Below, piece after piece: positions 1 through 64,000 of a DNA stretch of 64,000 nucleotides. Each line of letters begins with the position of its first letter. Positions within the stretch are counted from its first letter, which is position 1. The DNA lies in contig JAFTBN010000075.1 in the NCBI GenBank assembly GCA_017455185.1, positions 11,545 through 75,544 of the forward strand, written 5' to 3'. Under the pieces are notes generated by a model. The model was not told where the DNA came from. It saw nothing but the letters and a program-made list of their open reading frames with translations, and did not search any database. The position numbers were made by a program, and so were the translations under genes. This stretch comes from Clostridia bacterium. GTDB lineage: Bacteria > Bacillota > Clostridia > Oscillospirales > CAG-272.

Positions 1-2
1 TG

Positions 3-581
3 AAAGACGAATTCGCCCATCTTCTTCTCGACCAATTCAATTCCGCACTCCTTGTTGCAGGGATTACGGTCACGAACACAGGTGAGACAGACCTGTATCT
101 GCCTTCCGGCACAATCGATGTCGAGGATGAAAACGGCAAGCTGTTCGGAACGGTGAGCAGTGTTACCGCCTATCCGCAAATCATAAAGCCCGGGGAAAGC
201 GGCTATTATTACGGATACACGCTGTACGACGGCCCCCTGGAGGAAAATCTCCGGCCTGTGCCCCACGTTCAGCCGGAAAAAGCCCGCAAGTCCGGAATCA
301 GTTTGCCCGTGATTGAACCGGAAATCAAAGTTAGCTTCGGACGGTATCACTTTACGGGCCGTGTCCGCAACGATTCAGGTCAGGACCAGAGCATGGTTTA
401 TGTAGTGGTCAATCTGTTTGACTCGAAGGACCGTTTCATCGGACGGGACCGCACAATCCTGCACAATACGCTGGCGGCGGGAGACACGGTCGGGTTCGAT
501 CTTGCCCTGTATCCCCCGGCGTCCCTTCATCCGTTCTGGAAGTATGAGATCATCGCATTCCCATACACCTTCCAGTTCTGA
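3..581 (+). CDS. Host-flank protein, 5'-truncated by the window edge; beta-rich repeat protein with an FxLYD-like motif
   Basis: The frame is open from base 3 to the TGA at 579-581 (the track shows it only from GTG 153). Two similar beta-rich segments are present (ITVTNTGETDLYL... and FTGRVRNDSG...VVNLFDSKDRFIG). The family call is pattern-level only. Confidence 0.45.
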   Translation, partial: KDEFAHLLLDQFNSALLVAGITVTNTGETDLYLPSGTIDVEDENGKLFGTVSSVTAYPQIIKPGESGYYYGYTLYDGPLEENLRPVPHVQPEKARKSGISLPVIEPEIKVSFGRYHFTGRVRNDSGQDQSMVYVVVNLFDSKDRFIGRDRTILHNTLAAGDTVGFDLALYPPASLHPFWKYEIIAFPYTFQF

Positions 582-671
582 ATTTAGGAGTGGTAATATA
601 TTACTCATTTCGGTTCACATTTTACCATTTTTGTAAAATGTTTATATTTTTTTGTACAATTTGTTAAAAAG

Positions 672-693
672 TCTGTACCCACTTTGTACCCAC
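672..693 (+). repeat. attL core candidate (TCTGTACCCACTTTGTACCCAC)
   Basis: Matches 46698-46719 at 21 of 22 positions. It lies 100 bp outside the integrase stop codon and contains an internal TGTACCCAC x2 direct repeat. Confidence 0.65.
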
Positions 694-794
694 TTAACGC
701 AAGGGAGCCGTGTTCCCTCGGCCCTCTCAAGTACACATCCGCGAATATGTACCCCCATTGGTTTTATTATACCATAAGGACAAAAAAATTCAAG

Positions 795-1835
795 TCAAAA
801 TGAAATCTTTGAGACAAGGCGCGTAATCATCTCATCGTCCTGCGGTAAGAGATGACTGTAAACGTTAAGCGTCATAGCCACATTGGCATGTCCCAGCCGC
901 TTTGATACTGCCGGAATTGGGACCCCGTTGGAAATCAGCCAGGAAGCGTGACTGTGACGCAGGCCGTGTATCGTGATCTTGGGCAAATCCAATTTTGCCG
1001 TGACCTGCCGCCATGCTCCTTGCAAAGTGTAATACGCCAACGGATAATCCTTTCCCGGTCCCGGAAAAACAAACCGGGATCCGGGCACACGGGCCGCGTG
1101 AATCTCTGCAATGATCCGAGGATCTACCGAAATCGTCCTGTTGGATGACATAGTCTTCGGAGGGCCTATCACAAATGCTCCAGGCGCGCGTGACATCGTC
1201 TTATTGATACGGATGCTGTTGCCCCGTATATCATTCCACGTGAGCGCCAACGCCTCGCCCACGCGCATGCCGGTTGCGTAGAGCAAATCAAAAACAGCCT
1301 TGTATTTAACCGGCACAGCTGCCGAAAAAACCGCGTACTGCTCCGGCGTCCATACCACCAAGTCCTCTTTGATTTGCTGCGACCGAAGCACCTTGTAATC
1401 CAGAACGGCGTCCACGTGTAGCCCGTACGCCTTGCGGCCATACCTGCACATGGTTTTTAGTTTGGCGATGATCTGGGCCCGCGTGGCGTCTGTGTACCGT
1501 TTCATAAGCTTGCGATCCAGCTCTCGGAGGACGTCCTCGGAGATGTCCTCCACCACGTAATCACCCAGCTTTTCAAGCAGCATGTCAATGAGCTGTCGAG
1601 CCGACACCTGCGTGCTGCGTTTGACGGTTCCTTCCCTGTATGCAAAAAACTTATCTGTCAGCTCTGATACCTTCATCCGGGCCGGCCGTTCCGGCTCTGT
1701 TTCTTTACGGTTGATATATTCAATGTATGCGGCCTCTGCCGCTTTTTTTGTTGCAAAGCCGGACAGGCGTTTGTTTTCCCCACCTGCCCGGAACCGGACG
1801 CACCACTTGGCGCCGCGTTTCTCGTATGAAGCCAT
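795..1835 (-). CDS. int: Tyrosine-type site-specific integrase
   Basis: 346 aa. The C-terminal catalytic region has HGLRHSHASWL and LGHANVAMTLNVYSHLL (R..HxxR..Y signature), with an N-terminal SAM-like arm domain. The ATG overlaps the stop of the upstream repressor gene (TAATG). Confidence 0.93.
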   Translation of the reverse strand: MASYEKRGAKWCVRFRAGGENKRLSGFATKKAAEAAYIEYINRKETEPERPARMKVSELTDKFFAYREGTVKRSTQVSARQLIDMLLEKLGDYVVEDISEDVLRELDRKLMKRYTDATRAQIIAKLKTMCRYGRKAYGLHVDAVLDYKVLRSQQIKEDLVVWTPEQYAVFSAAVPVKYKAVFDLLYATGMRVGEALALTWNDIRGNSIRINKTMSRAPGAFVIGPPKTMSSNRTISVDPRIIAEIHAARVPGSRFVFPGPGKDYPLAYYTLQGAWRQVTAKLDLPKITIHGLRHSHASWLISNGVPIPAVSKRLGHANVAMTLNVYSHLLPQDDEMITRLVSKISF

Positions 1836-2485
1836 TATTTGAATCTCCGGACTACCCCGACCAGCCTACCGAGGACCCGAACCTCGGCCATCTGCGCCCC
1901 CTGAAAGACCAGAGGCTTATACTTACCGTTGCACGGCGTCAGGATCATCTTGGACCCGTCGTAGGTATACCGCTTAAGCGTCGCCTCGTCTCCGATCCGG
2001 ACTGCCACCAGGCTGTTGTTATCCACAACCGGCTGCAAATGGATGTACGCGATGTCGCCATCATAGATTCCAGCCTCTATCATAGAGTCCCCGACGCACC
2101 GCAGAGCCATGTCGGCCTGCACGCCCGGCAGTTCCGGGAGCATTTCCTCGATGTTCTCCTCTGCCAGGATGGGAGATCCGCACGCGATCGCACCAACCAA
2201 CGGCACCGTGTACGCCGGATGATCTGATATGGGCAGCGCGTTCCGTGGCTCGTCGTCGGGCTGCTTATCGATTGTCATCAGCTCAACAGGAGATACCCCA
2301 AGAGCTGCGGCAAGGAGCTTGGCTTGCTTTACCCTGACGTCTCGCAGGCCACTCTCAATTTTACTCATGGTTGACCGCGCGGATGCAGACGTATAACCTA
2401 TCATGTTGGCAAGCTGTTCCTGACTTAATCCTCTTTCTTCTCTTAATCTTCTTATTTTACGTCCTATTAATTCTTTATCCGTCAT
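1835..2485 (-). CDS. CI/LexA-like repressor: XRE-type HTH plus S24 peptidase domain
   Basis: N-terminal HTH (IRRLREERGLSQEQLANMIGYTSAS..ESG). C-terminal S24 motifs (PLVGAIACGSP, VGDSMIEAGIYDGDIAYI, ATLKRY). ATG at 2485 has AGGAGG 8 nt upstream; the track start at GTG 2494 overlaps that SD. Confidence 0.9.
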   Translation of the reverse strand: MTDKELIGRKIRRLREERGLSQEQLANMIGYTSASARSTMSKIESGLRDVRVKQAKLLAAALGVSPVELMTIDKQPDDEPRNALPISDHPAYTVPLVGAIACGSPILAEENIEEMLPELPGVQADMALRCVGDSMIEAGIYDGDIAYIHLQPVVDNNSLVAVRIGDEATLKRYTYDGSKMILTPCNGKYKPLVFQGAQMAEVRVLGRLVGVVRRFK

Positions 2486-2509
2486 GATCAACACCTCCTT
2501 GACATGCTC

Positions 2510-2538
2510 ATTGTACCACGGTTTTGACTGCTTGGCAA
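2510..2538 (-). promoter_or_regulatory. Leftward (repressor/integrase) sigma-70-type promoter
   Basis: Minus strand reads TTGCCA, a 17-nt spacer ending in TGG, then TACAAT (extended -10), about 20 nt upstream of the repressor SD. Confidence 0.6.
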
Positions 2539-2577
2539 CAATTTTTTGATTTTTTTAAAAAAATTTTTGAAAATGTG

Positions 2578-2606
2578 TTGACAAGACGAAAACATGGTGG
2601 TACAAT
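2578..2606 (+). promoter_or_regulatory. Rightward early promoter (PR analogue)
   Basis: TTGACA (2578-2583), a 17-nt spacer ending in TGG, then TACAAT (2601-2606). This gives a consensus -35 plus an extended -10, pointing into the plus-strand early operon. Confidence 0.7.
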
Positions 2607-2653
2607 GTGGACAGTGGGGCAACAAGGCGCCTCACGGAAAGGAACTGCAAACC

Positions 2654-2968
2654 ATGACGATGAGCGATTTGTGCCGGATGTCCGCCGGCGAATTAGACGA
2701 GCTGCGCAACTACATGGCAGCTCGCGAGAATCTTAACGTGTGCCAGCGAATCGACGAGGTTGAACGATTTTACGGCAAAACGATCAAGGTGGTCAAGGGG
2801 CGCAAGGTCCCGCTCGGGACTATTGGCGAGTGCTTCTGGATGGGGTCGTTTGACAATAGCAAATACGGAGACCCATGGGGCATATACACCACAGTCCGCG
2901 TCGGGTTAAAGACCACCGAAGGTCAAGTATACTGGACGGCGCTCAACAACGTTGAGGTCGTTGATTAA
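2654..2968 (+). CDS. Hypothetical early protein (first gene after the early promoter)
   Basis: ORF 2594-2968. The ATG at 2594 lies inside the promoter -10 region, so the in-frame ATG at 2654 (MTMSDLCRM...) is preferred. No recognisable family. Confidence 0.6.
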   Translation: MTMSDLCRMSAGELDELRNYMAARENLNVCQRIDEVERFYGKTIKVVKGRKVPLGTIGECFWMGSFDNSKYGDPWGIYTTVRVGLKTTEGQVYWTALNNVEVVD

Positions 2969-2984
2969 TAAGGAGGATAGAGAA

Positions 2985-3239
2985 ATGAAAAAAGCCATTG
3001 CTTACTACGTGATCGGCGGACAGTACGAGCACATCTGCTACGGCGGAACCCCTACCCTGATCGGAGCGAAACGGCTCGCGACGAAGAACAAGGAGTATTG
3101 GGATAACTGGCAAGGCTGGCATAAGCCCCGGATCTATAAGGCCGAGGATACCGTGGAAATTACAAGCCGTGGCGCCATCACAGTTCCGGACGGCTGGAAG
3201 ATCCGGGTGCCGAAAGCCGGAGCGGAGCCCATCCAATAA
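2985..3239 (+). CDS. Hypothetical protein
   Basis: ATG at 2985 follows AAGGAGG (2970-2976). 84 aa (MKKAIAYYVIGGQYEH...). Confidence 0.65.
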   Translation: MKKAIAYYVIGGQYEHICYGGTPTLIGAKRLATKNKEYWDNWQGWHKPRIYKAEDTVEITSRGAITVPDGWKIRVPKAGAEPIQ

Positions 3240-3260
3240 AGGAGGAGAGGAGGTGTAAAA

Positions 3261-3518
3261 ATGACCATTGAAAAGGCTAAACTGGACGAGGCGATCCGCC
3301 TCAATAAAAAATATTACAGGACCGGGGACAAGGACTTACTTCCCGTCCTCCGGGCAGCCGAAGACGCCGCATTTGGCGATCAAAAACGCGGGATCTACTC
3401 GCTTTTGTCCGCAATCACCCTCACGCGTCGCGACTACAACACGCCCAATTGCACCTACTACGAGGTGCTTCAGGTCCTCGGATTTGAAATTGTCGACGGA
3501 GAGGAGGTGAGCACATGA
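3261..3518 (+). CDS. Hypothetical protein
   Basis: 85-aa ORF preceded by AGGAGGAGAGGAGG. Its stop overlaps the next start (ATGA). Confidence 0.65.
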   Translation: MTIEKAKLDEAIRLNKKYYRTGDKDLLPVLRAAEDAAFGDQKRGIYSLLSAITLTRRDYNTPNCTYYEVLQVLGFEIVDGEEVST

Positions 3519-3715
3519 ACGGAAACATGCTACGCGGCCTGATCATAGCCGCAGGTTACACCCTGCAGGAATTCGCGCAAGCGATGGGAATCAACAACAC
3601 ATCCCTGTCGCATAAAATCAACAGCAAGCGCGATTTTACGCTGAAGGAGGTCCAGAAGATCTCCCGAATCCTGCGCCTGACCGATGACCAGATCTACACT
3701 ATTTTTTTTGCTTGA
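3515..3715 (+). CDS. Small XRE/Cro-like HTH DNA-binding protein
   Basis: 66 aa; GYTLQEFAQAMGINNTSLSHKINSKRDFTLKEVQKI is a typical XRE helix-turn-helix. Confidence 0.75.
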   Translation: MNGNMLRGLIIAAGYTLQEFAQAMGINNTSLSHKINSKRDFTLKEVQKISRILRLTDDQIYTIFFA

Positions 3716-3747
3716 AGTGTTGACGAAACGTAAACAGGAGGAAACAC

Positions 3748-3915
3748 ATGGAAACCATTATTACCGACTTAAAGTCCCGGCTTAACGCCATTGACACAAC
3801 CCTCGAGTACGAGTACCTCAACGACCGCGACGACACACGCGAGTATGGCCGGCTGCTCAAGGAGCGGTCCATCCTGCTCAATACCCTGCGCAAGCTCGAG
3901 AGGCTGTACCGATGA
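3748..3915 (+). CDS. Small coiled-coil hypothetical protein (55 aa, below the ORF-track cutoff)
   Basis: ATG at 3748 follows AGGAGGAAACAC. Translates as METIITDLKSRLNAIDTTLEYEYLNDRDDTREYGRLLKERSILLNTLRKLERLYR. Its stop overlaps the next ATG (ATGA). Confidence 0.5.
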   Translation: METIITDLKSRLNAIDTTLEYEYLNDRDDTREYGRLLKERSILLNTLRKLERLYR

Positions 3916-4181
3916 TTGACGAGGACAAGCTCCTGATCCCGTTGGACCCGGATGAGGAGATACGGATCCCCAGGCACTACCGCCGCCTGCGAGGACTCAT
4001 TCACGCACGGTCCGAGACGCTCGCATCCGTTGCGGACTATCTGATGATCAGCCGCAGCGCCATGAACAAGAAGATGAATGGCCACAAGGACTTCACGATA
4101 AGCGAGGTCAAACGGATGGCCGAATTTTTGGAGGTTAAGCCCTCCAAGATCTGCACCTACATATGTGAGGACGATTACTAA
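3912..4181 (+). CDS. HTH-like DNA-binding protein
   Basis: 89 aa; LASVADYLMISRSAMNKKMNGHKDFTISEVKRMAEFL parallels the HTH of the 3515 gene. Confidence 0.6.
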   Translation: MIDEDKLLIPLDPDEEIRIPRHYRRLRGLIHARSETLASVADYLMISRSAMNKKMNGHKDFTISEVKRMAEFLEVKPSKICTYICEDDY

Positions 4182-4279
4182 AATGGACTATTTAGACTTG
4201 ATTTCCGTCCGTGAAGAACCGGACGTTACTGAACCACAAACCCACCACAAAAAGAACAATGAAGAAGAAGGAGAAACCC

Positions 4280-4762
4280 ATGAAACTGTACGAAATTAAC
4301 GATGCCCTTGAGGCCGCATTGAACCAGGTCATTGTAGACAATGAAACCGGCGAGATCATCTCTGCGCCGGACATGGAAAAAATCGCAGAGCTGCAGATGC
4401 AGAAAGAAGAAAAGATCGAAAACGTGGTGCTCTACGTGAAAAACGCAGAGTCTGACGCCGCCCAAATTGCGGAGGAAATCAAGAGACTGCAGGACCGCAA
4501 GCGGATCCTGGAAAACCGAATCGAATCGGCTCGCGGATGGGTCCAGCAGGCCCTGGAAGGTGAGAAATTCCAGACGCCAAAATGCCAGGTCACCTACCGG
4601 ACCACAAAGTCCGTCGCCATTGACGACATGTCCGCCATCCCGGCCGAGTACCTGCGCGTCAAGACAGACGCAGACAAGGCCCTGATCCGCAAGGCCATCG
4701 CCGCCGGCGAGACCGTCTCCGGCGCCCACATCGAAACTGCAACATCAATGTCCATTAAGTAA
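4280..4762 (+). CDS. Siphovirus Gp157-family protein
   Basis: MKLYEINDALEAAL...KRLQDRKRILENRIE...IPAEYLRVK..DKALIRKAIAAGETVSGAHI matches the Gp157 architecture. Its position next to the annealase and SSB fits. ATG at 4280 follows GAAGGAG. Confidence 0.75.
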   Translation: MKLYEINDALEAALNQVIVDNETGEIISAPDMEKIAELQMQKEEKIENVVLYVKNAESDAAQIAEEIKRLQDRKRILENRIESARGWVQQALEGEKFQTPKCQVTYRTTKSVAIDDMSAIPAEYLRVKTDADKALIRKAIAAGETVSGAHIETATSMSIK

Positions 4763-4774
4763 GGAGTAACTACC

Positions 4775-5488
4775 ATGAACGACAACCTGAAGTTTTACGA
4801 GATGGGACGCAAAGTCCCCCAGGAAGCACAGAGACCCATCAGCGCCGGAAGGCTCAAGGGCATGACCGATATCAATCCCATGTGGAGAATCAAGATGCTG
4901 ACCGAAATGTTCGGGCCCTGCGGAATCGGATGGTATACCGAGATCGTCGATATCTGGAGAACCGAATCCACAGCCGGCACCGAGACCGGATGCGAGATGA
5001 TCGTAGAGTGCAAGATCAACCTGTACATCAAGGTAGACGGCGAATGGTCCAAGCCGATCGTAGGCATCGGAGGAGCCACAACGGTCGCAAACGAGCGGAA
5101 CGGTTACTACACGGACGACGAATCCAGCAAGAAGGCCTACACGGACGCCATCTCGGTCGCCTGCAAGGCGCTTGGCATTGGCGCCGACATCTACTACGCA
5201 AAAGACACCACCAAGTACACCCCACGCGAAACGGCCTCAAAAACCGCGCAGGACGCACGGAAAGACTCCGGGGCACCTGTTACCCCACCCACACCCGTTA
5301 ACGCGCAGGCGAACCCCTGGCTTGCTCAAATGGAGCAGATGATTGCAGGCTCCACGCTGACCATGCAGATGCTCGACGGAATCGCCAGACGCGACTACAA
5401 CACCACCCTTGACCAGCTTAACGAGCTGCAGCAAATGGAACTCGAAATGAAAACCAAAGGATACCTCGAAAGGAGCAAAGCACAATGA
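4775..5488 (+). CDS. Putative single-strand annealing protein (Rad52/Sak-like)
   Basis: 237 aa. The N-terminal core (GMTDINPMWRIKMLTEMFGPCGIGW...GGATTVANERNGYY..AYTDAISVACKALGIGADIY) resembles Rad52/Sak-type SSAPs. It sits between Gp157 and SSB. Confidence 0.55.
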   Translation: MNDNLKFYEMGRKVPQEAQRPISAGRLKGMTDINPMWRIKMLTEMFGPCGIGWYTEIVDIWRTESTAGTETGCEMIVECKINLYIKVDGEWSKPIVGIGGATTVANERNGYYTDDESSKKAYTDAISVACKALGIGADIYYAKDTTKYTPRETASKTAQDARKDSGAPVTPPTPVNAQANPWLAQMEQMIAGSTLTMQMLDGIARRDYNTTLDQLNELQQMELEMKTKGYLERSKAQ

Positions 5489-5880
5489 ACATGATCATCC
5501 TGAAGGGTCGGCTCACGGCCGACCCGGAACTCAAGCAGACCACCTCCGGCGTAAGCGTCGTCGACTTCACTCTGGCCGTCCCTCGCCGGTTCGACAAGGA
5601 CAAGACCGACTTTCTCCGCTGCATCGCCTGGAGACAGACCGCCGACTTTATCGCCCAGCATTTCGTTAAGGGCTCTCAGATCCTGGTGACCGGCGCCATG
5701 CAAAACGAGCAGTGGACGGACAAAAACGGCAACAAGCGCGACAGCTGGATCGTAAACATCGACGCTGTCGAATTCACCGAACGCAAAGAGGACAAGCCTC
5801 AAACCACAACCTACACCCCGGTCAACAAGGCCAGCGATGATTTCGTCAACGTGACCGATGACGTTGATTTCCCGTTCTGA
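5485..5880 (+). CDS. ssb: Single-stranded DNA-binding protein
   Basis: OB-fold N-terminus (MNMIILKGRLTADPELKQT..GVSVVDFTLAV) and an acidic C-terminal tail ending in DDVDFPF. Confidence 0.92.
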   Translation: MNMIILKGRLTADPELKQTTSGVSVVDFTLAVPRRFDKDKTDFLRCIAWRQTADFIAQHFVKGSQILVTGAMQNEQWTDKNGNKRDSWIVNIDAVEFTERKEDKPQTTTYTPVNKASDDFVNVTDDVDFPF

Positions 5881-5895
5881 AAGGAGGACAAAAAA

Positions 5896-6288
5896 GTGAA
5901 TGTTGATTTTCTGACCGTCAGACAGCGGTTCTTAATCCAGTACCTGCAGCTCCACCCCGGCCTGCATAAGCAGCGCGAGATCCTGGAGGCTATGCGCCCC
6001 TACTACGTCACCGAGAAAGACGAGGATCTTTCCCATGAAGGAACGGCCCGGCGCCGGCTGACCGCCGACATTGCCGCCATCCGGAACAACGGCGTGGCCG
6101 CCGTCATCTCAACCTCTCGCGGAATCATGCTGACCACCGCGGAAGGATTCGCCCACTACCACCACGGCAGAATCACCCAGATGAAACGAGCCATTGCCCG
6201 TGAGTACCAGGCCATAAAGGAATTCGGCCTGATCGACCAGATCGACATGGACGGCCGGATCCGTGCGTTTATCTCGGAGGATGAATGA
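5896..6288 (+). CDS. Hypothetical protein (possible winged-helix)
   Basis: GTG start follows AAGGAGGA. 130 aa with no clear family. Confidence 0.55.
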   Translation: MNVDFLTVRQRFLIQYLQLHPGLHKQREILEAMRPYYVTEKDEDLSHEGTARRRLTADIAAIRNNGVAAVISTSRGIMLTTAEGFAHYHHGRITQMKRAIAREYQAIKEFGLIDQIDMDGRIRAFISEDE

Positions 6289-7109
6289 TGGGAGATGTGC
6301 AGTGGATCCGAATAGCCACCGGCATCTTCGACAACCGCAAGATCAGGCAGATTGAGTACATGCCCGAAGGCGATGCAATCATCGTCATCTGGCTCAAGCT
6401 CCTGATCCTTGCGGCCGAAACCAACGACGACGGTCTGATCTACCTGACGCGCCAGATCCCGTACACGGAAAACCTGCTGGCCAACCGCTTCGGAAAGCCG
6501 GCAGCTCTGGTCCATCTTGCTATGTCCACCTTCGTCAGTTTCGAGATGATCGAGATCGAGAACGATATCATCCGGATCCTGAACTGGGAGAAGTACCAGA
6601 ACATCGACGGCCTTGACCGGGTCCGGGAGCAAACGCGCATCCGGACACGAGCCTGGAGGGAACGAAAAGCACTGTGTGACGTCACCGTAGCGTCACCTGT
6701 GACGGAGTGTGACAGCGATGTGACGGAACAGAATAAGAATAAGAATAAGAATATATCTTCTCTTTCCCCCGACGAGGAGCCGAAAAAGCCCCCTCTGGAG
6801 CCTCAATTGAGGAAGCGGTTCGATGCCTTCTGGGAGGCTTACCCGAAAAAAGTAAGCAAGCCGGATGCCGAACGCGCCTGGAAGAAGCTCAAGCCTGACG
6901 GAGATCTGACAGACGAGATCCTCAAGGGATTGGAAAGAGCAAAGCACCTGGACAGGCGCTTCCGGGAAAGTCAGTACATCCCCTACCCTGCCACATGGCT
7001 GAACAGCCGGGGCTGGGAGGACGAATTCACGGAGGACGTCCCGACCAGGAAAGAATCAAGTTTTGAGGAGGACGAGTTTTTCAATGCGGCCTGTAAGCGT
7101 ACAAAATGA
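6285..7109 (+). CDS. Phage replisome organizer (N-terminal domain family) / DnaD-like
   Basis: WIRIATGIFDNRKIRQIEYMPEGDAIIVIWLKLLILAAETNDDGLIYL matches the replisome-organizer N-domain. The C-terminus carries FDAFWEAYPKKVSKPDAERAWKKL. Confidence 0.8.
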   Translation: MMGDVQWIRIATGIFDNRKIRQIEYMPEGDAIIVIWLKLLILAAETNDDGLIYLTRQIPYTENLLANRFGKPAALVHLAMSTFVSFEMIEIENDIIRILNWEKYQNIDGLDRVREQTRIRTRAWRERKALCDVTVASPVTECDSDVTEQNKNKNKNISSLSPDEEPKKPPLEPQLRKRFDAFWEAYPKKVSKPDAERAWKKLKPDGDLTDEILKGLERAKHLDRRFRESQYIPYPATWLNSRGWEDEFTEDVPTRKESSFEEDEFFNAACKRTK

Positions 7110-7449
7110 GGAAGGTGAGCAGATCGCCGTCTGCGACTGGCTGCGCTGGCACCAGTTGGTGTTCCTGCACGTACCAAACGAGGCGAAGAGATCCCAAGCT
7201 GCAGGCCATCGGGAAAAGCTGATGGGCCTGCAGAAGGGCTTCCCGGACTTGCTGGTGCTGGAGCCGCGCGGACGGTATCACGGGCTCGCGATCGAGATGA
7301 AAGCCATAGGCGGCAGGGTCCGCCCGGAACAAAAAGAATGGATCGAGATGCTTAAGGCGAAAGGCTATGCAGCTTCGGTAGCCTACGGAGCCGACCATGC
7401 GATAGCATTGATTCAGGAGTATCTCAAGGTAGGTGAACAGGATGAGTGA
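7084..7449 (+). CDS. VRR-NUC domain nuclease
   Basis: PD-(D/E)xK core: GFPDLLVLEPRGRYHGLAIEMKA..GRVRPEQKEWIEMLKAKGY. The start is uncertain (ATG 7063 or 7084). Confidence 0.8.
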   Translation: MRPVSVQNEEGEQIAVCDWLRWHQLVFLHVPNEAKRSQAAGHREKLMGLQKGFPDLLVLEPRGRYHGLAIEMKAIGGRVRPEQKEWIEMLKAKGYAASVAYGADHAIALIQEYLKVGEQDE

Positions 7450-7822
7450 ATTTGATAAGGACACAAATGTCCCTACCAACGATTGTATCAGCAGACAGGC
7501 ATTAAAGAATGCGCTTATCAATTGGCAGATGGAGTATTCGGAAAAGGACAAAGATGTCGAACGCTTCGATACGATTGGCAAGGTGATTGACCTTGTGGAA
7601 CAGATGCCAACTGCCGAACCGAAGACAGGGAGGTGGATTAAGAACGAGGATAGGTGTGGATGGCAGTGTTCGGAGTGTATGACGGACAACATTTTTGCGT
7701 ATGATTGGGATAGTGAAACGGGAGAATACAAATTTCAAGATTTCTACTGCCCGCATTGTGGAGTGAAGATGGAGAAAGATGAAGACATTCCAATGGAGTA
7801 TTTCGAGAACGGAGGAAAATAA
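7442..7822 (+). CDS. Hypothetical protein with a C-terminal zinc-ribbon
   Basis: CGWQCSEC...YCPHCG. ATG at 7442 follows AAGGTAGGTG and overlaps the VRR-NUC stop. Confidence 0.6.
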   Translation: MSEFDKDTNVPTNDCISRQALKNALINWQMEYSEKDKDVERFDTIGKVIDLVEQMPTAEPKTGRWIKNEDRCGWQCSECMTDNIFAYDWDSETGEYKFQDFYCPHCGVKMEKDEDIPMEYFENGGK

Positions 7823-8151
7823 TGAATGAGAAAAAATACGATTTGCCGAACGGTAAGACAGCGGTCTTTTGCTATGACGATAACGGAGTGGGTAGAGTTA
7901 CACTGGAAGCCATGGATGCGCTGATGGAAATGCTACGTTGTCAGTGGATTCCTGTGACAGAGAGATTGCCGGAGGAAGATGGCGGTTTGTATTTAGTGAC
8001 AGACTATGCGGAAAGCATTAATCGAAGAAGGATACATCTATCATGGTGTTACGTGAACAAAGACGGTTTCTGGAGTGATGTTCCGAAAGGCTATAAGGTT
8101 ATAGCATGGATGCCATTACCCGAACCGTATAAGGAGAAAACCGATGAGTGA
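7822..8151 (+). CDS. DUF551-like protein
   Basis: WIPVTERLPEEDGGLYLVTD...W...VIAWMPLPEPY is the typical DUF551 pattern. Confidence 0.65.
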   Translation: MNEKKYDLPNGKTAVFCYDDNGVGRVTLEAMDALMEMLRCQWIPVTERLPEEDGGLYLVTDYAESINRRRIHLSWCYVNKDGFWSDVPKGYKVIAWMPLPEPYKEKTDE

Positions 8152-8347
8152 CTTAAAACCTTGCCCATTTTGCGGCGGAGAAGCATGGATTGTGCATACA
8201 AACGATAACCAAAGAAGGCCATATGTACAATGCAAATTCGGATGCTTCAAAAATCCACCATGTCCAGTTACACATCTTGTCACATGGGTTTATAAAACGG
8301 AAGAAGAAGCAATTGAAGCATGGAATAGGAGGGCAGACAATGGATAA
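8144..8347 (+). CDS. Lar-family restriction alleviation protein
   Basis: 67 aa; LKPCPFCGGEA...C...EEAIEAWNRRA is the Lar-family signature. Confidence 0.8.
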   Translation: MSDLKPCPFCGGEAWIVHTNDNQRRPYVQCKFGCFKNPPCPVTHLVTWVYKTEEEAIEAWNRRADNG

Positions 8348-8660
8348 GTTGAAGCCTTGCCCAAAGTGCGGAGATGCGTGGATATATGCGGTAGTTGGAG
8401 ATTGGCCATCTGGATACGAATTACATGGGTATCGATTAAATTGCAAATGCGGATGGGCTTGGCAAACACTTGTTGAATGGTTCCCGAGCAAAGAACAAGC
8501 AAAAGAAGCCTGGAACAGGCGAGCGGACACACCACACAAATGCGGAGACTGTGAAGATTTCCACATTTGCGAGGACTATGTAGAGCCGAGCGAAACATTC
8601 CCCGAGGTTGGGGGATGCCCGGCATTTAAAACGAAGGAGGAAAGCAATGATAAACCCTGA
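8340..8660 (+). CDS. Second Lar-like zinc-ribbon protein with a Cys-rich C-terminal extension
   Basis: ATG at 8340 follows AGGAGGG. Carries MDKLKPCPKCGDA...KCGWAW...KEQAKEAWNRRAD followed by HKCGDCEDFHIC. Confidence 0.7.
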   Translation: MDKLKPCPKCGDAWIYAVVGDWPSGYELHGYRLNCKCGWAWQTLVEWFPSKEQAKEAWNRRADTPHKCGDCEDFHICEDYVEPSETFPEVGGCPAFKTKEESNDKP

Positions 8661-9075
8661 AAAACTGAAAACAAAAAGCGCCTATGAAAAGGCGCTGGCG
8701 GATTACCTGGTCGAGAACGCGTCAGAAACGCTCCAGGAGCGCATCAACGCCTCGGACAAGACCATTGCCGGGTGCGGACGCTACATCATCGAGGAAGCGC
8801 GGAAACGGGCCAAAGGAGCATCCGCCCTTGCCATGACAGATGCCGAAGTGTTCGGCCTGGTACTGCACTACTTTGAGGAGGACAGCATCAAGGAGAGCGA
8901 AGTCGGCAAAGTGACCGCCAAAGTCAAGACGTCCAAGGCTGTTCAGGAGGAGACGAAGCCCGAGCCCGAGCCGGCGCCCAAACCGGAACCGGAGCCCAAA
9001 CCGGAACCGAAGCCTCGGAAAGGCATCCTGGAGAATCAGATCTCCATCTTCGACCTGGCAGGTGCAGAAGCATGA
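8647..9075 (+). CDS. PcfK-like protein (the family that includes AcrIIA9-type Cas9 inhibitors)
   Basis: ATG at 8647 follows AAGGAGGAAAGCA. AYEKALADYLVENA...IAGCGRYIIEEARKRA...MTDAEVFGLVLHYFEEDSI matches the PcfK pattern as I remember it. The tail is PEPKPE-rich. Confidence 0.6.
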   Translation: MINPEKLKTKSAYEKALADYLVENASETLQERINASDKTIAGCGRYIIEEARKRAKGASALAMTDAEVFGLVLHYFEEDSIKESEVGKVTAKVKTSKAVQEETKPEPEPAPKPEPEPKPEPKPRKGILENQISIFDLAGAEA

Positions 9076-10337
9076 AAGAACAGAGACTGAAAGCCCCGGA
9101 CAAAAGGCTCCTCACAAAGGAGGAGCCCATCCCGGAGGAAGTACGGAACGCATACGTGCGATTCTATGACGAATGGACAAACACCAGCACCGTATGGAAA
9201 GACTACATCAGTCTGGAAGGCGGAAAAGTCGTCATCCGGACCTTCGCCGGGAAGAACACCAAGCGGCACGGCCTGCAGATCCTCGAAGTCATCCGGCGGA
9301 TTCCGGGCATCGAGCACTACGGCGCCAGGTGTCTCTGGTACAACTACCTCGGAGGTTGGATCCCGAACTTCGACCCGGAGCAAACGTACTACGGGACCTA
9401 CCTCGATAAGCAGCTCCGAATGGAGGCGACGGTCATCAACGAGGAGATTCTGCAGACGGTACCGGAATTCCGCTATTGCGGAGAGATTCACGGCAACACC
9501 TGGGTCTATCTGACACGGTACCTGGAGCACCCGGAAGTGGAGCTGTTCGGGAAGATGGGGCTCCGGCCTTACGCTTCCCTTCTGTCCAAATGCAAAAAGG
9601 ACCATCAATTCAGGCGCTGGCTGTTTGAGCACCGGGAAGAATGCAAGTACGCAGGACCTGCCGCAGCCATCCGGGCCTACACCGATCACTGCACCGTCAC
9701 CGAGGCGCAGAACCGGATCTACGAAGAGAAACGGTTTATCTACGAGCTGAGCGACTGGGCATCCTGCCATAAATGGTGGGACGGAGTCGACACCAAGCGT
9801 CTGAAGGGTTACTTCGACACAAAAAAGGTCGGACTTCGGTCCTACAAGGATTATCTCTCCGCCTGCCGGGAACTCGGACTTCCGCTCACGGACAACATCC
9901 TGTTCCCAAGCAACTTCGAGACCGCGCACGACCTGCGAATCAATCAGCTCAATGCCAAGAAAGTCAAGGACAAGGAAGCCATGTGCGAGAACTTCGCCAA
10001 AATCTGCGAATCCTACAAACCCCTGGAGACGACCTTCGGCCCGTACTGCATCCTGATTCCGGTCCAGGTCAGCGACCTCGTCCGGGAAGGAGAGACCCTG
10101 CACCACTGCGTCGGCAAGATGGGCTATGACCTCAAGGTGACAGAAGGCAAAAGCATCATCGCCTTTATGCGGAGCACACAGGCGCCGGACAAGCCCCTGT
10201 ACACCATCGAGTACGGAGTCGCCGCCGGGAAGATCCTGCAGTCGCACGGAGATCACAACATTTCCCTGCCGGAGGACGCAAAGCAGGTGGTGGAGCAATG
10301 GGCAAAGCAAGTCAAGCAGCAGTTGAAAGGAGGCTGA
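9072..10337 (+). CDS. PcfJ-like protein
   Basis: 421 aa. The C-terminal LHHCVGKMGYDLKVTEGKSIIAFMRS...PLYTIEY...ILQSHGDHN matches the PcfJ-like domain. It is translationally coupled to the PcfK-like gene (ATGA). Confidence 0.65.
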   Translation: MKEQRLKAPDKRLLTKEEPIPEEVRNAYVRFYDEWTNTSTVWKDYISLEGGKVVIRTFAGKNTKRHGLQILEVIRRIPGIEHYGARCLWYNYLGGWIPNFDPEQTYYGTYLDKQLRMEATVINEEILQTVPEFRYCGEIHGNTWVYLTRYLEHPEVELFGKMGLRPYASLLSKCKKDHQFRRWLFEHREECKYAGPAAAIRAYTDHCTVTEAQNRIYEEKRFIYELSDWASCHKWWDGVDTKRLKGYFDTKKVGLRSYKDYLSACRELGLPLTDNILFPSNFETAHDLRINQLNAKKVKDKEAMCENFAKICESYKPLETTFGPYCILIPVQVSDLVREGETLHHCVGKMGYDLKVTEGKSIIAFMRSTQAPDKPLYTIEYGVAAGKILQSHGDHNISLPEDAKQVVEQWAKQVKQQLKGG

Positions 10338-10338
10338 T

Positions 10339-10500
10339 ATGGTCTGCATTATCATCAAAGATGGTTCAAAAAACGTCATCCTCGGAGACCAGTTACGGTT
10401 TGGAGAGGACGGCAATCTGTACGTTATGCAGGGGGAGACCTGCACCGGATTCTTCCGGATGGAAGACGTCAACCAAGCGTATGTCACGCAAAGGAAGTAA
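10339..10500 (+). CDS. Small hypothetical protein (53 aa, below the track cutoff)
   Basis: ATG at 10339 lies 5 nt after GAAAGGAGG. Translates as MVCIIIKDGSKNVILGDQLRFGEDGNLYVMQGETCTGFFRMEDVNQAYVTQRK. Confidence 0.5.
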   Translation: MVCIIIKDGSKNVILGDQLRFGEDGNLYVMQGETCTGFFRMEDVNQAYVTQRK

Positions 10501-10509
10501 GGAGAAGAA

Positions 10510-10989
10510 ATGATTTACTGCAACAACTGCAACAAAAAGTTTAAAGAGCCACTCGAAAGACATGTGGCCTACGGAGACGGGCAGCTCGACCTGGAGCTCG
10601 TCTGCCCGAACTGTGAATCAATGGACTGGTGCTGGACCATAGATATACCGGAAGAAGAAAGGAGAAAAAATATGAAACCAACAAAGAAAACAACCATCGC
10701 ACTGATTGCCCTGATCATCGGGCTGATCTTCCTCGCCGCCATCGGACCTCTGGTCAATGCCATCCAGGGGAACGTCGAGAAGAGCCGGGTCAAGGAGGCG
10801 GTCCTTGACAAGATGCTGGATGACTACGACAACGAGGACTACCTGCTCCGGATGGAGAAACTGGACGTCCGCAGCTCGGAGCATCCGGACGCACACTTCT
10901 GGCTCGTATACATCTACACCGAAGAGGACGGGTCCTGGTACGTGCACGCCCGGTACGAGAACGGGAAGGCGGAAGTCTTCCCGGCCTGA
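10510..10989 (+). CDS. Membrane-anchored zinc-ribbon protein, hypothetical
   Basis: N-terminal CNNC...CPNC, one TM helix (TTIALIALIIGLIFLAAIGPLV), then a soluble C-terminal domain. Confidence 0.6.
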   Translation: MIYCNNCNKKFKEPLERHVAYGDGQLDLELVCPNCESMDWCWTIDIPEEERRKNMKPTKKTTIALIALIIGLIFLAAIGPLVNAIQGNVEKSRVKEAVLDKMLDDYDNEDYLLRMEKLDVRSSEHPDAHFWLVYIYTEEDGSWYVHARYENGKAEVFPA

Positions 10990-11119
10990 ACCGCAACGGC
11001 TATACACCGTACAGCAGGAACGGCGACGGCAAGGAGCAGTCTTGCTATGATCGGTAAAGGATATGTGCGGCACACATTGGCAGAGCAAGGGCACTGTGTT
11101 GAGGGGCACGGCGGAGCTT

Positions 11120-11540
11120 CGCAAAGGCAAGGCAAGGCCATGAATCGCTCTGAAACGTAATGGCATAGCTAAGCGCGGCAAGGCAATGGAAAGGCAAGGC
11201 GAAGATTCGCGTTGTTATGGAAAGGCAAAGCATGGAACCGCATAGTTGTGGAAAGGCAAAGAAACGATCAGAAGTGTTGAGCCAAGGAAAAGATGGGTAA
11301 AGATCAGCAGTGTTGAGCCATGGCAAAGTGGGGCCGAGTATTGCAAAGCAATGGCATAGCATAGCATAGCTGAGAATGGCGACTGCAAAGTGGGGCCGGG
11401 CGGCGTATCCGAACGCAGAGAAATGGAAAAGCAACGAGACGGACTGACCAGCTTGAACATGCAAGGGCAAAGCGAGGCGTTGATTCGCCATGGAAAAGTA
11501 AAGAGAGAGCGGTCTCTATAAACCGCAGAAAGGAAAAAGC
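11120..11540 (+). repeat. Intergenic array of degenerate ATGGAAAGGCAARG boxes (iteron-like)
   Basis: All plus-strand frames have stops. Boxes start at 11186, 11217, 11248 (exactly 31 bp apart) and at 11459/11490 (31 bp apart). Related boxes start at 11160, 11320, 11351, 11376 and 11423. Sub-repeats: GATCAGnAGTGTTGAGCCA x2 and GCAAAGTGGGGCCG x2. Confidence 0.7.
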
Positions 11541-12164
11541 ATGAAAGAACTGAAAGAACTGAAAGTCAAGATCACATTTACGGAGCCGCTGCTCGGCACG
11601 GCTTCCGGCAATCCGGAAATTCACAGCACATTTATCGCGAGCAAGGCGCCTGACGCGCCTTCCCGCGAGGAAGAGGTGGAAGCGCTTGGTATCGACGAAG
11701 TCGAGAAGAAGGAAATGACCGTGTTCGCACGGACGGCAACCGGCAGGCCCTGCCTCTGGGACTACCAGATCAAAGGATTCTTCAAAAATGCCTGCTATAG
11801 CCTCAAGACCATTCCGCACACGGAGAGTGAGAAAATCAAGGCGTACAAGAAGGTCATAGACGGTCTGATCTTCGTTAAGGAACGGCAGATTCCCATCTAC
11901 TTCGAAGGGCAGATCGGGAACCTGCAGAGACCGCTCCGGGCACAGACCATGCAAGGCGAGCGCGTGGCACTGGCGAACAGCGAGATGATTCCGGCCGGGG
12001 CAACCATCACCGTCACGATTCAGCTCTTCAACGAGGCCCAGGAAGCCCTCGTCAAGGAATGGCTGGATTACGGCGCCTTCAACGGCATTGGCCAGTGGCA
12101 CAACGGATCTTACGGCCGGTTCAAGTGGGAAGAAATCAAATGCGAATCCGAGAAATCGTCCTGA
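11541..12164 (+). CDS. Hypothetical protein with a C-terminal glycine-rich loop (GIGQWHNGSYGRF)
   Basis: 207-aa ORF with ATG following GAAAGGAAAAAGC. No family recognised. Confidence 0.6.
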   Translation: MKELKELKVKITFTEPLLGTASGNPEIHSTFIASKAPDAPSREEEVEALGIDEVEKKEMTVFARTATGRPCLWDYQIKGFFKNACYSLKTIPHTESEKIKAYKKVIDGLIFVKERQIPIYFEGQIGNLQRPLRAQTMQGERVALANSEMIPAGATITVTIQLFNEAQEALVKEWLDYGAFNGIGQWHNGSYGRFKWEEIKCESEKSS

Positions 12165-12322
12165 TCTGTGTCGGCTTCGCGGTCATCAATCTGGCTATGT
12201 GCGTCGCAGGTATCCTGTCCGCCTGCGATGCGCTGGCCGTAACCGGAGCCGTGCTCGCCATTGAGACCGCCATCTTGGGCGCAATCCTTTGTCTCGTCCT
12301 CGGATTCGGAGGCATGGATTGA
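12140..12322 (+). CDS. Small two-TM membrane protein, hypothetical
   Basis: MRIREIVLICVGFAVINLAMCVAGILSACDALAVTGAVLAIETAILGAILCLVLGFGG. The SD is weak and it overlaps the previous gene by 25 nt. Confidence 0.35.
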   Translation: MRIREIVLICVGFAVINLAMCVAGILSACDALAVTGAVLAIETAILGAILCLVLGFGGMD

Positions 12323-12333
12323 CCGAACGGGAA

Positions 12334-12807
12334 ATGTTACTGGAATTAATGGACAGGGTCGCAGAACTGAAGGAAGAGGTGGAAACGCTTAGATGCTATT
12401 CGGAATTGAATGGTGGCGATGGGCCGCCGCAGCAGCCGTGTGTATTGCTGTTTGCGCCTTCGTCATCTGGGCAACAAAAGGAAAGGGAGAATGAGATGAA
12501 TACCTTCGAGGTGCAGAAAAAGAACGAAGAGAAGATTCTGAAGAGCGCCGGAAAATGCAAATTCTGCGGAACGCCGCTGACGGTCACGCCAAACAAGATG
12601 CTCTTCACGTCGGTCATGTTCAAATACGGCGAAGCAAAGGTCAAAATCGGGTGCTTCCGCTGCGGAATCTACCTGGAAGTCAAGTCATGGGACACAAAGG
12701 CAAACACCTACGCAGACGCCTGCAATACAGCCATACAGAAATGGCACAGCATTTTTAAGAAGGAGGAACAACAACATGAGAACGATCAACAAAAAGATAT
12801 GGCCTAA
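12334..12807 (+). CDS. Hypothetical protein; the C-terminal half is a Lar-like zinc ribbon
   Basis: Continuous ORF 12289-12807. The robust core is 12496-12807 (ATG follows AAAGGAAAGGGAG; CKFCGTPL...CFRCG...NTAIQKWHS). The N-terminal start is uncertain (TTG 12289, ATG 12334 or ATG 12496). Confidence 0.5.
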   Translation: MLLELMDRVAELKEEVETLRCYSELNGGDGPPQQPCVLLFAPSSSGQQKERENEMNTFEVQKKNEEKILKSAGKCKFCGTPLTVTPNKMLFTSVMFKYGEAKVKIGCFRCGIYLEVKSWDTKANTYADACNTAIQKWHSIFKKEEQQHENDQQKDMA

Positions 12808-13033
12808 ATTCTTCAACGACGTGCTGTTTAATAACAAGCGGTTCGAATTGCGCGAGGATGAAGACGACGCAAGGCCCGGAGACGTGCTCGTCCTGCACGA
12901 ATGGGATCCGCAGACATGCTCGTACACAGGCAGGAGCATGAGCTGTACCATCACGTACGTGCTCCGCCCGGAAGATGCACCGGGAGGCCTGGAGGAAGGA
13001 TACTGCATCATCGGCTTTGCGAGGTGGGACTGA
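12776..13033 (+). CDS. DUF3850 / ASCH-like domain protein
   Basis: KIWPKFFNDVLFNNKRFELREDEDDARPGDVLVLHEWD...TGRSMSCTITYVL matches the DUF3850 pattern. Confidence 0.7.
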   Translation: MRTINKKIWPKFFNDVLFNNKRFELREDEDDARPGDVLVLHEWDPQTCSYTGRSMSCTITYVLRPEDAPGGLEEGYCIIGFARWD

Positions 13034-13509
13034 TGTACGAGATGCAGCAGAGATATCTCAACGAGGAGTACCCATGCCACGAATGCAAGCATGAAGGCTC
13101 GATTATGTGCCAGTATTGCGGAACGGTCGTCACGCCTTCCGGCGTCATTCACAAGCCTTCCCGGTTTGAATCCCGGTACGGGCGCAAGAAGTACGACAAC
13201 GTATCTGTTCCAAAAGCCCTGCGCCGTGTGGTGATTGCCATCATTGCGGATACGGAACGGCGCCAGCGAGTCATCAATCTCAAGGCGAACAAAGAGGACG
13301 TGTGTACGATGTACGAGCTGCTGAACCGGGCCGTAGACAAAGCATTCCAGGGCATTGAGGCAAACCTGCGGTCTATGCTGATGGACGACTTCTGCAACGG
13401 ATCCGGCTATGACCGCTCCCTTTCCTCGTCTGTCATCAGCCAGCGCGCTTACTACAGGCGCAAGCGGAAGATCATTGCGGACGTTGCGGTCCTTCTCTGC
13501 CTCATATGA
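13033..13509 (+). CDS. Putative late-gene transcriptional activator (ArpU/RinA-like C-terminus)
   Basis: ATG at 13033 overlaps the previous stop (TGATG) and follows GAGGTGGG. The N-terminus has a Cys cluster (CHECKHEGSIMCQYCG). The C-terminus has ISQRAYYRRKRKIIADVAVLL, like ArpU-family HTH tails. It is the last gene of the early arm. Confidence 0.45.
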   Translation: MYEMQQRYLNEEYPCHECKHEGSIMCQYCGTVVTPSGVIHKPSRFESRYGRKKYDNVSVPKALRRVVIAIIADTERRQRVINLKANKEDVCTMYELLNRAVDKAFQGIEANLRSMLMDDFCNGSGYDRSLSSSVISQRAYYRRKRKIIADVAVLLCLI

Positions 13510-13518
13510 AAAGAAACA

Positions 13519-13542
13519 GCCGGCCAGGTTTCCCTGACCGGC
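13519..13542. terminator. Bidirectional rho-independent terminator between the convergent early and late arms
   Basis: GCCGGCCAGG-TTTC-CCTGACCGGC forms a 10-bp stem with one mismatch. An A-rich run lies upstream and a T-containing run downstream. Confidence 0.6.
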
Positions 13543-13580
13543 CATCTTTCACATGGATTTATATAGGATTTGATATCGAA

Positions 13581-13802
13581 TCAGATATGTAAAAACAATT
13601 GCTTTCGGGCTCGGGATAACCGCACCTGCGTCTGCACAACGGACAGCCCGACTTTATCGGCTACCTGCTCGATGGTCAGCGCGTCAAGGAGGTAAAGTAC
13701 CAGCATGTTCTGGTCCCGTACGTTGTGAACCCACTGATGGATCAGCCGGAGCCAGTCGTCCCGGCTCTTGCTGTTGATCACTTCCGTGTACCGCTGGCTC
13801 AT
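13581..13802 (-). CDS. Small sigma-70 region-4-like HTH protein
   Basis: 73 aa; LLDALTIEQVADKVGLSVVQTQVRLSRARKQLF is a region-4 type HTH. ATG follows GGAGAGGAGCAGA. Confidence 0.65.
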   Translation of the reverse strand: MSQRYTEVINSKSRDDWLRLIHQWVHNVRDQNMLVLYLLDALTIEQVADKVGLSVVQTQVRLSRARKQLFLHI

Positions 13803-14745
13803 TCTGCTCCTCTCCTGCTAACCGTTCGCTGTATTGAATCAATTGCTGAATCAGGTCTGCCTGGTCGGTTGCATACTCCGTTGAAGAAATGGCAATCAGG
13901 TCATACCCGTATTTATACCCAAGAAAGCCCTGTGCGATGATGACGCCGGCCTTGATGATGGCTTCCGCGAAGGTCGCCCAGGTCGGTTCCATAATCATCT
14001 CAAACATCAGAAAGGCCATGATACCCGAGACAATCGTAATCCGCGTGATGGAAATCATCGTATGGATTCTGCGCTTAACTTCGGGCGCCGTTCCCAAAAG
14101 GCCCCTGTGGTTTCCTCTTGTGGATTTCCGGAGGAGCATCTCCGGCCGCAGGTTCAGCCTTTTGGTGGCGTTGGCCCGTGCGATGCATTTCAGCTGCAGC
14201 TTGGACAGGTTCGGATATTTCTGTTGCAGAGTCTTGGTGTCCTTGCCCTCGTACAGAGAGACAAAGGAATTGTACGAGATACCATAATTGGCAAGGATAG
14301 CCGTTCTCTGCATCTTCAATTCTTCCGTACACAGTTCCTCACAGTAACTGTATGCATAGCCGTGGAGGTTGTGGTCCACCACATACTGCCGCAGATTCGC
14401 ATACCGTTCCTGCGAGCTGACGTAGGAGGCAAGCTCCTTTGCTGCCCGCATTCCGGAGTCCGAGCAGGAGATATACGTAACCGACGCGCAAATGACATAG
14501 AGAAGCCATGTCATCACGATATCGGACGCATACTCCCAGAAGTCCTCCGGCGGTATGGATTGTATGTGCGTCGTCATGGCGATGATGAACGCCGCCACAA
14601 CGAACATGGAAAGGATCAATCCTCCATAACTGATCAGGGAGCGCATGGCGCGCTTCGTCTTTTGGTTGACCACCTTGATGGCGGAATCAACACGTTCCTG
14701 CAATCCGGCATCTTCCGTCCGGGACACTGTCGGTATTTTATCCAT
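13684..14745 (-). CDS. Multi-pass membrane protein, hypothetical
   Basis: 353 aa with several TM helices (GGLILSMFVVAAFIIAM, IVMTWLLYVICASVTYI, ITIVSGIMAFLMFEMI, AIIKAGVIIAQGFLGY). SD is AAGGAG. The last 119 nt overlap the next gene. Confidence 0.65.
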   Translation of the reverse strand: MDKIPTVSRTEDAGLQERVDSAIKVVNQKTKRAMRSLISYGGLILSMFVVAAFIIAMTTHIQSIPPEDFWEYASDIVMTWLLYVICASVTYISCSDSGMRAAKELASYVSSQERYANLRQYVVDHNLHGYAYSYCEELCTEELKMQRTAILANYGISYNSFVSLYEGKDTKTLQQKYPNLSKLQLKCIARANATKRLNLRPEMLLRKSTRGNHRGLLGTAPEVKRRIHTMISITRITIVSGIMAFLMFEMIMEPTWATFAEAIIKAGVIIAQGFLGYKYGYDLIAISSTEYATDQADLIQQLIQYSERLAGEEQNEPAVHGSDQQQEPGRLAPADPSVGSQRTGPEHAGTLPP

Positions 14746-14761
14746 ACCCTACTCCTTGTGT

Positions 14762-15154
14762 TCAATCTTCTGCGCCCGTCTCCGGTTTCGGCTTGTCTTC
14801 CCTTTCCTCGACTATGGCTCCGTACTTATAGATGAATTCGCCCACCGTGTTGCAGATCAGGCCGACCAGGCAAACGGGAATCATTTCATCGATAATGTTC
14901 TTGAGCACAATCAGCACGACAAAGGCAATCGTCCACATCAGCCAGGCGGCAGGGCTCTTGAAGAGCTGCCGGAGCTGCCTGTAGAACGGAACGCATGCAA
15001 GCACCATCATAAAGCAGAACAAACCGGAAATGGTGGAATTGGAATCCCTGTGCACCCAGATTGGGAACATGCACAGGATGGCAATGGCAACCGGGACAAC
15101 GTCAATGCCGACCGCAGTCGCCTTAATCAGTTTTCCCTTTTTCTTGTTCGTCAT
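14762..15154 (-). CDS. Four-TM small membrane protein (holin-like topology)
   Basis: ATG at 15154 follows GGAAGGAG. 130 aa starting MTNKKKGKLIKATAVGIDVVPVAIAILCMFPIW..., with an acidic C-terminal tail. Confidence 0.6.
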   Translation of the reverse strand: MTNKKKGKLIKATAVGIDVVPVAIAILCMFPIWVHRDSNSTISGLFCFMMVLACVPFYRQLRQLFKSPAAWLMWTIAFVVLIVLKNIIDEMIPVCLVGLICNTVGEFIYKYGAIVEEREDKPKPETGAED

Positions 15155-16187
15155 CGCTTGCTCCTTCCACGCTCTTCTTGACCAGCTCCGCAATCGCCTT
15201 CAGCTCCTCGTCGTTCTCCAACGTGGTCAGGCACTTTGCGTATTTGTAATTGATCAAGTCCTTCGTTCCTTGCGGAATGTTGCGGTTGTTCGCGTAGACG
15301 GTCTGAAGGATCCCGAGAATCGCAAGGTTCGTCTCAAGCACAGAGGATACGACTTTGTTCCGTTCGTCCTCCAGATGCTGCTGGGCCTTGTAACTCGCGT
15401 TCATATCGTTGTAGCCATCGATCAGGCCGTTTACCGCGGCCGTCACGTTCGTATCCGTTGCGGATGTATTCGTAGATGCAGCGGATGCGTCGGACTTGAT
15501 GTCCACAAGCTGGGAAACGATCTTGTCGTCCATCTTGCTCTTGGTGCGCTTGACAAGATAGAGAATCCCGATGATGATGCCGTCCAGCACCACGGAGACG
15601 ATCATCAGTTTGTTGTCCACAAACCACTGATACAGCCGGGTGAAGAAATTGGCAAGCATCTCGCCTTCTGTCTCTCCTGGATCCGGCGCAGGCGTCACGA
15701 CCGCGTCCGTTTCCTTCTCGGTTTCCTTTTCGGATTCGGCGCCGGACGTGTTCGTTTCCTCGTTTGTTTCGGCACCGGTCGTTTCCGTCTCCTCGATTAC
15801 ATGTTCCGATACGATCACGTTGTCCAGAGTGACGACGACGTCCTCGTTCCCTGCTCCGGAAAAGGTGAGCCTAAGGTCGGAGACGTCCGAACTCCGGGTC
15901 GTGTAATCCACGTGATAGTTTCCGTCCTCGACGGCAATCAACGCCACGTAGCCTTGCCCGGCAGAGCCATGCAGCTCGCTCACATAGACGGCGACACGGG
16001 TTTGAATCCCTTCGAAAGACACGTCGAAAGACACGTCATATTTCGCGCCGTCGTGGTACTCGAACGGCAGTTCATAGGCGTTCTCTTTCAACTCGCTGAC
16101 TGTCCCTGTATACGCTTCCGCGTACACACAGACCGAGGTCATGACCAGAAGGGCCAAGACCAGGCAAATTGTGTAGATTTTTTTCAC
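15123..16187 (-). CDS. Secreted/membrane protein: signal peptide, beta-rich CBM-like domain, acidic linker, TM helix, coiled-coil tail
   Basis: GTG start follows AGGGAGG. Begins MKKIYTICLVLALLVMTSVCVYA. Has a T/E-rich linker and the TM helix LMIVSVVLDGIIIGILYLV. Confidence 0.65.
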   Translation of the reverse strand: MKKIYTICLVLALLVMTSVCVYAEAYTGTVSELKENAYELPFEYHDGAKYDVSFDVSFEGIQTRVAVYVSELHGSAGQGYVALIAVEDGNYHVDYTTRSSDVSDLRLTFSGAGNEDVVVTLDNVIVSEHVIEETETTGAETNEETNTSGAESEKETEKETDAVVTPAPDPGETEGEMLANFFTRLYQWFVDNKLMIVSVVLDGIIIGILYLVKRTKSKMDDKIVSQLVDIKSDASAASTNTSATDTNVTAAVNGLIDGYNDMNASYKAQQHLEDERNKVVSSVLETNLAILGILQTVYANNRNIPQGTKDLINYKYAKCLTTLENDEELKAIAELVKKSVEGASDDEQEKGKTD

Positions 16188-16198
16188 TTTCTACCTCC

Positions 16199-16642
16199 CT
16201 AAATTATGTTGTACCCTTCAAGCAAGGTAGCAATTTTGCCTTTGATTACGGTAATTTCGTCCTGCATGGACTGAATATAACTTTGGAGGTTGTTCAATTG
16301 TTCTTTCAAGCCGTTGATTTCGTCCGTAATACCGGTCAGATTCGGCCGGATCATAACCACGTCATCCGTTACGATGACGTCGACCGGCGGACACTGCCAG
16401 GTGTTTGCCAGGTCCCCGTACTGTTCCACATAGGTTACGTTCAGAAGGGTGGATTCACGCGGAACCGGGATGCTGACTTTTCCGTCGACAATCTGCCGGT
16501 ACCGCTTTGATCTCTTGGTATTGATGACCGCGTAGGACCCTTCGGCCGCTCCGTCGAATTCAATCGTGAGCTCGGATGCCTTGTTCAGATCCTCCCGGCA
16601 ATGCAGCTCGCTGGTTCCGTTGCGGTATAGTTTATATTGCAT
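16199..16642 (-). CDS. Hypothetical protein with a C-terminal coiled coil
   Basis: 147 aa; SD is GAGGAGG; the C-terminus reads ITDEINGLKEQLNNLQSYIQSMQDEITVIKGKIATLLEG. Confidence 0.65.
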   Translation of the reverse strand: MQYKLYRNGTSELHCREDLNKASELTIEFDGAAEGSYAVINTKRSKRYRQIVDGKVSIPVPRESTLLNVTYVEQYGDLANTWQCPPVDVIVTDDVVMIRPNLTGITDEINGLKEQLNNLQSYIQSMQDEITVIKGKIATLLEGYNII

Positions 16643-16651
16643 GTTGCCTCC

Positions 16652-16813
16652 TCAATTGTTCATCGCTTCGCGGCTGCGAATCTCGTCTTTCAATTCATTG
16701 TACAGGTGGCCGGCGGTGTCGTCCGAGATTTCTTTCCCGATGAAATACATCTCGAACAGCTTCAGTAAAACCTCAATTTCGTGGTTGTCAAGGGATAAAT
16801 ATTTCGGCTTCAA
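16652..16813 (-). CDS. Small hypothetical protein
   Basis: The track ORF is 16652-16834 (TTG start). TTG at 16813, 6 nt after GGAGG, fits better with the promoter at 16852-16890. The start remains uncertain. Confidence 0.45.
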   Translation of the reverse strand: MKPKYLSLDNHEIEVLLKLFEMYFIGKEISDDTAGHLYNELKDEIRSREAMNN

Positions 16814-16851
16814 GGTCCACCTCCGAGTACACAATTTTTCTTGTCACCTAT

Positions 16852-16890
16852 ATTATAAACTACAAAAAAGCGGTTTTGGTATCCCATTTC
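16852..16890 (-). promoter_or_regulatory. Late promoter copy 1 (conserved box + 12 nt + TATAAT)
   Basis: Minus strand reads GAAATGGGATACCAAAACCGC (16890-16870), 12 nt, then TATAAT (16857-16852). A-tracts lie upstream and the SD lies ~25 nt downstream. Confidence 0.7.
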
Positions 16891-16932
16891 GCGGTTTTCG
16901 AAGATTTTTTGAGAAAATTTTGAGTAATTTTT

Positions 16933-17685
16933 TTACCAGTCAACGATGGTGGCCAGAGCTTTGAGTGTATTCGCATATACAGCAGGCAAAGACCCTTGGT
17001 TGTCAGAAAATTTAAAATACAAATTTTGAAGTTGGGTATAAGAAAAAGATCCGTAATTTTGAACTCCCATAATATTGAGAACATTGTTAATAGATCTATA
17101 CCCAATTCTCCAGGTACCGCCGTAAGCCGTATAAGGAGACCCAATATAAGGCGTTACGTTCCAGCTGTACCGTGAATAATTTCCATCTGCATAGGCTCCA
17201 CTTAAAGGAGTAACGCCATCCGTGTCATAGAGTGTGCCTGATACAGCCACGTTGGTTGAAGAATAAGGAAAGCTGCTCCAAGGAATATTGTAAGAGGCTA
17301 CGCTGGCGCTGGGTTTAAACTTCCATTTCGTTCCTGCGTACGTTACGCCGTCCCACACTTTTGTCTTGCACCGGGCTGAAACCACAACGTCCTCAGTCGG
17401 GTTGGAAAGCGTAAGCGTATTGGTCGCGCTATCAAAGGTATATTCCGCTCCGGTCACCGAAAGGATCTGTGCCAGCTCGTACGGAGCCGTCGGGACAATG
17501 GTAATCTCCACTGTTTCCTTTTCCTGGATCACGCCCGGACCAGTATACGTTCCATTCTGGATTTCGCATGTTATGGGAAAGGTAGCGGTTAGTAGCGAGG
17601 CACCTGCGAGGAAAGCCTGCGTCGCCTTTCCGCCATTGAAGAAAAACGCGGTCGGCTTTCCCCCGATAAGAAAGAAATCAGCCAT
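16933..17685 (-). CDS. Tail-fibre-associated protein sharing an Ig-like module with the 802-aa fibre
   Basis: 250 aa. Residues ~30-105 (ATFPITCEIQNG...LSVTGAEYTFDSATNTLTLSNPTEDVVVSARC) parallel the fibre segment ATFIITNGSHNG...AVSGADYTYNNETGVVTISNPTGNVTVSATC. Confidence 0.6.
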   Translation of the reverse strand: MADFFLIGGKPTAFFFNGGKATQAFLAGASLLTATFPITCEIQNGTYTGPGVIQEKETVEITIVPTAPYELAQILSVTGAEYTFDSATNTLTLSNPTEDVVVSARCKTKVWDGVTYAGTKWKFKPSASVASYNIPWSSFPYSSTNVAVSGTLYDTDGVTPLSGAYADGNYSRYSWNVTPYIGSPYTAYGGTWRIGYRSINNVLNIMGVQNYGSFSYTQLQNLYFKFSDNQGSLPAVYANTLKALATIVDW

Positions 17686-17706
17686 ATTCTGAACTCCTCT
17701 ATAAAG

Positions 17707-17745
17707 ATTATATTACATAAGAAAGCGGTTTTGGTATCCCATTTC
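17707..17745 (-). promoter_or_regulatory. Late promoter copy 2
   Basis: The same 21-nt box (17745-17725), 12 nt, then TATAAT (17712-17707). The SD (AGAGGAG) and ATG of the 16933-17685 gene follow directly. Confidence 0.7.
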
Positions 17746-17857
17746 AATTTTAGTTAAACAGATACTATTCAATTTAAGTTACTGAATTTAATATAGTATT
17801 TGCTATGCTAAAAAATGTGTACTATTGCGTTTGTAGAAAAAACGAAAATATCTTTCT

Positions 17858-18523
17858 TTACTCCTTGACAACCGGATGCCGATGGCACCAATCCGACCAG
17901 GCGCGCCGTTTGAATTTGGCTTTCATGAGAGCAGAATCTTCATCCGTTCCGTTCTCACATCCGTGGGCCTGCAGATACGCATCCAGCCTCATGTCCGGTT
18001 CTTCCTTAAGGAATTGCAACAGAACAGGCAGATAGCTGTCCCGGAAAATGAAATCGCCTTCCGTGTTAATCGGCTCGGAGTAATCGAAATACTTGTACGT
18101 TCCGTCTTTGGCAATTCCGATCTGGAAGCGGTCCTTCGGCTTCCATTCCAGGATCTCCGCGATATTATACGGGATATTGTTCGCCAGCACGTTGTGGATG
18201 CACTGCTCGCACATACCGTCGCAGGAGCACGGCACCCTGGTCAACTCTGCGTGGTCATACAAGTCGCAATAGATGCCGTCTCTTGCATAGTCGATGAAAA
18301 ACTCGGATTTATCCTCTACATACTCCATATAGAGGAAATCGTTGCTCTCGTCATAACGGACAATATCCGCAAGATATTTAAATTTGCCGGAATTGTAACG
18401 GTCTCTTTCCGAACGGCTTTGCAAGATTCCATTTCGGTTCACCGGAATTTTCAGCACCGTTCCGTCTTCCATCAGGCAGGAGACTCTTCCTCTGCCATGC
18501 CCCAGATATTTCTTTATCTTCAT
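17858..18523 (-). CDS. Hypothetical protein with a protein-kinase-like motif arrangement
   Basis: 221 aa: LGHGRGRV (Gly-rich loop), VLKIP (VAIK-like Lys), FLYMEYVED (hinge), KDRFQIGIAKDGTYKYFDYS (catalytic-loop/DFG-like). A Cys-rich insert is present. Pattern-level call only. Confidence 0.35.
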   Translation of the reverse strand: MKIKKYLGHGRGRVSCLMEDGTVLKIPVNRNGILQSRSERDRYNSGKFKYLADIVRYDESNDFLYMEYVEDKSEFFIDYARDGIYCDLYDHAELTRVPCSCDGMCEQCIHNVLANNIPYNIAEILEWKPKDRFQIGIAKDGTYKYFDYSEPINTEGDFIFRDSYLPVLLQFLKEEPDMRLDAYLQAHGCENGTDEDSALMKAKFKRRAWSDWCHRHPVVKE

Positions 18524-18535
18524 ATTTGCCTCCCA

Positions 18536-20944
18536 TTATGAGCCCTGATAATTGGTGGTTATGCTAATATCTGTGGTATAACCATCTATATAGATATTGT
18601 TTGTCGGGGTGATGTCATAAGGATAATCACCGCCTGCTGCCCACTCGCTAACGACAGTTACTCCATCAACCACAATGGTAACGTCAACAGAAGCGCCGGA
18701 CACTGAAACGGTAACTACATCGCCATCATTTATGTTTATAACTTCGTTTTGTGAAACAGATCTCCACACACCATTTATAGAAATACCCTGAGGAGGAGCA
18801 TTAGTACCAATCGTAATTGTATACCCGGTCTGTACCACTACGCAGGTAGCAGAAACTGTAACATTTCCGGTCGGATTGGAAATGGTAACGACGCCGGTTT
18901 CGTTGTTGTACGTGTAGTCTGCACCGGAAACCGCAATGGTTTCAGGGAGCCCGTATCCTTCCTGCGGCGTAATCGTGAAGGTCTGGCTTCCGCCTTCCTT
19001 GATAACGGGCACGCCGTTATGGGAACCATTCGTGATAATGAAGGTTGCCGTGTATTCCGGAATGATGATATACAAATAACCATCGTACTTGGTAGCCGGC
19101 TCGGTCGGAAGAATTACAATCTTAATTCCGTTCGGATTCGCAGCGGACGGCGCGGATGTGCGGTACCAGAGCGTATCGATCTGGTAATTGTCTTCGCCAA
19201 TCGTAATGGACCGCAAAGACGGATCTGACGCGGTTCTCGTGGGATTCGCCGCAACGGCAGAGCCTCCCCCTTCGGGCATCTTGTACTTGGTACCGTTCAC
19301 TTCCAGGCCTTCCAGCTCGGTCTCGGTCCCGGCAAGGGTCGGATTGGCGGAAACAGTCGGCATTTTGTATTTCGTGCCGTTGAGTTCAAGGCCCGTCATA
19401 GCGGCTTCCGTTCCGGCCAGGGTCGGGTTGACTGCGATGGAGGGAACCGTCGGATGCGTAATCTTAAACTTCGCGCTGTTGATCTGCAGGCGTTCAAGCT
19501 CGGTCTCGGAGCCTGTCTGCGTCGGGTTGGCCGCAATCGTCGGGACGTCCGGCATCTTGTACTTGGTTCCGTCTACCTGAATGCCAGCCAGTTGCGTCTC
19601 GGTTCCGGCCAGGGTCGGATTTGCTACGACTTCACTGCCCTCCGGCATCTTGTATTTCGTGTCGCCGACTTGAAGGCCGGTCAGCTCCGCCTCGTTCCCG
19701 GAAAGCGTGGGATTGGCTGTGACGCCCGTCTGCAATGCTTCAATCTGCGCAATCAGGTCTCCCAAAGGAATGTCGACGTGCGATCCGTTCGCAAGCACCA
19801 GCACCAGCTTATCGTTGCTCTCGTCATAATACGAGCCGTTCCCGATTACCAGTTCGGTCGGCAGGTCCAGGGTTGAGGTTGTGCCGTCTGCATGCGTGAA
19901 CGTAATCACGCCGGTTGACGCATTGTAGGAATGACTGACGACAGCCCCGTTGATTTTGGCCGTCAGCGCACTTGCCAGTTTGGCTTCCGCTACCGCTCCT
20001 GCGGCAATCTTCTCTGTCGTGACAGCCGATACCGCAAGCTTTGCCGCAGTGATAGCCGAATCCTTCACGTGGGCCGTCTCTACGGCCGTCGGAGCAATCT
20101 GGTCGGCTGTTACCGCCTCGTCCGCAATCTTTTCGGTTGTGACCGCTTCTGACGCGATTTTCGGGGTTGTTACAGACCCGTCTGCCAGTTTGGCTGTGGT
20201 GACCGCTCCGTTTGCCAGTTTCGGCTCGGTTACGGCGCCTGCCGCAATCTTGGGGGTTGTCATCATTCCGTCTGCCAGCTGAGATGCGTCAATGGCACCG
20301 GGCGCCAGCTTCTCCGCGGTTACGGATGCGTTCGCGAGCTTGGCCGTGGTGACTGCTCCGTCCGCAATCTTCGGGGTTGTAACCGCTGCGTCCGCCAGCC
20401 GGCCCGTTCCGGTCGTAAGGTCCAGGTTATAGGCCGCCACGTTGTCCAGGGAACCTTCCTGATTCCGCAGAGCAATGGTGAAGACGTTGCCCGACAGGCT
20501 CAACACCACGTGCCGCAGGTCTACCGCATTGGTCTGCAGTTCCTCGATGTCCTCTGCGTGGTCCGCAAGGGACTGCGAGAACGAATTCAGGATGGCCTGT
20601 ACGGACTGCGTTGTGGACGAATCCACGGAAGGCATCGCATACAGGATGCTTGCAAGATCGCCGTCGACGATGGCGTCAATCAGTTCCTGCAGGTTGGTGA
20701 TGCCTTCCTCGTCCAGGTCTATGCGGATGTGCTCCGCTGCGTTGTCGCCTCCGAGTACGTCCACAATTTCGTTGATTTTCGCCATCATAATGGCCGGGAA
20801 TCTATCAAACCACGCCTTCAGAGAAGCCGCGTTCTGCGTCTGTTGACCGAAGTTCAGGTCCGAGTTCGGTCTGTCTGCCAAAGCCTGTACGCCGTTCGCC
20901 TGCAGCTGCTGAAGTGTCAGTTTATCAATCTGTGTTACCGCCAC
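18536..20944 (-). CDS. Tail fibre / receptor-binding protein with two internal repeat arrays
   Basis: 802 aa; GTG start follows GGAGGAACAGAAC. About 12 copies of an 11-aa AVTTxKIAxxx repeat and 6 copies of a ~30-aa ANPTLAGTETELxGLxVxGTKYKMP repeat. The C-terminal domains are beta-rich. Confidence 0.8.
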   Translation of the reverse strand: MAVTQIDKLTLQQLQANGVQALADRPNSDLNFGQQTQNAASLKAWFDRFPAIMMAKINEIVDVLGGDNAAEHIRIDLDEEGITNLQELIDAIVDGDLASILYAMPSVDSSTTQSVQAILNSFSQSLADHAEDIEELQTNAVDLRHVVLSLSGNVFTIALRNQEGSLDNVAAYNLDLTTGTGRLADAAVTTPKIADGAVTTAKLANASVTAEKLAPGAIDASQLADGMMTTPKIAAGAVTEPKLANGAVTTAKLADGSVTTPKIASEAVTTEKIADEAVTADQIAPTAVETAHVKDSAITAAKLAVSAVTTEKIAAGAVAEAKLASALTAKINGAVVSHSYNASTGVITFTHADGTTSTLDLPTELVIGNGSYYDESNDKLVLVLANGSHVDIPLGDLIAQIEALQTGVTANPTLSGNEAELTGLQVGDTKYKMPEGSEVVANPTLAGTETQLAGIQVDGTKYKMPDVPTIAANPTQTGSETELERLQINSAKFKITHPTVPSIAVNPTLAGTEAAMTGLELNGTKYKMPTVSANPTLAGTETELEGLEVNGTKYKMPEGGGSAVAANPTRTASDPSLRSITIGEDNYQIDTLWYRTSAPSAANPNGIKIVILPTEPATKYDGYLYIIIPEYTATFIITNGSHNGVPVIKEGGSQTFTITPQEGYGLPETIAVSGADYTYNNETGVVTISNPTGNVTVSATCVVVQTGYTITIGTNAPPQGISINGVWRSVSQNEVININDGDVVTVSVSGASVDVTIVVDGVTVVSEWAAGGDYPYDITPTNNIYIDGYTTDISITTNYQGS

Positions 20945-20956
20945 GTTCTGTTCCTC

Positions 20957-23900
20957 CTATCTGTTCTTGTAACGGCCGAGTATGTAGTACCGATATGCCA
21001 GGTAGTACAAGGCAAACGGCTTCCGGTACTCGTCGGAATAAATGTAGTATTGCTTTTCGACCCACCGGCGTTCCTTCTCCTTGATCATGAACAGGTCCTT
21101 GTCGGAAGCCGAGAAGGAGAAGTCCGAGAAATCCAGCGTTTCAAAATCCATGGTCATGCTGTTGATCCGCGCCACCTGGTTAAATACGTTCCGGTTGGTA
21201 CGCACCTTGATCTTGGCTGCCGAGGCGTCAAACCGCTTGGTCTTGAGCACAATGGATTTCTTTACGGTCGTTTTGGTGAATTGCGGAATACCGCAGTTGT
21301 CCATCTTGGTCGCGCATCCGCACAGGATGGTGCGCCCGTTGAAGGTATACCACTGGGAATCAATGGTCCCGTCCGCGTTCCGCATATCGGTATTGAAGCA
21401 GAAGATCTTCCCTTCGCTCGTCCCGAACAGGAGCCGGTCTCCGACCGCCTTGACGAGCTGGGCCGGATGGAAAACACCGCCGATTTTCGCACCGCTGGCT
21501 TCCACCAGGAATGCGTGCAGGGTTGTGGTACCTCCGGTCATGTCTCCGGGATACGTGGGCTGTTCCGTCTCGTACACGACGAAATGGACCGTTCTGGCTT
21601 CCGCGACTCCGTACACGGTATACACCTGCACGTCCGTGGAATAGATCTCCACGGAAGATGTCCCGTCCTCTTCGGGCGGATTGGCCACCTGTCCGCTCAG
21701 GTCTCTTGTCTCGTACAAGGCCGGGAAGTACACCTGGGTTGCGTCTTCCAGGGTCAGGTTCACCAGTCCGTCATCGTTTCCGCACGTGCAGTCCTCTTCC
21801 AGGTTCTTGCACACCCGGCAGAAACGGATGGTCTTCGGCTCTGTCGTCGCAACGTGCTCTTCCCACTGAAGCCTGGAAGCATAGCGGTATTCGTCGTACT
21901 GGCCCTTGTAGGAGCCGATGTCCTCCAGGTAGTACCATTCGTATTCCTTGACGCCTTGCGCGCCCTCGTAGGCCTGCCGGCTGTCTGCCAGGAAGATGTG
22001 CCCCTCGATGGCAAGCACCAGGTAACTGCCCCAGACGGTCATCTGCGCTTTGGTCAGGTCCAGATTGAGCAGTTTCGCGTCAATCAGGGTTGACCGATGC
22101 TCCAGCGCCCTCTCCAACCTTACGGACAATTGCCCGATGGCATCCAGGCCGTGCTTGGATACGAAGACGGGATCGTCGCGGAAATTGGAAGCCGCGCCGA
22201 GGCACCCGATCCAGGCAAGCCCCTGCTTGGAAGGATAGGTCACCGGGAGCAGGTCCTCACCGGTCTCATAGGCCGTATGGTAGAAGATGCTTCCGTCCTG
22301 CGTGGTGTCGCCCTTGAAGACGGCCAGCGTATCCGCCACAGGAAGCATGGCCGTTATCGGCACATTCTCCACGCCGTCGGTCACATAGTTCAGCAGACCC
22401 CAGTAAGACGGATCCACAAGGCCCGTTTCGACGTCCCTGCCGCACCAGAAGATATTGTTCGGATACTTGGGATTCCCGGACAGGAACACCCGTCCGTCGT
22501 ACATGCACACCATCGTGCAGTTCTTGATCAGGTTCTCGATCTCGGCGGTCTCGTTGACGATGCCGTTGACCGAGGTCACCTGCTTCTCCGCAATGATTTC
22601 GATGCCGGCGTATCCGGTCGGGTAGTACCGCACCGTCGCGTTCTGCGAGAATTCCATAATGGCATTTTCAGGCGCTGCCGGAGGAGCCGTAAACGTAACA
22701 AGGCCCGTATCGAGATTAAACGAGACTTTGTCCGAATCGGTCTGCATAAGGATCTCGGGCACGCCGTCGGTCGTGAGGATGTCGAATTCCACTTCGGTAA
22801 AGCCGACGCCTCTGGTGATGACGATCCGGTTCCGGTCTCCGTCTTCCTGCAGAGCGCTGAACCAGTCATGTGCGGAATCGGGATAGTATACGCCGTAATC
22901 CTCGCGAAGGTTATAGGTCGCAGCGGTCTGGTCTCCCTGCAGGTACCAGGTATCCGGGCTCCCGGAAAACAGGAACACGGTATCGCCTTCGTTATCTCCG
23001 AATGCGGTTTCGGCCCACACTTCGGGATCCACGTACACGAAACCGGGAGTGGCATACACCGATTCTTCCGGAAGGTCAAGCCCGATTTCATCGGCGCCGT
23101 ATCCGTTCGGCCCCTGCACCCAGGTTCTTGCGGTCTCCCGGCTGTCCCAGTAATCGATACGCCAGGAATCAAAGCCGGCGGCCTGGAGCACAATCCGGAA
23201 GGTTCCGTTGACAGGGCCGGCTCCGAATCGGGAAGGAAAGCTCTCCCGGATCTTGGCCACAATGGTAGCAGCGTCCTGCAGGCGGTCGACCATGTACTCT
23301 CTGCCGTACACTTTGATGGAGGAGATCCGGTCCAGGTTTGGAACAGCGACCTGAAACTCGGTTGCTTCCCCGTTTCCGACGTAGGTCTGCCGGAATTTCG
23401 GAGTGAGCATGTTCCGCTGCTCGTATTCCTTGCCGATGGTGGCATTGACGCCGGATGCGATCCCGTTGATGTAGATGGTGGGAACATAGGCGTCCTCCTC
23501 AATTGACTTGACGTTTGCGCCGTTGAGCACGAGGAAATTGGTTCCGTCCAGGATGTACAGATTGTTGTTGAACGAGAAGGATTCGCTCCTGTGGTCGGCC
23601 ATGTTGGACGCAAGCACGGACATAGGCGCGTTGCGGTACACGTTCAGGATGACCTGGTAGGACATATAGACTTCCTCCGTGGTCGTCCACGTAAAGGAAA
23701 ACACCCACCGGTTGTTCACAAAGGAACGGCTCTCGTTGACCCAGCCGGCGGCCGGGCGGACGGTTGTTTTCTTCGCTTCTCCCAAAGGCTGGTAGACAAT
23801 GGAATTGACGCGCCAGCAGTCGTTGACGGTCAGGGTGAATACTCTCTGTCCGTTCAGCTCCTCGTAATTTTCCAGCGTATAGGTCTCCTGCTCGGTCACG

Positions 23901-24226
23901 CCCTGCGACTTCGGGAAATTCAGCCAGGCGTGCAGGTTGGTGCCTACGTGGACGTACAGGTCGGACCGCTGTTCTCCGTTGACGATATAGCGCCGTTCGT
24001 GGATGCCGTTCACGTTTCCGTCGGGCAGGTCCACCAGCTCCCGGAAGCCGGGAACGGTTTCGATGCAGTTTCCCTGCGCGGACTGGTAATCTTTGTACAT
24101 ATTGCACAAATACGCCAGCCGCCGGTCATGGACGTGCGTATGGTCGGAGGAAAAGTCCACGCCGCGCAATTCGTCGTACACCTTCGTATAAATGGTGCCT
24201 TCTGTGATCAGACTGTTCTTCGGCAT
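20957..24226 (-). CDS. Large tail structural protein (1,089 aa)
   Basis: Long ORF between the adaptor-like gene and the fibre. ATG at 24226 lies 2 nt after the previous stop (alternative start GTG 24235). No family recognised; the call rests on position. Confidence 0.6.
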   Translation of the reverse strand: MPKNSLITEGTIYTKVYDELRGVDFSSDHTHVHDRRLAYLCNMYKDYQSAQGNCIETVPGFRELVDLPDGNVNGIHERRYIVNGEQRSDLYVHVGTNLHAWLNFPKSQGVTEQETYTLENYEELNGQRVFTLTVNDCWRVNSIVYQPLGEAKKTTVRPAAGWVNESRSFVNNRWVFSFTWTTTEEVYMSYQVILNVYRNAPMSVLASNMADHRSESFSFNNNLYILDGTNFLVLNGANVKSIEEDAYVPTIYINGIASGVNATIGKEYEQRNMLTPKFRQTYVGNGEATEFQVAVPNLDRISSIKVYGREYMVDRLQDAATIVAKIRESFPSRFGAGPVNGTFRIVLQAAGFDSWRIDYWDSRETARTWVQGPNGYGADEIGLDLPEESVYATPGFVYVDPEVWAETAFGDNEGDTVFLFSGSPDTWYLQGDQTAATYNLREDYGVYYPDSAHDWFSALQEDGDRNRIVITRGVGFTEVEFDILTTDGVPEILMQTDSDKVSFNLDTGLVTFTAPPAAPENAIMEFSQNATVRYYPTGYAGIEIIAEKQVTSVNGIVNETAEIENLIKNCTMVCMYDGRVFLSGNPKYPNNIFWCGRDVETGLVDPSYWGLLNYVTDGVENVPITAMLPVADTLAVFKGDTTQDGSIFYHTAYETGEDLLPVTYPSKQGLAWIGCLGAASNFRDDPVFVSKHGLDAIGQLSVRLERALEHRSTLIDAKLLNLDLTKAQMTVWGSYLVLAIEGHIFLADSRQAYEGAQGVKEYEWYYLEDIGSYKGQYDEYRYASRLQWEEHVATTEPKTIRFCRVCKNLEEDCTCGNDDGLVNLTLEDATQVYFPALYETRDLSGQVANPPEEDGTSSVEIYSTDVQVYTVYGVAEARTVHFVVYETEQPTYPGDMTGGTTTLHAFLVEASGAKIGGVFHPAQLVKAVGDRLLFGTSEGKIFCFNTDMRNADGTIDSQWYTFNGRTILCGCATKMDNCGIPQFTKTTVKKSIVLKTKRFDASAAKIKVRTNRNVFNQVARINSMTMDFETLDFSDFSFSASDKDLFMIKEKERRWVEKQYYIYSDEYRKPFALYYLAYRYYILGRYKNR

Positions 24227-24228
24227 GC

Positions 24229-25158
24229 TTACCACCCGTACGTACTCCGGTACTGCACCGGTTCGCTCTTTGCTTCGGTCGCCCGGATCAGGGCAGCCTG
24301 CTGTTGATACTGGGAAAGATAATACTGCGCTTTCGCGTCCTCATCATCTGCCCACACATACGCGGCGATGAGCAAAGGAAGCAGCTGGCACAGGTCTTCG
24401 TCCAAGTCGATTACGTCCTGCGAGGTTGCCGGGCTCTCGCTGTCCGCGATGGCCTCCGGCTTTCGGATATATCTTACTTTGTAAACGCCGGGTTTGTCGT
24501 ACGGCAGGAGAATGGCTTTCCCGTTCTCGATGTCGTACTCGGAGCCTCTCAGGTAGGCGTGCGTTCCGTCGTCCACGATGGGCGGTTTGTACAGGCGGAG
24601 GAAATCATCCGCCATCATCGGCACGTCATACGAAGTAAAAGGCTCAAACGCGGGGATATCCGAAACGTTGGGCCCGAGGAGCTCCTCGTACAGAGCCGCG
24701 TTCCGGACGTAGAATGAATAATCGCCCGTGAAGCGCAGCCTCACCTCGCCGTTTACAAAATTGCTGTCAACCGTAATAAAATTGCGGAAAGGCATGTACG
24801 TTCCGGGGGACGAGATGGCAATGGGGGCATAGCAATCCTCCCACACCCATACGTTATCTACCTCCCGGCAGCGCTCCACGTGGCAATAGCCGTATCCGCA
24901 AGCCTCAAAATAAAAAGCCTTTGCGCCATCCGCCGTATAGACGATGTCGCTCATCTTCTTGACTGGTGCAAAGGAATAGTTTTTTATCATATTCTCCATG
25001 GGTTCATGATGGATAAGAACGTGGCTCGTCTGAGGCCGCAATGAAGCGACCTCAAACAGAGCGCGGTTCGCTGACAGTATGAAGTGTCTGTCATACTCCA
25101 GCAGAGTATCCTCAAAACCTAACTGAGCAACATGATCGTACAGTTCACATACTTTCAT
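24229..25158 (-). CDS. Putative head-tail adaptor / head completion protein
   Basis: 309 aa, immediately downstream of the capsid gene. The functional call rests on position only. Confidence 0.4.
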   Translation of the reverse strand: MKVCELYDHVAQLGFEDTLLEYDRHFILSANRALFEVASLRPQTSHVLIHHEPMENMIKNYSFAPVKKMSDIVYTADGAKAFYFEACGYGYCHVERCREVDNVWVWEDCYAPIAISSPGTYMPFRNFITVDSNFVNGEVRLRFTGDYSFYVRNAALYEELLGPNVSDIPAFEPFTSYDVPMMADDFLRLYKPPIVDDGTHAYLRGSEYDIENGKAILLPYDKPGVYKVRYIRKPEAIADSESPATSQDVIDLDEDLCQLLPLLIAAYVWADDEDAKAQYYLSQYQQQAALIRATEAKSEPVQYRSTYGW

Positions 25159-25182
25159 GGCTGAAGTCCTTTTGTTTGTGGA

Positions 25183-26226
25183 TTAGGAGTTAATGGCCTC
25201 CGCTGCCGAGTTGGATGCTGCGTCGTCAAACAACGCGATGTGCTTCCAGTTGGTGAAGCCTACGCCGAAGCGGCAGTAGCCGTTCCAGATGTAGTTCCGG
25301 GTGTGGTCGTCGATCCAGGACCGGATATCCAGGTTGACGCGGTTGTAGAACATGTTTGCCTGCAGGTTCTCGTTCGCTTCTCTGGACATGACCATGATCT
25401 TGTCGGAGGTGGTTTCCCAGCCATCCAGGACCACGATGGACCACTGGCCGTACTGGACGTTGATGTCGTTGTTGCCCGAACCGATGGTTCTCTCGGATCC
25501 GACGACTTTCTTGACCAGGGATTCCAGGGCGGGACGGTTTGCCGGGATGATGATGACATCCGGGACATAGCCCATGTTGTTGCCGCCTTCATCCTTGAAG
25601 TTCCGCATGCGGTTGGCAAGCAGAGCCAGGGTGGATTCGATGGTGGTAGCCGAAAGCATGGACGTTGCCGAGCCGTTGACGAAATAGTTAGCCTGGGTGC
25701 CGGAGCGGTTGGCAAAGGTGTGCGCCTTGTGGAACAGAGCCTTGCCGTCGCCTACAGTCAGGTCTACCTTGCCCTTGTTGTAGGTGAAGCCGGTCGAGGT
25801 GGCGTTGATCAGCGCCTGCTCCGCGATCTGCTTCTGGGTCAGGTAGTAAGAACGGACGAATTTCTTCGGCTTGTTCTTGATGTCGGCAGAGATACCGATC
25901 TTGGAATCATCAGCCATTTCGCGCGTGATGGTGAATTCCTTCATGAACGCGATGTGCTCGATGGTCTTCTGATAACCGGGATCGATGCTGTCGTTTTCAG
26001 CGCCCTGGCCTTCCTTGGTGGCCTGGAACGGACGGAAGTCGCCCTCACTGATGACGGTTTCCGCATAGCGGTTGGATTTCTCCACGTTGAACAGGAAGCT
26101 CAGAACGTTCTTCTGCTTCTCCATGTAATTGGATTCAGACTCGATCAGAGCCTTGATCGGATGCTCGAATTTCCCGAACATCGGGTCATTCTTGCCTTCC
26201 AGTTTGGAATAGATAATACTTGCCAT
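25183..26226 (-). CDS. Major capsid protein (HK97-fold type)
   Basis: 347 aa with a strong SD (AAGGAGG). It follows the scaffold and decoration-like genes. Length and composition are typical of HK97-like capsid proteins. The call rests mainly on position. Confidence 0.75.
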   Translation of the reverse strand: MASIIYSKLEGKNDPMFGKFEHPIKALIESESNYMEKQKNVLSFLFNVEKSNRYAETVISEGDFRPFQATKEGQGAENDSIDPGYQKTIEHIAFMKEFTITREMADDSKIGISADIKNKPKKFVRSYYLTQKQIAEQALINATSTGFTYNKGKVDLTVGDGKALFHKAHTFANRSGTQANYFVNGSATSMLSATTIESTLALLANRMRNFKDEGGNNMGYVPDVIIIPANRPALESLVKKVVGSERTIGSGNNDINVQYGQWSIVVLDGWETTSDKIMVMSREANENLQANMFYNRVNLDIRSWIDDHTRNYIWNGYCRFGVGFTNWKHIALFDDAASNSAAEAINS

Positions 26227-26240
26227 TTCGCGTTACCTCC

Positions 26241-26621
26241 TTACTCAAACTTGACAAGCGCGAGCTTGTCAGCCACAACGGACAGCAAGGTCGCAACGCC
26301 ATCGGATGTGGTGGCGGTTATGGCGTCGCCGGTAGCGGTCAGGGTCACCTTGGTGCCGACCACGGCGGAAGCCAGCGAAACAGACGCGTCTGCTTCATAG
26401 ATTTGCTCCGGGGTTACCGGGATAACCGGAACGGATTCAGCATTGGCGGCAGCTGCGGCCAATGCAACGAACGTGGGTTTGGTGGTTGCACCGCATACCA
26501 CCAGATTGCCGGAAGACAGTTTCAAGCCTTCACCCTGCGTGATGGCAGCAGCGCCGGCAGGATAATATTCAGGCTCGCCTACGTTGATCCTTCCGTTTTC
26601 AACTTTGGTCAGTTTGAACAT
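26241..26621 (-). CDS. Small Ala/Gly/Val-rich head protein (DUF2190 / decoration-like)
   Basis: 126 aa between scaffold and capsid. ITQGEGLKLSSGNLVVCGA...FVALAAAAANAESVPVIPV resembles DUF2190-type head proteins. Confidence 0.4.
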   Translation of the reverse strand: MFKLTKVENGRINVGEPEYYPAGAAAITQGEGLKLSSGNLVVCGATTKPTFVALAAAAANAESVPVIPVTPEQIYEADASVSLASAVVGTKVTLTATGDAITATTSDGVATLLSVVADKLALVKFE

Positions 26622-26642
26622 AGTCTTTCTCCTTATCAGATT

Positions 26643-27440
26643 TTATAGTGTGTCCCGGAACAGGCGTACGATTTCTTTGTCGCTCTTTCCAGGGAACATA
26701 TCTCTCCACGCGGCAAGTTCTGCCCGTGTCATCTTGGCTCCTGTGTCCTTTGAGCCTTTGGGAACGGCGGATTTCAGATGCGCTTTGCTCTCTTCCAGCG
26801 TTTTCTTCTTCGCAGATTCCGCGGCCTGTGTACGAATCCGGTCCGGGTTCGCCGCAACATATGCCTCTTTTGCGGTCAGGCCTTTGTCTCTCAGTTCCCC
26901 GAACCGCTTGAAATTCGGGATATCCTGTATGACCTTCACGTCGTCAAGACCGGCAAATGCCGCTTTGATCTCGGCCAGATCTCGGGCCGCCATCTGCTGA
27001 AACCGTTGCGCTTTCACGATTCGCAATGCTTCTTCCGATTCCTGTTCCGAAGCGCGTTTGCGCAGGTAATCGTCCACCGAGAGACCTTCCTCGTCTGCGG
27101 CCAGCTTCGCAAGGCCTCTCTTCGCGTCCGTTTCCTTTACGCCAAGGCGCTTCAACGTATCCTGAACCTGGGCCTGGAGATCTCTGTACTGCTTTTCCAG
27201 CGTTGCAAATTTCTCGTCCGGCTCGGATTCTTCGCTCGCTTCGCTCTTGTTGGCAGAGCTTTCGTCGGATTCGTCTTCTTCCTCGTCATCGGGAATAATG
27301 ACGTTTCCGTCGTCGTCAAATTCAATGTCCCCGTCGTCTTCTTCTTCGGTAGAGACTTCCTCTTCCTCGGTTTCCTCTTCGGGCTCTTCGGCCTGTTCTT
27401 CCTCGACGTCTACATCAAACAGTTCTTTCTCGTTTGGCAT
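26643..27440 (-). CDS. Scaffolding protein
   Basis: Very acidic N-terminus (E/D runs), long coiled-coil middle, basic C-terminus, directly upstream of the capsid genes. ATG at 27440 lies 9 nt after AAGGAG. Confidence 0.7.
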   Translation of the reverse strand: MPNEKELFDVDVEEEQAEEPEEETEEEEVSTEEEDDGDIEFDDDGNVIIPDDEEEDESDESSANKSEASEESEPDEKFATLEKQYRDLQAQVQDTLKRLGVKETDAKRGLAKLAADEEGLSVDDYLRKRASEQESEEALRIVKAQRFQQMAARDLAEIKAAFAGLDDVKVIQDIPNFKRFGELRDKGLTAKEAYVAANPDRIRTQAAESAKKKTLEESKAHLKSAVPKGSKDTGAKMTRAELAAWRDMFPGKSDKEIVRLFRDTL

Positions 27441-27475
27441 CGTGTGCATCTCCTTTTCGTTTTTTGGTGGTCGCC

Positions 27476-27607
27476 TTATTTACCGGTTCTCAAATCGTTC
27501 CCACGTTTGACATCGGCCTTCGGCTGCTCTGTGGTTCTCGGAGCCTTAATGATTCCGCCGGCGTTCGTCTGAAAGCGCTGTCCGCTCTTGCTTACGTTCT
27601 TGCTCAT
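27476..27607 (-). CDS. Small basic protein (43 aa, below the track cutoff)
   Basis: ATG at 27607 follows AAGGAGGTAAGAAG. Translates as MSKNVSKSGQRFQTNAGGIIKAPRTTEQPKADVKRGNDLRTGK. Confidence 0.5.
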   Translation of the reverse strand: MSKNVSKSGQRFQTNAGGIIKAPRTTEQPKADVKRGNDLRTGK

Positions 27608-27635
27608 CTTCTTACCTCCTTGTTCCTAATAAAAT

Positions 27636-27670
27636 AGAGCCACTACTCCCGTTTCCGGTTTTGTGGCTCT
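27636..27670 (-). terminator. Hairpin followed by a U-rich run (partial terminator or processing site)
   Basis: Minus strand reads AGAGCCAC, a 19-nt loop, GTGGCTCT, then AUUUUAUU. It sits between the Zn-ribbon gene and the 43-aa ORF. Confidence 0.4.
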
Positions 27671-27706
27671 TCCTCAATGGGCAAATGGCCTGTGATTCTC
27701 AGATAT

Positions 27707-27883
27707 TCATTTAACGGTTTGCACGGACCATAGTTTGCCGCATCGTTTGCATTTGAAGGTCAGACCCTTGACTTCGGAATCCCGGAGCAGCCCAACAAAC
27801 CGCACCTTTTCTCCGCACCTCGGGCAGGCCAAACGGGTAATGTCTCCCCGTTCTGTTTCTAAAATTCGCAAAGCCATTTTCAT
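27707..27883 (-). CDS. Small zinc-ribbon protein
   Basis: CPRCGEKV...CKRCGKLW. The track start (27931) lies inside the promoter; ATG 27883 or 27877 next to GAGGTG is preferred. Confidence 0.6.
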   Translation of the reverse strand: MKMALRILETERGDITRLACPRCGEKVRFVGLLRDSEVKGLTFKCKRCGKLWSVQTVK

Positions 27884-27895
27884 CACCTCGTCTAT

Positions 27896-27934
27896 ATTAT
27901 AAACTACAAAAAAGCGGTTTTGGTATCCCATTTC
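27896..27934 (-). promoter_or_regulatory. Late promoter copy 3 (head-gene unit)
   Basis: The same 21-nt box (27934-27914), 12 nt, then TATAAT (27901-27896). A ~47-bp stretch is identical to copy 1. Confidence 0.7.
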
Positions 27935-27952
27935 GCGGCTTTTTGAACTTTT

Positions 27953-30900
27953 TTACGATTTTTTTCGCAAAATTCTGTTGCCCTTGACCGTGAATCCGCA
28001 CCGCTCCGCGATGGCTGCTTTCTCTGCCTGCGTGACCGGCAGAGACATGATGTATTTCAGCAGCATGGTCGTCGCGCTTTCCTCGCTGACCGGGAGCCCG
28101 GAGAGCGTGTAACCCTTGACGGCCATCACGTACACCGCCTCCTGTTTGCTCAGTCCGCTGGTGGTCAGATACTTGTACACATTCTTTTTCTTGGTGCCCG
28201 AAATGGCATTGCCCTTCTTGTCCTTGTCCGTCCCGATCTCGTTCAGCCCGGCCAGGACGGTCGCAAACTTTCCGATGTCTTTCCGGAAGAAGGTCAGAAG
28301 CGTGTTGTTGGTGGTCTTTGTCTTCGTCACCTCGTCCTTTGCCATCATAAAATACGCCGTGTTGACCGACTTGATGGCTTTGGCCTGGTCTTCCTCACTC
28401 AGCTTCTTGAATACACGGTCGTTCAGCATGCTCTCGATCACCGGGTTCGCCTTGGAATAGAGATACTTGAACTGCTTCTTCTGGTTGGCCGTGAGCTTGT
28501 AGGATTCTGTCTTCGTCTCTCCGTTCGCGTCCGTGTACGTGTACGACAGCGTGTTTCCGACCGCCTTGGGAAGGACGTCATAGCCCTGCGTGTAGAGATT
28601 CAGCAGGACGTCGCGCGCTTCCTTGCTCATCGTTCCCGTGTTGTCTTTCGTATACAGCTTGAGCAGATACTCGGCCATATCCGTGTTTCCGTGATTCATA
28701 TACTCCGAAAGGTCGGTCCGGTAGTCCGTCGCATAGAAGAACGAGTCCACCGCATAGCCGGCTTCGGGCGCGAACCGCCTCATCATGCCGGTTACCGTGT
28801 TCATGATGTTCCGCACCGGGATTCCGGTCAGCTCTCCGGCCGTGTAGACCGAGCGCCGCAGAACGGATCCGAATTCGTACCGCTCCACCGGCTGGCCGGA
28901 TGCGGCCTTGCCGATCAGCGACACTATGTTCTTGGAATCCATGAGGAAGTCGTTCACGGTATCGTACACAAATCCGGATACGCCGTAGCCCTTGGTGAAG
29001 TAACTGGCGATCTGGTTCATGCCGGGCATCATTCCGATGGTCGTTACGGCAATGTCGGTCAGGTAATCCTCGGCAAAGGAAATCTCGTTCCCTTCCTCGT
29101 CTTCCCTGCGCTTCTTCTTGAACAACCAGGAAATGAATTGCCCGATCATACAGTACATGGCGTTCGCAATCAGGATGGCCGAAATGGCCCTTCCCAGCTT
29201 CTTGGCGGCGTCTGCCTTCGCTTTAGCATTCTTGGTCTGCACCGCATACGAAAGCTCGCCTGCGGCTTCCACAAGCCGGGAATACTGCTTCAGCGGCGCC
29301 GACGTGAACATGGAGAACACCTTGGCCGCTTCGTGCGTGGAGCGCATCATCGCGGACCGTTCCGTGTTGGAATAGTTCGGCTGTGTCTGCCGGATCACCT
29401 GCTCGAGCAGTTTTCCTGCTTCCTTCATGTTTTCTTCGGTTCCGAACACATAGCCCTTCTCTTCCTGCACCTGCGCCTGGCTGGCATTCCACAGGACGCC
29501 GATGGTCAGACGGTCTGTCCATTGAATCGGCTTGGTTGTCGCGTCCCCGATCTTGCCCACTTTGTCAATCACGCCTTCCGCCTTCACCACCACCTGGTCA
29601 TGGTTCCGGGTGAATGCATACGGGCAGTATTTGTCCATTGCCTTGAAATCGATCTTGCGGAAGAATCCGCGAAGCATAGCCTTCGGGCTCAGAACAATGG
29701 CAGCGGTCGGGAAGGATGCGGTCTGCGACAGAATCACCTTCAGGTTGGCGCCCAGCTGATACTTGGCATATCCTCCGCGGAGCGCCCCGAAGAGGTTGAA
29801 ATCCTCGTTCGGCATGACGACGCCCTGGATGTCGGAGAACAGTTTCTGCAGGTAGGCCGAAGCGCCTTTCCAGATGTTTTCGTCCACAAACTTGCGCACC
29901 GTCCGGACGTCGGTCTTTTCCCCGATGTTCTTGTTGTACACCCGGTCGAAGGTCTGCATAGGCTGTGCCAGGTTCGCGTAGACGGACATCTGCTTTGCAT
30001 GCGTCTGCACCATATCGTACACGTTCCCAATGTGCAGCTCGGTAGCCGCCTTCGGCTTCGTATCCTTGTTGAAGGAGAAGTTATTCAGTGCGGCCACATC
30101 CTTCAGGAAGGAGCGCACGTCCATGGTGGACCGTGCGATCGTCGTCCGGTCGCGGACAATCGGGAAATAGAATTCATCCAGAACGTTGGTGTATCCGAGG
30201 AAATTCAGATCGGCTTCGGTCTTCGCGTTTTTGGACTCCACGTTGAAGAAATTCTCCACCAGTTTGATGAATTCCTTGTCTTCCTTGGTCAGGCTCGATT
30301 CAATCGTCTTCCGGAACCATACGGCGTTGTCCTCATAATCCTCGTCCGTCAGGTTGGTCTCCATCGTGCCTTTTACGTGGTGCGTGTTGCCGTCCTTGTC
30401 CTCGTAGGAGAATCCGGAGCAGGCAAGGCCCTTCTGCGCCTGTGCGCGCTTGGTGGTCTCATACAGGGCAATGGCCTGATTCAGCGTCAGGGTCTCGCCA
30501 TGGAAGTCAATGGTCGCGCTTGCAAGCCGCTTCTGATACCCTTTGTTCTTCTTGAAGAATTCCTCGAACGGAAGCATGAACTGCACGCGCTGGTATTCCG
30601 CCGCGGTTTCGCCCTGCAGGATTTCGTTGTACATCCTGGTCAGGAACCCTTTCGGGTCATAACGTTCCAGCATCCGGATGACCACGCGAGGCTCTACCGT
30701 GTAATTGAACCACTTCTGGATAGTTTGCGTGAGCTTGACGAAATGCTTGATCTTCTTGAATTCCTTGGACATCAGGAATTTCATCTCGTCCTCGGCCAGC
30801 TGCCTGGTTGTGTAGCGCTTCCCTTCCAGGAAGGCCGCGTCGTAGTTACGGAACAGCGCTTCCGCGGAACCGAGAATCACCTCCGCCGCCTTCAGCTCCT

Positions 30901-33900
30901 CGTAGGACAGAGGAAGCGGAACGCCGCTTGCGGTTTCCTTTTTGGCGTTTTTGATGACCTCAAACGCGCCCAGCACGTTCGGGTCCAGCTCGCCCTTTCC
31001 GTCCTCGCTCGTCTCTGCCAGCCAGTCCATCAGAGGCTGGTTCTTGGCATTGTAGAACTTTTCATAAGTCAGCAGGATGTTCCGGGAATTGGCCTTACGG
31101 AGATTTCCGCGAAGCACCAGCTTGCCCAATTCCTTTTCCCACTTTTCCAGGATCGGATTGGAAAGAACGGTAGAGGAAACGTATTTCCGGATGGCTCCGT
31201 CCTTCAGTTTCCGCGCCAGGTCAACGACCCGGTTTTCCACCTGGTTCTTCTTGTAGGAATTCTTCAGTTTGTCCAGAAGCTTCTGCTTTTGCTCCTCGAA
31301 TACGCCTTTGAGCGCATCGATCCGCTTTTCATAGCCTTTCCTCTGCTCTCCGAGTTTGCGCTCATACTGACCGCGCACACGTTCGACCGCCTTGCCTTCC
31401 TTGGAGATGGTCCCGAATTCATCGTAGGCGCGAAGCAGGTCTTTGGCAATACCCTGGCGGTAGTCCTTCAGAGCCTGCTCGCTTCCGAATTCGCGGAGCT
31501 TGATCTTCGCCGCCTTTTCATCCAGCATGCTTTTGCAATGGTCATAATGCTGGAGCAGCTGATGAAAGATTTGCTGCGCAGGCGCGTCCACATCCACGTC
31601 TCCCAGGTAGATACCCTGCGACCGCATTTCCATAGCGATGACGTCCGGGTCCATGCCTCGGGTGCCTTTGGGTGCCGCCCACTGCATCCAGATTTCGTTG
31701 GCCTTGTCGTCGAAAACATACTTGGCTTCGCTCTTGATCTGGTCCGTGATATGGATCCCGTGGCGGTATTGATTCATTGCGTCAATGAATTGGGCCGCCA
31801 CAGCGGACGCGTCGGTTCCCACGACGATTTCGTGCATGATCACGTTGTCGATCAGGTAATCCGCGATTCGCAGAGCCGGGTTGAATCTCTCGCCTGCCGG
31901 CGCGCTGTTCAGCATCTCAAAGATCTGGTTGATGGCCTGCTTTCTGCTCTTGCCTATGAGCTTTGGCTTGAAGATGTTGCTGTCCCATTCGTCTTCGAAA
32001 TACGAGCGCTCGCTTTCGGTATACTCGATGTTCTCCATAATCCGGTTGACGATTTCTTCGGCTTCCTTTTTAGTGTAGCGCTTGAATTCGTAGCCGTCAG
32101 AAAGAGAATTTCTGCCTTCCTCGGATGAAGAATTTTCATTTTTTTCTTCAATGGGGGTTGACAAGTCATCGTTCTGTGCTATACTGTTACCAGAATTAGT
32201 GCGTGGCACAGCGATTTTAACCACCGTTGGGTGAGTGTTGTGCTGCGCACTATTTTTGTTCTCCTGTAATGAAAACGTGTATACGTATCCATCTTTGTCA
32301 TTATACTTTTTCTCAACATTTGCCAAAACATCAAAAAGCTTGTTATCTATCCAAACTTGTTTAACAAAGTAATCAAAATAATCTGCAGGTGTATGTTTTT
32401 TGTGGTTTGGAGAACTGCTTTGATACTTGGAATTTTCAATCAGTTCAAAGATATTTCCGTCTGCGCCTACTTTGACCAGCGCTTTTTTTCCTGCCTTTGA
32501 ACTATTATCATCGCCAAATACAGGCTTCCTAATACTGGTTTTATCCATTGTTGCATAATAGGTATGCCCATTTCTAACAAACTTTGCCGTTCTTCCAACA
32601 TAGTCATTTTTTAGATAATCCAAATATTTCGCAATTCTCTGCTTTTGTGGCAAATTTAAGATAGTTTGGCTTGTTTCATAAACCTCAATATCATCCGCAT
32701 CATAGCCAATAAGGCTATACCTTCCCTCTTCATGGAACATAGCCACATCAGACAGCTGCTTTCCATTCGACCGATAGTAATTGCGGATGTCATCCAGCAC
32801 GGAATCGAAGTTCCCGTCATAGCGGTAGTTTGTCCGGCTGTCATCGTCAAACGCAATAGTCAGTTTCCCGGAGATCTGGCTTAAAGCATCGCGGATTGTC
32901 TCCATCTGGTCATCGGTTAAACTATCCACCGCTTCGAAGGAAGGCATGTCTATAATGCTCGGCATATTCTTTGAACCGTTGAAATTTACACGGATATTGC
33001 CCTGGTTAATGTACGCATGCGTTGCGTCAGATCTTTCGGTAAAGCTCGGCTTGTCCTTTACTGCCAAAATGATGCTGTCATGCCACATATCCGGGCGATT
33101 CGGATTCATGCCCTTCGTCATAACAGAAGAAAAATCAAGCATTTTGCCGTCCTTTATAATGTAGGCGGCTTTTTTGATGTCATCTGTTGTGCCGAATTTT
33201 TTTACGGCCAGATCGTCAATATAATCAGGCAAAGAATAGCGAATGTCATCGTTTGCGGATTTTGTGACAACAGCACTGGTTTTACCAAAGAATGTAACGG
33301 CCTCAACGTCATACCCTTCGCCAAGCGCGTCCTTCAGATACGCGACAAGCTCGCTCTTTTTAAAGCCTTTTTGGTAAGAGCCACTACCTGAAATAAACAC
33401 CTCAAGGTTATCCTTATCCAGAATGACTTTGGAAGACGCATTCATTACATCTTCGCCGCGCACATTGACAAAAATTCTTCCACCGGGTGCGAGAAGTTCT
33501 CCCATTCTTGCAACAAGCGAGTCCCGGAGATCCTGTGGAAGAACATTCAATACGGCATTGCTGATTATGACGTCGTACTGGCCGGAGATTTTGGTGTAAT
33601 CTCTGTAATCCGGTTCATGCCTTTCGCCAGGATACGGCTCGACGTCTTCCACATCAAACCCGTATTTGTCTTTCCCAAGCTCGGTTCCATATCCAAGACC
33701 GGAAGATGCGTCAAGGATTTTTCCTTCAAACCCTTCGTCTTTCAAGAACGAGTAAATCTTATCGTACGATGCAACCGTCACCTTTACGGACGTCGGATTC
33801 TTCTCGGAAGATTCATCTGCAGACACATCCCACAGATCCGGATGCTGCTCTTTTACCTCTTCGAATGTCTGGCTTCTCTTCCATCCGCCGGTCGGCACAA

Positions 33901-36900
33901 CAGGATCTACCGGAGCCAAAGAATACCTTCCGTCTTCTGCAACAATAGGAGTCTTTGGCATTTCATCCCGAATATGATTGATTGCGTCCACCATCTCAGC
34001 AAGCATGCCGGTCGAAGAATCATCCGCCAGGTCGGCCGAAAGATTATCCAGCGTTTCCAACTCCTTGCGCATCATCCGCTCAATGTATGTCCCTGTGTCC
34101 ACCTGCTCGACTTGACCATCCTGCCCAATAACCGGAACCGTTTCTGGGATCACCAGCTGCACCTTTTTGTGCGGAGCATAGTGCCCTTCGCTGTCATAGA
34201 GCGAGAAATCGGCAAGCAGTTTGTAATAATTCGGATGGTTTGAGAAAGCCGCGTAAGCAACAGTCCAGCCTTTTTCCGCGAGCTCTGCCTTGTACATATC
34301 TGCGGCAAGCTTGGGGATGTCATCATACTTATAGGTCTTCCCGTTGAATTCGGTTGTTTCCTTTTTGTGTGTCTCCGTGCTTGCATTGTACCCGAATTTC
34401 TTTTCCGCGGAAGCAAGATACTTTCCGAAGGTAATGTGCTTTGTTTCTCCGCTTGCATCTTTCGCCTCGTTTAATCCACGGTAATTCTTCGCAAATCTCG
34501 CGCCCGGATACCGCTTCTCCGGATTCTCCGTATTATCATGGAATCCGATGATCAACTGCACCCGCGGATCATCCAGCAGTTTTTCGATATGCTTATCCGA
34601 GTACCCGATGCAGATGGTCCCCACGCTCTTGGAATACAGTTTGTCCATGGCAATCATGAACGCCTCGTCCGGGTTGATTCCTTCCACCGTATCAAACAGA
34701 AGTTCGCCGTTCTCCCCGAGCCCGGCATTTTCCAACGTCCTGGCATAATCAATCTCCCCGTCCGCCGTGCGGTATACATGCACCTTCGGGATCAGGGATG
34801 CATTGATTTTTGCACCGCTCAGACCGAGGATCTTCAGCTCCGCCGGAACCTTGGTGTAGGCGTGAATGTAGTAACCTTTAGCCGCCGCGTCCGCATACAT
34901 CTGGACCATATCCATAAGCAGATACATCTGCAGGTCACTGTTGGACTGGTTCCGGATACCTCCGGCATTCCGCACGGTTCCGGCTTTGAATCCTTTGGTC
35001 AGAATGTCTCCCAGATAGATTACAGGTCTTTGCTTGCTCTTGTACCCACTGACGCCTCCCTGACGATTGAACAGCGAGTACAGCATAGGATGTACACCGG
35101 CAACGTTCTGTGTCACATAGGACGAATACAGCATGTCGCTGTCAATGTATTTGCGCGATTTCGGCTCAAAGGCAAGCGCTTTCAAAAGGGCCAGATTGGT
35201 CGGAACGTTTCCTTTCAGGGATGCGGAAAAGGCCTGCGGCGTTGCCTCCTTGATCAAAGGACGCACCGTCTTGCTGCTCTTGTTGCTTTTCTCAATCTCC
35301 CGGTTTGTGATTTCCATCAGGGCTTCATAGAATGCATTTGACTGCTCTGCGCTCATCTCTACCGGTTTCAGATTGTATTTGTCGGTAGTGATATCCCGGC
35401 CGAATTTGCCGAACGTCATCTCTACGCCCTTCTCTGCCATCTTCCGGGAAATCTCGTCCAATGTGGAATTCCATCCGATTTTGGCGCCGTCTCCGTTCAG
35501 GAATTTTTTAATGATAGCTCCTTCCCGTTGCCGCGCCTGCTCTACATAGCAAATGGCGCAAGGAATTTCATACCCGTGCGTTTTCAGAATCCTGTACAGT
35601 GCTTCCTTTTCCTGCTTCCCGATGACGTCGGTCTTCATCTGCGTTTTGAGTTCTTTGCGTACGATTGCGTCAATGGCCTCAAACAGCGGAACACCCTTTT
35701 TGCACATGGTGGAAAGCTCGATGTTGTACTTGTATCCGCTTTGTTCCTTAAAGACCGAGAAGTTCCCGTCCCGGCCTTTTTTCTCGTTCCATTCCTTGAG
35801 GAATTTGGAATCCATAATCGCCGTTACATCCCGCCAGATCTTCGTAAACCGATCCAGCGCGGCATTAATGCCTTCCTTGCTCTGCATGGCGGACTTTTCG
35901 TCATAATTCTTGTCGATATCCTGACGATGCTTTTGGTCATATTGAAAATTGTTCCGCCCCGTTTCTCCGTACATCGCTTGTCTGCGATTCAATGCCATCT
36001 CAAAGGCATTGCTTCCCTGATTGTACGCAGACAGCCGCTGGAACGCCTGCTTGAATGCATACGCATAGGCTTCTGCAGCAGTTTTCGCCTGAGTAAAACC
36101 GAGCTTGTTGCCAAGTCTGCGCAAGAATGACAGGATCCTCGACTTCAGCGTCGCATCCTCCTGCAGGATTTCCGTCCATAGATCGTCATTCATCCCGAGT
36201 TCGCCGGCATACGCTGCCTGAATCTCGTCTTGAATGATGGCCTCGAGTTCATCGCCACTCTTTTTTGAGTCTTTATAATAGTCCGTATACAGCTCACGGA
36301 TTGCGTTTACGCGTTCTTCCCCGAGCGCCTTCTCCGCGAGCTCTACCATCATAGACTTGCCTTTGGAGGAAAGATGGTTGTATACCCAGTGCCCCGTTTC
36401 ATGCGCAAGCGTAGTGAGCAATCCTTCAGAAACACTTGCGGAAGGATTAACGTACACCGTATTGTGCATGTTGTACCGCCCGGTCGAAATGATTATGTGG
36501 CCGTCCTTGTCTCTTTTATTTGCCGTCAGAATCTTGCGACTGAATACAATGTTCAAACCGGTTTTAGCCGAAACCTTTGCAAAAATGGCAGTCTTGTCCG
36601 GGCTGACATTGTTTTCCAATGCCTGCATAACGGTCCTACGCACGCTGCGCTTGACCGATTCGCTGAGTTTGTCATAATTCGGAACGTATTCCCTGGCCTT
36701 CTGTTCTGCCTCTTCCCGAACCGTGTTCTGCCTCTGCTCTTCTGCGCGGAGGCTTTCGTTCGTCTTTTCCCGAAGCAGCTGATTGACTTCCTTCGACGTC
36801 ATGACGCGCGTAACGGACCCAGATTCCTTGTTCACGATGCGGTACTGGTTGCCCTGTTTTACGACAATGTACCCGTCCCCGATGTCATAAGCGCCGTCTT

Positions 36901-38488
36901 TGTTGGTTCCGAATGCCTTGGGTGCCGGCTTGACTTCGCCCTGCGCGGCCTGCTTTGCGCTCTGTGCGCTCTGCATAGCGGACATGACTTTGTCATGATT
37001 CCGGGCAAACGCTTCGCTGACTTCCACCGAGGATGCTTTCTTCCAGTTATCCACGCCGATCAGTCTGCCGATTTCCTCTTTTTGCTGTTCGGATGCGGTT
37101 TCAACAAACTGCTGCAGTTCGTCCGCCGTGATATCGCCGGGATGCTCAGCGGCAAACTGCACCCATGCGTCCGTCTGCATGGTGAGTTTCCCGGTAAAGG
37201 ACAAAATCGCCAGGCCCTGGAGGACGTGGTTATGCATGAGAGCGCTGCGGACCTGCTGGACGTACGGCTTGCCGGAGTCGGCCATAGCCGTTACGCCTTT
37301 GCGGATATCGTCTGCCGTAATCGTGATCTTGTTTCCCTTGTCATCCGTCAGGAAGGAGGAAATCTGCTGTGCAATCGCTTCCGGATTCTGCAGAATGTTG
37401 ATGGCCTCGCGCTGAAGCAGCGGATTGACCAGCGCTCCCACGTTAATCTGCATCAGATTTCCAAGAAGCATCTTCTGCCTGGGAGTCGTAACCACGTTCC
37501 CATTCTTCGCAATGGATTCCTTCAGCTGGTTATAAGTGTCCTGCAGAGTGTCAACGACTTCCTTGCTGACGCCGACCTGCTCTTGATTCTCCAGGATGCT
37601 CCGGGCGGTCTCAAGAATCGAGTTTACACTTCCGTTCTTGACGGCCTGGCTTCCAAAATACACGCTTCGCGCGGAAGAAATCTGGCTTCCTGTCGCGCCC
37701 ATCATGACACCGGAAAGACCGCCTACCAGCGCCTGATAGCCTACGTCCTTCCAGTCAACCTTCGCTTCGGGATCTACGCCTGTCAGCCTTCCCCACGCAG
37801 GTTCCAGAAGAGCGGATACGCCCTCTTCGAATGCTTCTCCCAAAAAGTCTCCGCCAAGGCGCTTAACCACTGCCCATGCGGTAGACTTGGAGATGGCCTT
37901 TGTTGCGTCATTTGCAAACTGCTTGGATACAGTGGACAAAACCCGACCGGAACCCCAGCCGGCAAAATCGCCCAGCATTTCCGTCCCGGCTTCCGTCAGA
38001 CCGGACAGATAACCATAGCCCATTTCTTTCCAGCCCAGTTCTCCGGTTTTCTTCACTGCCTCGCTTACGCCGGAGCCATATGCGGAGACCCCGAGTGCGG
38101 TCAGGGAGGCGGCCTGAATAGCCGCCTGTGACACTCCGCCTACCGCGTTTCCGATTCCGCCGGTCGCCCAAGCAACCACGAGAGAAGGCAAAGAGTTTCC
38201 AATGCCTGACGCCACATCTCCGGCAATCTTCCAGCCTTTGGAAGGGTTGAATTCCCTTGTGGCCTTCTCGTAATCGAACCAGTCGGTCGTGAATTTACGT
38301 TCTGCGTAATTCAGCGCATCCTCGTTATTGAAGATCTTTCCGGCCAGGAAAGCAGGAAGGCCGGTAACAGCATCGGCCGCTCCTTCTATGGCACGGATAA
38401 AGCCGTTACCCAGCTGCTGGCCGAGATAATCGAGCCCGTACCCTACGTTATGTTCCCCTTCTTCAAGAGTGATATCTGTAAATTTCAT
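27953..38488 (-). CDS. Giant multidomain (polyvalent-type) virion protein, 3,511 aa
   Basis: Single uninterrupted ORF. Gly/Ala-rich hydrophobic N-terminus. HExxH metallopeptidase motif LAHETGHWVYNH (codons at 36389-36403). Class I SAM-methyltransferase motif I ILDASSGLGYG (33685-33717) with DVIISNAVLNVL and GGRIFVNV. Remaining regions are unassigned. It occupies the MuF/minor-head-protein slot after the portal. Confidence 0.85.
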   Translation of the reverse strand: MKFTDITLEEGEHNVGYGLDYLGQQLGNGFIRAIEGAADAVTGLPAFLAGKIFNNEDALNYAERKFTTDWFDYEKATREFNPSKGWKIAGDVASGIGNSLPSLVVAWATGGIGNAVGGVSQAAIQAASLTALGVSAYGSGVSEAVKKTGELGWKEMGYGYLSGLTEAGTEMLGDFAGWGSGRVLSTVSKQFANDATKAISKSTAWAVVKRLGGDFLGEAFEEGVSALLEPAWGRLTGVDPEAKVDWKDVGYQALVGGLSGVMMGATGSQISSARSVYFGSQAVKNGSVNSILETARSILENQEQVGVSKEVVDTLQDTYNQLKESIAKNGNVVTTPRQKMLLGNLMQINVGALVNPLLQREAINILQNPEAIAQQISSFLTDDKGNKITITADDIRKGVTAMADSGKPYVQQVRSALMHNHVLQGLAILSFTGKLTMQTDAWVQFAAEHPGDITADELQQFVETASEQQKEEIGRLIGVDNWKKASSVEVSEAFARNHDKVMSAMQSAQSAKQAAQGEVKPAPKAFGTNKDGAYDIGDGYIVVKQGNQYRIVNKESGSVTRVMTSKEVNQLLREKTNESLRAEEQRQNTVREEAEQKAREYVPNYDKLSESVKRSVRRTVMQALENNVSPDKTAIFAKVSAKTGLNIVFSRKILTANKRDKDGHIIISTGRYNMHNTVYVNPSASVSEGLLTTLAHETGHWVYNHLSSKGKSMMVELAEKALGEERVNAIRELYTDYYKDSKKSGDELEAIIQDEIQAAYAGELGMNDDLWTEILQEDATLKSRILSFLRRLGNKLGFTQAKTAAEAYAYAFKQAFQRLSAYNQGSNAFEMALNRRQAMYGETGRNNFQYDQKHRQDIDKNYDEKSAMQSKEGINAALDRFTKIWRDVTAIMDSKFLKEWNEKKGRDGNFSVFKEQSGYKYNIELSTMCKKGVPLFEAIDAIVRKELKTQMKTDVIGKQEKEALYRILKTHGYEIPCAICYVEQARQREGAIIKKFLNGDGAKIGWNSTLDEISRKMAEKGVEMTFGKFGRDITTDKYNLKPVEMSAEQSNAFYEALMEITNREIEKSNKSSKTVRPLIKEATPQAFSASLKGNVPTNLALLKALAFEPKSRKYIDSDMLYSSYVTQNVAGVHPMLYSLFNRQGGVSGYKSKQRPVIYLGDILTKGFKAGTVRNAGGIRNQSNSDLQMYLLMDMVQMYADAAAKGYYIHAYTKVPAELKILGLSGAKINASLIPKVHVYRTADGEIDYARTLENAGLGENGELLFDTVEGINPDEAFMIAMDKLYSKSVGTICIGYSDKHIEKLLDDPRVQLIIGFHDNTENPEKRYPGARFAKNYRGLNEAKDASGETKHITFGKYLASAEKKFGYNASTETHKKETTEFNGKTYKYDDIPKLAADMYKAELAEKGWTVAYAAFSNHPNYYKLLADFSLYDSEGHYAPHKKVQLVIPETVPVIGQDGQVEQVDTGTYIERMMRKELETLDNLSADLADDSSTGMLAEMVDAINHIRDEMPKTPIVAEDGRYSLAPVDPVVPTGGWKRSQTFEEVKEQHPDLWDVSADESSEKNPTSVKVTVASYDKIYSFLKDEGFEGKILDASSGLGYGTELGKDKYGFDVEDVEPYPGERHEPDYRDYTKISGQYDVIISNAVLNVLPQDLRDSLVARMGELLAPGGRIFVNVRGEDVMNASSKVILDKDNLEVFISGSGSYQKGFKKSELVAYLKDALGEGYDVEAVTFFGKTSAVVTKSANDDIRYSLPDYIDDLAVKKFGTTDDIKKAAYIIKDGKMLDFSSVMTKGMNPNRPDMWHDSIILAVKDKPSFTERSDATHAYINQGNIRVNFNGSKNMPSIIDMPSFEAVDSLTDDQMETIRDALSQISGKLTIAFDDDSRTNYRYDGNFDSVLDDIRNYYRSNGKQLSDVAMFHEEGRYSLIGYDADDIEVYETSQTILNLPQKQRIAKYLDYLKNDYVGRTAKFVRNGHTYYATMDKTSIRKPVFGDDNSSKAGKKALVKVGADGNIFELIENSKYQSSSPNHKKHTPADYFDYFVKQVWIDNKLFDVLANVEKKYNDKDGYVYTFSLQENKNSAQHNTHPTVVKIAVPRTNSGNSIAQNDDLSTPIEEKNENSSSEEGRNSLSDGYEFKRYTKKEAEEIVNRIMENIEYTESERSYFEDEWDSNIFKPKLIGKSRKQAINQIFEMLNSAPAGERFNPALRIADYLIDNVIMHEIVVGTDASAVAAQFIDAMNQYRHGIHITDQIKSEAKYVFDDKANEIWMQWAAPKGTRGMDPDVIAMEMRSQGIYLGDVDVDAPAQQIFHQLLQHYDHCKSMLDEKAAKIKLREFGSEQALKDYRQGIAKDLLRAYDEFGTISKEGKAVERVRGQYERKLGEQRKGYEKRIDALKGVFEEQKQKLLDKLKNSYKKNQVENRVVDLARKLKDGAIRKYVSSTVLSNPILEKWEKELGKLVLRGNLRKANSRNILLTYEKFYNAKNQPLMDWLAETSEDGKGELDPNVLGAFEVIKNAKKETASGVPLPLSYEELKAAEVILGSAEALFRNYDAAFLEGKRYTTRQLAEDEMKFLMSKEFKKIKHFVKLTQTIQKWFNYTVEPRVVIRMLERYDPKGFLTRMYNEILQGETAAEYQRVQFMLPFEEFFKKNKGYQKRLASATIDFHGETLTLNQAIALYETTKRAQAQKGLACSGFSYEDKDGNTHHVKGTMETNLTDEDYEDNAVWFRKTIESSLTKEDKEFIKLVENFFNVESKNAKTEADLNFLGYTNVLDEFYFPIVRDRTTIARSTMDVRSFLKDVAALNNFSFNKDTKPKAATELHIGNVYDMVQTHAKQMSVYANLAQPMQTFDRVYNKNIGEKTDVRTVRKFVDENIWKGASAYLQKLFSDIQGVVMPNEDFNLFGALRGGYAKYQLGANLKVILSQTASFPTAAIVLSPKAMLRGFFRKIDFKAMDKYCPYAFTRNHDQVVVKAEGVIDKVGKIGDATTKPIQWTDRLTIGVLWNASQAQVQEEKGYVFGTEENMKEAGKLLEQVIRQTQPNYSNTERSAMMRSTHEAAKVFSMFTSAPLKQYSRLVEAAGELSYAVQTKNAKAKADAAKKLGRAISAILIANAMYCMIGQFISWLFKKKRREDEEGNEISFAEDYLTDIAVTTIGMMPGMNQIASYFTKGYGVSGFVYDTVNDFLMDSKNIVSLIGKAASGQPVERYEFGSVLRRSVYTAGELTGIPVRNIMNTVTGMMRRFAPEAGYAVDSFFYATDYRTDLSEYMNHGNTDMAEYLLKLYTKDNTGTMSKEARDVLLNLYTQGYDVLPKAVGNTLSYTYTDANGETKTESYKLTANQKKQFKYLYSKANPVIESMLNDRVFKKLSEEDQAKAIKSVNTAYFMMAKDEVTKTKTTNNTLLTFFRKDIGKFATVLAGLNEIGTDKDKKGNAISGTKKKNVYKYLTTSGLSKQEAVYVMAVKGYTLSGLPVSEESATTMLLKYIMSLPVTQAEKAAIAERCGFTVKGNRILRKKS

Positions 38489-38502
38489 ATGCACCTCTTT
38501 TT

Positions 38503-38546
38503 AACTTGCTTGTAACTTGCTTGCAACTTGATTGTAACTTGTCACG
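38503..38546 (-). repeat. 11-bp tandem repeat (about 3.5 copies) just upstream of the giant-gene SD
   Basis: Plus strand reads AACTTGCTTGT AACTTGCTTGC AACTTGATTGT AACTTGTCACG. It fills the short spacer between the 752-aa gene stop and the giant gene. Confidence 0.75.
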
Positions 38547-40800
38547 TCAGTATCCCGCCGCGTTTTTCGACCAGCATCCACATGTCACCGTCACAATAAT
38601 ACATGTACCCATCTCTTTCTACCAGGAGATTCTCCCTGAGCCCCAAAATATCCGTGAGCATTTCTTTCATGTTTTTGTTCAAAGTCTTCAGGTTATAATC
38701 AATACCGTCAACCTTCAGCCCATAATTGGATCCCGTATTGTTATACCCAGTCACCAGCTCAATGCTATGCCGTCTCGGGCTCGTAACCTTATACACAGAC
38801 TTCATGTCTGCTATCGCCTGATGGTATTGGGTTGCTGACAGTTTTCCTTCCGTCAGCATATCTTTCAGGGTCTGCTGAATATCCTTGTAATTCGTGCTTG
38901 TGTATTGCGTTGCATACACGTGGGCCACTTTCCCGTTCACTGCACGGTATGTTTCCAGATTGATGGAACCGTTGTTGTAATCGGAGTCAAGGGTTGCAAT
39001 GATATCAAGCAGCGGCTGGTTGATATCTCCGTACTGATCGATGCTGGCAAGGACTGTATCGTAATTGCTGACATACGTATTCATAGCTTCCTGGTACTGC
39101 TTGTTATACTGCTTGAGAGAATTGCCCTGTTCCTGGGTAATCTGTCCGCCTGTCACAAGCGCGTCAATCTCAGAATCTGTCAACATTTCACCGTCTTGGT
39201 ATCCGGCTACCACATCCTTGTAATATTCGTTCTGCGCGTTCAGTGTCTCCTGATCGTATTTCAGCTTTTGCGCCTCAAGGTCAGCTGCATACTTGGCCTG
39301 CGCTTCTTCTTGCGCCTGCTGATATGCGGCCATACCCTGCTTGTAAGAGATGCCGGCGGATGCAATGCCCTGTTCCTTCGCAAGCTCTGCGTTCGCGTTT
39401 GCCGCGCTCTTCTGCAGGTCTGCCTGAAGCATGCTGTCCCGGTAGGTCATATCCGCGTTCTGTTCAGCCGCAAAGCGGTTCGCTCCTGCCGAGTACATTT
39501 CGCCCCGGCTGGCTGCATATGCCGCCTGATCCGCATAGTCGGAATACCCGGACATAGCCAGCCCATTCCGGCCCAGTGATTCGCCACGGCTTCCATACCC
39601 TGCACGATTGAGCGCATACGCATTCTGCGCGTCGTTGACAGCTCGCTCGTATTCGGATGCGGCCGCCTGCCTGGATGCGTCAGCCTGTGCCTGTGCGGCA
39701 TCTTTTGCAATGCCGTACTGCTCCTGCGCTGCCTTCTGGGAGATTTCATACTCACGGTTTGCGTACTCTTCCTGCTGGCGCCGGATATCCGCCAGCCAGT
39801 CCTCATACGTCATAACCGGAGGCGTGCCATCTGTGGTTCCTTCCGTGGTTCCGGTTCCGGTATCTGTACCTGTGCCTGTATCGCCCTGGTCGCTTCCGCC
39901 TGTTTCGCCCGTGCCCATGGGGGGCTGGTCATCCGGCGTTACCATCACGTAATCCCCCTCACCGTCCGGTACGAATTCTTTGCCGGAATCGCCCGTTGAC
40001 ACCTTTACCACCGGCTCGTTCTGTCGGCTGTAAACTGTGGGCGCTTTGAGTTGCGTGCCCATAGTGATCTTGTCCTTCGGCGGTTCCATCACGTAATCAC
40101 CGTTACCGTCCGGAATGAATTCTTTGCTGGTGTCGCCTCCGGTCTGGTCGCTTCCGCCGGTCTCGCCCGTGCCAATGGGGGGCTTCTTCAGGTTGCGGAC
40201 ATAGTCGCCTTCCCCGTCCGGATCAAACGCTCTTTCCTGTACTTCCTTTACCACCGGCGCGCCCTGCCGGCTGTAAACCGTGGGCGTTTTGGGTTGCGTG
40301 CCCAAAGTGATCTGCGTATAACCGCCTGTGTTGCTTTCGCCTCCGGTCTGGTCGCTTCCGCCGGTCTCGCCTTCGGTCTGGCCTTGATAGGTTGGCGGTA
40401 AAATACGCGTCGGATCTGCCGCTTCCGTTTCGGTCAGCCCCTGTTCCAAGGCCTGTCCTGCATAGCTGGTCGTTTGTTCAGGAGGAGAATCTGTCACAGG
40501 CGGAACATCCGTCAGAGGAGGATAGCCAGGAGGTGGTTCAATTTCGGTCTGCTCGGGCCCGTAGACCTCTCCGTCAAGATATTTGGATGCCTCTGCGTAA
40601 TTCCAGTCCGGCGTAGGCGTCCAGGTGGATTTGTTCGAAGGCGGCGCGTTCTTCTTTCTCTCTTCTTCCTCTTTCCTCTTTCTCTCTTGTTCCTCTTTTT
40701 TCTTTCTCTCTTCTTCTGCAATGATGTCCAGATACTCCTCCGCGTCGCTCAGAATCTGGCTCTCTTTGGTCTTCTTGGTATCTAAAGGTTTCTTAGGCAT
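38542..40800 (-). CDS. Repeat-rich virion-associated protein (752 aa)
   Basis: Lys/Glu-rich N-terminus. Three ~65-aa tandem repeats (GTGETGGSDQTGG...PDGEGDYV...PTVYSRQ). Q/A-rich coiled-coil middle. It overlaps the portal stop by 8 nt. Confidence 0.7.
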   Translation of the reverse strand: MPKKPLDTKKTKESQILSDAEEYLDIIAEEERKKKEEQERKRKEEEERKKNAPPSNKSTWTPTPDWNYAEASKYLDGEVYGPEQTEIEPPPGYPPLTDVPPVTDSPPEQTTSYAGQALEQGLTETEAADPTRILPPTYQGQTEGETGGSDQTGGESNTGGYTQITLGTQPKTPTVYSRQGAPVVKEVQERAFDPDGEGDYVRNLKKPPIGTGETGGSDQTGGDTSKEFIPDGNGDYVMEPPKDKITMGTQLKAPTVYSRQNEPVVKVSTGDSGKEFVPDGEGDYVMVTPDDQPPMGTGETGGSDQGDTGTGTDTGTGTTEGTTDGTPPVMTYEDWLADIRRQQEEYANREYEISQKAAQEQYGIAKDAAQAQADASRQAAASEYERAVNDAQNAYALNRAGYGSRGESLGRNGLAMSGYSDYADQAAYAASRGEMYSAGANRFAAEQNADMTYRDSMLQADLQKSAANANAELAKEQGIASAGISYKQGMAAYQQAQEEAQAKYAADLEAQKLKYDQETLNAQNEYYKDVVAGYQDGEMLTDSEIDALVTGGQITQEQGNSLKQYNKQYQEAMNTYVSNYDTVLASIDQYGDINQPLLDIIATLDSDYNNGSINLETYRAVNGKVAHVYATQYTSTNYKDIQQTLKDMLTEGKLSATQYHQAIADMKSVYKVTSPRRHSIELVTGYNNTGSNYGLKVDGIDYNLKTLNKNMKEMLTDILGLRENLLVERDGYMYYCDGDMWMLVEKRGGILT

Positions 40801-42745
40801 TTGCGTTTCCTCCTCTCAAGGTATCCTGCACGTACTGCTCGTAAGCCTTGCGGCTGTTGACCTCGTCCTGCAGGCCTGCGATCTGATTCTGCAGCTGCGC
40901 CATCTCGTTCAGGCGTGCGATCTCGGTCCGGATGCGCTCCACGTTGTCGCGTGCGTACGGATAGTGCGCTTTTTCCATATTTTGCCAGTATATGAGCTTT
41001 GTCTGCGGCAGAGCCGGGTCTCCGTAAGCACCAGCCTGGAAGTTTTCCTTGTTCTGCTGCCAGAGCCATGCACGGTCCAGTTCTTCCTCGGGGTTGCTGG
41101 AGCACGAGAACGTGTAGTCGTCCGCATAGTAATACTCGCCGTTTTCGTCTCGCTCGATGAAATCGTAGCGGTTGAAGATGCAGTTTTGCAGATTGCCTTC
41201 CGCGTCCCGGTAGGCCGCCGGTCTCGGTTCGTCAGCGTAAGCGAGATAATACTGAAAGATGATGCGGTCTATCTCCGAATACGCGAAATTCTTCATGACG
41301 CGCTTGGACTGCAAACGCCCGGAAGACTGCTGAACCTGGACCTGCTTGGCAACACCGGACTGCGCCGTGCTGTCCGAGAGGCCTCTGTAGCTGTCCGTGA
41401 TGCCGAGGATCCGCTTTGCGTGCTCATACACGCGCTCGGACTGCTCCACGTCCTGCCCGATCTGGGCCTGCAGGTCCAGCTTGGCAAACAGGTTGAAATT
41501 GTTTGGCCGTGCCCGGAAGACCCTCTCATACAGGCTGTCATCCAGCTGGTCGACGAAATCGTCCGGCACGATTGGGAACACGCCCGATTTGAGAATCTTT
41601 TCCAGGATCCTGGACTCGATCTTGTTGATCTCCTGCTGCTGGTCCCGGATGTATTCGCAGTCACTCTGCCCCAGCAAGGACTCTTCCTGGCTGGTGTTCT
41701 TGCGGATGACGACCGGGAACGCGGTAATCTGATACCACGGAATGCGCGTCGGCTCGGTCTTGGGAACCTCGACGTCTACCATCATAGGCAGGGCTACGCC
41801 GTTGATCAGGTCAATGGCGGTAGAACCGTCCGGATTGGTCACCGGCGCCTGCTGGGTCTCCATCACCACCTGCCCGTTCTCAATCACCGGAGACAGGCGA
41901 GGCAGCACGGACCCGTCCGCCCGGACGATATCGTGGTCCAGCTCCTCGAATTCTTCATCTTGCACCTCGAAATAAGGCATTTCGCACGTGCACAGGCGCT
42001 CCGGCCTTCCACATTTGACGCACACCTTCTTTTTGCGGTTGTAATAGTCTTCTATCCACTGGATTTCCTGATCGCCGGACCAGATGTACTGGCAGACCTT
42101 GTCCTTGTCGTCCTTGTAATAGCACACGTACAGGGTCGCGGTCTTGTCGTCCGTGCTGTCTTCGCTCTCCAGATCGTCCAGGATGGACACGTCCACGTCA
42201 TACTTGCGCAGGATGTCTTCCTTCGTGGTCTCGAAGAGGATAAACAGGTACTCCATGTCTTCGATGGCGTAGATGTTCGGCTGGCCAACGAACCGATGCG
42301 GCGGCAGGCAGCTGACGCGCACGTCTCCGCTGGTGTTGTGCGTCGTGATGGTCTCATCCCATTCCACAAGCCAAACGGACCCTCCGTAGATCGGGTTGTA
42401 CCGCTCGTCTATATCGTTGAGCGATTCAAACGGCAACCGGTCCCGGTTGGTGTTGAGCATGGTCTCAATGGCCTTGGCGTTGCGCAGATTGCGTTCTGAC
42501 ACCATCTTGGGCTCTACCTTAGGCGACGGGATATACGTTGAGATCTGCGCCTCCACGAACTCGTACGTGATGTTGCGGACCACTTTTGCATCCACAGACG
42601 ACCCGTCTATCTGCTTGGAGCCCTTGTACTGCTCCATCCACTTCTGCAGGGCCAGCCGTGAATTTTCAGACTGCCCCAATGCTTCCTGGTACAGGTCCTG
42701 AAAAAACCGTACCCGTTCTTCCTTGCCGTTTCCTTCTATCTTCAT
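40793..42745 (-). CDS. Portal protein
   Basis: 650 aa, directly downstream of TerL (ATGA overlap). The N-terminal region is typical of portals (QKWMEQYKG...RNITYEFVEAQISTYIP). A CxxC...CxC insert is present. Confidence 0.8.
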   Translation of the reverse strand: MKIEGNGKEERVRFFQDLYQEALGQSENSRLALQKWMEQYKGSKQIDGSSVDAKVVRNITYEFVEAQISTYIPSPKVEPKMVSERNLRNAKAIETMLNTNRDRLPFESLNDIDERYNPIYGGSVWLVEWDETITTHNTSGDVRVSCLPPHRFVGQPNIYAIEDMEYLFILFETTKEDILRKYDVDVSILDDLESEDSTDDKTATLYVCYYKDDKDKVCQYIWSGDQEIQWIEDYYNRKKKVCVKCGRPERLCTCEMPYFEVQDEEFEELDHDIVRADGSVLPRLSPVIENGQVVMETQQAPVTNPDGSTAIDLINGVALPMMVDVEVPKTEPTRIPWYQITAFPVVIRKNTSQEESLLGQSDCEYIRDQQQEINKIESRILEKILKSGVFPIVPDDFVDQLDDSLYERVFRARPNNFNLFAKLDLQAQIGQDVEQSERVYEHAKRILGITDSYRGLSDSTAQSGVAKQVQVQQSSGRLQSKRVMKNFAYSEIDRIIFQYYLAYADEPRPAAYRDAEGNLQNCIFNRYDFIERDENGEYYYADDYTFSCSSNPEEELDRAWLWQQNKENFQAGAYGDPALPQTKLIYWQNMEKAHYPYARDNVERIRTEIARLNEMAQLQNQIAGLQDEVNSRKAYEQYVQDTLRGGNANA

Positions 42746-43011
42746 GCCGGCAATCCTCCCATTATCTTGATAATTGCCTCTCGCTCTGTGTTACTCCGCG
42801 CGTTGCGGTAGTCCTCCAGGCGATCCGGGCTGTAATGTACATATTTAACGGTCTGCTCTTTGGCAGGCGTTATCCAGTAAATGCAGAAATACCGTAAACT
42901 ATCACAATTATGGACAATCACTCCACTATTTACAGAAAAACAGTGCGTGCTATCCACATATAAGTCATATACTTTCTGCTTGTTCCCTCTCCTTATATGG
43001 GTGATATGCAC
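42742..43011 (-). CDS. terL: TerL fragment 4: split-intein C-half (35 aa) fused to the TerL C-terminal 54 aa
   Basis: GTG at 43011 lies 8 nt after AAGGAGG. The piece ends ...VYDLYVDSTHCFSVNSGVIVHN, then Cys+1 (42906-42904), then DSLRYFCIYW (nuclease Asp motif). It ends in an ATGA overlap with the portal start. Confidence 0.8.
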   Translation of the reverse strand: MHITHIRRGNKQKVYDLYVDSTHCFSVNSGVIVHNCDSLRYFCIYWITPAKEQTVKYVHYSPDRLEDYRNARSNTEREAIIKIMGGLPA

Positions 43012-43546
43012 AAGACCTACCTCCTTTTTGTCTGCTTCTGAATGCGCCTTTACAATTATTGCTACAGAATTTGCTCCTTAAAGCACACATTTTTGGCGTT
43101 TCGTACTCTCTTCCACACATAAGACACACCTTTTTGACTTTTGTCTCTATCGACGGAAGAATTGACGAATTCCAGTGTTCTTTATGCCACACTCTGCCTT
43201 TTGTGCCTTTATGCCATTCAATTGCTTTTGGTCTTGCTTTCTCATTCATGTTTTTTCTTGCTCTTTCTTTTGCGACTTGCGATGAAGAATGAAGTGATAA
43301 ATGACCATAACCGTTTATCATTTGCAGATTGTCTATGCTATTGTTTGCTTTATTTCCATCCTTGTGATGAATGTGATATCCTTTCGGCACGACACCATTG
43401 TGCTTTTCCCACACATAAATATGCAATCGCTTGATTTTCTTTTTCCCAACACTTCCTGCATAGTAACCTTGCTTAGTTGGATAAAAACGAAACCCATCCA
43501 CTATGATTGCCTTTGAGTCTTTACTTGGTTTCCTTCCGCCTGGCAT
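42965..43546 (-). CDS. Free-standing HNH homing endonuclease between the split-intein halves
   Basis: ATG at 43546 lies 7 nt after GAGGAGG. HNH motif HIHHKDGNKANNSIDNLQMI plus a C-terminal CxxC..CxxxC cluster. It is in a different frame from both TerL halves and overlaps each by ~46 nt. Confidence 0.85.
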   Translation of the reverse strand: MPGGRKPSKDSKAIIVDGFRFYPTKQGYYAGSVGKKKIKRLHIYVWEKHNGVVPKGYHIHHKDGNKANNSIDNLQMINGYGHLSLHSSSQVAKERARKNMNEKARPKAIEWHKGTKGRVWHKEHWNSSILPSIETKVKKVCLMCGREYETPKMCALRSKFCSNNCKGAFRSRQKGGRSCAYHPYKEREQAESI

Positions 43547-44661
43547 ATATCGTCCTCCTCTGTAAGTATTCCTGCGGGTATCCATCCCCTGTTGCTTGTT
43601 AGTACAAGATGATCTGGCGTGCATTCCAACTCGGTTCCATCATCGAATGTAAGGATAATCGTCTCCTTTTCTCCCATACAAACGCAAGCCTGGTAATCTT
43701 GCTCTTCACCAAGCAAAGATATCAATTTGCCACTTGTGCCTTCCAAGTCTTCTATCCTTGCCTGCGTGCCATCGGCCATGTTGACGAGCGTATTACCCGC
43801 GAGACACGCATGCGTTATCTCATGCGGATCCAGCGAGCAGTCGTTCGGCCGTTTCGGGTCCCGTAGGATCTCGATCATGCATTTGATAAGCTCTTTGCAG
43901 GTGTTGAATATCCGCAGCTTCGGGATCCCGTGCTCATCCGGCCGGAGCATCTCCTTGATGGCAAGCCATCCGGCCTCCCGGTCGTTGCTCGCTTTGGTCA
44001 GCTCCAGGCCTGCCTCATAAAAAAGCTCGGCCTTGCTCTTGCCGGTCTCCTGGCTTCTGCTCCACAGATCCGGCGGAGCGAGCACAGCGTATATATCATC
44101 GCCGGCAGACCACTCGTTGATTTTCTCGGCCGCTTTGCTGATAATTAGGTTACTTTCGCAATACTCCTTGTAGCAGTACACGTACCCTTCCCGGTCTATC
44201 GCGTACCAGTAAGCAGCGAGCCGGTCGAGGCCGTAGTCAATCGAGATATACCGCCTCCAGGACGAATCAAGCGGGCAAGGCTGGATGACATGCACCCGGC
44301 GGTCAAAATCGTCAAACATCTGACCCTCGGCCACATCCCACGAGCCATAGCGCCATCTCTTGCGCATGTCCTCCGGCAATGAATCCAGCTGCGCCACGTA
44401 GTCCGGGTTTGCCTCCATCAGAACCTGGTTATCCGTAACCAAAGACTGGATAAACAGGTAATCGTCCGGGTTCTCTCCGTCTGTGTAGTCCCGAGAGACA
44501 AACAGGCGCTTGACCCAAGCGAAGCCCACGCCGTCCGGGTTGCATGTCAGATAGATCCGTTTCGGGCGATTGTTCGCGCCACGAAGGCAGGCCTTGAGGA
44601 CGTTGAAAACGCTCTCCATAAATTGCGTCGCTTCTTCCAAAAAAATTACATCGTACTCTTG
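43501..44661 (-). CDS. terL: TerL exon 3: Walker B and nuclease domain (285 aa) fused to the split-intein N-half (101 aa)
   Basis: QEYDVIFLEEATQF (Walker B), ISIDYG, DPHEITHA, then CLAGNTLVNMADG...TPDHLVL (Hint blocks A/B) from codon 43806. The frame stops at 43503-43501. Confidence 0.85.
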   Translation of the reverse strand, partial: QEYDVIFLEEATQFMESVFNVLKACLRGANNRPKRIYLTCNPDGVGFAWVKRLFVSRDYTDGENPDDYLFIQSLVTDNQVLMEANPDYVAQLDSLPEDMRKRWRYGSWDVAEGQMFDDFDRRVHVIQPCPLDSSWRRYISIDYGLDRLAAYWYAIDREGYVYCYKEYCESNLIISKAAEKINEWSAGDDIYAVLAPPDLWSRSQETGKSKAELFYEAGLELTKASNDREAGWLAIKEMLRPDEHGIPKLRIFNTCKELIKCMIEILRDPKRPNDCSLDPHEITHACLAGNTLVNMADGTQARIEDLEGTSGKLISLLGEEQDYQACVCMGEKETIILTFDDGTELECTPDHLVLTSNRGWIPAGILTEEDDICQAEGNQVKTQRQS

Positions 44662-45428
44662 CAATCGTGTTATCCGGCAGGCTTTTTATCTTGCCGTTCT
44701 TGCGATTTCTCGCAAGTTCAGCATATCTTTTCATCCCTTACGGGAGCCGTGGCCTCGTGGACGGGTTATATCTTTTCACCGTCTATGCGTTGCGGCTGGC
44801 AACAGTAACTGCTGCCTTCACCTCTGATTGCCTTGCTTTTTGCATATAAGAGACGTTTTCGCGTAACGGGATCCACCTGCAATTGTCCGGCGAATAGTCC
44901 AGATCCGGGTTAATCCTGTCAATTGACATGCAATCACCTTTTGTTTGCCCGTTTTGGGGCTCTACATATCCGTGACTGTACGACCATTCCCGGAAGGCCT
45001 CGTAATCCTGCCATTCCTGGCAAAGCTTGACGCCTTTTCCGCCGTAATACTTGTATGTATGCACATTTGGGTTGTTGCATCTCTGCTTTATTCCAATCCA
45101 AATGTTGTAAAGCCTTTCCTTGTCGGAATGCCCGTGCGTCAGATGGCTGTTTACGCCTGCTTCACGCCGAAAGCATCCGCAAGACTTGGTCACACCCTTT
45201 CTCAGGTTTCCGGCTTCTGCGACCGTGACACAGCCGCAATCGCATGCACATCTGTAATACAAGTGTGATTTTCGCGTGTGATCATACGCAATAACAGTCA
45301 GTCTTCCGTATTTTTTCCCGATTTCGTCTCTCATATGTACCCTCCTTTGGGTATTTTGCAAAAAGTTTAGGTTTCCAGGTTTTTTCCACGGTTTTCGATG
45401 GCCGTTACCGGCCAAAGGGGCAAGATTC
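44662..45428 (-). mobile_element. Group I intron 2 in terL (767 nt) carrying a homing-endonuclease-like ORF
   Basis: Exon 2 ends ..CAGGGU. The intron ends ..ACGAUUG (terminal G). It has a GCCCC guide-like element and shares conserved blocks and a 3' hairpin with intron 1. Confidence 0.75.
44783..45334 (-). CDS. Intron-encoded homing-endonuclease-like protein
   Basis: ATG at 45334 follows AAGGAGGG. KKYGRLTVIAY...CACDCG...SCGC, WQDYEAFREW and SIDRINPDLDYSPDNCRWI are typical of phage intron/free-standing endonuclease-like proteins. Confidence 0.65.
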   Translation of the reverse strand: MRDEIGKKYGRLTVIAYDHTRKSHLYYRCACDCGCVTVAEAGNLRKGVTKSCGCFRREAGVNSHLTHGHSDKERLYNIWIGIKQRCNNPNVHTYKYYGGKGVKLCQEWQDYEAFREWSYSHGYVEPQNGQTKGDCMSIDRINPDLDYSPDNCRWIPLRENVSYMQKARQSEVKAAVTVASRNA

Positions 45429-45677
45429 ACCCTGGTACTGTAGCGCGTCCGCGTCTGATTGGAAGTACGAGCACTTTAGCGTTGACCCATTCACGAACTG
45501 AAACGTGCGGTCCATCTCTTTCCATCGCGCGATCTCCGGCGGAATTTCGGCCCGGAGCGGCATGATATGGTTGTCTTTTAAATCGACGAAGGTCTTCCGA
45601 ATGATCAGCATCTTGATTCCGGGCCACTTGATGGCCAGCCTTTTTGCCTTTTCCCGGACTGCCCAGCTCTTTCCACC
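45429..45677 (-). CDS. terL: TerL exon 2 (83 aa)
   Basis: GGKSWAVREKAKRLAIKWPGIKMLIIRKT...SDADALQYQG. It supplies the GKS of Walker A and ends at the conserved YQG. Confidence 0.8.
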
Positions 45678-45975
45678 CATTATTGTTACCGCAGAGGCTT
45701 TTTATCCTCTGCTTCACGGCCTTTCGCGCCGTGGTCAGCGTACATTTTCCGCATTCGCGGTCGGGCACTCTTGGCAGGGTTATATTTATTCACCTGCTAC
45801 GCGTTACGGAGATCAGCAGCCTTTCGCAATCTGCTGATTTTCCTCGGTGTTGCCATGATATCGATTCAGATTCGCTCTCGTCGAATTCGTCTTTTACTTC
45901 CATCTCCATGCCTCCTTGCACGTTTCGATATTTTAGGTTTTCACCGATTTTGCCCGATTAAGAGGCAGTGTGTTT
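45678..45975 (-). mobile_element. Group I intron 1 in terL (298 nt, ORF-less), inserted inside the Walker A loop
   Basis: Exon 1 ends AGAGGU. The intron begins AAACACACUGCCUCU, where GCCUCU can pair with AGAGGU (P1 with a G.U pair at the splice site). The intron ends AAUAAUG. It is homologous to intron 2. Confidence 0.75.
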
Positions 45976-46071
45976 ACCTCTCGCGCCGCCAAAGGCCACA
46001 TATTTAGCGGTCGCCGTCATAAACTCCCTTTGTTTGGGCTGTGGCCGGCCCAGCTTAAACGTAACCGTCAT
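45976..46071 (-). CDS. terL: TerL exon 1 (32 aa)
   Basis: ATG at 46071 overlaps the terS stop (ATGA) and follows GAGGAG. MTVTFKLGRPQPKQREFMTATAKYVAFGGARG supplies the first half of Walker A. Confidence 0.7.
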
Positions 46072-46580
46072 ACTGACTCCTCGTCCACCTCGGCCTGATT
46101 CTCGGTCTCGATCCGGACAGTCAGCACGTTGTCATCCGGCGCCTTTTCCCGGAGCCCGTACTTGGCCGAAAGCAGAAACTTCCCAAAATTGGCGTTGTGG
46201 ACGCCGTCGTTCGAAGCGTCAATCAGGTTCTGCTGATCATACCGGTCTACTATGTCCCAGACAGCCTTCCATTCCGGATAGCGCAGCTTTCCGTCCGGAT
46301 CCACGGCACAGGCCCAGTATTCCAAAGTGCTGATCACCACGCCAATTCTCCGGGCAAAGCCCACCTTGGATGGCAGAGGCCGGGTCATCCGGTACTTCTT
46401 CCCGGACGCGTCCTCATATTCGTCATACATGGGCTCGTTGTAGTAATCGAGGAGCATTCTGGCATACTCGGGCTGATACTTGCTCTCGTGCAAATACACG
46501 CTGTATTTGTGGCCATCTGCGAACGTTCCGTTCGGATTTTTCCCGTCCCATTTCTCTTTTGGGCTGTATTTTTTTGCCAT
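46068..46580 (-). CDS. terS: Terminase small subunit
   Basis: 170 aa, first gene of the late arm, translationally coupled to terL. The motif FGKFLLSAKYGLREK is typical of TerS C-terminal parts. The call rests on position plus this pattern. Confidence 0.65.
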   Translation of the reverse strand: MAKKYSPKEKWDGKNPNGTFADGHKYSVYLHESKYQPEYARMLLDYYNEPMYDEYEDASGKKYRMTRPLPSKVGFARRIGVVISTLEYWACAVDPDGKLRYPEWKAVWDIVDRYDQQNLIDASNDGVHNANFGKFLLSAKYGLREKAPDDNVLTVRIETENQAEVDEESV

Positions 46581-46602
46581 TATTTTTCACCTCCTTGCCT
46601 CA

Positions 46603-46641
46603 ATTATACAGAATAAAAAAGCGGTTTTGGTATCCCATTTC
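46603..46641 (-). promoter_or_regulatory. Late promoter copy 4 (packaging unit)
   Basis: The same 21-nt box (46641-46621), 12 nt, then TATAAT (46608-46603), immediately upstream of the terS SD. Confidence 0.7.
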
Positions 46642-46674
46642 ATTTTTGCCCTCGGCTTAGAACCCAATAAAAAA

Positions 46675-46694
46675 AGGCAGAAAAAATTCTGCCT
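46675..46694 (-). terminator. Rho-independent terminator just inside attR, insulating the late promoter from host read-through
   Basis: Minus strand reads AGGCAGAA-UUUU-UUCUGCCU followed by UUUUUUUAUU. Confidence 0.6.
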
Positions 46695-46697
46695 AAA

Positions 46698-46719
46698 TCT
46701 GTACCCACTCTGTACCCAC
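46698..46719 (+). repeat. attR core candidate (TCTGTACCCACTCTGTACCCAC)
   Basis: Direct repeat of 672-693 with one mismatch. Confidence 0.65.
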
Positions 46720-46896
46720 ATATACAGTATATGTGTAACATGTTATATACTTACTGTAACAATCAACCTTCCAGTTCTGAACGTGCGGTCATGTTCCAAA
46801 ACCCAAAAAACTTTTGCCAATACGCCCTTTTGGCACTGAAATGTGATACAATGTTTCTGCCGCGGAATTGTCTTTCTGCGGCAGAAAGGAAGCGCC

Positions 46897-48477
46897 ATGA
46901 TGAAAAAACTGTTGGCTATTCTTATGGTTCTGATGCTTTTTACTCCGGTTCTGCTTGCCGCTTGCGGCCAAAATGCCGAACCCGCAGAGTCAGACACGAA
47001 AAAACCGGCCGCAGACGAAACAGCCGCCGGCGAAAGCGACACCGATGCCGGGCCGAACGCGGAAACTGAACCCGGGCATGAAACCGAAAACACGACGGAC
47101 AATTACAAAGATATGCAGCTGCTTCTGGTCACCGACGTTCATCTGTGTCATCTGAACTGGTACGGGATGACGTCCGAGGACCGCATGGCCAAAATGGTCC
47201 GGGACCTCAACGATTACTATCGCAAAAGCCCCTACGAGGCGATTCTCTTTTTGGGGGATTATTCGCTGGATTTCTGGGAAACCGGTATTTTGGGGTCCTG
47301 GAGACACCAGAATCTGTCCAATACGGACATTCTCCTGCACGATTATCTGCCCGATCTTGATTGCCGGAACCGGTATATCATCCCGGGGAATCACGAACAG
47401 TACGGATACGATTTATGGAAGGAAATCACCGGATTCGAGCGGCAATACTACATCAAACTCGGCGGGTATCTGATCTTCATGCTGGATAATTTCCACGGAG
47501 ACCTGGATCCCGACACGGACAATCACGGAGTCTACACCCCGACGGATCTGGAATTTATCCGGGACGTGATGGACGAAAACCCCGACATGCCGGTTCTCCT
47601 TTGCGCCCACTATTTCGACCTGGCGCAGGAAGCTGCGGCAGGAGACGGATTCCGCCGGCTGGTCTGCGACGACCGGGTGGTTGCGCTCTTCTGCGGACAC
47701 GATCACGTGCGTACCGTCCAGAACCTGGGAGCAGACTATGCAAACAAGATCATCTTCCACTGCGGGCAGTTCTCCTATACGAAAGCGACCATCACGCAGT
47801 GTCCCTGGGGATGGAGGAGCATGGATCTGAGCCGGGACGGCATTACCGTGACCTATTTCGCTCCTGAAAGCACCCTGACCGACGGAGGAAAAACCATCCA
47901 CATAGACGAAGGTTATCTGGAAGAAATCTTTGTTCCCAACCTTCTGACCAACCCCCAACCTCAATCCGGAAAAGAAACCGACGCCCGTCCGGAGACGCCC
48001 GACCTTTCCGGGTTGGAGAACCTGTGCCGAAACGCGACCATCGTGTCCGCCTCCCCCGGAAACAAGGAAAAGAACGGGCCTGCCTCCCTGATTGACGGCG
48101 ATACGGCCCTGACCAAATGGTGCGTCACCTCGGACCCGAACCTTCCGGCCGATCTTAGCGGAAAGGCTCTTTACTATGCCACGCTGGATCTGGGAGAGAC
48201 CCGCCCCCTGAAAGCCTACCGGCTCTTCAATGCCTCGGGAAGTTCCTACGCCGGAGATTCAGGCAACGCCGGCATGGACACAAAAGCATGGAAACTGCAA
48301 AGTTCAGCCGACGGCGTCACCTGGACCGACCTGGACAGCGTCAGCCAGAACACCGCCCCGCTCTACGCAAGCGCCCTTGAAGGGCAGGCCCGATACGTCC
48401 GGCTTCTGATTCTCCCCGGCGGGGCCAATCAGAACGATGACGTCGTCCGCATTTACGAGCTGGAGATATACGGATAA
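46897..48477 (+). CDS. Lipoprotein: calcineurin-like metallophosphoesterase with a C-terminal F5/8 type C (discoidin) domain
   Basis: Lipobox LLAAC. Motifs DVHLCH, GDYSLD, GNHE and GHDH. The C-terminus reads LIDGDTALTKWC...ARYVRLLI...IYELEIYG. Confidence 0.8.
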   Translation: MMKKLLAILMVLMLFTPVLLAACGQNAEPAESDTKKPAADETAAGESDTDAGPNAETEPGHETENTTDNYKDMQLLLVTDVHLCHLNWYGMTSEDRMAKMVRDLNDYYRKSPYEAILFLGDYSLDFWETGILGSWRHQNLSNTDILLHDYLPDLDCRNRYIIPGNHEQYGYDLWKEITGFERQYYIKLGGYLIFMLDNFHGDLDPDTDNHGVYTPTDLEFIRDVMDENPDMPVLLCAHYFDLAQEAAAGDGFRRLVCDDRVVALFCGHDHVRTVQNLGADYANKIIFHCGQFSYTKATITQCPWGWRSMDLSRDGITVTYFAPESTLTDGGKTIHIDEGYLEEIFVPNLLTNPQPQSGKETDARPETPDLSGLENLCRNATIVSASPGNKEKNGPASLIDGDTALTKWCVTSDPNLPADLSGKALYYATLDLGETRPLKAYRLFNASGSSYAGDSGNAGMDTKAWKLQSSADGVTWTDLDSVSQNTAPLYASALEGQARYVRLLILPGGANQNDDVVRIYELEIYG

Positions 48478-48497
48478 GTCCCCCGCGGCATTTATAA

Positions 48498-48533
48498 AAG
48501 GAACGGCCTTCCCCTGTGGGAGGCCGTTCCTTT
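48498..48533. terminator. Bidirectional terminator
   Basis: AAAGGAACGGCCT pairs with AGGCCGTTCCTTT around an 11-nt loop, between convergent genes. Confidence 0.7.
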
Positions 48534-48562
48534 TCCGTGCCCGACTCTCTGTTCGTCAAGGC

Positions 48563-49780
48563 TTACTTGTTTTCTTCCTTTTTCCCCCGACGGCAAACAA
48601 GCGTTCCGCATGCGGCGCTCAGGAAAAGCACCGGCAGTCCAGCGCCCAGAACCGATCCGCATCCGCCGGATGAGCCCGGATTCTCCTTTTGCCCCTCGGA
48701 CTGCTTTCCGTCCTGATCCGGAGCGGGTCCGTTCGTTCCCTTCTCCGTTTCATCCCCACTGCCTGTGGTTGCCGCCTCTTTTTCGGTCTGACTTTCGGTC
48801 TGCATCTCAGTCTGACTTTCGGTCTGTATCTCAGTCTGACGTTCCGTCTGTTTCTCCGTCTGACTCTCGGTCTGACGCTCCGTCTGACTCTCAGTCGTTT
48901 TTTCGGTTTGCGCTTCGGTCTCGGTGTACGGCTGCAGCGGTTTGTCTGTCTGCCGTTCCACGGGATACAGCGGAGTCTGCTCCACGACTTTCTCCCCCTG
49001 CGCCGCAAAAGTCAGAGGCGCATAGCATTGAGTGGATTCATAAGGATAATCGTCGTAAACGGAGTTGTCGTCGTTGCTCACCGTATCGCAGTTCCACCGG
49101 AACGCGCTCTGAAACGCGCCGGTTTCCCCGTTGGTATCGTTGTACATGAATTCCAGCCCCCATGTACCGGATTGCGGAATGGAGGTCAGGGGCTTCATTT
49201 TGATTTCCAATTGATAGATGGTATAGACTCCCTGGGAGTCCTTGTTGCCCGGGATGGATTTGCATTTCGCATCCACCACGACCGACTTATATGTCTGGTC
49301 TTCGTTCAGGCTCTTCGCTCCCTTGGCGCCGTAGGAAGGATCGTACCCGCTCATCCCCGAAACGGGAACGCCGAGCTGATACGCATAATCCGGCAGTTTG
49401 CCGCTTCCGTATTTCTCGGCTGTCTGCTCCTTGGACAGAAGCGTGTATTCCTCGTCCAGATAGATTTCCAGCTTATCAGACGCCGAAGGAGAATAATCGT
49501 GCACAACCGCCAGGACGTAAAGATAGGTTCCGTCGTGCATCACAAAGGCGTGGCATCTGGACAAAGGTTTGGAAGTATTCGGGGAATTTCTCCAGTTCCA
49601 CTTCAGATAGGCATCCTGCGCCCCGTTCCAGATTTCGTCTATCTCCCCGTCAATGACCGGTGTTCCGTATAAAGCTTTATAGGAATAGCCCCGCTTGGCG
49701 AAGGCGCTGCCGCTCAACGCTCCAACCAGCACGGCTACCGTCACAACCGCAATCAGAATTCTTGCTGTCAACCGATTCAT
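48563..49780 (-). CDS. Secreted cell-surface protein with a CBM9/DOMON-like domain, QTEx repeats and a C-terminal TM anchor
   Basis: Signal peptide present. DGEIDEIWNGAQ motif. About 12 copies of a 12-nt repeat (48781-48924) encode (T/S)E(S/R/K)Q units. The C-terminus is hydrophobic then ends RRGKKEENK. Confidence 0.6.
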   Translation of the reverse strand: MNRLTARILIAVVTVAVLVGALSGSAFAKRGYSYKALYGTPVIDGEIDEIWNGAQDAYLKWNWRNSPNTSKPLSRCHAFVMHDGTYLYVLAVVHDYSPSASDKLEIYLDEEYTLLSKEQTAEKYGSGKLPDYAYQLGVPVSGMSGYDPSYGAKGAKSLNEDQTYKSVVVDAKCKSIPGNKDSQGVYTIYQLEIKMKPLTSIPQSGTWGLEFMYNDTNGETGAFQSAFRWNCDTVSNDDNSVYDDYPYESTQCYAPLTFAAQGEKVVEQTPLYPVERQTDKPLQPYTETEAQTEKTTESQTERQTESQTEKQTERQTEIQTESQTEMQTESQTEKEAATTGSGDETEKGTNGPAPDQDGKQSEGQKENPGSSGGCGSVLGAGLPVLFLSAACGTLVCRRGKKEENK

Positions 49781-49956
49781 CTTGTCCTCCTGTGCATTTG
49801 TCCCTGTGACATCTGCCTGTTTTCATCATTATACCGCATCTGACTGCTTTTTGCAATTCTTTTCTTCCGCTCCCGGGCGCAGCGGCCCGTCCTTATCTTG
49901 ACACCCCCGTTCCGCGTTGCTATAATGGGGGGCAGAAACCATTCAGGAGGAAACAC

Positions 49957-51798
49957 ATGAAACAGACCCCGAACTTTTTCAAATCTTCTTTATCCGTCAG
50001 GCTCATCGGCGTATTGCTTTTGCTCTGTATGCTGTTGGCATCTTTTGCCGGATGCGGAAAAGCCGGATCCGACAACCCCGGCGGCAAGGACTCAACCCCT
50101 GTCAGGGATGAATCCGCCACCGTACCGGGAAACGAAACCGACCCCGGGGCAGACAGCGAAACCGAACCGGAAAGCACCCCGTCCGGAACGAAAGAAACCT
50201 CGTCCGAGCCCGCGGATCCGAACGCTCTGCGCATTGACGCCTCCTTTGTCATTCTGCGGAGTGAATCCTCCAAGATTTATGCCCAGGCAGCCAATTACGT
50301 CAAAAACGCATGCTACAGTCTGTTCGGGGCGGAACTGACCATCTCCACCGACAAAATACCCGAAGGCGGAAGCATCCCGGAAGACGAACACGTCATTCTA
50401 ATTGGGGAAACCAACCGGAGTGCCTCGGCCCAATACGCAGAAAAACTGCGGGCCAACGACTACGCTTACGCCGTCCCCACGAACCACACCGTTGTCATTT
50501 CCGGTTTTACCTCGGGCGCCCTGACATCCGCCGTACAGGCCTTCTTCCTGGATCTGTTCGATTACACCGAACAAAACGGCGGAACGGCCCGTTCCGTTCC
50601 GACCGGAACCGAGAAAATCTTCCAGGCGGATTATCCCGTACAGTCCCTGAAACTGGAAGGAATCGATGCCTCCGAACTCAGAATCCTGACTGCGGGCTCG
50701 ACGACGGAATACACCAACGCGGCCAAGAAGATTACAACCGTCCTGTCCAACTGGACGGGCTACAGCATACCGGTTGAAACCGAAAAAGGAAAGGACGCCC
50801 TGCATGCCATCCGGCTGCGCTCGGGTCAGGGGGACATTTACTACTCCATATCCAAGCAGGACGGAAGCATCGTCATTTCGGCCCCGACCGGCCAGCTGAC
50901 TACAGCGGTCAACAAGTTTGTCTCCCTCTATCTGAGCGGCACCCCCTCGAAGACCATGAACATCAAGGTCTCCGACAAGCCCACTTACGTCTATTCCGGT
51001 CTGAGTGAATCCGAATATTCCGGCATTGTACCGGTTTCCGAAAGCCGCACGACGATTCGCCCCGGCATCGAATACGTGGAACTGCATTATACGAACCGAA
51101 ACGGGAAGCCGGTTGTCGCCCATGCCGTCATCGTGAAAAAAGGCGCGGGAGAATTCGTCCTCGGAACACCGGACGCTCTTTACGATCAGTCCTCGCTGGC
51201 AGCGCCGCTGGAAATGGCGCACGCAACCGAAAAACGGTTTGAGGATCTGGATGTCGTAGCGGTCGTCAACGGCGACCAGTTCGGCAACTATTATCCGCTG
51301 GGTCCCACCTATATGAACGGCGTCAAACTGGCCGACCCGTCCGGCCTGACCCCGCACTGCTTTGCCATGATGATGGACGGCACCTATTACGCAGGCACGC
51401 CGAGCGGCATCCGGGACAAGAGCAAGATCTGGCAGATGGTGGGAGCAAACGGTATGATTCTCTCCGGAGGAAAAGCCGTACGGAACGGAACGGCGGACTG
51501 GTTCACGACCACACATCCCCGTACCGCCTTGGGCTATGACGACAGCGGCGCTTTGTATCTGCTCGAAGTCGACGGCAGACAATCCAGTATTTCCAACGGT
51601 GCCACCTTCATCGACATGGCCGTCATGTTCCAGTACCTGGGCGCGACAAACGCAGTCAACGTCGACGGCGGCGGATCGAGCATTATGTACATCGAAAAGG
51701 ACGGAGCGGATCTGACTTTGGTCACTTCCCCCTCCGACGGACGTCCCCGCCTTGTCGTCAACTCGGTTCTGGTGGTTACAAAGAAAGAAGCAAACTGA
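49957..51798 (+). CDS. Lipoprotein, phosphodiester glycosidase (DUF2233/NAGPA-like) family
   Basis: Lipobox FAGC. The C-terminal domain carries HPRTALGYDDSG...AVNVDGGGSS. Confidence 0.7.
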   Translation: MKQTPNFFKSSLSVRLIGVLLLLCMLLASFAGCGKAGSDNPGGKDSTPVRDESATVPGNETDPGADSETEPESTPSGTKETSSEPADPNALRIDASFVILRSESSKIYAQAANYVKNACYSLFGAELTISTDKIPEGGSIPEDEHVILIGETNRSASAQYAEKLRANDYAYAVPTNHTVVISGFTSGALTSAVQAFFLDLFDYTEQNGGTARSVPTGTEKIFQADYPVQSLKLEGIDASELRILTAGSTTEYTNAAKKITTVLSNWTGYSIPVETEKGKDALHAIRLRSGQGDIYYSISKQDGSIVISAPTGQLTTAVNKFVSLYLSGTPSKTMNIKVSDKPTYVYSGLSESEYSGIVPVSESRTTIRPGIEYVELHYTNRNGKPVVAHAVIVKKGAGEFVLGTPDALYDQSSLAAPLEMAHATEKRFEDLDVVAVVNGDQFGNYYPLGPTYMNGVKLADPSGLTPHCFAMMMDGTYYAGTPSGIRDKSKIWQMVGANGMILSGGKAVRNGTADWFTTTHPRTALGYDDSGALYLLEVDGRQSSISNGATFIDMAVMFQYLGATNAVNVDGGGSSIMYIEKDGADLTLVTSPSDGRPRLVVNSVLVVTKKEAN

Positions 51799-51834
51799 TC
51801 TCCTCTCGGGAGATTGAACCCGGGATATCTGAAA

Positions 51835-51870
51835 AAACGGCATGGTTCAACGGTTTAAACCATGCCGTTT
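51835..51870. terminator. Bidirectional terminator
   Basis: AAACGGCATGGTT pairs with AACCATGCCGTTT around a 10-nt loop, between convergent genes. Confidence 0.7.
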
Positions 51871-51954
51871 CTCTTTGCTCCCTGAAGCCACCCTGTCCGG
51901 ATTCTTTCCGTGCAGGATGCAAACCGATTTGCCGCTCTGCCCCGCAGGCCGGCC

Positions 51955-52386
51955 TTACCTGCCCTGCGGGGTGTTCTTCTCCATTCCGGACAAACTCCGC
52001 GCGATGGTGCGAATCAGCCCCCGGTCTGCGGGAAGCCATGGCACACTTTCCAATTCGTTTGCGCCAAGCCAGCGGGCGTCCAGAGCCTCCCGGAGTTCCA
52101 GGCTGCCCCTGAGCGGCACGCACCAGAAGCACTCCATGGACAGGTGAAAGTCCGGATAATCGTACTCCACGACCTCCATTCTCACCAGCACCTCAATCTC
52201 GGTGTCGAGTTCTTCCAAAATTTCACGGCGCAGAGCCTGCTCGGGCGTTTCGCCCGGCTCCACCTTACCCCCGGGAAACTCCCATCCGCCCCGAAGGGGA
52301 CCTTTGCCCCTTTCGGTTGCGAAAACACGGTCTCCCCGGCGGATCACCGCCGCGACGACGTGCACTACGTTTCGTTTTTCTTCCAA
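51955..52386 (-). CDS. Nudix hydrolase (MutT-like nucleoside triphosphate pyrophosphohydrolase)
   Basis: Nudix box GGWEFPGGKVEPGETPEQALRREILEELD. Confidence 0.85.
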   Translation of the reverse strand: MEEKRNVVHVVAAVIRRGDRVFATERGKGPLRGGWEFPGGKVEPGETPEQALRREILEELDTEIEVLVRMEVVEYDYPDFHLSMECFWCVPLRGSLELREALDARWLGANELESVPWLPADRGLIRTIARSLSGMEKNTPQGR

Positions 52387-52397
52387 AGCCGGATTCC

Positions 52398-55193
52398 TCA
52401 GGCAAAGACCAGTCTGATCACGCGCAGCTCACCCGGAGCGAAATCGAGCTCCACCCGGTTTTCCGTCGTTTCCAGAGCACAAATCTCTTTCTCGGTCACT
52501 TCGGTCAGCCCGGCGCACGCGATGGGCTTTTTGCAAACAATCTGTCCCTTTTCGGCTTTGTCCGTCACATTGAATACATGCAGAATCAGGCCGTTTCCGT
52601 CCTCGGCAATCTTAAGGCCGGAGAGTTCAAGGAAGGGGCTGATTTCCAGCAAGGAATCCGCCGCGGGCAAAGAGCCCCTGTGCGAATCGGTTCCGACGTA
52701 AAAACAGGTGTTGGAGAACGCGTCGTTCAATTCGGACAAATCGACCGGATCGACCGAACACGGGGCAATCCCCAGTTTCCACTGTCTGAATCCGAGTTCG
52801 GGACAGTTGTCCGGATTGTTGGAATTGCGCAAAAGCGAGGTGCTCAGCGCCCCGTCCTTGACCCGGAAGCCGTATGTCGCGTCACTCAGAAGCGCAAGGC
52901 CTCCCGACGCGGTTTGAACCGCCGCGCATCCGACAGCCGGCACGTCGTGCTGCTCGGGTTTGCGGGACAGATATCCGCCCGGCACACGGGATACGAAATC
53001 TTCGATTTCTCCTTCGACAGGCAGAATGAACCGCAAGGCGGGAATGCCCTTCTTTTCCGCGAATGCTTCGCGCCATTCGGCTCCGACCTGGAGCGTCAGG
53101 AACCGGTCGCCCTGGCCCAGGCCCACCGTCACACGGATTTCACTCTGGTTGTACAGAATCCGGTAGCCGTAACAGGGATACAGAGTCCCTTCGGGCTTTG
53201 CGGTTGTAAAGACCGGGCAGGTGCGGTTCAGGTTCTGCTCCATCACGGGATAGCATTCGCTCCAGGCGTTTCCGGGCATACCGGAACCCGAATCGATGTA
53301 AGGATCCTGATAGACCAGAGAGAAATATCCGGCACCGCTCTTCAGCAGTTCCCTGCCGCTCTGCTTGTCCACAAAGGATACAATCTCCATCTGGTCGTTG
53401 AAGCAGACCCGGATGTACTCGTTTTCAAGCTTCCAATCGGGATAATTCTCGGTGCGGTCCCGGGTGGAATACACCGGCGGAATCGTCCGCCCGCCGTGCT
53501 CGACCGCAACGGTGGTATATCCGAGGGGCGGAATTTTGACCCGGGTCTGGATGTTCCGATACTGATGCAGCCACCAGGTTCCGTTGTCCAACAGTTCCAC
53601 GGGCAGCTCTTCCCCGTCTGCCGTCCGGACGCACAGCGTGCTGTCGTCGCCCGGAAAATCCCAGAGCGTCAGCTTGAAGCGCTCGTTCCGCTCGCGCATG
53701 GTCGGGTTGAACAGAACGAAGATTCTCTTGGTGCCTCCGCAGGCCACCGCCCGGATATCCGGGTCGCCTCCGTACGCGCTGGTCCATTGTGCGTCTCCCC
53801 GGTATCCGACTCCGGCCCCTTCGGCATACGAAGCGGGGTCGTCAATCGGACCAAAGACAGAAGTGTCGACCGCGGAGGCGATTTCATTGAGCGCGCGGGA
53901 ACGGCCCGCGTATGCGTATCCCATCCCCTCCTGGTAGCGGCCCATGGCAAAATGGCGGGTATCCGCCACGCCCGACCCGGTCAGGATGTCATGGAACTGA
54001 TTGAAAAGCGTATGGGTCCAGGCCGTACGGTAATCATAGGGATGTGCGTTGACGAGCACCTTGCCAAGGGCGGATGCGGCTTCGGACGCATAAAGTGCCC
54101 GCTCGATTCTCCGGTTTCCTCCCTTGATGGCCGCCTGGGACGTATAGCAGCCCGTAAAGACGTAGTTCTGTTCCTCGTTGAGAACCGGGAACGTCTGCCC
54201 TTCTGCCTCTACCGCGGCAAAATACTCCCGGTAGGTGCTCAGTCTGGCCTGAGGCGCGATCGGCCACTTGCCAAGGTCCAGGATCCGCTCGATGTCGCGC
54301 CGGGTCGGTCCGCCGCCGTGGTCGCCCACGCCGTACAGTTTCAGTCTCTGATGAATGCCGTTTCGGTCACACTCTTCGGGCACACGGGAAAGGAACCCGT
54401 ATTCAACCGGTCCGCCGTATCCCTCGATTTCCCGATGCATCAGCACGGTCTTGCCGGAGGGAGACTGCCACAGATGCAGGTCCTTTCCGTCTTTAGGCAT
54501 ATTTCCGCGCATGTGATAATAATACTTCACGCCGCCCAGGGCCAGCACTTCGGGAACAAACCGGCTGTGCCCGAAGGTGTCGGGTTCAAAATCAATCTGT
54601 ACGTCCTTTTCATCCAGACCGAACTTTTCCTTCATATAGGCCCTGGTATAGAGCAGATGACGGATCATACTGGAATAGTCCATCATGTTCTTGTCCGCTT
54701 CCACCCAGGTGGACGCAGACACTTCCCAGCGGCCCTCCCGGATTTTTTCCTTGATCTGCTCAAACAGAACGGGATCAAACTTTTCCACGATTTCATAGGT
54801 GGAGGTCTGCGACTGGGAGAACTTGAATTCCGGGAATTGGTTCATCAGTTTGATGACGGTACGGAACGTATCCAGAGCCACAGCGACCGTTTCGTTATAT
54901 CCCCACATCCAGTTCATGTCGATGTGCGCATGGCCTGCAAAATGAACCGTATAGGCTTTGGCGTCTTTCTGCATAGGCAAAAGGGTTTCTTCGCATTTCT
55001 GAGCCGCCTGTACCGTAATGCAGCCCTGCTCATCCAGACTGCGGCAGAGAGCATCCAACGCCTCTTCAATCAGGGCATCATATAAGCCATTCCGAGAACG
55101 GCTGATGGCTTGCGCATACGGAAGTTCATACTTGATCCTCTCCATTGCGGGAGCGCATGGAGCCGCGGCAATCCGATTCATTTTAGCATTCAT
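52398..55193 (-). CDS. GH38 alpha-mannosidase
   Basis: ATG at 55193 follows AAGGAGGAAAACAGA. Carries HAHIDMNWMWGYNETV and GVGDHGGGPTRRDIE. About 930 aa. Confidence 0.8.
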   Translation of the reverse strand: MNAKMNRIAAAPCAPAMERIKYELPYAQAISRSRNGLYDALIEEALDALCRSLDEQGCITVQAAQKCEETLLPMQKDAKAYTVHFAGHAHIDMNWMWGYNETVAVALDTFRTVIKLMNQFPEFKFSQSQTSTYEIVEKFDPVLFEQIKEKIREGRWEVSASTWVEADKNMMDYSSMIRHLLYTRAYMKEKFGLDEKDVQIDFEPDTFGHSRFVPEVLALGGVKYYYHMRGNMPKDGKDLHLWQSPSGKTVLMHREIEGYGGPVEYGFLSRVPEECDRNGIHQRLKLYGVGDHGGGPTRRDIERILDLGKWPIAPQARLSTYREYFAAVEAEGQTFPVLNEEQNYVFTGCYTSQAAIKGGNRRIERALYASEAASALGKVLVNAHPYDYRTAWTHTLFNQFHDILTGSGVADTRHFAMGRYQEGMGYAYAGRSRALNEIASAVDTSVFGPIDDPASYAEGAGVGYRGDAQWTSAYGGDPDIRAVACGGTKRIFVLFNPTMRERNERFKLTLWDFPGDDSTLCVRTADGEELPVELLDNGTWWLHQYRNIQTRVKIPPLGYTTVAVEHGGRTIPPVYSTRDRTENYPDWKLENEYIRVCFNDQMEIVSFVDKQSGRELLKSGAGYFSLVYQDPYIDSGSGMPGNAWSECYPVMEQNLNRTCPVFTTAKPEGTLYPCYGYRILYNQSEIRVTVGLGQGDRFLTLQVGAEWREAFAEKKGIPALRFILPVEGEIEDFVSRVPGGYLSRKPEQHDVPAVGCAAVQTASGGLALLSDATYGFRVKDGALSTSLLRNSNNPDNCPELGFRQWKLGIAPCSVDPVDLSELNDAFSNTCFYVGTDSHRGSLPAADSLLEISPFLELSGLKIAEDGNGLILHVFNVTDKAEKGQIVCKKPIACAGLTEVTEKEICALETTENRVELDFAPGELRVIRLVFA

Positions 55194-55381
55194 TCTGTTT
55201 TCCTCCTTATGGATCCGGGACCTGATCGGTCCACCCCCAGTATAGCAAAACAAAAAGGGAAAAACAACCCTCAAATCGAATCGATTCGGATTGATTCTTC
55301 CCTTTTATCATCTTTTGAACGGAGCTGCCCAAAGGACCTGTTCCCTTGCGCGTCTGTTCACTCTTTTTAGTGAAATTCTAA

Positions 55382-56395
55382 TTATCCGCTTGTCAGATCA
55401 AAACGTATAAAAGCAACATCCTTATCCCATCCGGAAAGAAGGTCCCTAAAAATCAGCAGGTCGCTCAAAACCTTTTTGTCGGAAGCATCGTAATGGAAAA
55501 GCAGAACGTCCTCATTCAGAAAATCAAATGATAAAACAATCTTCGTGGGATCAACTCCGTCTTTCTCCGAGTAATCCGGCCAAACGGATTCGCAATGAAG
55601 CGTGAGATGATTGTTATCATCCAGACTGTAAGTTCCGGAAACAGTCGTTTTATAACTGCTTAACAGACTTCTGAATGCAAAGGTTTGATCGTCGTATAGC
55701 TGAATAAACGGCATGGGGGTCAAGGGGCACCTGAATGACCCGACGCATTTTTCAGACGTCACGGGCTGTCCGCTTTGCTTTAAGGCGGCGTCATTTTTCT
55801 CTTTTCCCTTTATTTCCTCGCGCTCAAATGCCAAATCCTGATCGCCGCCTTCCCAAGGAACGGAAATAGACAGATCATTTAAAACGTCCTCGCTGGACTG
55901 CCCGTAATGCAGCACAAGTACGTCCTCATTCAAAAAATCAAACGATAATTTGATATTTGCAATATCTATGTTTATGTTGTCAGATTCTTTAAATATGTTG
56001 TCAGAGTCTTTAAAAGGCGACGAAACCTTCTCGCATGTTAAACCCACATGATTGTTTTCCGTTAGCCGCCAGGTGCCTCGGATCACATGCCCAAAGCCGA
56101 GCGTACTATTCAGCCAAAAGGTCTGATCGGGGAGCAACGCCATTCTGACATTAGAAGATATCGTACAGGCGTATAATCCGACAGCCGAATCCGTATCTAC
56201 TGCCGAGTATTCCTGCTTCAAAGCCCTGTCATTGTTCTCTTTTGCTTCGTTCGATACGTTCCCGGAATCCTCCTCCTTTGTCTCCAAACTACGGCTCTCG
56301 GTTTCATCTGACGAAACGATATTTCCGCAAGCCGGAATGAAAAGCAAAGCAAAAATCAAAAAGATAATCACTATCATTCTTTTTCGGGCATTCAT
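55382..56395 (-). CDS. Lipoprotein of unknown function with an internal duplication
   Basis: Lipobox FIPACG. Two homologous halves each end in LSFDFLNEDVL(V/L)(L/F)HY. The gene is AT-richer than its neighbours. Confidence 0.65.
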   Translation of the reverse strand: MNARKRMIVIIFLIFALLFIPACGNIVSSDETESRSLETKEEDSGNVSNEAKENNDRALKQEYSAVDTDSAVGLYACTISSNVRMALLPDQTFWLNSTLGFGHVIRGTWRLTENNHVGLTCEKVSSPFKDSDNIFKESDNINIDIANIKLSFDFLNEDVLVLHYGQSSEDVLNDLSISVPWEGGDQDLAFEREEIKGKEKNDAALKQSGQPVTSEKCVGSFRCPLTPMPFIQLYDDQTFAFRSLLSSYKTTVSGTYSLDDNNHLTLHCESVWPDYSEKDGVDPTKIVLSFDFLNEDVLLFHYDASDKKVLSDLLIFRDLLSGWDKDVAFIRFDLTSG

Positions 56396-56481
56396 GACAT
56401 TCTTTTCCTTTCAGAAAGATTCATTAACAGTCAAACAAGTGCAAAAAAAAGCAACCGACTGTCAATGTCTAATTCATAATA

Positions 56482-56838
56482 TCATATTTTTTTCTGAAGT
56501 AAAGTACCAAATTGAAAAAAATTGTTCACCTTTAACAGCTGAAGTGTAAAGATTTCAGTATTTCTTGCGAACGACAAAATACGGTTGAGGCATTTTCTGC
56601 GTTCCGTGATGGAAAGGTTCTGATAATCTTCCTCGCGGCGAATGATGGGACCTGCGTGAAAGCAATGCTTCACGTCAAACGCAACGTCTGTAAGCCCGCG
56701 CTCCAAGTGATGGATCTGATCCTCGATAGAATTACTTTGGTCGTGGAATACGAGTGTAAACAGATAGAACGGCGTGTGAGGCTCGTATGAACCGAAACCG
56801 CCCGACTCATCGACGAATATACTTAGCTCGTTCATCAC
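56482..56838 (-). CDS. DUF3800-like protein, probably truncated
   Basis: The N-terminus LSIFVDESGGFG is the DUF3800 signature. At 118 aa, with a degenerate-looking tail, it is shorter than I would expect for this family. Confidence 0.45.
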   Translation of the reverse strand: MMNELSIFVDESGGFGSYEPHTPFYLFTLVFHDQSNSIEDQIHHLERGLTDVAFDVKHCFHAGPIIRREEDYQNLSITERRKCLNRILSFARNTEIFTLQLLKVNNFFQFGTLLQKKI

Positions 56839-57147
56839 TCACACTCCTTCCAAAAGAAAATGGCGGGGAACATCCCCGCCGCAGGTGGACCCGGGTCCGA
56901 AGACCAGCCCGTTTCCCTTGTCTGTATTATGCCATACTTTTAAGCAAAATGCAACACATTTTATCGAAAAATGGTTCAATGCAAAAGTTTGTTAAGTTGA
57001 TTTCCAGGCATAAATGCAAACACAAAAAACGGGAAGAGTCAAAAAAGAACTTCCTATCCAATCCTTATGAGGATGGCATACGCCTTGACGAAAGAATGAG
57101 AAAAGAATAAAATAAGAGTCGCAACAACAAGAAAAAAGAGGTTTATT

Positions 57148-58146
57148 ATGCAACTCAACATCGGACAATACCCGCACGGAACCCGCAACCAGATCTCCGA
57201 CGTTCCGGGTGTCAGGGTCGGACACACAACCGTTGACAGGGACCAGGTCCATACCGGCGTCACCGTCGTTCTACCGCCTGTGCACAACCCGTTCACCCAA
57301 AAGCTGACGGCCGCTTCAGCCGTTTTCAACGGATTCGGCAAGACCCTTGGACTTGTTCAGGTTGACGAACTCGGCACCCTGGAAACCCCGATTGCCCTGA
57401 CCAACACCCTCAACGTCGGCAAAGTGCACGACGCCCTGGTATCCTATATGATCGATCTTTGCGCCAAAGACGGATTCCGTCTGACTTCGGTCAATCCGGT
57501 TGTTTGCGAATGCAACGACAGCGGTCTGTCGGATATCGCGCAGCGCCCCATTGGGGAAAAAGAAGTCCTTTCTGCCATTGCCTCGGCCTCGGACACCTTC
57601 GAAGAAGGTGCGGTAGGAGCCGGCCGCGGCACCACCTGCTACGGTATGAAGGGCGGCATCGGTTCCTCCTCCCGGGTCATGCGCATCGATGAGACCGATT
57701 ATACCATCGGCATCCTGGTCCAAAGCAATTACGGCTCGGCCAAGGATTTCCGCGACGCGACGCTCCCCGATGACCTTGCTCCCTGCGACAAAGGAAGCAT
57801 CATCCTGGTCTGCGCGACCGATTTGCCCCTTTCCGCCCGCCAGCTCAGACGGGTCCTGCGCCGCGCCTCGGTCGGGATGGCCAGACTCGGTTCGTACATC
57901 GGGCACGGAAGCGGCGAGATTGCCGTCGGTTTCACGACCGCGCCCCGGACCGAAGAAGGCAGTTTCTACCATCTCCGGGCCCTTCGCGAGGACCGAATGG
58001 ACATTCCCTTCCGCGCCATCGGCGAATGCGCCGAGGAGGCCATTCTCAAATCCATGCTCAACGCAGAACCCGACGTGACCCTGAGCGGGAAGAAAGTACC
58101 CTCGCTTGGCGAATATCTGGCCCGCCGTCCGGGCGAGGAAGCCTGA
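57148..58146 (+). CDS. P1/S58 family peptidase (DmpA-like aminopeptidase)
   Basis: ISDVPGVRVGHTTV, TGVTVVLPP, and GRGTTCYGMKGGIGSSS (autoprocessing Gly-Ser region). Confidence 0.75.
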   Translation: MQLNIGQYPHGTRNQISDVPGVRVGHTTVDRDQVHTGVTVVLPPVHNPFTQKLTAASAVFNGFGKTLGLVQVDELGTLETPIALTNTLNVGKVHDALVSYMIDLCAKDGFRLTSVNPVVCECNDSGLSDIAQRPIGEKEVLSAIASASDTFEEGAVGAGRGTTCYGMKGGIGSSSRVMRIDETDYTIGILVQSNYGSAKDFRDATLPDDLAPCDKGSIILVCATDLPLSARQLRRVLRRASVGMARLGSYIGHGSGEIAVGFTTAPRTEEGSFYHLRALREDRMDIPFRAIGECAEEAILKSMLNAEPDVTLSGKKVPSLGEYLARRPGEEA

Positions 58147-58294
58147 AGGCACAGCCCAAAGCCCTGTACCCGGCAAACCACGAAGCCTTCCCCCTGAACA
58201 GGGATTTGATGCGGATAGAGCGTATTCGGACAAACAAAAAAGACCCGGTTCATGATCCTGGACACGGAAAAACGAAAGAACCGAAAAAGGCCCG

Positions 58295-58328
58295 TACCCG
58301 AAAGGGATATCTCCATATCCCCCGGGTA
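58295..58328. terminator. Candidate bidirectional terminator
   Basis: TACCCG-AAA-GGGATAT-CTCC-ATATCCC-C-CGGGTA, followed by a T-rich run and preceded by an A-rich run. Confidence 0.45.
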
Positions 58329-58390
58329 AGGGTCTTTCTTTTGTTCGGAATCACTTCCTTGGAAAAGGCCGGAAGTTTCCTTCGCTTTTC

Positions 58391-59431
58391 TTATGGCTCG
58401 GCGGGAACCGAGGACGGAACCTGAGTCGGAACCGTTGCGCTCGATGAGGTTTTGTCTCCGCCCAGTCCGATGATGGTGCTGACGTTGTCCGAACCGAGGT
58501 AGGTCTGCGGAAGAACGCCGTTCCACTGCTGGACATAATAGTATTGCAATAGTTCTTCGGTCAGGGCTTCGGAAATCGCACGGTTCTTTGCCGCTTCCTT
58601 CTGGCCTGCGTATTCGGCCGCATCCGCCTGAATCTTGGTTACTTCAAGGTCTGCCTCGGCCTGAATCTTGGCCACTTCTGCCTCCGCGTTCGCCTTGATG
58701 ACGTCACGCTCGGATGTGGCGCGCTGCTCAATGGTCTTCTGCTGCTGCTCGATTTCGGCTTTCAGCTTGTTCTGCGCGGCGACCTGCTTTTCCTCCACCG
58801 CGTTGGTAAACGCGTCGGTGAAATCCATGTCCTCAATCGCCGTAGAAACCACCTCAATGTTGTATCGGCGCAGCTGCGTGGTCAGAAGAGTCTCTATTTC
58901 GGAAGCAAGCTTGTCCCGCGATCCGATCAGTTCCTCGGCGGTATATCGGGCCATGATGGTCTTCACGGCTTCTGCCACATTGGGCGTGATGACCGTATCG
59001 TAATAGGAAATACCGACCGTGCTGTAAATCTCCTGCGCGTTGTTCTTGTTGATCTGGTAGTTCAGCGTGTACACCGTCTGCACTTCCTGAATATCCGAGG
59101 AGAAGCAGGACAGATTGACCGAAGCCTTCTGCACACGGTTGTCCATGGTAATGACCTTGGACCAGGGTGCCTTGGCATGCATACCGGCATCCAGCGTGTA
59201 ATTCTCCACCCGTCCGAAAACCGTCACCACTCCCGTGTGACCGGTCGGGACGCTGATCATCATGGAAGATACAATCAACACCACACATACGACGCCGGCC
59301 GCTGCCAGCGTCCCGATTCCCGCCATCTTATAACCGGGTTTTGCCCCGTATGCCTTGCTCTTCTTGAGCAAATAAAAACCGACAAAAAGCCCTACGGCCA
59401 AAATCAATATACCCACAATCAGATTGAACAT
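58391..59431 (-). CDS. SPFH/band-7 (prohibitin-family) membrane protein
   Basis: N-terminal TM helices, the SPFH core (PTGHTGVVTVFGRV...LNYQI) and an A/E/Q-rich coiled coil. Confidence 0.8.
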   Translation of the reverse strand: MFNLIVGILILAVGLFVGFYLLKKSKAYGAKPGYKMAGIGTLAAAGVVCVVLIVSSMMISVPTGHTGVVTVFGRVENYTLDAGMHAKAPWSKVITMDNRVQKASVNLSCFSSDIQEVQTVYTLNYQINKNNAQEIYSTVGISYYDTVITPNVAEAVKTIMARYTAEELIGSRDKLASEIETLLTTQLRRYNIEVVSTAIEDMDFTDAFTNAVEEKQVAAQNKLKAEIEQQQKTIEQRATSERDVIKANAEAEVAKIQAEADLEVTKIQADAAEYAGQKEAAKNRAISEALTEELLQYYYVQQWNGVLPQTYLGSDNVSTIIGLGGDKTSSSATVPTQVPSSVPAEP

Positions 59432-59510
59432 AAGTCCTCCTTTTCGCAGAAGTCCTTCCGCCCAAAGGACCGAAGGACTTCACGCTTTACTTTTTTATAC
59501 TACGCTCTTT

Positions 59511-62327
59511 TCATTTCAGTGCGACGCGGATGGTCCGGATGGCATATCCTTCCATCTTTCCGGAAACCGCATTGCCTTTTACGGTCAGTTTTCCTTTTTC
59601 CTTCGTCTCGTGCTCGGTCAGGTCGACATAGCAGGCCTCCGCCACCGGCACGTGGAAATTCAGGGCAAACGCTCCGCCCTGTCCGTCGGTGTCCGCCAGA
59701 CGGATTATCAGGCCCTCTCCCTCTTCCGGAGATTTGACTGCATGCACCTGCACATTGCCCTTGACCTCAAACAGCCGGCCACACAAAGGCAATGTCGCGT
59801 CCTTCTTCGCCCGGGCCGTCTGTGCAGAACACATCATCACACCGTGCTGGAATGCCGCGTTGATGGCAAACAGATGATCCTGTCCGCAATCGGACGCCAC
59901 ACCCACGCCGATGCGGATGACGTGCACGCCGTATTCCGGATACGGATCCGGCGCATTGGAGCCCCGGATGAGGTCCACCGAAACCGCACCGTCCCAGGCT
60001 CTGTATCCGTAACGGGTATCCGTGGTCAGCATCAAAGCCGGCGCGCCTTCCTCAACCGGAACGGGCGCCACAAACGAGTTGGCCGGCACATCGTGCGCAA
60101 TGGCAGGACGATCGATGGTGCTGAACGGAATGTCGTAGCGGAACCGATTCGCTTCATACCCGAAAGGCAGGCAGAAGTTCACCTGAGGCGTCATCTCGTC
60201 GTTGGTGATTTCATGGAAATCAATGCTGGTCTGATAATCCAGAACCCGCGCGTTTTCTCCCAGCACAACCGAGCAGGTCATTTTGGAACGCTCGCCGAAT
60301 TTCAGCGTATACGTAACCCACTGTTTTACGCCTCCCAGATTGATCTGGGAAACCACAACGTTGGATGCACGGTTGAGATTGGTCACACGCATCCGGTCGC
60401 CGACGCGCCAGGCGGACATGCCGTGAATCTTGTTCTCCTCAATCAGGCGGAAGAATCCGGCGCGTTCCCGAAGCATTTCGCGTCCGCTTTCCAGATCGAC
60501 CAGCGATTTCAGTTCCATCGTCGCATGATCGAAGACGGCGCGGATTTTTCCGTTCGCCATCACGATGTCCTCATCGCTGTAATCGTCCCGCCTGTCGTGA
60601 TTCTCCATCGTGGTCGGGACGGAAGTGATGGATCGCTCCGAAAGAACATAGGTCGCATAACCGAATGCGGGCACCTTGACGTGAACCGCGAATTCCTTGA
60701 CGTCATGCCCCCAGTAATGGGAACCGCCGTTGATGCACTTGCAGCCGGTTTCCTTCCCTTCGGCGTCGGAAAAGAGCGCGCGATGCGATTCCACCGGCCA
60801 GTCGAAGACCGAAATCTCGGTGATGCCGTCGTAATCGTATTGAGTTGTATTGAACAGATGAATGATTCTCTTGCGGCCCATTCCCCGCTCCGCACGGGGC
60901 ATGGTATAGAAGTTGTTCGGTCCGACGCGGAATCCGACTCCGCCGCCTTCCGAAATGCTGTTCAGATCCTTCTCGGTCTGAATGGAAGACGTATCCACTT
61001 TGGACGCCAGATACCGCATGGCGCGGTTGGCGTTGATGTTCACCGCCGTCATGGAACGCTGGAACATCCCCATCGCGTACTCCCGGGTCTCAATGATGCC
61101 CGAGCCGGTCAGAATGTCGTGGAAATGATTGAACAGGATGTTGTGCCAGCTCTGCTCAAACGAGCCGACCTGGCTCGGAGCGCCCAGGGCTCCGGCCGCC
61201 GCGCAGAGCGCTTCGCTCTCCTGCGAACGGGTTTCTGCAATCCGGTTGGCTGTCTTGATTCTGGATTCGGACGTATAGCAGCCGGTAAAGATGTAGTTCT
61301 GCTCCCCTTCGACCACAGGCAGTACATCGCGGAATTTCTCAAGTTCGTGGAAGTACGCATGCATGGTGCTGAACTTGATGTTCGCCATAACCGGCCATTT
61401 CTGCATGTCCATCAAACGCTCAATGTCGCGCCGGGTCGGTCCGCCGCCGTGATCCCCCACTCCGTACAGTTCCATCATGCAGTTGACCTTATACTGGCTG
61501 CAGAACAGCGGAACGCGGTTGACGTATTCGGGATGAACCGAGCCGTTGTATCCTGTGGTGGAAGGATCTCTGTAAACCAGCACCGAAGCTCCGTTGCGCC
61601 CCTTCCAGACCACCGGATGCACGCCCTCATAGGCACGGGTGTGATAGTAGTACTTGACTCCGCCCGCCGAAAGAATCTCGGGCAGCATCACGTTGTGTCC
61701 GAACGTATCCGGCTCGAAATCCAGTTCCATGCTCTCTTCCGGAATGTCCAGCAGCTTTGACAGATACCGTTTCGTATACAGAATGTGACGGGCCATGGAT
61801 TCCCCGTTGGGCATATTCTTGTCGTTTTCGACCCAGGAGGAAGCGGTCACTTCCCAACGTCCCTCGTGCACACGGCGTTTGACTTCCCGCAGCACATCCG
61901 GCGCAAAATCCGCCAGCACCTGATAGATGGAAGCCTGGGACTGCGAGAACTTGAACTGGGGATATTCCTTCATCAGGTCCAGCATGGTCCTGGCGGTATC
62001 CACCACCACAGACGCAGTCTCGTTGTATCCCCACATCCAGTTCATATCGATGTGGGCGTGCGCAATCATATGCACGGTATTCTTTTTGCACAGTTCTGAC
62101 ATGACGGCGATTTTGCTTTCCGCCTCAAGCGCCTGACGTTTGGTAATGACGCTCTGCGCGTCCACGGCGGCAAGCAGAATGTCTGCCGCTTCATTGATTT
62201 CCCGGTCAAATCTGTGTCCGTTGACCTCGTTGGTATTGACCGCATATCCAAGTTCCGCCACAATACGGTCCGACCAGTACCCGTAACGGGAATGGCGAAG
62301 TCTGTCCAATTTATCGTAAAAAGTCAT
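59511..62327 (-). CDS. GH38 alpha-mannosidase (paralogue of 52398-55193)
   Basis: ATG at 62327 follows AAGGAGGATACC. Carries HAHIDMNWMWGYNETA and GVGDHGGGPTRRDIE. Confidence 0.8.
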   Translation of the reverse strand: MTFYDKLDRLRHSRYGYWSDRIVAELGYAVNTNEVNGHRFDREINEAADILLAAVDAQSVITKRQALEAESKIAVMSELCKKNTVHMIAHAHIDMNWMWGYNETASVVVDTARTMLDLMKEYPQFKFSQSQASIYQVLADFAPDVLREVKRRVHEGRWEVTASSWVENDKNMPNGESMARHILYTKRYLSKLLDIPEESMELDFEPDTFGHNVMLPEILSAGGVKYYYHTRAYEGVHPVVWKGRNGASVLVYRDPSTTGYNGSVHPEYVNRVPLFCSQYKVNCMMELYGVGDHGGGPTRRDIERLMDMQKWPVMANIKFSTMHAYFHELEKFRDVLPVVEGEQNYIFTGCYTSESRIKTANRIAETRSQESEALCAAAGALGAPSQVGSFEQSWHNILFNHFHDILTGSGIIETREYAMGMFQRSMTAVNINANRAMRYLASKVDTSSIQTEKDLNSISEGGGVGFRVGPNNFYTMPRAERGMGRKRIIHLFNTTQYDYDGITEISVFDWPVESHRALFSDAEGKETGCKCINGGSHYWGHDVKEFAVHVKVPAFGYATYVLSERSITSVPTTMENHDRRDDYSDEDIVMANGKIRAVFDHATMELKSLVDLESGREMLRERAGFFRLIEENKIHGMSAWRVGDRMRVTNLNRASNVVVSQINLGGVKQWVTYTLKFGERSKMTCSVVLGENARVLDYQTSIDFHEITNDEMTPQVNFCLPFGYEANRFRYDIPFSTIDRPAIAHDVPANSFVAPVPVEEGAPALMLTTDTRYGYRAWDGAVSVDLIRGSNAPDPYPEYGVHVIRIGVGVASDCGQDHLFAINAAFQHGVMMCSAQTARAKKDATLPLCGRLFEVKGNVQVHAVKSPEEGEGLIIRLADTDGQGGAFALNFHVPVAEACYVDLTEHETKEKGKLTVKGNAVSGKMEGYAIRTIRVALK

Positions 62328-62389
62328 GGTATCCTCCTTAAATAAGGGAAAGGCGGCGCCTTTCCCTTTTTTCTTTTTAGAGATTGATG

Positions 62390-63922
62390 TCATTCAACGC
62401 CGAACGCTTTCAGAATGTCATCCAGTTTGGATTGAATGGGTCCTTCCTGCGAAGACCACTCGCCCGCCAGATCTGTCTTGCACGAGTCAACCAGTTTCTT
62501 CATCATCTCGGCGATACCGATGTCCGCCTGAATGCCGATGTCGTAGTTGATGGTGTTGATGACAATGTCCAGGGTCTCACGGGATTCCTCGTCCCGGGTT
62601 ACACGGCCCATCAGGACCTTTTCATAATACGCTTCGGTCAGATAATCGCGGGAAGCCGCGCCCAGTGCGTCCATAATCAGGCCGGTGCGCTCGCTGTCCT
62701 CGTTGGTAACGGGCACCACATAGAAGGCTGCCACGTCCGGGTTGACCGTATGATGATAGGATTCCTGTGCATCGTCAAACAGAGGCATCGGAAGAATTCC
62801 GAAATTGGAAACCATGGAACGCATGGTCGCAACCGCGTGCAGCTCTCCGTAATAGAACAGTCCCTGATCCTGCTGGAACATCTTGAAAGCCGTATCCTCG
62901 TTCTTTCCGTTTGCGTTCCAGGACCAAGCCAGCGTCTTTTCATACAGCAGCTCGGAAAGTTCATACAGAATGTCCACGGTGGTTTCATCGTAGAATGTCA
63001 GTTCCGGAATGCCGTCTGAATTTTTGGTCGTATATTTCACGCCTGCGCCGATCATGGCGGAGGACGCGATGTTGCAGAAGTAAATCAGGCCGTACCGGTC
63101 GTTCTCATCGTACTGGTCGTCGCTGTTCATATCTTCGGAAACAAGCTGTCCCAGCTCGACCATTTTTTCAATGGTCCACAGTCTGTTGTGACGCAATGCG
63201 TACGGATTGCCGATTTCCGAATAATCCACGGTCTCAAGCAATTCCTTGTTGAACATGATGACCGCGATGGACTTCTTGTACATGGTTCCGATATCGCCCG
63301 TCAGGACGAAGCAGGTGTCGCCGATGCTCAGATCGCGGATGATGTTCTGATCCCACCACTCGGAATCGAGTTTAATGCCCTCGTACTGGTTGAAATTCTG
63401 AAGCAGTTCCTGCTGCGCCAGGATCAATGCATTTTTGGAAGGCAGATTGATCAGGTCCGCAGAGGACAGTCCGCTCTGAATCTCACGCTGCAAGCCGGTA
63501 TAGGAAGCGTAATCCTCGCGGGGTTCCGCAACCACCGTGATTCCGTACAGTTCCTCCACCATGCTGTTCCGTGTGTATACCGCGTCGCCGATGACGTCGC
63601 CCGTCATATCGGTTCCGACCCAGTCCACATCGCCCCAGATCTGTTCGTCATCCGGGTAGGTGGAAACGACAAAATCCTCATCCTTGTATTTGTCGCTCAG
63701 CGTCTCGCTCTTGTGCTGATCCTGAAACACCTCCCAGGCCGATTTCGGCGCTTCGGTCTCGGTCTCCTTGACTGAGCCCGGCGTTGTTTCGTTGTTGCCC
63801 TGACCCTGTTTGGTTGTCTCCTCATTCACCGGCGTTTCCGTCTTTGCACCGCAAGCGGCAAAAGCCAGAACCAGCATCAGAAGAGCCAGCGTCAAAGCCA
63901 AAATGCGCATTGTATTTTTCAT
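62390..63922 (-). CDS. ABC transporter extracellular solute-binding lipoprotein (sugar-type)
   Basis: Lipobox FAACG. 510 aa with length and composition typical of family-1 SBPs. It sits next to glycoside hydrolase genes. Confidence 0.7.
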   Translation of the reverse strand: MKNTMRILALTLALLMLVLAFAACGAKTETPVNEETTKQGQGNNETTPGSVKETETEAPKSAWEVFQDQHKSETLSDKYKDEDFVVSTYPDDEQIWGDVDWVGTDMTGDVIGDAVYTRNSMVEELYGITVVAEPREDYASYTGLQREIQSGLSSADLINLPSKNALILAQQELLQNFNQYEGIKLDSEWWDQNIIRDLSIGDTCFVLTGDIGTMYKKSIAVIMFNKELLETVDYSEIGNPYALRHNRLWTIEKMVELGQLVSEDMNSDDQYDENDRYGLIYFCNIASSAMIGAGVKYTTKNSDGIPELTFYDETTVDILYELSELLYEKTLAWSWNANGKNEDTAFKMFQQDQGLFYYGELHAVATMRSMVSNFGILPMPLFDDAQESYHHTVNPDVAAFYVVPVTNEDSERTGLIMDALGAASRDYLTEAYYEKVLMGRVTRDEESRETLDIVINTINYDIGIQADIGIAEMMKKLVDSCKTDLAGEWSSQEGPIQSKLDDILKAFGVE

Positions 63923-64000
63923 TTCAAGCCTCCCTGCCCCAATCGGGGATCGCTAGGATCTGCTTACACAAATCCATTCCAATTTTACTATAATCCGAAA

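Follow-up and report, generated by a model that had tools for sequence, protein, structure and literature searches.

A conserved 21-nt box at a fixed distance from TATAAT marks four probable late promoters of a temperate Clostridia phage

Why should one phage genome carry four identical copies of a 21-nt sequence, each at the same distance from a perfect TATAAT, and which protein might read them? All four copies lie inside a single 46-kb temperate prophage in a gut Clostridia genome, within the 64,000-nt stretch of DNA that was analysed (the window). The prophage is recognized by an integrase, an S24 repressor, canonical early promoters and a 16-bp direct repeat, ACCTTCCAGTTCTGAA. Repeat searching located this candidate att core on the plus strand at 567..582 (left copy) and 46766..46781 (right copy), and arm-type repeats (TGTACCCAC) adjoin both. 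As a contrast to the box promoters, the divergent promoters of the lysis-lysogeny switch (2510..2606) match the consensus at 10/12 and 11/12 positions; the plus-strand promoter reads TTGACA-17-TACAAT and the minus-strand one TTGCCA-17-TACAAT, each with TG before the -10. A GC-rich hairpin of 15 pairs (13514..13547) lies between the convergent early and late arms and serves as terminator for both. A second intrinsic terminator (46675..46694, minus strand; an 8-bp stem and then seven T residues) lies just upstream of box copy 4 and shields the terS promoter against transcription crossing the att site. No terminators were found between the late units.

An exact-match search located the 21-mer GAAATGGGATACCAAAACCGC exactly four times in the window, always on the minus strand and always followed by 12 nt and TATAAT, just where an earlier sequence-only reading of this DNA had placed the copies. 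No further matches were present in the window at up to three mismatches, and raising the limit to six added one unrelated plus-strand match only, so degenerate copies of the box are absent. None of 100 shuffled sequences matched the 21-mer, and no copy is expected by chance. The 21-mer as first described is exact, but the invariant block is really 24 nt long, comprising the box and a following TTT. The box is asymmetric and occurs once per promoter, forming neither a dyad nor direct repeats. Copies 1 and 3 have phased A-tracts upstream and are identical over 47 bp (CCGCGAAATGGG...TATAATATAG), in agreement with the earlier estimate. The -35 position reads ACCAAA, which has 2/6 matches to the consensus and was rightly called non-canonical; this is why a sigma-70 scan misses the box sites. 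The same scan found no good promoter in the rest of the late strand, where only seven TATAAT hexamers occur within the prophage, four of them belonging to boxes.

The four boxes are all intergenic and in the sense orientation, with a start codon 40–77 nt downstream of each and a Shine-Dalgarno sequence 6–27 nt past TATAAT. The latter distance, previously put at 8–25 nt, measures ∼6 nt in copies 2–4 and ∼27 nt in copy 1. Copy 4 (46621..46641) is located upstream of terS, ∼125 nt inside attR; its TATAAT (46603..46608) is preceded by TG, making an extended -10, and is followed after 6 nt by AAGGAGG and then by the terS ATG at 46580. Copy 3 (27914..27934; TATAAT at 27896..27901) occupies a 75-nt gap between the gene for a 3511-aa protein and the zinc-ribbon-scaffold-capsid unit, which opens with a 56-aa zinc-ribbon gene (ATG at 27877) followed by scaffold-like and major head genes. 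Copy 2 (17725..17745; TATAAT at 17707..17712) is in the 172-nt gap upstream of a 250-aa gene (ATG at 17685) that comes after the 802-aa tail-fibre gene. Copy 1 (16870..16890; TATAAT at 16852..16857) falls in a gap of 119 nt that precedes the terminal unit, which encodes small and membrane proteins, and here TATAAT is followed by GGAGGTG and a TTG start at 16813. The genes originally assigned downstream of the boxes hold up reasonably, terS as a terminase small subunit (phrog_3064, E 4.9e-10) and copy 3 as heading zinc-ribbon, scaffold and head genes.

The motif search in related phages that had been proposed as a check returned 15 box instances; these represent 13 distinct contexts and come from relatives of five kinds. 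All 15 keep the box at 21/21, the TTT, the 12-nt spacer length and TATAAT, while the spacer sequence and both flanks diverge. The copy 2 box is kept in contigs L020 and L023–L028, where the neighbouring protein is 50–61% identical, and the copy 1 box in L023, L029 and L030; the near-identical IMG/VR contig L001 carries the copy 3 box. The anatomy, positions and conservation of the boxes are matters of direct observation. The alignments indicate that box, TTT, spacing and TATAAT are under purifying selection while their surroundings diverge.

From these properties, we consider it probable that the four sites are activator-dependent late promoters of a temperate Clostridia phage and that a 158-aa phage protein is the likeliest activator. 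A late promoter read with an activator or alternative sigma factor was also the original proposal; its late-promoter core is best supported by the sequence and by comparison with relatives, and its two candidate regulators fare differently, as described below. The host's RNA polymerase, carrying its primary sigma factor, would read the perfect TATAAT, but because there is no usable -35 hexamer the promoters would be silent on their own. With TATAAT taken as -12 to -7, the box and TTT would span about -45 to -22, and a phage protein bound there would recruit or stabilise polymerase. The most likely such protein is the 158-aa zinc-ribbon/helix-turn-helix protein, encoded by the last gene of the early operon, which would be driven by the repressor-controlled promoter; because this gene ends the early operon, the late genes would come on only after the 11-kb early arm had been transcribed. 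The packaging unit, from terS to the 3511-aa gene, would be headed by promoter 4, the head and tail unit by promoter 3, the 250-aa gene by promoter 2 and the terminal membrane-protein unit by promoter 1. As the late units lack separating terminators, the internal promoters probably supplement read-through rather than delimit isolated transcripts. What we infer here from sequence is where transcription starts, that it depends on an activator and which protein that activator is. Points against this reading are the single, asymmetric form of the box and its 24/24 invariance in every instance, which exceeds the need of a single helix-turn-helix and is unusual for an activator site. Activator-dependent late promoters are a well-known kind of phage switch; in the present case the regulator is an uncharacterised protein.

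The 158-aa protein (13033..13509, plus strand; last gene of the early arm) joins a CxxC...CxxC zinc ribbon at its N-terminus to a helical C-terminal domain that likely holds a helix-turn-helix. It had been called ArpU-like, but it does not match the ArpU model TIGR01637, and only 3 of 75 members of its family reach E ∼0.02 against that profile. No Pfam or PHROG match was obtained at the thresholds used, no significant match was found in the PDB, and its sole NCBIfam match, NF045770, was non-significant (E 0.13). The family comprises 114 homologues, of which 38 of the 75 tested match phrog_11237, and on these profile matches the protein belongs to that unannotated phage family. Two short contigs carry close relatives, one 97% identical to the window protein (L022) and the other full-length within a stretch that is 93% identical in DNA (L034), and homologues in other phages are ∼110 aa long. 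At 29 of 34 IMG/VR loci, the homologue is directly upstream of a promoter without a -35, and a homologue of the terS in the window then follows. In these distant promoters ATAAAT[TG]G.GAC begins 31 nt before a TGnTAnnAT -10, the corresponding distance in the window being 32 nt. The likeness of the box to this motif requires an indel and was spotted after the fact. When the distant promoters were turned into a weight matrix, copy 2 was the only box copy to rank highly, third of 255,760 positions in the window. Locus L072, whose regulator is 41% identical to the 158-aa protein and whose arms are convergent as in the window, keeps AAAnnGnATACCA at its promoter-1 equivalent with 10/13 bases and the same offset from TATAAT. 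The C-terminal domain was modelled with a pLDDT of 94, and its closest BFVD matches are phage 'Transcriptional activator' proteins (TM 0.72, probability 1.0), with sigma-70 region 4 and DUF1492 proteins also in the match list. The gene adjoins no box in the window, and the link between protein and box suggested by these comparisons is indirect. Because distant members adjoin a -35-less promoter and terS, and because the predicted fold is activator-like, a role as transcriptional regulator is plausible; the family label is not established.

The box promoters might instead be late promoters read by a 73-aa protein (13581..13802, minus strand), the 158-aa protein having some other role, but we regard this as unlikely. 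The 73-aa protein, which consists of a sigma-70 region 4 domain only, would either replace region 4 of the host sigma factor, making a split or appropriated sigma, or function as a small activator with a helix-turn-helix, with host region 2 reading TATAAT. Its description as sigma-like is sound, as it passes the gathering score of Pfam Sigma70_r4_2 (E 2.1e-6, 27.7 bits, cut-off 25.7) and also matches ECF sigma models in their region 4 part and, weakly, a SigF chain. The centre of the box coincides with the -35 position, where region 4 binds, and LtrA, a sigma region 4 family, is among the known families of late activators (PMC3753634). The gene has a strong Shine-Dalgarno sequence and is 96% conserved in relatives, always in the same position. 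However, it closes the final late unit, which is itself driven from box 1, and no separate promoter was seen for it; the protein would therefore at most reinforce late transcription that had already begun. Its start lies 119 nt inside the preceding ORF, the MAG record annotates a product of only 41 aa, and 24 invariant bases are too many for one helix-turn-helix. Among 34 distant phages with the related promoter type, none has a homologue closer than 10 kb to the regulator gene. Its place as the last late-unit gene and this absence make the 73-aa protein appear a poor candidate for the primary activator.

The invariance could also stem mainly from recombination, with box and A/T-rich flanks forming a cassette located where modules meet, kept uniform by gene conversion and serving to swap modules between related phages; promoter function would then be secondary or absent. 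The 47-bp identity of copies 1 and 3 fits such a cassette, as do the copy-1-type flank and box found after a different gene, DUF6275, in L029 and L030, and the whole-module differences from the window that lie beside conserved junctions in L022 and L034. Also in its favour, metagenome contigs L028–L030 end at or beside a box and L026 and L027 start just upstream of one, as a multi-copy repeat would bring about. Gene conversion would leave ragged edges, whereas the identity ends sharply at the same base in every copy, with wholly different flanks between copy types. Moreover, TATAAT and the 12-nt spacing are kept despite a variable spacer sequence, all copies face the same direction just upstream of ribosome-binding sites, and 21 bases are short for homologous recombination. 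We consider a cassette quite improbable.

It is very doubtful that the box works as an RNA operator, situated in the leader at the 5' end of read-through transcripts and controlling translation of the downstream gene. The proximity of every copy to a start codon is compatible with this function, and read-through RNA would include the box as no terminators separate the units; the binder could be a translational regulator, for example the Com-like 56-aa zinc-ribbon protein encoded after copy 3, which matches phrog_6417 'translational regulator' (E 2e-5). But the copies show no structure that is conserved or stable. The sequence-only reading had stated that no hairpin can be drawn; a weak one can in fact be drawn in copies 1 and 3, which is not common to copies 2 and 4 and does not surpass what shuffled sequence gives (z -0.95 to +1.24); no copy has significant RNA or DNA structure. 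An Rfam search of the box sites gave no family match. Copy 4 comes after a terminator and the att site, and thus nothing obvious would transcribe it. Nor would an RNA operator account for a perfect TATAAT held at one distance although the spacer sequence varies. T7-type promoters are long and nearly invariant, and the exact identity of all copies over >20 nt resembles promoters of single-subunit phage polymerases, and the phage encodes a 3511-aa protein with no known function that is about as large as the N4 virion polymerase, but that the 24-nt block is read in this manner by a phage-encoded RNA polymerase is scarcely credible: no polymerase domain was detected, the early arm has no large gene, the 3511-aa protein has only a sub-threshold Pfam LPD3 match, no PDB sequence match and a single loose DxDxD-like string, a virion-carried polymerase would be expected to read early rather than late genes, and a host-type TATAAT at promoter spacing suggests the host enzyme.

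Activator-dependent late promoters, the reading we prefer, have counterparts in several phages. T4 middle promoters carry a MotA box at -30 and depend on sigma appropriation by AsiA; they share with the sites described here a host-type -10 and a phage-specific box replacing the -35, but the present box is longer and further upstream, and no MotA or AsiA homologues were detected. P2 and P4 have several late promoters with one conserved upstream element, zinc-finger activators (Ogr and delta) and host polymerase, an arrangement like the one proposed here with its small zinc-binding activator. The P2 element differs in being a dyad with its centre near -55, upstream of the -35 region, and no homology is claimed. 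Phage Mu has four late promoters (called Plys, PI, PP and Pmom), as here, with a recognisable -10 hexamer but lacking a typical -35, at which the activator C binds a common conserved site over the -35 region and host holoenzyme transcribes (PMC2582627); the corresponding activator site here is putative. The C dimer, however, occupies a 16-bp imperfect dyad centred at -43.5, as opposed to an asymmetric invariant block of 21–24 nt, the host here is Gram-positive, and neither sequence nor profile comparison connects the 158-aa protein to the Mor/C family. In Gram-positive phages, terS is turned on by late activators whose genes close the early operon; these activators form the Ltr superfamily of RinA, ArpU, LtrA (Sigma70_r4), LtrB (DUF1492) and LtrC (PMC3753634). 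Known members act at a single promoter before terS and bind direct repeats (RinA, ArpU), in contrast to one asymmetric box used at four promoters; the window regulator is unmatched by the ArpU profile, has an extra N-terminal zinc ribbon, and its gene is convergent with the late arm and not placed ahead of terS. Its distant homologues, on the other hand, are immediately upstream of terS, in the same place as the Ltr regulators, and its closest predicted folds include those of the sigma region 4 and DUF1492 proteins. Like the Ltr proteins, the 158-aa protein is a small regulator candidate with a probable C-terminal helix-turn-helix, encoded by the last gene of an early operon under repressor control, and it would turn on terS and the morphogenesis genes.

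The 21-mer GAAATGGGATACCAAAACCGC occurs exactly four times in the window, on the minus strand only, at 16870-16890 (copy 1), 17725-17745 (copy 2), 27914-27934 (copy 3) and 46621-46641 (copy 4). Every copy is exact and is separated from a TATAAT by 12 nt, as the sequence-only reading had described, and the 21-mer was absent from 100 dinucleotide-preserving shuffles. Raising the tolerance to 6 mismatches recovered no further related copy in the window; the four boxes are thus all perfect, and the family lacks degenerate copies. Copies 1 and 3 have 47 identical bases in common and phased A-tracts upstream, which bears out their earlier description as alike over ~47 bp. All four boxes are intergenic and oriented as the genes, occupying three of the six late-arm gaps longer than 70 nt plus the region ahead of terS. 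A direct-repeat check found one box per promoter: AAAACCGC is repeated 21 nt upstream in copy 1 only, and copy 3 has a near-repeat of it, AAAGCCGC. The box itself is no palindrome, and none of the inverted repeats and folds checked was significant.

The TATAAT is perfect in all four copies and in every instance from a relative that is long enough to show it. At 17-nt spacing the -35 hexamer is ACCAAA, which was correctly read as non-canonical: it matches consensus at two of six positions, and a usable -35 is missing at 16-18 nt, so the sites go unreported by a consensus scan. That scan found nothing convincing elsewhere on the late strand, where four of the seven TATAAT hexamers in the prophage belong to boxes. 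In all four promoters the box plus the TTT that follows it spans about -45 to -22, overlapping the -35 region. A Shine-Dalgarno sequence follows each copy, as first noted, at distances that differ from the 8-25 nt originally given (~6 nt past TATAAT in copies 2-4 and ~27 nt in copy 1). Copy 4 has a good terminator ahead of it, at 46675-46694, that would block transcription crossing the att site, and no terminators were found ahead of copies 1-3.

The motif was also found in relatives. A near-identical IMG/VR contig carries copy 3, and ten metagenome contigs encode homologues (50-61% identity) of the 250-aa protein, for a total of 15 box instances in 13 distinct contexts. In all 15 the box is matched at 21/21 positions and followed by TTT, and TATAAT lies exactly 12 nt past the box in every instance whose contig reaches that far. 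The remaining spacer and both flanks vary among instances; the 45 nt upstream of copy 2, for example, cannot be aligned between the window and the relative contig L023. The fixed box, TTT, 12-nt spacing and TATAAT amid variable flanks indicate, from these alignments, selection on the box, the -10 and their spacing.

In pattern scans of larger collections, the exact pattern GGGATACCAAAACC-N14-TATAAT had no match in GTDB species genomes, and of its two matches in JGI metagenomes one is a real relative (L020) and the other a chance hit; the tighter GGGATACCAAAACCGC-N12-TATAAT found one near-identical contig in IMG/VR. A loose 5'-half pattern, AAANNGNATACCA-N19-TATAAT, was set aside, as its 113 IMG/VR loci are at chance level and none of the 80 of these that were listed has more than one match; L167 alone among the loci encodes a relative of a window protein (major capsid protein, 30% identity). 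Loci L002-L019, with capsids 59-67% identical, contained no box and no obvious equivalent repeat in the stretches fetched.

The boxes lie in a temperate prophage of about 46 kb, in a MAG with locus tags IJU20_. The att sites are likely marked by a 16-bp direct repeat, found at 567-582 and again at 46766-46781, with flanking TGTACCCAC repeats. A tyrosine integrase (795-1835, minus strand) and an HTH plus S24 repressor (1835-2494, minus) are followed by divergent consensus promoters at 2510-2606 (TTGACA-17-TACAAT and TTGCCA-17-TACAAT, TG before both). The plus-strand early arm, encoding Rad52-like, SSB, replisome-organiser, PcfK and PcfJ proteins, ends at 13509, and the minus-strand late arm runs from 46641 down to 13581 in the order terS, HNH genes, terL pieces, portal, 752-aa, 3511-aa, zinc-ribbon, scaffold-like, major head, adaptor-like, 1092-aa, 802-aa tail fibre, 221-aa, 250-aa and a block of small and membrane proteins. 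Where the two arms meet, at 13514-13547, there is a 15-bp hairpin. In the relative contigs L022 and L034, whose 158-aa and 73-aa genes are almost as in the window, a six-gene extra module of ~2.7 kb lies between those genes; by comparison with window 13543-13580, this is a module insertion or loss at the arm convergence.

Several features of the late arm were recorded alongside. Phages of this group look podovirus-like, with a giant 3511-aa protein encoded after the portal region and before the head genes (27953-38488, minus). It matched one domain only, LPD3 (polyvalent protein), and that below threshold, and a PDB sequence search gave no match; the gene holds an AT-rich island at ~32-33.4 kb (GC 0.41), with an opposite-strand consensus-like promoter near 32150. 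Directly downstream of box 3, the 56-aa zinc-ribbon protein (27707-27877, minus) matches phrog_6417, 'translational regulator' (E 2e-5), and its two CxxC pairs presumably recall the Mu Com protein. The terL region (42742-45768, minus) looks invaded and fragmented: an ORF at 43501-44397 matches terL families and ends in an N-terminal intein motif (ITHA/CLAGNTLV), an ORF at 42742-43011 bears a C-terminal intein motif (VIVHN/C), and between the two, in a different frame, is an HNH endonuclease ORF (42965-43546), with a second HNH gene at 44783-45334. This arrangement may reflect either a functional intein or a problem of assembly or frameshift. In host DNA beyond the prophage, Rfam gave a match to DUF3800-XI RNA at 56865-56911 on the minus strand (51.4 bits vs gathering score 37.8).

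From anatomy and conservation, we propose that the four sites are late promoters. Their TATAAT would be read by the host sigma-A holoenzyme, and the 158-aa protein, the last product of the early operon, would bind the box at about -45 to -22 and supply the contact otherwise given by the missing -35; the four promoters would then drive packaging, head and tail genes, the fibre-associated gene and the terminal unit. That the 158-aa protein is the regulator is proposed from distant synteny and modest structural similarity. All 24 positions of the box plus TTT are fixed, which is unexplained by a single helix-turn-helix, and our guess is that two modules (zinc ribbon and helix-turn-helix) or two proteins bind the 24 nt.

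The gene for the 158-aa protein (13033-13509, plus) is the last in the early arm. The protein had no significant match in Pfam, PHROGs, NCBIfam, PDB sequence or PDB fold searches, the sole NCBIfam match, NF045770, being non-significant (E 0.13). Its initial designation as ArpU-like was not sustained: the ArpU model TIGR01637 (NCBIfam) gave no match at E up to 1 and is reached at E ~0.02 by 3 of 75 homologues, and family membership was rejected at the profile cut-off. In a profile comparison with Listeria phage A118 gp66, which we take from its position to be the ArpU-type protein, just the last 56 residues aligned, C-terminus to C-terminus over 56 columns (E 0.005, probability 7%). An exhaustive HMMER search found 114 homologues, most of them ~110 aa and covering the C-terminal helical domain only; 38 of 75 match phrog_11237, a family without assigned function that has more than 100 homologues at 50% clustering. 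Single-query searches of IMG/VR with terS and the 158-aa protein, a search of species genomes with the family alignment and tblastn against GenBank phages returned no homologues.

The N-terminal CxxC...CxxC zinc ribbon of the protein is encoded at 13033-13180 (plus). Many distant phages encode the ribbon in a small ORF of its own, ~180-250 nt ahead of the gene for the ~110-aa regulator (e.g., 9655-9822 of locus L061), so the 158-aa protein is a fusion, as are its counterparts in L067 and L072. The C-terminal domain was modeled with a pLDDT of 94. Fold searches against PDB gave nothing significant, with ECF sigma and sigma region 4 chains recurring at E ~5. The top BFVD matches were phage proteins labeled 'Transcriptional activator' or 'Transcriptional regulator' (TM 0.64-0.72, probability 1.0), the best being a 'Transcriptional activator' (TM 0.72, E 2.8e-3), and Sigma70_r4 and DUF1492 proteins appeared lower in the list.

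Homologues of the 158-aa protein are encoded by 34 IMG/VR loci, and in 29 of these a conserved ATAAAT[TG]G.GAC lies downstream of the homologue gene, on its strand. The AAAT of this motif begins 31 nt ahead of a TGnTAnnAT -10 without a -35; in the window AAAT begins 32 nt ahead of TATAAT. Past the distant promoter come a leader and then a homologue of the window terS (23-29% identity, E down to 3e-15). A site upstream of promoter and terS is the position of late activators in Gram-positive phages (PMC3753634). The window differs in that the 158-aa gene faces the late arm convergently, at a distance of 33 kb from terS. A search of the 34 loci for repeated TATAAT-anchored promoters found none, so the distant phages seem, from their sequences, to rely on one promoter ahead of terS. 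Applied to the window, a weight matrix of the distant promoters ranked copy 2 alone highly and did not recover the boxes as a set, and aligning the box with the distant motif requires an indel. In a single case, L072, a fused regulator (41% identical) is also accompanied by convergent arms; its equivalent of promoter 1 reads AAAGTGAATACCA vs AAATGGGATACCA in the window, at equal offset from TATAATATAG, and differs in the 3' half of the box. L072 also carries twice, at 16077-16150 and 16777-16850, a 74-nt element (82% identical, containing GCGGTGTAACGAA...GAAGAAACCGC) that fronts small late-strand genes and is distinct from the window box.

The leader between promoter and terS in L038-L071 (e.g., 10474-10571 of L045) holds a conserved hairpin and U-run, with compensatory changes at six base pairs and no family match in Rfam. 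It looks like a promoter-proximal terminator; if so, the distant phages may control their late genes by attenuation or antitermination. No counterpart of this hairpin was found in the window, where antitermination of the lambda Q type was rejected: there is no leader and no terminator, and the Shine-Dalgarno sequences lie 6-27 nt past TATAAT.

The alternative that a 73-aa sigma region 4 protein reads the box is unlikely. This protein (13581-13802, minus) passes the gathering score of Pfam Sigma70_r4_2 (27.7 bits vs cut-off 25.7), covers just positions 116-161 of a 165-position ECF model, the region 4 part, contains no detectable region 2 and falls below the whole-protein cut-off of every sigma model. 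Its characterization as region-4-only therefore held, and it is a poor candidate for the primary regulator: its gene comes at the very end of the final late unit, so it cannot set off late transcription, and no homologues were found in the 34 distant loci. The gene has a strong Shine-Dalgarno sequence, and the MAG record annotates 41 aa. A 353-aa membrane-protein ORF (13684-14745, minus), whose tail is of low complexity, overlaps its start by 119 nt, which puts in doubt either where the 353-aa gene ends or where the 73-aa gene begins; in relatives the 73-aa gene always follows the same membrane-protein gene. It is very doubtful that the 73-aa region 4, alone or with the 158-aa protein, takes the place of region 4 in the host primary sigma at these promoters. 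If it did, the result would be a hybrid enzyme with host region 2 on TATAAT and a phage region 4 module on the 21-nt box, and a Gram-positive temperate phage would be appropriating sigma by substituting one of its domains.

A recombination cassette is an improbable reading of the box. The gene preceding it in L029 and L030 is a different one, DUF6275, and several contigs break off at the box or next to it, as is expected of a multi-copy repeat; the distance to the -10 is held constant throughout. That the box is an RNA operator is highly improbable: fold z-scores ranged from -0.95 to +1.24 in 71-nt windows on either strand, Rfam gave no matches at the four sites, and a weak hairpin in copies 1 and 3, which the sequence-only reading had held could not be drawn, is missing from copies 2 and 4. 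The same reading was right that the box is not a terminator, since the terminator scan was silent and no stable GC-rich hairpin with a U-run is common to the copies. Inclusion in a small ORF was rejected because frames and lengths differ among copies (partly by inspection), and a sigma-54 promoter because the GG-to-GC spacing is 12-13 nt, not 11 (by inspection). A promoter of a phage RNA polymerase is the least credible reading, as no Pfam, PHROG or PDB polymerase match was found among the proteins scanned, the 3511-aa protein included, which leaves room for a very divergent enzyme.

If confirmed, activation of these late promoters by the 158-aa protein would describe the late-gene switch of poorly known temperate phages of gut Clostridia and give a function to the unannotated family phrog_11237; the general picture of phage late-gene timing would be unchanged. 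The invariant box is a practical marker for finding related prophages and annotating their late operons, and the compact promoter, of 39 bp, could be paired with its small activator for orthogonal expression in Clostridia.

The closest system in biology is the Ltr superfamily (RinA, ArpU, LtrA, LtrB and LtrC; PMC3753634). In the window the gene of the proposed regulator is last in the early arm and distant from terS, and in 29 of 34 distant loci its homologue precedes a promoter and a terS homologue. The direct repeats typical of Ltr target promoters are absent from the window boxes; with the ArpU cut-off also not reached, the window system is not placed in any named family. In logic, the closest analogue is phage Mu, in which the -35 is missing from four late promoters that have a -10, and the -35 region is covered by the C protein (PMC2582627). 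The window box differs from the Mu C type in having no dyad symmetry for a dimeric activator, and the window promoters resemble it in their sigma-70-type -10, their lack of a usable -35 and the shared site at the -35 region.

Follow-up and report, generated by a model that had tools for sequence, protein, structure and literature searches.

A predicted polyvalent protein of 3,511 residues with a conserved frame and exchangeable cargo in a temperate phage with a head and neck of the short-tailed type

Introduction

Polyvalent proteins were described by Iyer, Burroughs, Anand, de Souza and Aravind (2017, J Bacteriol; PMC5512222). In phages with portal and terminase genes the class combines a zincin-like hub with unrelated effectors and LPDs, and its methylases are of the EcoKI/TaqI-like adenine type with an NPP(Y/F) motif (PMC5512222). 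Precedents for packaging are gp50 of phage N4 and the DdrB/Dar proteins of phage P1 (PMC5512222). In N4 gp50, regions for injection, catalysis and encapsidation are distinguished (PMC5512222, PMC13434306). A further polyvalent protein, gp47 (2,811 aa) of the Stx phage phi24B, has been detected in virions by proteomics and is proposed to be an ejection protein (bioRxiv 10.64898/2026.04.10.717836). In Clostridium clostridioforme LM41 the prophages phi1 and phi4 (~41 kb), predicted from their tail genes to be podoviruses, contain an 8-kb ORF with similarity to LPD3 that was interpreted as a polyvalent protein (PMC11318856). The tail of podophages is too short for the envelope, and their ejection proteins, exemplified by T7 gp14/15/16, P22 gp7/16/20 and those of SU10, are internal and largely helical (PMC8954989, PMC9509320). 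Here we compare these systems with a giant protein encoded in a 64,000-nucleotide stretch of Clostridia DNA, the whole of which is called the window.

Results

The giant gene lies between portal and capsid genes

The preliminary description of this DNA had reported an uninterrupted 10.5-kb ORF of 3,511 aa, located two genes downstream of the portal gene in a phage lacking a tail tube, and the reading frame, the gene order and the gene content of the phage agree with it. The ORF starts with an ATG at 38488 (alternatively a GTG at 38494) and its stop codon occupies 27953-27955 on the minus strand. Since gene calling on two public metagenome contigs gave an identical protein, the ORF is not an artefact of the window. 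On the minus strand the terminase pieces are followed by the portal, a 752-aa protein, the giant, two tiny ORFs, proteins of 268 aa and 126 aa, the major capsid protein, an adaptor-like protein of 309 aa, a protein of 1,092 aa and the tail fibre. The giant gene is part of the head-morphogenesis block, with the portal on one side and the scaffold/capsid genes on the other. From the capsid to the tail-fibre genes, no gene for a tail tube, a sheath or a tape measure was found, and no chaperone genes either. The phage encodes a CI-type repressor and an integrase. The element is a temperate phage of ~46 kb, present as a prophage in a gut metagenome, with a head and neck of the short-tailed type and, as judged by weak matches, an SU10-like portal and adaptor. 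The coordinates of all features are listed in Table 1.

The 752-aa protein between portal and giant is weakly conserved in L008, a 48-kb viral contig in which the giant gene has the same arrangement. The composition of its Gln/Ala-rich region suggests a helical structure, and it is possibly a further internal virion protein. The synteny of terminase, portal, small protein, giant and scaffold-like protein is conserved in two relatives, L008 and L006. In L002, L003 and L005 the giant gene is found at the far end of the structural module and does not adjoin the portal, thus location alone is not diagnostic. Rfam revealed no intron or other RNA within or near the giant gene, and tRNAs were likewise not found. 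Three segment searches of an index of 5.8 billion proteins yielded 3-8 matches apiece, limited by the word index. When GTDB genomes were scanned with the single sequence no match was obtained, and the profile scan returned two MAG loci only.

Table 1. Features of the giant gene and its surroundings; positions are those of the window
Feature	Residues	Position	Strand	Remarks
Giant ORF	3,511 aa plus stop codon	27953-38488	-	Uninterrupted reading frame
N-terminal module	1-330	37499-38488	-	Gly/Ala-rich; common to giants with different middle
Zincin-like metallopeptidase (predicted)	about 620-830	35999-36631	-	HExxH and downstream Glu
HExxH	696-700	36389-36403	-	Within LAHETGHWVYNH, which starts at residue 694
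Third zinc ligand Glu755	755	36224-36226	-	Invariant column
Domain D	845-1510	33959-35956	-	Helical part with three invariant Cys, then alpha/beta part
Low-GC3 cargo block	about 1500-2150	32039-33991	-	Spans methyltransferase and LPD3
Class I (Rossmann-fold) SAM-dependent methyltransferase (predicted)	1560-1750	33239-33811	-	Sub-cut-off profiles
LPD3	1954-2065	32294-32629	-	Pfam PF18798, E 9.5e-6, 26.2 bits vs cut-off 27
C-terminal module	2401-3511	27956-31288	-	Almost entirely alpha-helical; conserved in homologues
C-terminal module core	2661-3260	28709-30508	-	
Hydrophobic helix	3101-3123	29120-29188	-	Sole strongly hydrophobic stretch of the whole giant
Portal protein		40793-42745	-	phrog_156, E 1.5e-32; SU10_portal match weak
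752-aa protein		38542-40800	-	Low-complexity repeats, then Gln/Ala-rich region
Major capsid protein		25183-26226	-	Context gene
SU10-adaptor-like 309-aa protein		24229-25158	-	SU10 likeness rests on weak matches

The giant is predicted to be a polyvalent protein

One chain of 3,511 aa unites a zincin, a large domain termed D, a methyltransferase, LPD3 and two conserved end modules, parts that are functionally unrelated. All Pfam matches within the giant itself fall below the gathering thresholds. In 14 homologous giants Pfam identified ART-PolyVal (7 of 14, best E 1.9e-26), LPD38 (two), LPD23 (two), PBECR5 (one) and LPD3 (one). Because its homologues carry ART-PolyVal, LPD38, LPD23 and PBECR5, the giant is assigned by sequence to the known class of phage-type polyvalent proteins, the multidomain type that the preliminary description had proposed; the latter had also left the bulk of the chain unassigned, which still applies to most of it. 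A Phage_Mu_F/SPP1 gp7 head-targeting domain was not detected by Pfam in the whole protein or in 400-aa windows, the Pfam and PHROGs scans revealed no tape-measure family, and neither by sequence nor by fold did the giant resemble known ejection proteins or tape measures.

A predicted zincin-like metallopeptidase with invariant zinc ligands

The HExxH motif, already placed near residue 700 by the preliminary description, is found in an alignment of 15 sequences with 9-36% identity, in which no columns other than H696, E697, H700 and E755 are invariant. The chance expectation for one HExxH in the giant is 0.047. In 113 of 153 homologues the motif is located 131-330 (mostly 145-225) residues upstream of domain D, excluding a chance occurrence. 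Profile matching had been suggested as a check on the enzymatic motifs: Peptidase_M48, Methyltransf_23 and LPD3 gave matches in the giant, all of them below the curated cut-offs, Peptidase_M48 with 18.7 bits vs 20.3. MPTase-PolyVal gave no match in the giant and matched three of the 15 zincin relatives (best E 5.5e-4). Profile matches to zincins in the PDB, namely minigluzincin, WLM, MMP, Ste24 and IrrE, were weak (all E >= 0.03). We predict that residues about 620-830 form a zincin-like metallopeptidase of the gluzincin type.

Domain D is a conserved module outside known families

Domain D, with ~660 residues the best-conserved part of the giant, occurs in 1,410 clusters (50% identity), nearly all of them giants, and usually directly follows the zincin. 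Across the top ~70 matches the identity amounts to 46-62%, almost always within proteins of 2,500-6,400 aa. Invariant residues are Cys929, Cys977, Cys980, Arg1179, Gln1181, Ser1182, Asp1185, Thr1212, Lys1213, Asn1229, Glu1269 and His1317, and most of those from Arg1179 to His1317 are located at predicted parallel beta-strands or directly behind them.

Sequence and profile searches of Pfam, NCBIfam, PHROGs and the PDB gave no match to domain D, and none was found by tblastn in the PLSDB plasmids. Its AlphaFold2 model is confident (pLDDT 89.5). Foldseek identified no significant structural neighbour of this model in the PDB, and among the viral models of BFVD one uncharacterised phage homologue only. 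Names of alpha/beta-barrel enzymes recurred below threshold in the Foldseek output (E >= 0.3, TM about 0.1) and were not counted. Radical-SAM, tRNA-guanine transglycosylase-like and polymerase identities were rejected, no motif or fold supporting them. Both the existence of this conserved module outside known families and its confident model without a PDB neighbour are new.

Going by the conservation pattern and the predicted structure, domain D appears enzyme-like. We read it as a putative enzyme that depends on a metal or a cluster and acts on a substrate that bears phosphate or is polymeric, such as nucleic acid, nucleotide or cell-wall polymer.

The methyltransferase and LPD3 form a compositionally foreign block

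The methyltransferase motifs, which had been noticed near residue 1590, are ILDASSGLGYG at 1591, DVIISNAVLNVL at 1639 and GGRIFVNV at 1669, with the GxGxG-type motif GLGYG at residue 1597. The region matched class I SAM methyltransferases only. Methyltransf_23 (E 3.1e-5, 24.2 bits vs cut-off 27) and Methyltransf_12 (E 1.4e-4) stayed below cut-off, Methyltransf_25 and Methyltransf_11 were also matched, and all 10 of 10 PDB matches were SAM methyltransferases, albeit weak ones (E >= 0.03). Among GenBank phages, tblastn retrieved stand-alone proteins with 29-35% identity to the region, one of which is annotated as a methyltransferase. The (D/N/S)PP(Y/F/W) motif is absent from the whole giant protein, and judging from its motifs the predicted enzyme is not of the DNA N6-adenine/N4-cytosine type.

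The GC3 of the cargo block is 0.29-0.54 (0.61 in one GC3 window), as compared to ~0.63 upstream and ~0.77 downstream, and P0012, the closest full-length relative, does not contain the segments of this block. The methyltransferase/LPD3 block is compositionally foreign.

Conserved end modules enclose exchangeable cargo

The first 300 aa had been characterized as Gly/Ala-rich and hydrophobic. The former is correct, with a Gly/Ala content of 24-33% vs 8-22% elsewhere in the giant, but the hydrophobicity is too low to score as membrane segments. Invariant residues of the N-terminal module are E166, E170, E218, E221 and E222. The C-terminal module was modelled by AlphaFold2 with a pLDDT of 76, and Foldseek found no fold match for it in the PDB. 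Its hydrophobic helix is merely amphipathic in distant homologues. PDB sequence and profile searches with the whole giant, the N-terminal module and the C-terminal core were negative or insignificant. When GenBank phages were searched by megablast and tblastn, only the methyltransferase and the C-terminal core were matched, the latter in two unannotated faecal phage fragments, and neither the N-terminal module nor domain D gave a match.

Two relatives of 2,070 aa, P0006 and P0007, match residues 9-245 and 2406-3499 of the giant and differ in the middle. In L001 an ART-PolyVal part and the C-terminal module are split into two adjacent genes. Three larger proteins, P0012, P0013 and P0014 (3,586-4,268 aa), align at both ends and in the middle, with 45-51% overall. 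According to these alignments the giant consists of a conserved frame (residues 1-330 and 2401-3511) around swappable cargo, an organization that is new. The preliminary description had overlooked this frame with its swappable cargo as well as domain D, the largest and best-conserved element.

Comparison with described giants

Like the class of Iyer et al. 2017, the giant has a zincin-like hub and unrelated candidate effectors, together with a sub-threshold LPD3 match, and its phage has portal and terminase genes. It differs from that class in its methyltransferase, which is predicted to be of a class I small-molecule/protein type, in domain D, which none of the Pfam families from that study matches, and in its additional conserved N- and C-terminal frame.

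phi24B gp47, which contains LPD5, LPD1, LPD38 and a metallopeptidase, is like the giant a very large protein of a temperate podophage. Its cargo domains are similar to those of eight domain-D-containing giants (E 1e-34 to 1e-23). Direct comparison with the giant resulted in a weak zincin profile match only, and the two share neither domain D nor end modules. In contrast to the giant gene, gp47 is encoded at the 3' end of its genome, and the host is Gram-negative.

N4 gp50 (3,500 aa), a giant podophage protein that is packaged into the capsid and ejected, likewise has an embedded zincin, but blastp and hmmsearch comparisons of the giant with it were negative, and a resemblance of the end modules was not supported. 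N4 is lytic and relies on gp50 for early transcription, whereas the phage of the giant is temperate. The N-terminal module weakly matched phrog_2206, the N-terminal region of N4-type virion RNA polymerases (E 2.3e-5, two of six members). Homology to the injection region of N4 gp50 was not confirmed, as hhalign against eight N4-like N-termini gave E 0.11 and a probability of 0.5%.

The LM41 prophages phi1 and phi4, compared here by description, are temperate prophages of gut Clostridia like the phage of the giant. Their ORF is located at the prophage 3' end and not beside the portal, and the giant genes of L002, L003 and L005 are placed likewise. The ejection proteins of T7, P22 and SU10 are separate, whereas in the giant one polypeptide would unite conduit and effectors.

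Discussion

We propose, with a probability of roughly 60%, that the giant is a phage-type polyvalent protein composed of frame and cargo, which is packaged and ejected and whose effectors act in the new host. Probably it enters the capsid and is injected together with the DNA; packaging and ejection, like the possible self-processing and anti-defence role raised in the preliminary description, are inferred from the gene position and the precedents of N4 gp50 and phi24B gp47. The giant would be expressed late and taken into the procapsid by its frame modules, and it would leave through the portal and the short tail, before or together with the DNA. The helical frame may help to span the Gram-positive envelope, a task for which other phages use a tape measure or separate ejection proteins, and the zincin may cleave the chain into functional units. 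In the newly infected cell, domain D, the methyltransferase and LPD3 would then become active.

An unlikely alternative is a late cytoplasmic multi-enzyme that stays unpackaged and acts in assembly, in DNA or cell-wall modification or in lysis. It would agree with the differing gene location among relatives, with the occurrence of methyltransferase homologues as stand-alone genes of unrelated phages, and with the fact that no capsid-targeting domain was detected in the giant. However, the homologues bear domains defined from invasion-phase polyvalent proteins, polyvalent giants of a podophage have been found in virions, and the helical end modules are conserved without an obvious cytoplasmic role. 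The location of a 10.5-kb gene, in a genome of ~46 kb, between the portal and the scaffold/capsid genes argues against this alternative, too.

Still less likely is an essentially structural protein, i.e. an internal core, ejectosome or length-determining component, with enzyme features that are vestigial or architectural. The invariance of the zinc ligands at 9-36% identity speaks against it, as do the invariant residues of domain D, which are polar, charged or Cys at strand ends and not confined to a hydrophobic core. Turnover of the cargo together with strong conservation of domain D is expected of effectors, not of spacers. On the other hand, neither a tape measure nor another ejection protein can be recognised in the module, helices make up nearly all of the C-terminal 1,100 aa as in known ejection proteins, and every enzyme profile match is below threshold, in line with a structural role.

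The giant might also correspond in function to the N4 virion RNA polymerase, with domain D as an unrecognised injected polymerase that starts transcription or replication, which we consider improbable. The sizes (3,511 vs 3,500 aa) and the podophage setting agree, as in N4 gp50 the zincin adjoins a large central domain (PMC5512222), and to the weak phrog_2206 match comes a weak alignment of the zincin profile to N4 gp50 residues 2186-2288. Yet neither sequence nor fold reveals similarity to a polymerase: a T7-like single-subunit RNA polymerase domain was not found in the giant by Pfam, PHROG, PDB or fold searches, domain D contains neither the NADFDGD motif of multisubunit RNA polymerases nor any DxDxD, and the hhalign value of the N-terminal module (E 0.11) points in the same direction. 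Moreover, the host RNA polymerase should suffice because the phage, with its CI-type repressor and integrase, is temperate. Finally, the metagenome scaffold source and the composition mosaic inside the gene could hint at a chimeric assembly or a spurious read-through, but with 10.5 kb free of stop codons, an identical protein on two contigs, P0012, P0013 and P0014 aligning at both ends and in the middle, and the same arrangement in L008, the chance of such an artefact is negligible.

We tentatively suggest, at somewhat less than even odds, that domain D founds a family of enzymes not characterised so far, whose fold is absent from the PDB. The zincin-D tandem would then be the catalytic core retained throughout a very large clade of injected giant proteins, which comprises at least 1,400 clusters at 50% identity and comes mostly from uncultured phages. 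It would serve an infection step undescribed in any model phage, in which either the envelope is penetrated or a host polymer or nucleotide is attacked early.

Giant polyvalent proteins make up a fifth of the genome in many temperate podophages of gut Clostridia, and their functions have so far been predicted. The locus sets a conserved frame for delivery apart from exchangeable cargo, making the family useful for finding new effector domains, and this split could in principle serve to load foreign cargo into capsids. Domain D is a concrete, expressible target for a new activity that would be used at phage entry.

Genomic setting of the giant protein

On the minus strand, an ORF without interruption encodes the giant protein of 3,511 aa, starting with the ATG at 38488 and stopping at 27953-27955; its extent and length are those given in the preliminary description. 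Two public metagenome contigs carry a gene call for an identical protein, and the longer of them is the 86.8-kb scaffold ENA ERZ28653718. The motifs that the preliminary description reported were also located (HExxH at residues 696-700, ILDASSGLGYG at 1591, DVIISNAVLNVL at 1639, GGRIFVNV at 1669). From the proposed Gly/Ala-rich, hydrophobic N-terminus, however, only the Gly/Ala enrichment of residues 1-300 was recovered and not the membrane-like hydrophobicity, the sole strongly hydrophobic stretch of the protein being 3101-3123. The stop and the next sizeable gene are about 500 bp apart (27450-27952), an interval annotated in public gene calls with two tiny ORFs of 74 and 43 aa.

A temperate phage of ~46 kb occupies the left part of the window. 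Behind its integrase and repressor come plus-strand replication genes, and the minus-strand late operon has the order terminase, portal, 752-aa protein, giant protein, 268-aa protein, 126-aa protein, major capsid protein, 309-aa adaptor-like protein, 1,092-aa protein and tail fibre. The gene order around the giant protein is kept in the closest relatives, the 48-kb IMG/VR contig L008 and the Candidatus Scatosoma MAG locus L006. Neither a tail tube nor a sheath, a chaperone pair or a tape measure was found in the phage, so the earlier designation as tail-tube-less is reasonable.

Features of the phage and its surroundings (window positions)
Feature	Position	Strand	Remark
Integrase	795-1835		left end of phage
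CI/LexA-type repressor	1835-2494		left end of phage
Major capsid protein	25183-26226	minus	
309-aa adaptor-like protein		minus	late operon; weak match to podophage SU10 family
752-aa protein	38542-40800	minus	between portal and giant protein
Portal	40793-42745	minus	weak match to podophage SU10 family
Large terminase gene	42745-46068	minus	
Terminase pieces	46068-45976, 45677-45426, 44661-43807, 42918-42745	minus	collinear with L008 TerL
HNH endonuclease ORFs	44783-45430, 42965-43624		
DUF3800-XI RNA motif	56865-56911	minus	Rfam RF02975, 51.4 bits, E 1.7e-8

Compared with the intact 455-aa TerL of L008, the large terminase gene is in four pieces; of the three gaps between them, two contain HNH endonuclease ORFs. 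The pattern resembles several homing-endonuclease introns or inteins, and no group I intron was detected in the region by Rfam at the gathering threshold. The 752-aa protein, possibly another protein of the virion interior, consists of a long N-terminal half of low complexity with repeat units (GTGETGGSDQTGG; F-x-PDG-x-GDYV; PTVYSRQ-x-x-PVVK) and a Gln/Ala-rich second half; it gave no family matches and is weakly conserved in L008. The DUF3800-XI motif lies past the terminase end of the late operon, where positions 46800-64000 hold several large ORFs (~340-960 aa) almost without phage-family matches; they possibly belong to the host or to a different element. Downstream of the tail fibre, GC falls to 0.46 among small genes (16001-18000; 0.52-0.58 nearby), and this dip may mark another recently acquired segment.

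Class membership and enzymatic motifs

Direct profile searches of the giant protein gave near-threshold family matches only: LPD3 at residues 1954-2065 (E 9.5e-6, 26.2 bits, 0.8 bits short of the cut-off of 27), Methyltransf_23, _12, _25 and _11 at ~1590-1680 (best E 3.1e-5, 24.2 bits against 27) and Peptidase_M48 around HExxH (17.4-18.7 bits against 20.3). NCBIfam and PDB sequences yielded no match. In a Pfam scan of 14 giant homologues, seven carried ART-PolyVal (best E 1.9e-26), two LPD38 and two LPD23, and PBECR5, KTSC and LPD3 were found in one each. ART-PolyVal, LPD and related families were defined from polyvalent proteins (Iyer et al. 2017; PMC5512222), in which several unrelated domains are joined in one large polypeptide. 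As these diagnostic domains occur in homologues sharing its conserved modules, the giant protein is assigned by homology to the polyvalent class despite its sub-threshold LPD3 match. The polyvalent interpretation advanced earlier is thus upheld through the homologues.

H696, E697, H700 and E755 are the sole invariant columns in an alignment of 15 zincin regions (9-36% identity), matching the arrangement of HExxH plus a downstream Glu given for polyvalent-protein metallopeptidases (PMC5512222). HExxH lies 131-330 residues (mostly 145-225) upstream of domain D, the region at ~845-1510, in 113 of 153 homologues. MPTase-PolyVal, M48 and DUF6782 lead the family scan of the homologues' zincin regions, with single M78 and SprT-like matches. 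PDB profile matches include minigluzincin, WLM, MMP, Ste24 and IrrE, with unrelated proteins ranked top; like those of the family scan, they are all sub-significant. The HExxH motif is real and conserved, and a zincin-like fold and metallopeptidase activity are putative.

The methyltransferase motifs lie where they had been described, and the profile matches of this region fall just below the cut-off. Weak PDB matches of this region are all class I SAM methyltransferases of small-molecule or protein type, and it shares 29-35% identity with short, free-standing proteins from Roseobacter, Microcystis and Mycobacterium phages. The (D/N/S)PP(Y/F/W) motif is absent from the whole giant protein; the predicted class I SAM methyltransferase is therefore not of the adenine type that polyvalent proteins usually carry.

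A conserved frame with exchanged cargo

Three parts are found repeatedly among 163 collected relatives, namely the N-terminal module, residues 861-1510 and a C-terminal core (2661-3260), whereas few relatives carry the methyltransferase or LPD3 segment. P0006 and P0007, homologues of 2,070 aa, match residues 9-245 and 2406-3499 around an unrelated middle, and at locus L001 an ART-PolyVal gene adjoins a C-terminal-module gene. GC3 along the giant gene is mosaic (~0.63 over residues 1-1500, mostly 0.29-0.54 over 1500-2150 with ~0.3 in LPD3, ~0.77 over 2150-3511), and P0012, the closest full-length relative (51% identity), carries different cargo within 1500-2150. From homologue architecture, GC3 mosaic and the differing cargo of P0012 we conclude that the gene is a conserved frame whose cargo has been exchanged, the methyltransferase/LPD3 block being a recent acquisition.

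The giant gene is split in some relatives. The two L001 genes (6588-15052; 1,127 and 1,683 aa) are separate neighbours, and in L003 (15760) and L004 (6766) the C-terminal core resumes in another frame past the end of homologue P0005, owing perhaps to a frameshift or to an error in the sequence.

For the C-terminal 1,111 residues the model is almost purely helical (pLDDT 76) and had no PDB neighbour in a fold search; one PHROG of unknown function matches residues 2663-3242. In the N-terminal module the acidic residues E166, E170, E218, E221 and E222 are invariant. A weak PHROG match of this module to the N-terminus of N4-type virion RNA polymerases (E 2.3e-5) was not confirmed by hhalign against an alignment of eight N4-like N-termini (E 0.11).

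Domain D defines a large family

Domain D is the main result of our analysis. An exhaustive HMMER search with residues 801-1560 found 1,410 clusters (50% identity), 293 of them at E <= 1e-30, nearly all within proteins of 2,500-6,400 aa. The top ~70 matches share 46-62% identity over ~845-1510, and conservation elsewhere in the giant protein is far below this. Residues invariant in 12 sequences, down to 22% identity, include Cys929, Lys931, Glu974, Cys977, Cys980 and Arg986, with Glu974, Cys977 and Cys980 forming the motif E-I-x-C-x-x-C. Further invariant are Gly1177-x-Arg1179-x-Gln-Ser-x-Ser-Asp1185, Tyr-Thr-Lys1213, Asn1229, Ser1231, Glu1269, His1317 and N-Y-x-K-L-L-x-D (1420-1427).

The AlphaFold2 model (33 sequences; pLDDT 89.5, pTM 0.87) has the three cysteines in a helical N-terminal half; the other half is alpha/beta, and most of its invariant polar residues would lie at or just after predicted parallel strands. 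Foldseek with the whole model returned no PDB structure at E <= 0.001 (best 0.3, TM ~0.1) and from BFVD a single match, an uncharacterised uncultured-phage protein; neither profile searches of the PDB nor Pfam scans of 12 members gave a match. Domain D was not found in 50,697 GenBank phage records or in PLSDB plasmids. Of 185,579 GTDB species genomes two contain it, as do ten IMG/VR contigs with lengths of 17-48 kb (41-48 kb for six of them). The family is large but hardly represented in cultured or annotated collections.

Proposed role and precedents

The analysis shows the architecture, conservation pattern, class membership via homologues and genomic position of the giant protein. The protein would be expressed late, incorporated into the procapsid and expelled through the short tail, with the helical frame as conduit or pilot and possible zincin-mediated processing; domain D, methyltransferase and LPD3 would act in the new host. 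We infer these steps from known cases. Both N4 gp50 and the Dar proteins of P1 are packaged (PMC5512222), and N4 ejection-protein structures provide a further case (PMC13434306). The 2,811-aa polyvalent protein gp47 of phi24B was found in virions, and an ejection role has been proposed for it (bioRxiv 10.64898/2026.04.10.717836). Eight giants with domain D have cargo domains in common with gp47, but gp47 itself lacks domain D, and its match to the present protein is confined to a weak zincin one. Giant LPD3-like ORFs were noted earlier in C. clostridioforme prophages, predicted podoviruses from their tail genes (PMC11318856). The preliminary interpretation, with its putative packaging and function, agrees with this literature.

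As a polyvalent protein, the giant protein is a variant of an already known class. No description of its frame-plus-cargo organisation or, above all, of domain D was found in the family libraries or literature searched.

Follow-up and report, generated by a model that had tools for sequence, protein, structure and literature searches.

How is a complete large terminase (TerL) made from a gene that is interrupted three times? This question is raised by the terL locus of a temperate phage of ~46 kb (integrase at 795-1835, TerS at 46580-46068) in the window, the 64,000-nt stretch of DNA analyzed here. A sequence-only reading had interpreted the most downstream interruption as a 'fractured gene'. 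Every testable element of this proposal held, and all coordinates given proved right to the base (Table 1). We therefore consider it highly probable that the locus is a genuine fractured gene, in which split-intein halves surround a free-standing HNH_3 gene and the two parts of TerL are joined by trans-splicing.

Table 1. Features of the interrupted terL locus (positions in the window).
Feature	Position	Strand	Description
TerL exon 1	45976..46071	(-)	ATG 46071; 32 codons, ending ...FGGARG; colinear with uninterrupted alleles P0013 and P0014
Intron 1	45678..45975	(-)	298 nt; without ORF; probable group I
TerL exon 2	45429..45677	(-)	GGKSWAV...LQYQG; bears Walker A
Intron 2	44662..45428	(-)	767 nt; probable group I; bears endonuclease ORF
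Intron-2 ORF	44783..45334	(-)	183 aa; HNH-type; phrog_374 'HNH endonuclease', E 2.7e-50
TerL exon 3 (rest of N-extein)	43807..44661	(-)	285 aa; Walker B DVIFLEEA to ...DPHEITHA
IntN	43501..43806	(-)	101 aa; Cys1 43806-43804; block B TPDH; TAG stop 43503-43501
HNH gene Shine-Dalgarno GAGGAGG	43554..43560	(-)	7 nt upstream of ATG; written in IntN codons for conserved acidic (T)EED
HNH_3 endonuclease gene	42965..43546	(-)	193 aa; ATG 43546; frame other than that of the intein; C-terminal Cys-rich (zinc-ribbon-like) tail
C-half Shine-Dalgarno AAGGAGG	43020..43026	(-)	8 nt upstream of GTG 43011
IntC	42907..43011	(-)	35 aa; blocks F and G; GTG start 43011-43009; ends ...VIVHN
C-extein	42742..42906	(-)	54 aa including Cys+1 (42906-42904); colinear with P0014 residues 401-454

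Of the three interruptions, the two upstream ones are probably group I introns, in line with the earlier assignment as introns. Both are precisely absent in relatives, intron 1 in L003, L004 and L005 and intron 2 in L003 and L005 (it is present in L006), and both show group I ends, with a 5' exon ending in U and an intron ending in G. Intron 1 matched the Rfam model Intron_gpI below the gathering score (25.5 bits, E 1.2e-4), while intron 2 found no match in Rfam and its ORF none in Pfam. The exon bearing the N-extein begins at 44661, the 3' splice site of intron 2, as previously proposed; the ORF finder gave a TTG at 44664, which is not a start. Within this ORF (44664-43501, minus strand) the terminase sequence runs to ...DPHEITHA and continues from 43806 as CLAGNT.... 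At the far end, the TerL stop TGA (42744-42742) and the portal ATG (42745) share an ATGA overlap. The spliced TerL protein matches Terminase_3 and Terminase_6N.

Intein-less relatives define the borders of the third interruption. The alleles in L005 and L006 lack exactly positions 43806-42907 (900 nt) and read THA|PDSLRYF, with the insertion site ...CACGAGATAACGCACGCG|CCAGATAGCCTGCGG..., confirming that the proposed intein cassette is an insertion. Splicing in silico yielded a TerL of 454 aa that is identical to the uninterrupted P0014 at 445/454 positions; at the junction, the Pro of intein-less alleles is replaced by Cys in intein-plus alleles. The cassette interrupts a conserved motif of the nuclease domain, H-x-x-D-x-L-R-Y, and its GC content is 41.6%, compared to 54-56% in the TerL exons. 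Comparison with L003 indicates that the cassette is mobile: it is 99% alike (891/900 nt identical, dS 0.04-0.06), though the flanking TerL exons are only 87-90.5% identical (dS 0.53-0.59), and identity switches 10-14 nt or less from the cassette junctions.

The segments at either end of the cassette had been predicted to be intein halves, and both passed their models. IntN scored 25.4 against TIGR01445 (cut-off 24.5) and IntC 17.6 against TIGR01443 (cut-off 15.6). Against Pfam Intein_splicing the single halves remained under the gathering score (18.2 and 20.3 bits), IntC covering profile positions 123-155, whereas the fused pair reached 41.3 bits (cut-off 35.8). With an E-value of 1.8e-10, the match of the fused halves is not due to chance. 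In alignments to PDB sequences, the fused halves matched RecA mini-inteins end to end; with the inteins of DnaX and NrdJ-1 the match covered the greater part of the fused halves. AlphaFold predicted a complete and confident HINT fold (pLDDT 93.6, pTM 0.87), in which the split loop alone was less confident. Inteins made up nearly all of the top 50 Foldseek hits in the PDB (TM 0.74-0.89 overall, 0.78-0.89 for inteins), with NpuDnaE, NrdJ-1 and gp41-1 among them as split inteins; the others were intein-like BIL and Hedgehog Hint domains. A phmmer search with IntN found 633 Hint relatives, many of which end right after the LTEEDDI motif; 48 of the 150 best terminate 2-20 aa past it, in agreement with a split at the site of endonuclease domains. 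IntN is acidic (net charge -13), and IntC is weakly basic overall (net +2) with a basic N-terminus.

Between the halves, seven stops, the TAG among them, close the intein frame ahead of the earliest codon that could restart it, GTG 43011-43009. The intervening ORF, which had been read as a free-standing HNH gene with its own GAGGAGG Shine-Dalgarno sequence, shares 46 nt with the N-half and 47 nt with the C-half. Its product matched PF13392 (HNH_3; 53 bits, cut-off 24.8, E 2.6e-14) and phrog_15471 (E 2.8e-27). Both internal translation-initiation regions, those of the HNH gene and of IntC, are unstructured, the latter less structured than shuffled sequences (z +2.4).

Could the HNH segment instead be removed or skipped, as an intron in the intein gene, by translational bypass or by paired frameshifts, leaving a contiguous mini-intein that splices in cis? 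IntN and IntC share one frame in the window, L003, L011 and L014, and excision of 43503-43012 would be in frame; however, the HNH ORF across the gap holds indels to multiples of three, the halves lie in different frames in L018, and the HNH gene is antisense in L015 and L021. A group I intron search of the coding strand at 42880-43650 gave no match even in a small search space. This negative result is weak, since the two introns of terL are themselves barely detected by Rfam, but a conserved ORF fills the segment, so that no non-coding stretch is left to hold a ribozyme core. The 46-nt overlap, read by eye, contains no X_XXY_YYZ slippery site, and bypassing, raised as an alternative by Dassa et al., is known over tens of nucleotides compared to ~490 here (PMC2677866). 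Moreover, the IntC start codon and Shine-Dalgarno sequence are positionally conserved in three lineages. Removal or skipping thus has a slim chance of being correct.

An equally slim chance is left to the idea that the HNH protein is a terminase packaging cofactor rather than a homing endonuclease. HNH genes adjoining terminase genes can aid cos cleavage, and HK97 gp74 is such a cofactor (Kala et al., 2014, as cited in PMC10055350). Yet the TerS-TerL-portal modules of L005 and L006 are near-identical to that of this phage and lack the HNH gene, which is gained or lost only along with the intein halves. The gene is also compositionally foreign (GC 39% vs. 54-56% in the TerL exons) and found on either strand. 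All six inspected HNH_3 relatives were flanked by TerL split-intein halves, two of them being antisense. These patterns suggest that the HNH protein is a homing endonuclease acting on intein-less terL.

The layout is conserved far beyond this phage. Stops and starts are the same in L003/L004, and the more diverged lineages L011-13 (HNH 69% identical) and L014 (56%) retain all catalytic residues, the stop that ends IntN, an HNH start (ATG) within the DDIC codons, and the IntC Shine-Dalgarno sequence with a GTG or TTG start; L011 and L014 have equivalent purine-rich motifs at the position of the HNH Shine-Dalgarno sequence. Against these lineages dS is saturated and dN is 0.15-0.34 for IntN, IntC and HNH, and the C-extein has a dN/dS of 0.07-0.08 vs. 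L003 and L011. The substitution patterns indicate that the three-ORF layout is under purifying selection in diverged phages. This bears on the view that the endonuclease insertion killed the intein and left a terL pseudogene in a defective prophage, with no functional ligation. A gene that carries three selfish insertions might be taken to have escaped selection, but the integrase, repressor, TerS, portal, head and other long ORFs of the prophage are intact, the catalytic residues are invariant in five loci, and the layout recurs on contigs with different backbones. Decay is accordingly a shade less credible than the two preceding alternatives. Together, the precise insertion, mobility, conservation and recurrence exclude both decay and sequencing error.

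About as improbable as decay is that the intein halves merely hold the TerL pieces together, or that the N-half works alone, without peptide ligation. Endonuclease-fractured genes without inteins can yield two-piece enzymes that function, for instance Aeh1 NrdA (as cited in PMC2677866). Here, however, diverged loci show no variation in Cys1, the T-x-x-H block, the terminal Asn or Cys+1. Together with the Cys/Pro pattern of the alleles, this is expected only if the splicing chemistry is used, and the break falls inside the invariant H-x-x-D of the nuclease domain. Finally, that assembly frameshifts have apparently split a contiguous HNH-containing intein is practically inconceivable and effectively refuted: ahead of its ATG the HNH frame continues without a stop for 26 codons, and it shares sequence with both halves, so that two compensating frameshifts would join everything, but two errors would be required, each ORF has its own Shine-Dalgarno sequence and start codon, the stops and starts recur in L003/L004 and in lineages at 56-69% HNH identity, and the locus is 100% identical in the independent assemblies L008, L009 and L010 and one NCBI MAG.

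For the fractured gene we propose the following working model. The 900-bp mobile cassette would be an intein of class 1, its coding sequence interrupted by the free-standing HNH_3 gene at the loop where endonucleases are canonically inserted. Each of three start codons would give one protein, probably all of them from a single late transcript. The N-extein-IntN protein would follow RNA splicing of the two group I introns; the HNH endonuclease would use a ribosome-binding site provided by the IntN codons for the acidic EEDD; the third protein would be IntC-C-extein. Acidic IntN and IntC with its basic N-terminus may associate into the HINT fold and splice in trans via Cys1, the TPDH block, the terminal His-Asn and Cys+1, giving a 454-aa TerL whose junction would differ from that of intein-less alleles by Pro to Cys alone. 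The endonuclease would cut intein-less terL of co-infecting relatives, and repair would copy the whole cassette in (homing). The earlier statement that the prophage must ligate its terminase was overstated; we infer trans-splicing of the TerL halves from the features above.

Several known systems resemble this locus in part. Actinophage surveys report contiguous mini-inteins and HNH-containing inteins in phage TerL (bioRxiv 10.1101/2025.01.02.630785), likewise at a conserved TerL site, and P0031 has a contiguous TerL mini-intein, 49% identical to IntN, upstream of the same CDALRY motif. These inteins are single ORFs even with the endonuclease out of frame or antisense, while the frame here is closed by stops and then re-initiated. 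Aeh1 nrdA, split by the HNH gene mobE, and Aeromonas phage 25 gp43 are fractured genes without inteins (as cited in PMC2677866). In these genes, too, a free-standing homing endonuclease gene, HNH type included, breaks an essential phage gene in two, and both parts are translated, but no intein halves are present and the products stay two chains, whereas Hint halves flank the break here. GOS-TerL and AceL-TerL are naturally split inteins in phage large terminases for which, as summarised in PMC11766414, trans-splicing was demonstrated experimentally, so that a terminase can be assembled in this way; as described there, they are atypical (IntN 25-37 aa, IntC 104-122 aa), in contrast to the canonical 101 + 35 aa found here.

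The closest counterparts are the fractured genes that Dassa, London, Stoddard, Schueler-Furman and Pietrokovski (2009) described in GOS metagenomes, among them gp41-1, NrdJ-1, IMPDH-1, NrdA-2 and others, including one terminase locus (PMC2677866). Shared features are the one-strand order N-extein-IntN, free-standing endonuclease gene, IntC-C-extein, a break at the canonical endonuclease-insertion region, a phage host gene that encodes a conserved enzyme, and half sizes inside their ranges (88-105 and 33-54 aa). The 3' end of the endonuclease gene also runs into the 5' end of IntC, by 47 nt here and by 6-69 bp in their set, and the IntN sequences are related (TPDH...LT.NRGW...L.EEDD), with NrdJ-1 being a PDB match. 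Unlike in their set, with its GIY-YIG or Vsr-like endonucleases and a 27-51 nt spacer with a hairpin before the endonuclease gene, the endonuclease is HNH_3 and its gene overlaps the N-half by 46 nt; intein codons supply the ribosome-binding site, and the initiation region is unstructured. Further differences are the origin, a gut-type Clostridia temperate phage here and marine cyanophage-like DNA there, and the two probable group I introns that terL also holds. The arrangement itself is therefore known since Dassa et al. (2009), who only predicted HNH in such a role (PMC2677866); what is new is a member with an HNH endonuclease and a canonical split site.

A sequence-only reading had described the terL gene as a 'fractured gene', in which split-intein halves surround a free-standing HNH endonuclease gene, and the coordinates it gave for both TerL halves, the HNH ORF, the starts and the stops were all borne out in the sequence (see the table). 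The three ORFs share one orientation and each has its own initiation signals. Between the halves the TerL frame holds seven stops, counting the TAG, and GTG 43011 is the first possible start thereafter. The HNH ORF shares 46 nt with the N-half and 47 nt (43011-42965) with the C-half, and its Shine-Dalgarno sequence doubles as the codons for EED, a conserved acidic motif of the intein. We observed that this Shine-Dalgarno sequence and the ATG are written in the (T)EEDDIC codons in the window (43544-43560, minus strand) and likewise in two related loci, L011 (3129-3156) and L014 (1542-1569). The Cys after DDI is invariant in an alignment of five loci, apparently because its codon gives the TG of the HNH ATG where the genes overlap. 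Scanning for promoters and terminators gave no signal above chance inside the cassette, and both internal initiation regions were unstructured when folding was compared with shuffles (z +2.0 at the HNH start and +2.4).

Features of the terL locus and its surroundings in the window
Feature	Position and product	Strand	Remarks
N-extein to IntN	TerL frame ...RDPKRPNDCSLDPHEITHA, from 43806 CLAGNTLVNMADG...ECTPDHLVLTSNRGWIPAGILTEEDDICQAEGNQVKTQRQS	(-)	sequence
IntN	101 aa, TAG stop 43503-43501	(-)	starts CLAGNT at 43806, has TPDH
HNH gene	ATG 43546 to 42965, 193 aa, another frame	(-)	GAGGAGG 7 nt ahead
IntC	MHITHIRRGNKQKVYDLYVDSTHCFSVNSGVIVHN, 35 aa, from GTG 43011	(-)	AAGGAGG (43026-43020) 8 nt ahead
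C-extein	CDSLRYF..., 54 aa, after IntC	(-)	terminal TGA overlaps portal ATG
Cassette (IntN-HNH-IntC)	43806-42907, 900 nt	(-)	inside terL
Intron 1	45975-45678	(-)	upstream of cassette in terL
Intron 2	45428-44662	(-)	upstream of cassette in terL
Intron-2 ORF	44783-45334, 183 aa	(-)	phrog_374 'HNH endonuclease', E 2.7e-50
Integrase	795-1835	(-)	prophage end
S24/HTH repressor	1835-2494	(-)	same prophage end as integrase
3513-aa ORF	27953-38494	(-)	structural region, downstream of portal gene and a 752-aa ORF
624-aa ORF	40625-42499	(+)	antisense to portal gene
Metallophosphatase/F5_F8-type-C gene	46843-48477	(+)	adjoins TerS at the other prophage end

Cys1 and the T and H of block B (T-x-x-H) were invariant in five fractured TerL loci and likewise in an alignment of 38-42 sequences. 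At its C-terminus the intein reads ...VIVHN followed by Cys+1; the terminal Asn and Cys+1 were invariant in the five loci, and the penultimate residue was His in four of them and Lys in one. Taken alone, IntN and IntC matched the N-terminal and C-terminal parts of Pfam Intein_splicing, each below threshold. The joined halves passed this model (PF14890) over the whole profile, with 41.3 bits against a cut-off of 35.8 (E 1.8e-10), and the scores for TIGR01445 (25.4-29.6, cut-off 24.5) and TIGR01443 (16.8-17.6, cut-off 15.6) were likewise sufficient. In a comparison with the PDB, the joined halves could be aligned to RecA mini-inteins from end to end, and their alignments to the DnaX and NrdJ-1 inteins covered most of the joined sequence. 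AlphaFold, run on a 38-sequence alignment from which fused inteins of other loci were left out, predicted a confident HINT fold (pLDDT 93.6, pTM 0.87), with lower confidence only in the split loop (residues 91-100), where the model places the IntN/IntC junction; a single-sequence model of the fused intein was uninformative (pLDDT 37). Foldseek against the PDB returned nearly exclusively inteins as top matches (TM 0.74-0.89, E down to 4e-10), among them the split inteins NpuDnaE, NrdJ-1 and gp41-1, plus a few BIL or Hedgehog Hint domains. With the Pfam and TIGRFAM cut-offs passed and a HINT fold predicted, both the HMM search and the structure prediction for the IntN and IntC pair thus agree with the proposal that the flanking segments are Hint/intein halves.

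The split lies at the canonical site between the splicing blocks, and the halves of 101 and 35 aa compare with an expected IntN of ~90-105 and IntC of ~35-50 aa. IntN is acidic (19 D+E versus 6 K+R) and IntC only weakly basic (4 K+R versus 2 D+E), with its basic residues N-terminal; the sign of the difference is the one expected for complementary halves. An exhaustive phmmer search with IntN revealed 633 relatives, and 48 of the best 150 end 2-20 residues past the ...LT.NRGW...L.EEDD motif. This shared end point places the window intein among the canonical, NrdJ-1-like natural split inteins, which form a large group. When the fused intein was used in a word-indexed protein search, only the cluster of the C-half itself came back; the N-half was missed since it sits under an intein-less cluster representative. 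One related protein, P0031, carries a contiguous mini-intein ahead of the same CDALRY motif. Another, P0025 (147 aa), begins with an IntC-like end (...SNIISHN); Cys and a full IntN (CLAGNTLV...LTEEDDIV) come directly after it, without an intervening extein. It may represent two adjacent inteins, or the central part of a gene that is split twice.

The middle ORF indeed encodes a free-standing HNH endonuclease, as the sequence-only reading had it. Its nuclease motif (residues 40-76, HIHHKDGNKANNSIDNL) matched PF13392 (HNH_3) with 53 bits against a cut-off of 24.8, and HNH PHROG families matched as well. Relatives within HNH_3 amounted to 85 clusters; scans of viral and genome contigs with the HNH protein gave no close relative. 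In the C-terminal third (42965-43130, minus strand, residues ~140-175) we noted a CxxC...C...CxxxC pattern (VCLMCGREYETPKMCALRSKFCSNNCK), and one homologue carries the JGI label YacG/DUF329-like. This tail is probably a zinc-ribbon DNA-binding module.

Related phages supplied the alleles needed to delimit the insertion. P0014 (locus L005) is a 454-aa TerL without introns and without intein, P0015 (L006) has intron 2 and no intein, and P0013 (L003) has the intein cassette and no introns. In the alignment, the gap in L005 and L006 corresponds exactly to the 900-nt cassette. The empty alleles read THA followed by PDSLRYF, and occupied alleles have Cys for Pro; in L005 the insertion point lies between CACGAGATAACGCACGCG and CCAGATAGCCTGCGG. 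Close to the junctions, within 10-14 nt, occupied alleles also show a few synonymous changes of their own. Exons and exteins joined in silico give 454 aa, colinear with P0014 and identical to it at 445 of 454 positions, and the predicted ligation junction peptide of a spliced TerL would read ...DPHEITHACDSLRYF... Between the window and L003 the cassette is identical at 891 of 900 positions (99.0%, dS 0.04-0.06), and the flanking TerL exons are only 87-90.5% identical (dS 0.53-0.59). The GC content of the cassette (41.6% versus 54-56%) marks it as compositionally foreign. Taken together, a near-identical cassette, diverged flanks and foreign GC content are the signature of a recent lateral transfer of the whole IntN-HNH-IntC unit.

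The insertion site lies in the H-x-x-D-x-L-R-Y nuclease motif of TerL, which is invariant in our alignment A5. Judging by this invariance and by the RNase H-like nucleases of terminases, the Asp at +2 of the junction is probably a catalytic metal ligand. In the PDB, neither the spliced TerL nor a nuclease-domain profile found anything beyond the phage D6E terminase, whose match over the junction motif was weak (E 0.5), and a megablast of the locus against GenBank phages gave no match.

The three-ORF layout is kept over considerable divergence. L011-13, whose HNH protein is 69% identical, and L014 (56%) retain the same three ORFs: IntN stops a few codons past the DDIC motif, the HNH ATG lies inside the ...GAT ATA TGC... 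(D-I-C) codons, and IntC is opened by a Shine-Dalgarno motif and a GTG or TTG at an unchanged position. The HNH/IntC overlap is again 47 nt in L011 and L014, and the IntN stop as well as the start codon and ribosome-binding site of IntC are kept in L003, L011 and L014. In the diverged lineages dS is saturated, dN in IntN, HNH and IntC is 0.15-0.34, and dN/dS of the C-extein is 0.07-0.08. All six inspected HNH_3 relatives (L011-13, L014, L018, L022, L015-17 and L021; 38-69% identical) are flanked on one side by a TerL N-half that ends in IntN and on the other by a small ORF for IntC-C-extein. The HNH gene shares the strand of the intein halves in L018 and L022; in L015-17 and L021 it is antisense to them. 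At L015-L017 (3001-3669) and L021 (2501-3160) we observed that the antisense gene reaches 32-50 nt into the 3' end of the N-half. From these gene neighbourhoods, the association of HNH_3 with TerL split inteins appears to be general, and we take it as a sign of a broader HNH_3/TerL split-intein lineage.

We considered other ways in which this locus could yield TerL. IntN and IntC are in the same frame, so that the HNH segment might be removed at the RNA level, bypassed, or crossed by paired frameshifts. However, the segment is fully coding and under selection, which leaves no non-coding room for a ribozyme core, and the coding strand of 42880-43650 gave no Rfam match at E up to 10, although Rfam missed intron 2 as well. 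These routes are further at odds with the conserved IntC start signals, with the different frames of the halves in L018 and with the antisense HNH gene in two lineages, and no slippery site was seen in the overlap. We therefore disfavor these routes. We likewise disfavor a role of the HNH protein as a packaging cofactor, as in HK97, since the near-identical packaging modules of L005 and L006 lack the gene. The exact 89-aa, 193-aa and 387-aa products are recorded from several assemblies, and the whole locus is 100% identical to the window in L008, L009 and L010. Identical independent assemblies and the layout conserved in diverged lineages rule out a sequencing or assembly error, and saturated dS with low dN, together with invariant catalytic residues, rules out pseudogene decay. 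A contiguous bifunctional intein is ruled out by the seven in-frame stops and an HNH gene in another frame.

We consider the observation of a fractured terL confirmed and its interpretation as a fractured gene supported; from the conserved catalytic residues and purifying selection we infer trans-splicing of two polypeptides. In the pathway that we propose, two group I introns would be spliced out of one late transcript, and N-extein-IntN, HNH and IntC-C-extein would each be translated independently. The acidic IntN would then pair with IntC, which has a basic N-terminus, and class-1 trans-splicing would join TerL within its H-x-x-D-x-L-R-Y motif. The HNH enzyme presumably cuts empty alleles and would thereby drive the observed cassette transfer.

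Both introns are precisely absent from relatives, the alignment gaps matching their limits; each follows an exon with a terminal U and itself ends in G. Searched in small pieces, intron 1 matched Rfam Intron_gpI (E 1.2e-4, below the gathering score) and intron 2 had no Rfam match; an Rfam search of 41000-48000 at the E-value threshold found nothing. The intron-2 ORF, without a Pfam or NCBIfam match, is a second endonuclease gene in terL, unrelated to the cassette HNH. The precise absence in relatives, the intron ends and this HNH ORF support well the claim that terL would have to undergo RNA splicing twice and protein splicing once, a claim that here rests on comparison of alleles. The introns vary independently of the intein: L003 has only the intein, L006 only intron 2, and L005 has none of them. 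By eye, they share short 3' motifs (GTGAAxAxATATAACCC and GATAAAAAGCCT...GGxAACA), which suggests that the two are related to each other.

The prophage appears to occupy ~0.8-46.7 kb of the window, with integrase and repressor at one end and TerS at the other. In L003 and L005, TerS directly follows the integrase, which is the order expected for a circular or excised form. At the position of the 3513-aa ORF, relatives encode products of 2389 to more than 3700 aa. The 624-aa ORF opposite the portal gene translates into a sequence of low complexity, rich in Leu, Ser and Val; almost certainly it is a shadow ORF rather than a gene.

The main value of the locus is the unusually complete natural series around it, together with the hint of a broader HNH_3/TerL split-intein lineage. 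Few natural fractured genes offer an empty site, a recent lateral transfer of the cassette and diverged relatives that retain the three-ORF layout under selection. This full comparative set argues strongly for the routine assembly of an essential phage enzyme through protein trans-splicing. With the two introns, three independent selfish elements are layered on one packaging gene. Fractured loci also account for TerL genes that phage annotation lists as 'truncated' or 'missing', and the family could yield new orthogonal split inteins active at 37 °C. We hold it possible, if rather doubtful, that a widespread undescribed lineage exists, in which one HNH_3 subfamily, sense or antisense, has specialized on split inteins at the TerL nuclease active-site motif. 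Should this be true, the fractured state would be a stable, selected end-state and not a short-lived intermediate, and phages might use it as a weapon against competitors that have no intein, or as a checkpoint at which nuclease-competent terminase arises only once both halves are made. The empty allele, P0031 and the sense and antisense forms would then be a natural series on which the Dassa model of split-intein origin could be tested, and the lineage would be a source of mesophilic, NrdJ-1-like split inteins that might be useful in protein engineering.

Fractured genes were defined by Dassa et al. in 2009 from 26 GOS loci, including one gp17-like terminase with an atypical split (PMC2677866). 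As in those loci, N-extein-IntN, a free-standing endonuclease and IntC-C-extein lie on one strand in one locus, and the endonuclease overlaps IntC, by 6-69 bp at its 3' end in 15 of the 2009 loci (PMC2677866) and by 47 nt here. A spacer of 27-51 nt and a hairpin before the endonuclease are frequent, not defining (PMC2677866); neither was found here, where the HNH ATG lies 43 nt inside the IntN ORF and the surrounding region folds less well than shuffles (z +2.0). The 2009 endonucleases were exclusively GIY-YIG or Vsr-like, in contrast to HNH_3 (PF13392) here, although the authors called the types modular and predicted that HNH and LAGLIDADG genes could fracture genes likewise (PMC2677866). The antisense form seen in L015-L017 and L021 is absent from that description. 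A 2025 actinophage survey lists non-canonical intein endonucleases, and a free-standing HNH gene inside a split intein is absent from it (bioRxiv 10.1101/2025.01.02.630785); our search of the open-access literature turned up no fractured terminase of the HNH type with a canonical split. Trans-splicing has been demonstrated for two terminase inteins, GOS-TerL and AceL-TerL, in which IntN measures 25-37 aa (PMC11766414). The locus extends the fractured-gene kind to HNH endonucleases, to the canonical split site in a terminase and to gut-type Clostridia temperate phages. We conclude that it is of a known kind with variant features, namely an HNH_3 endonuclease, overlapping frames with a ribosome-binding site in intein codons, and two co-resident introns.
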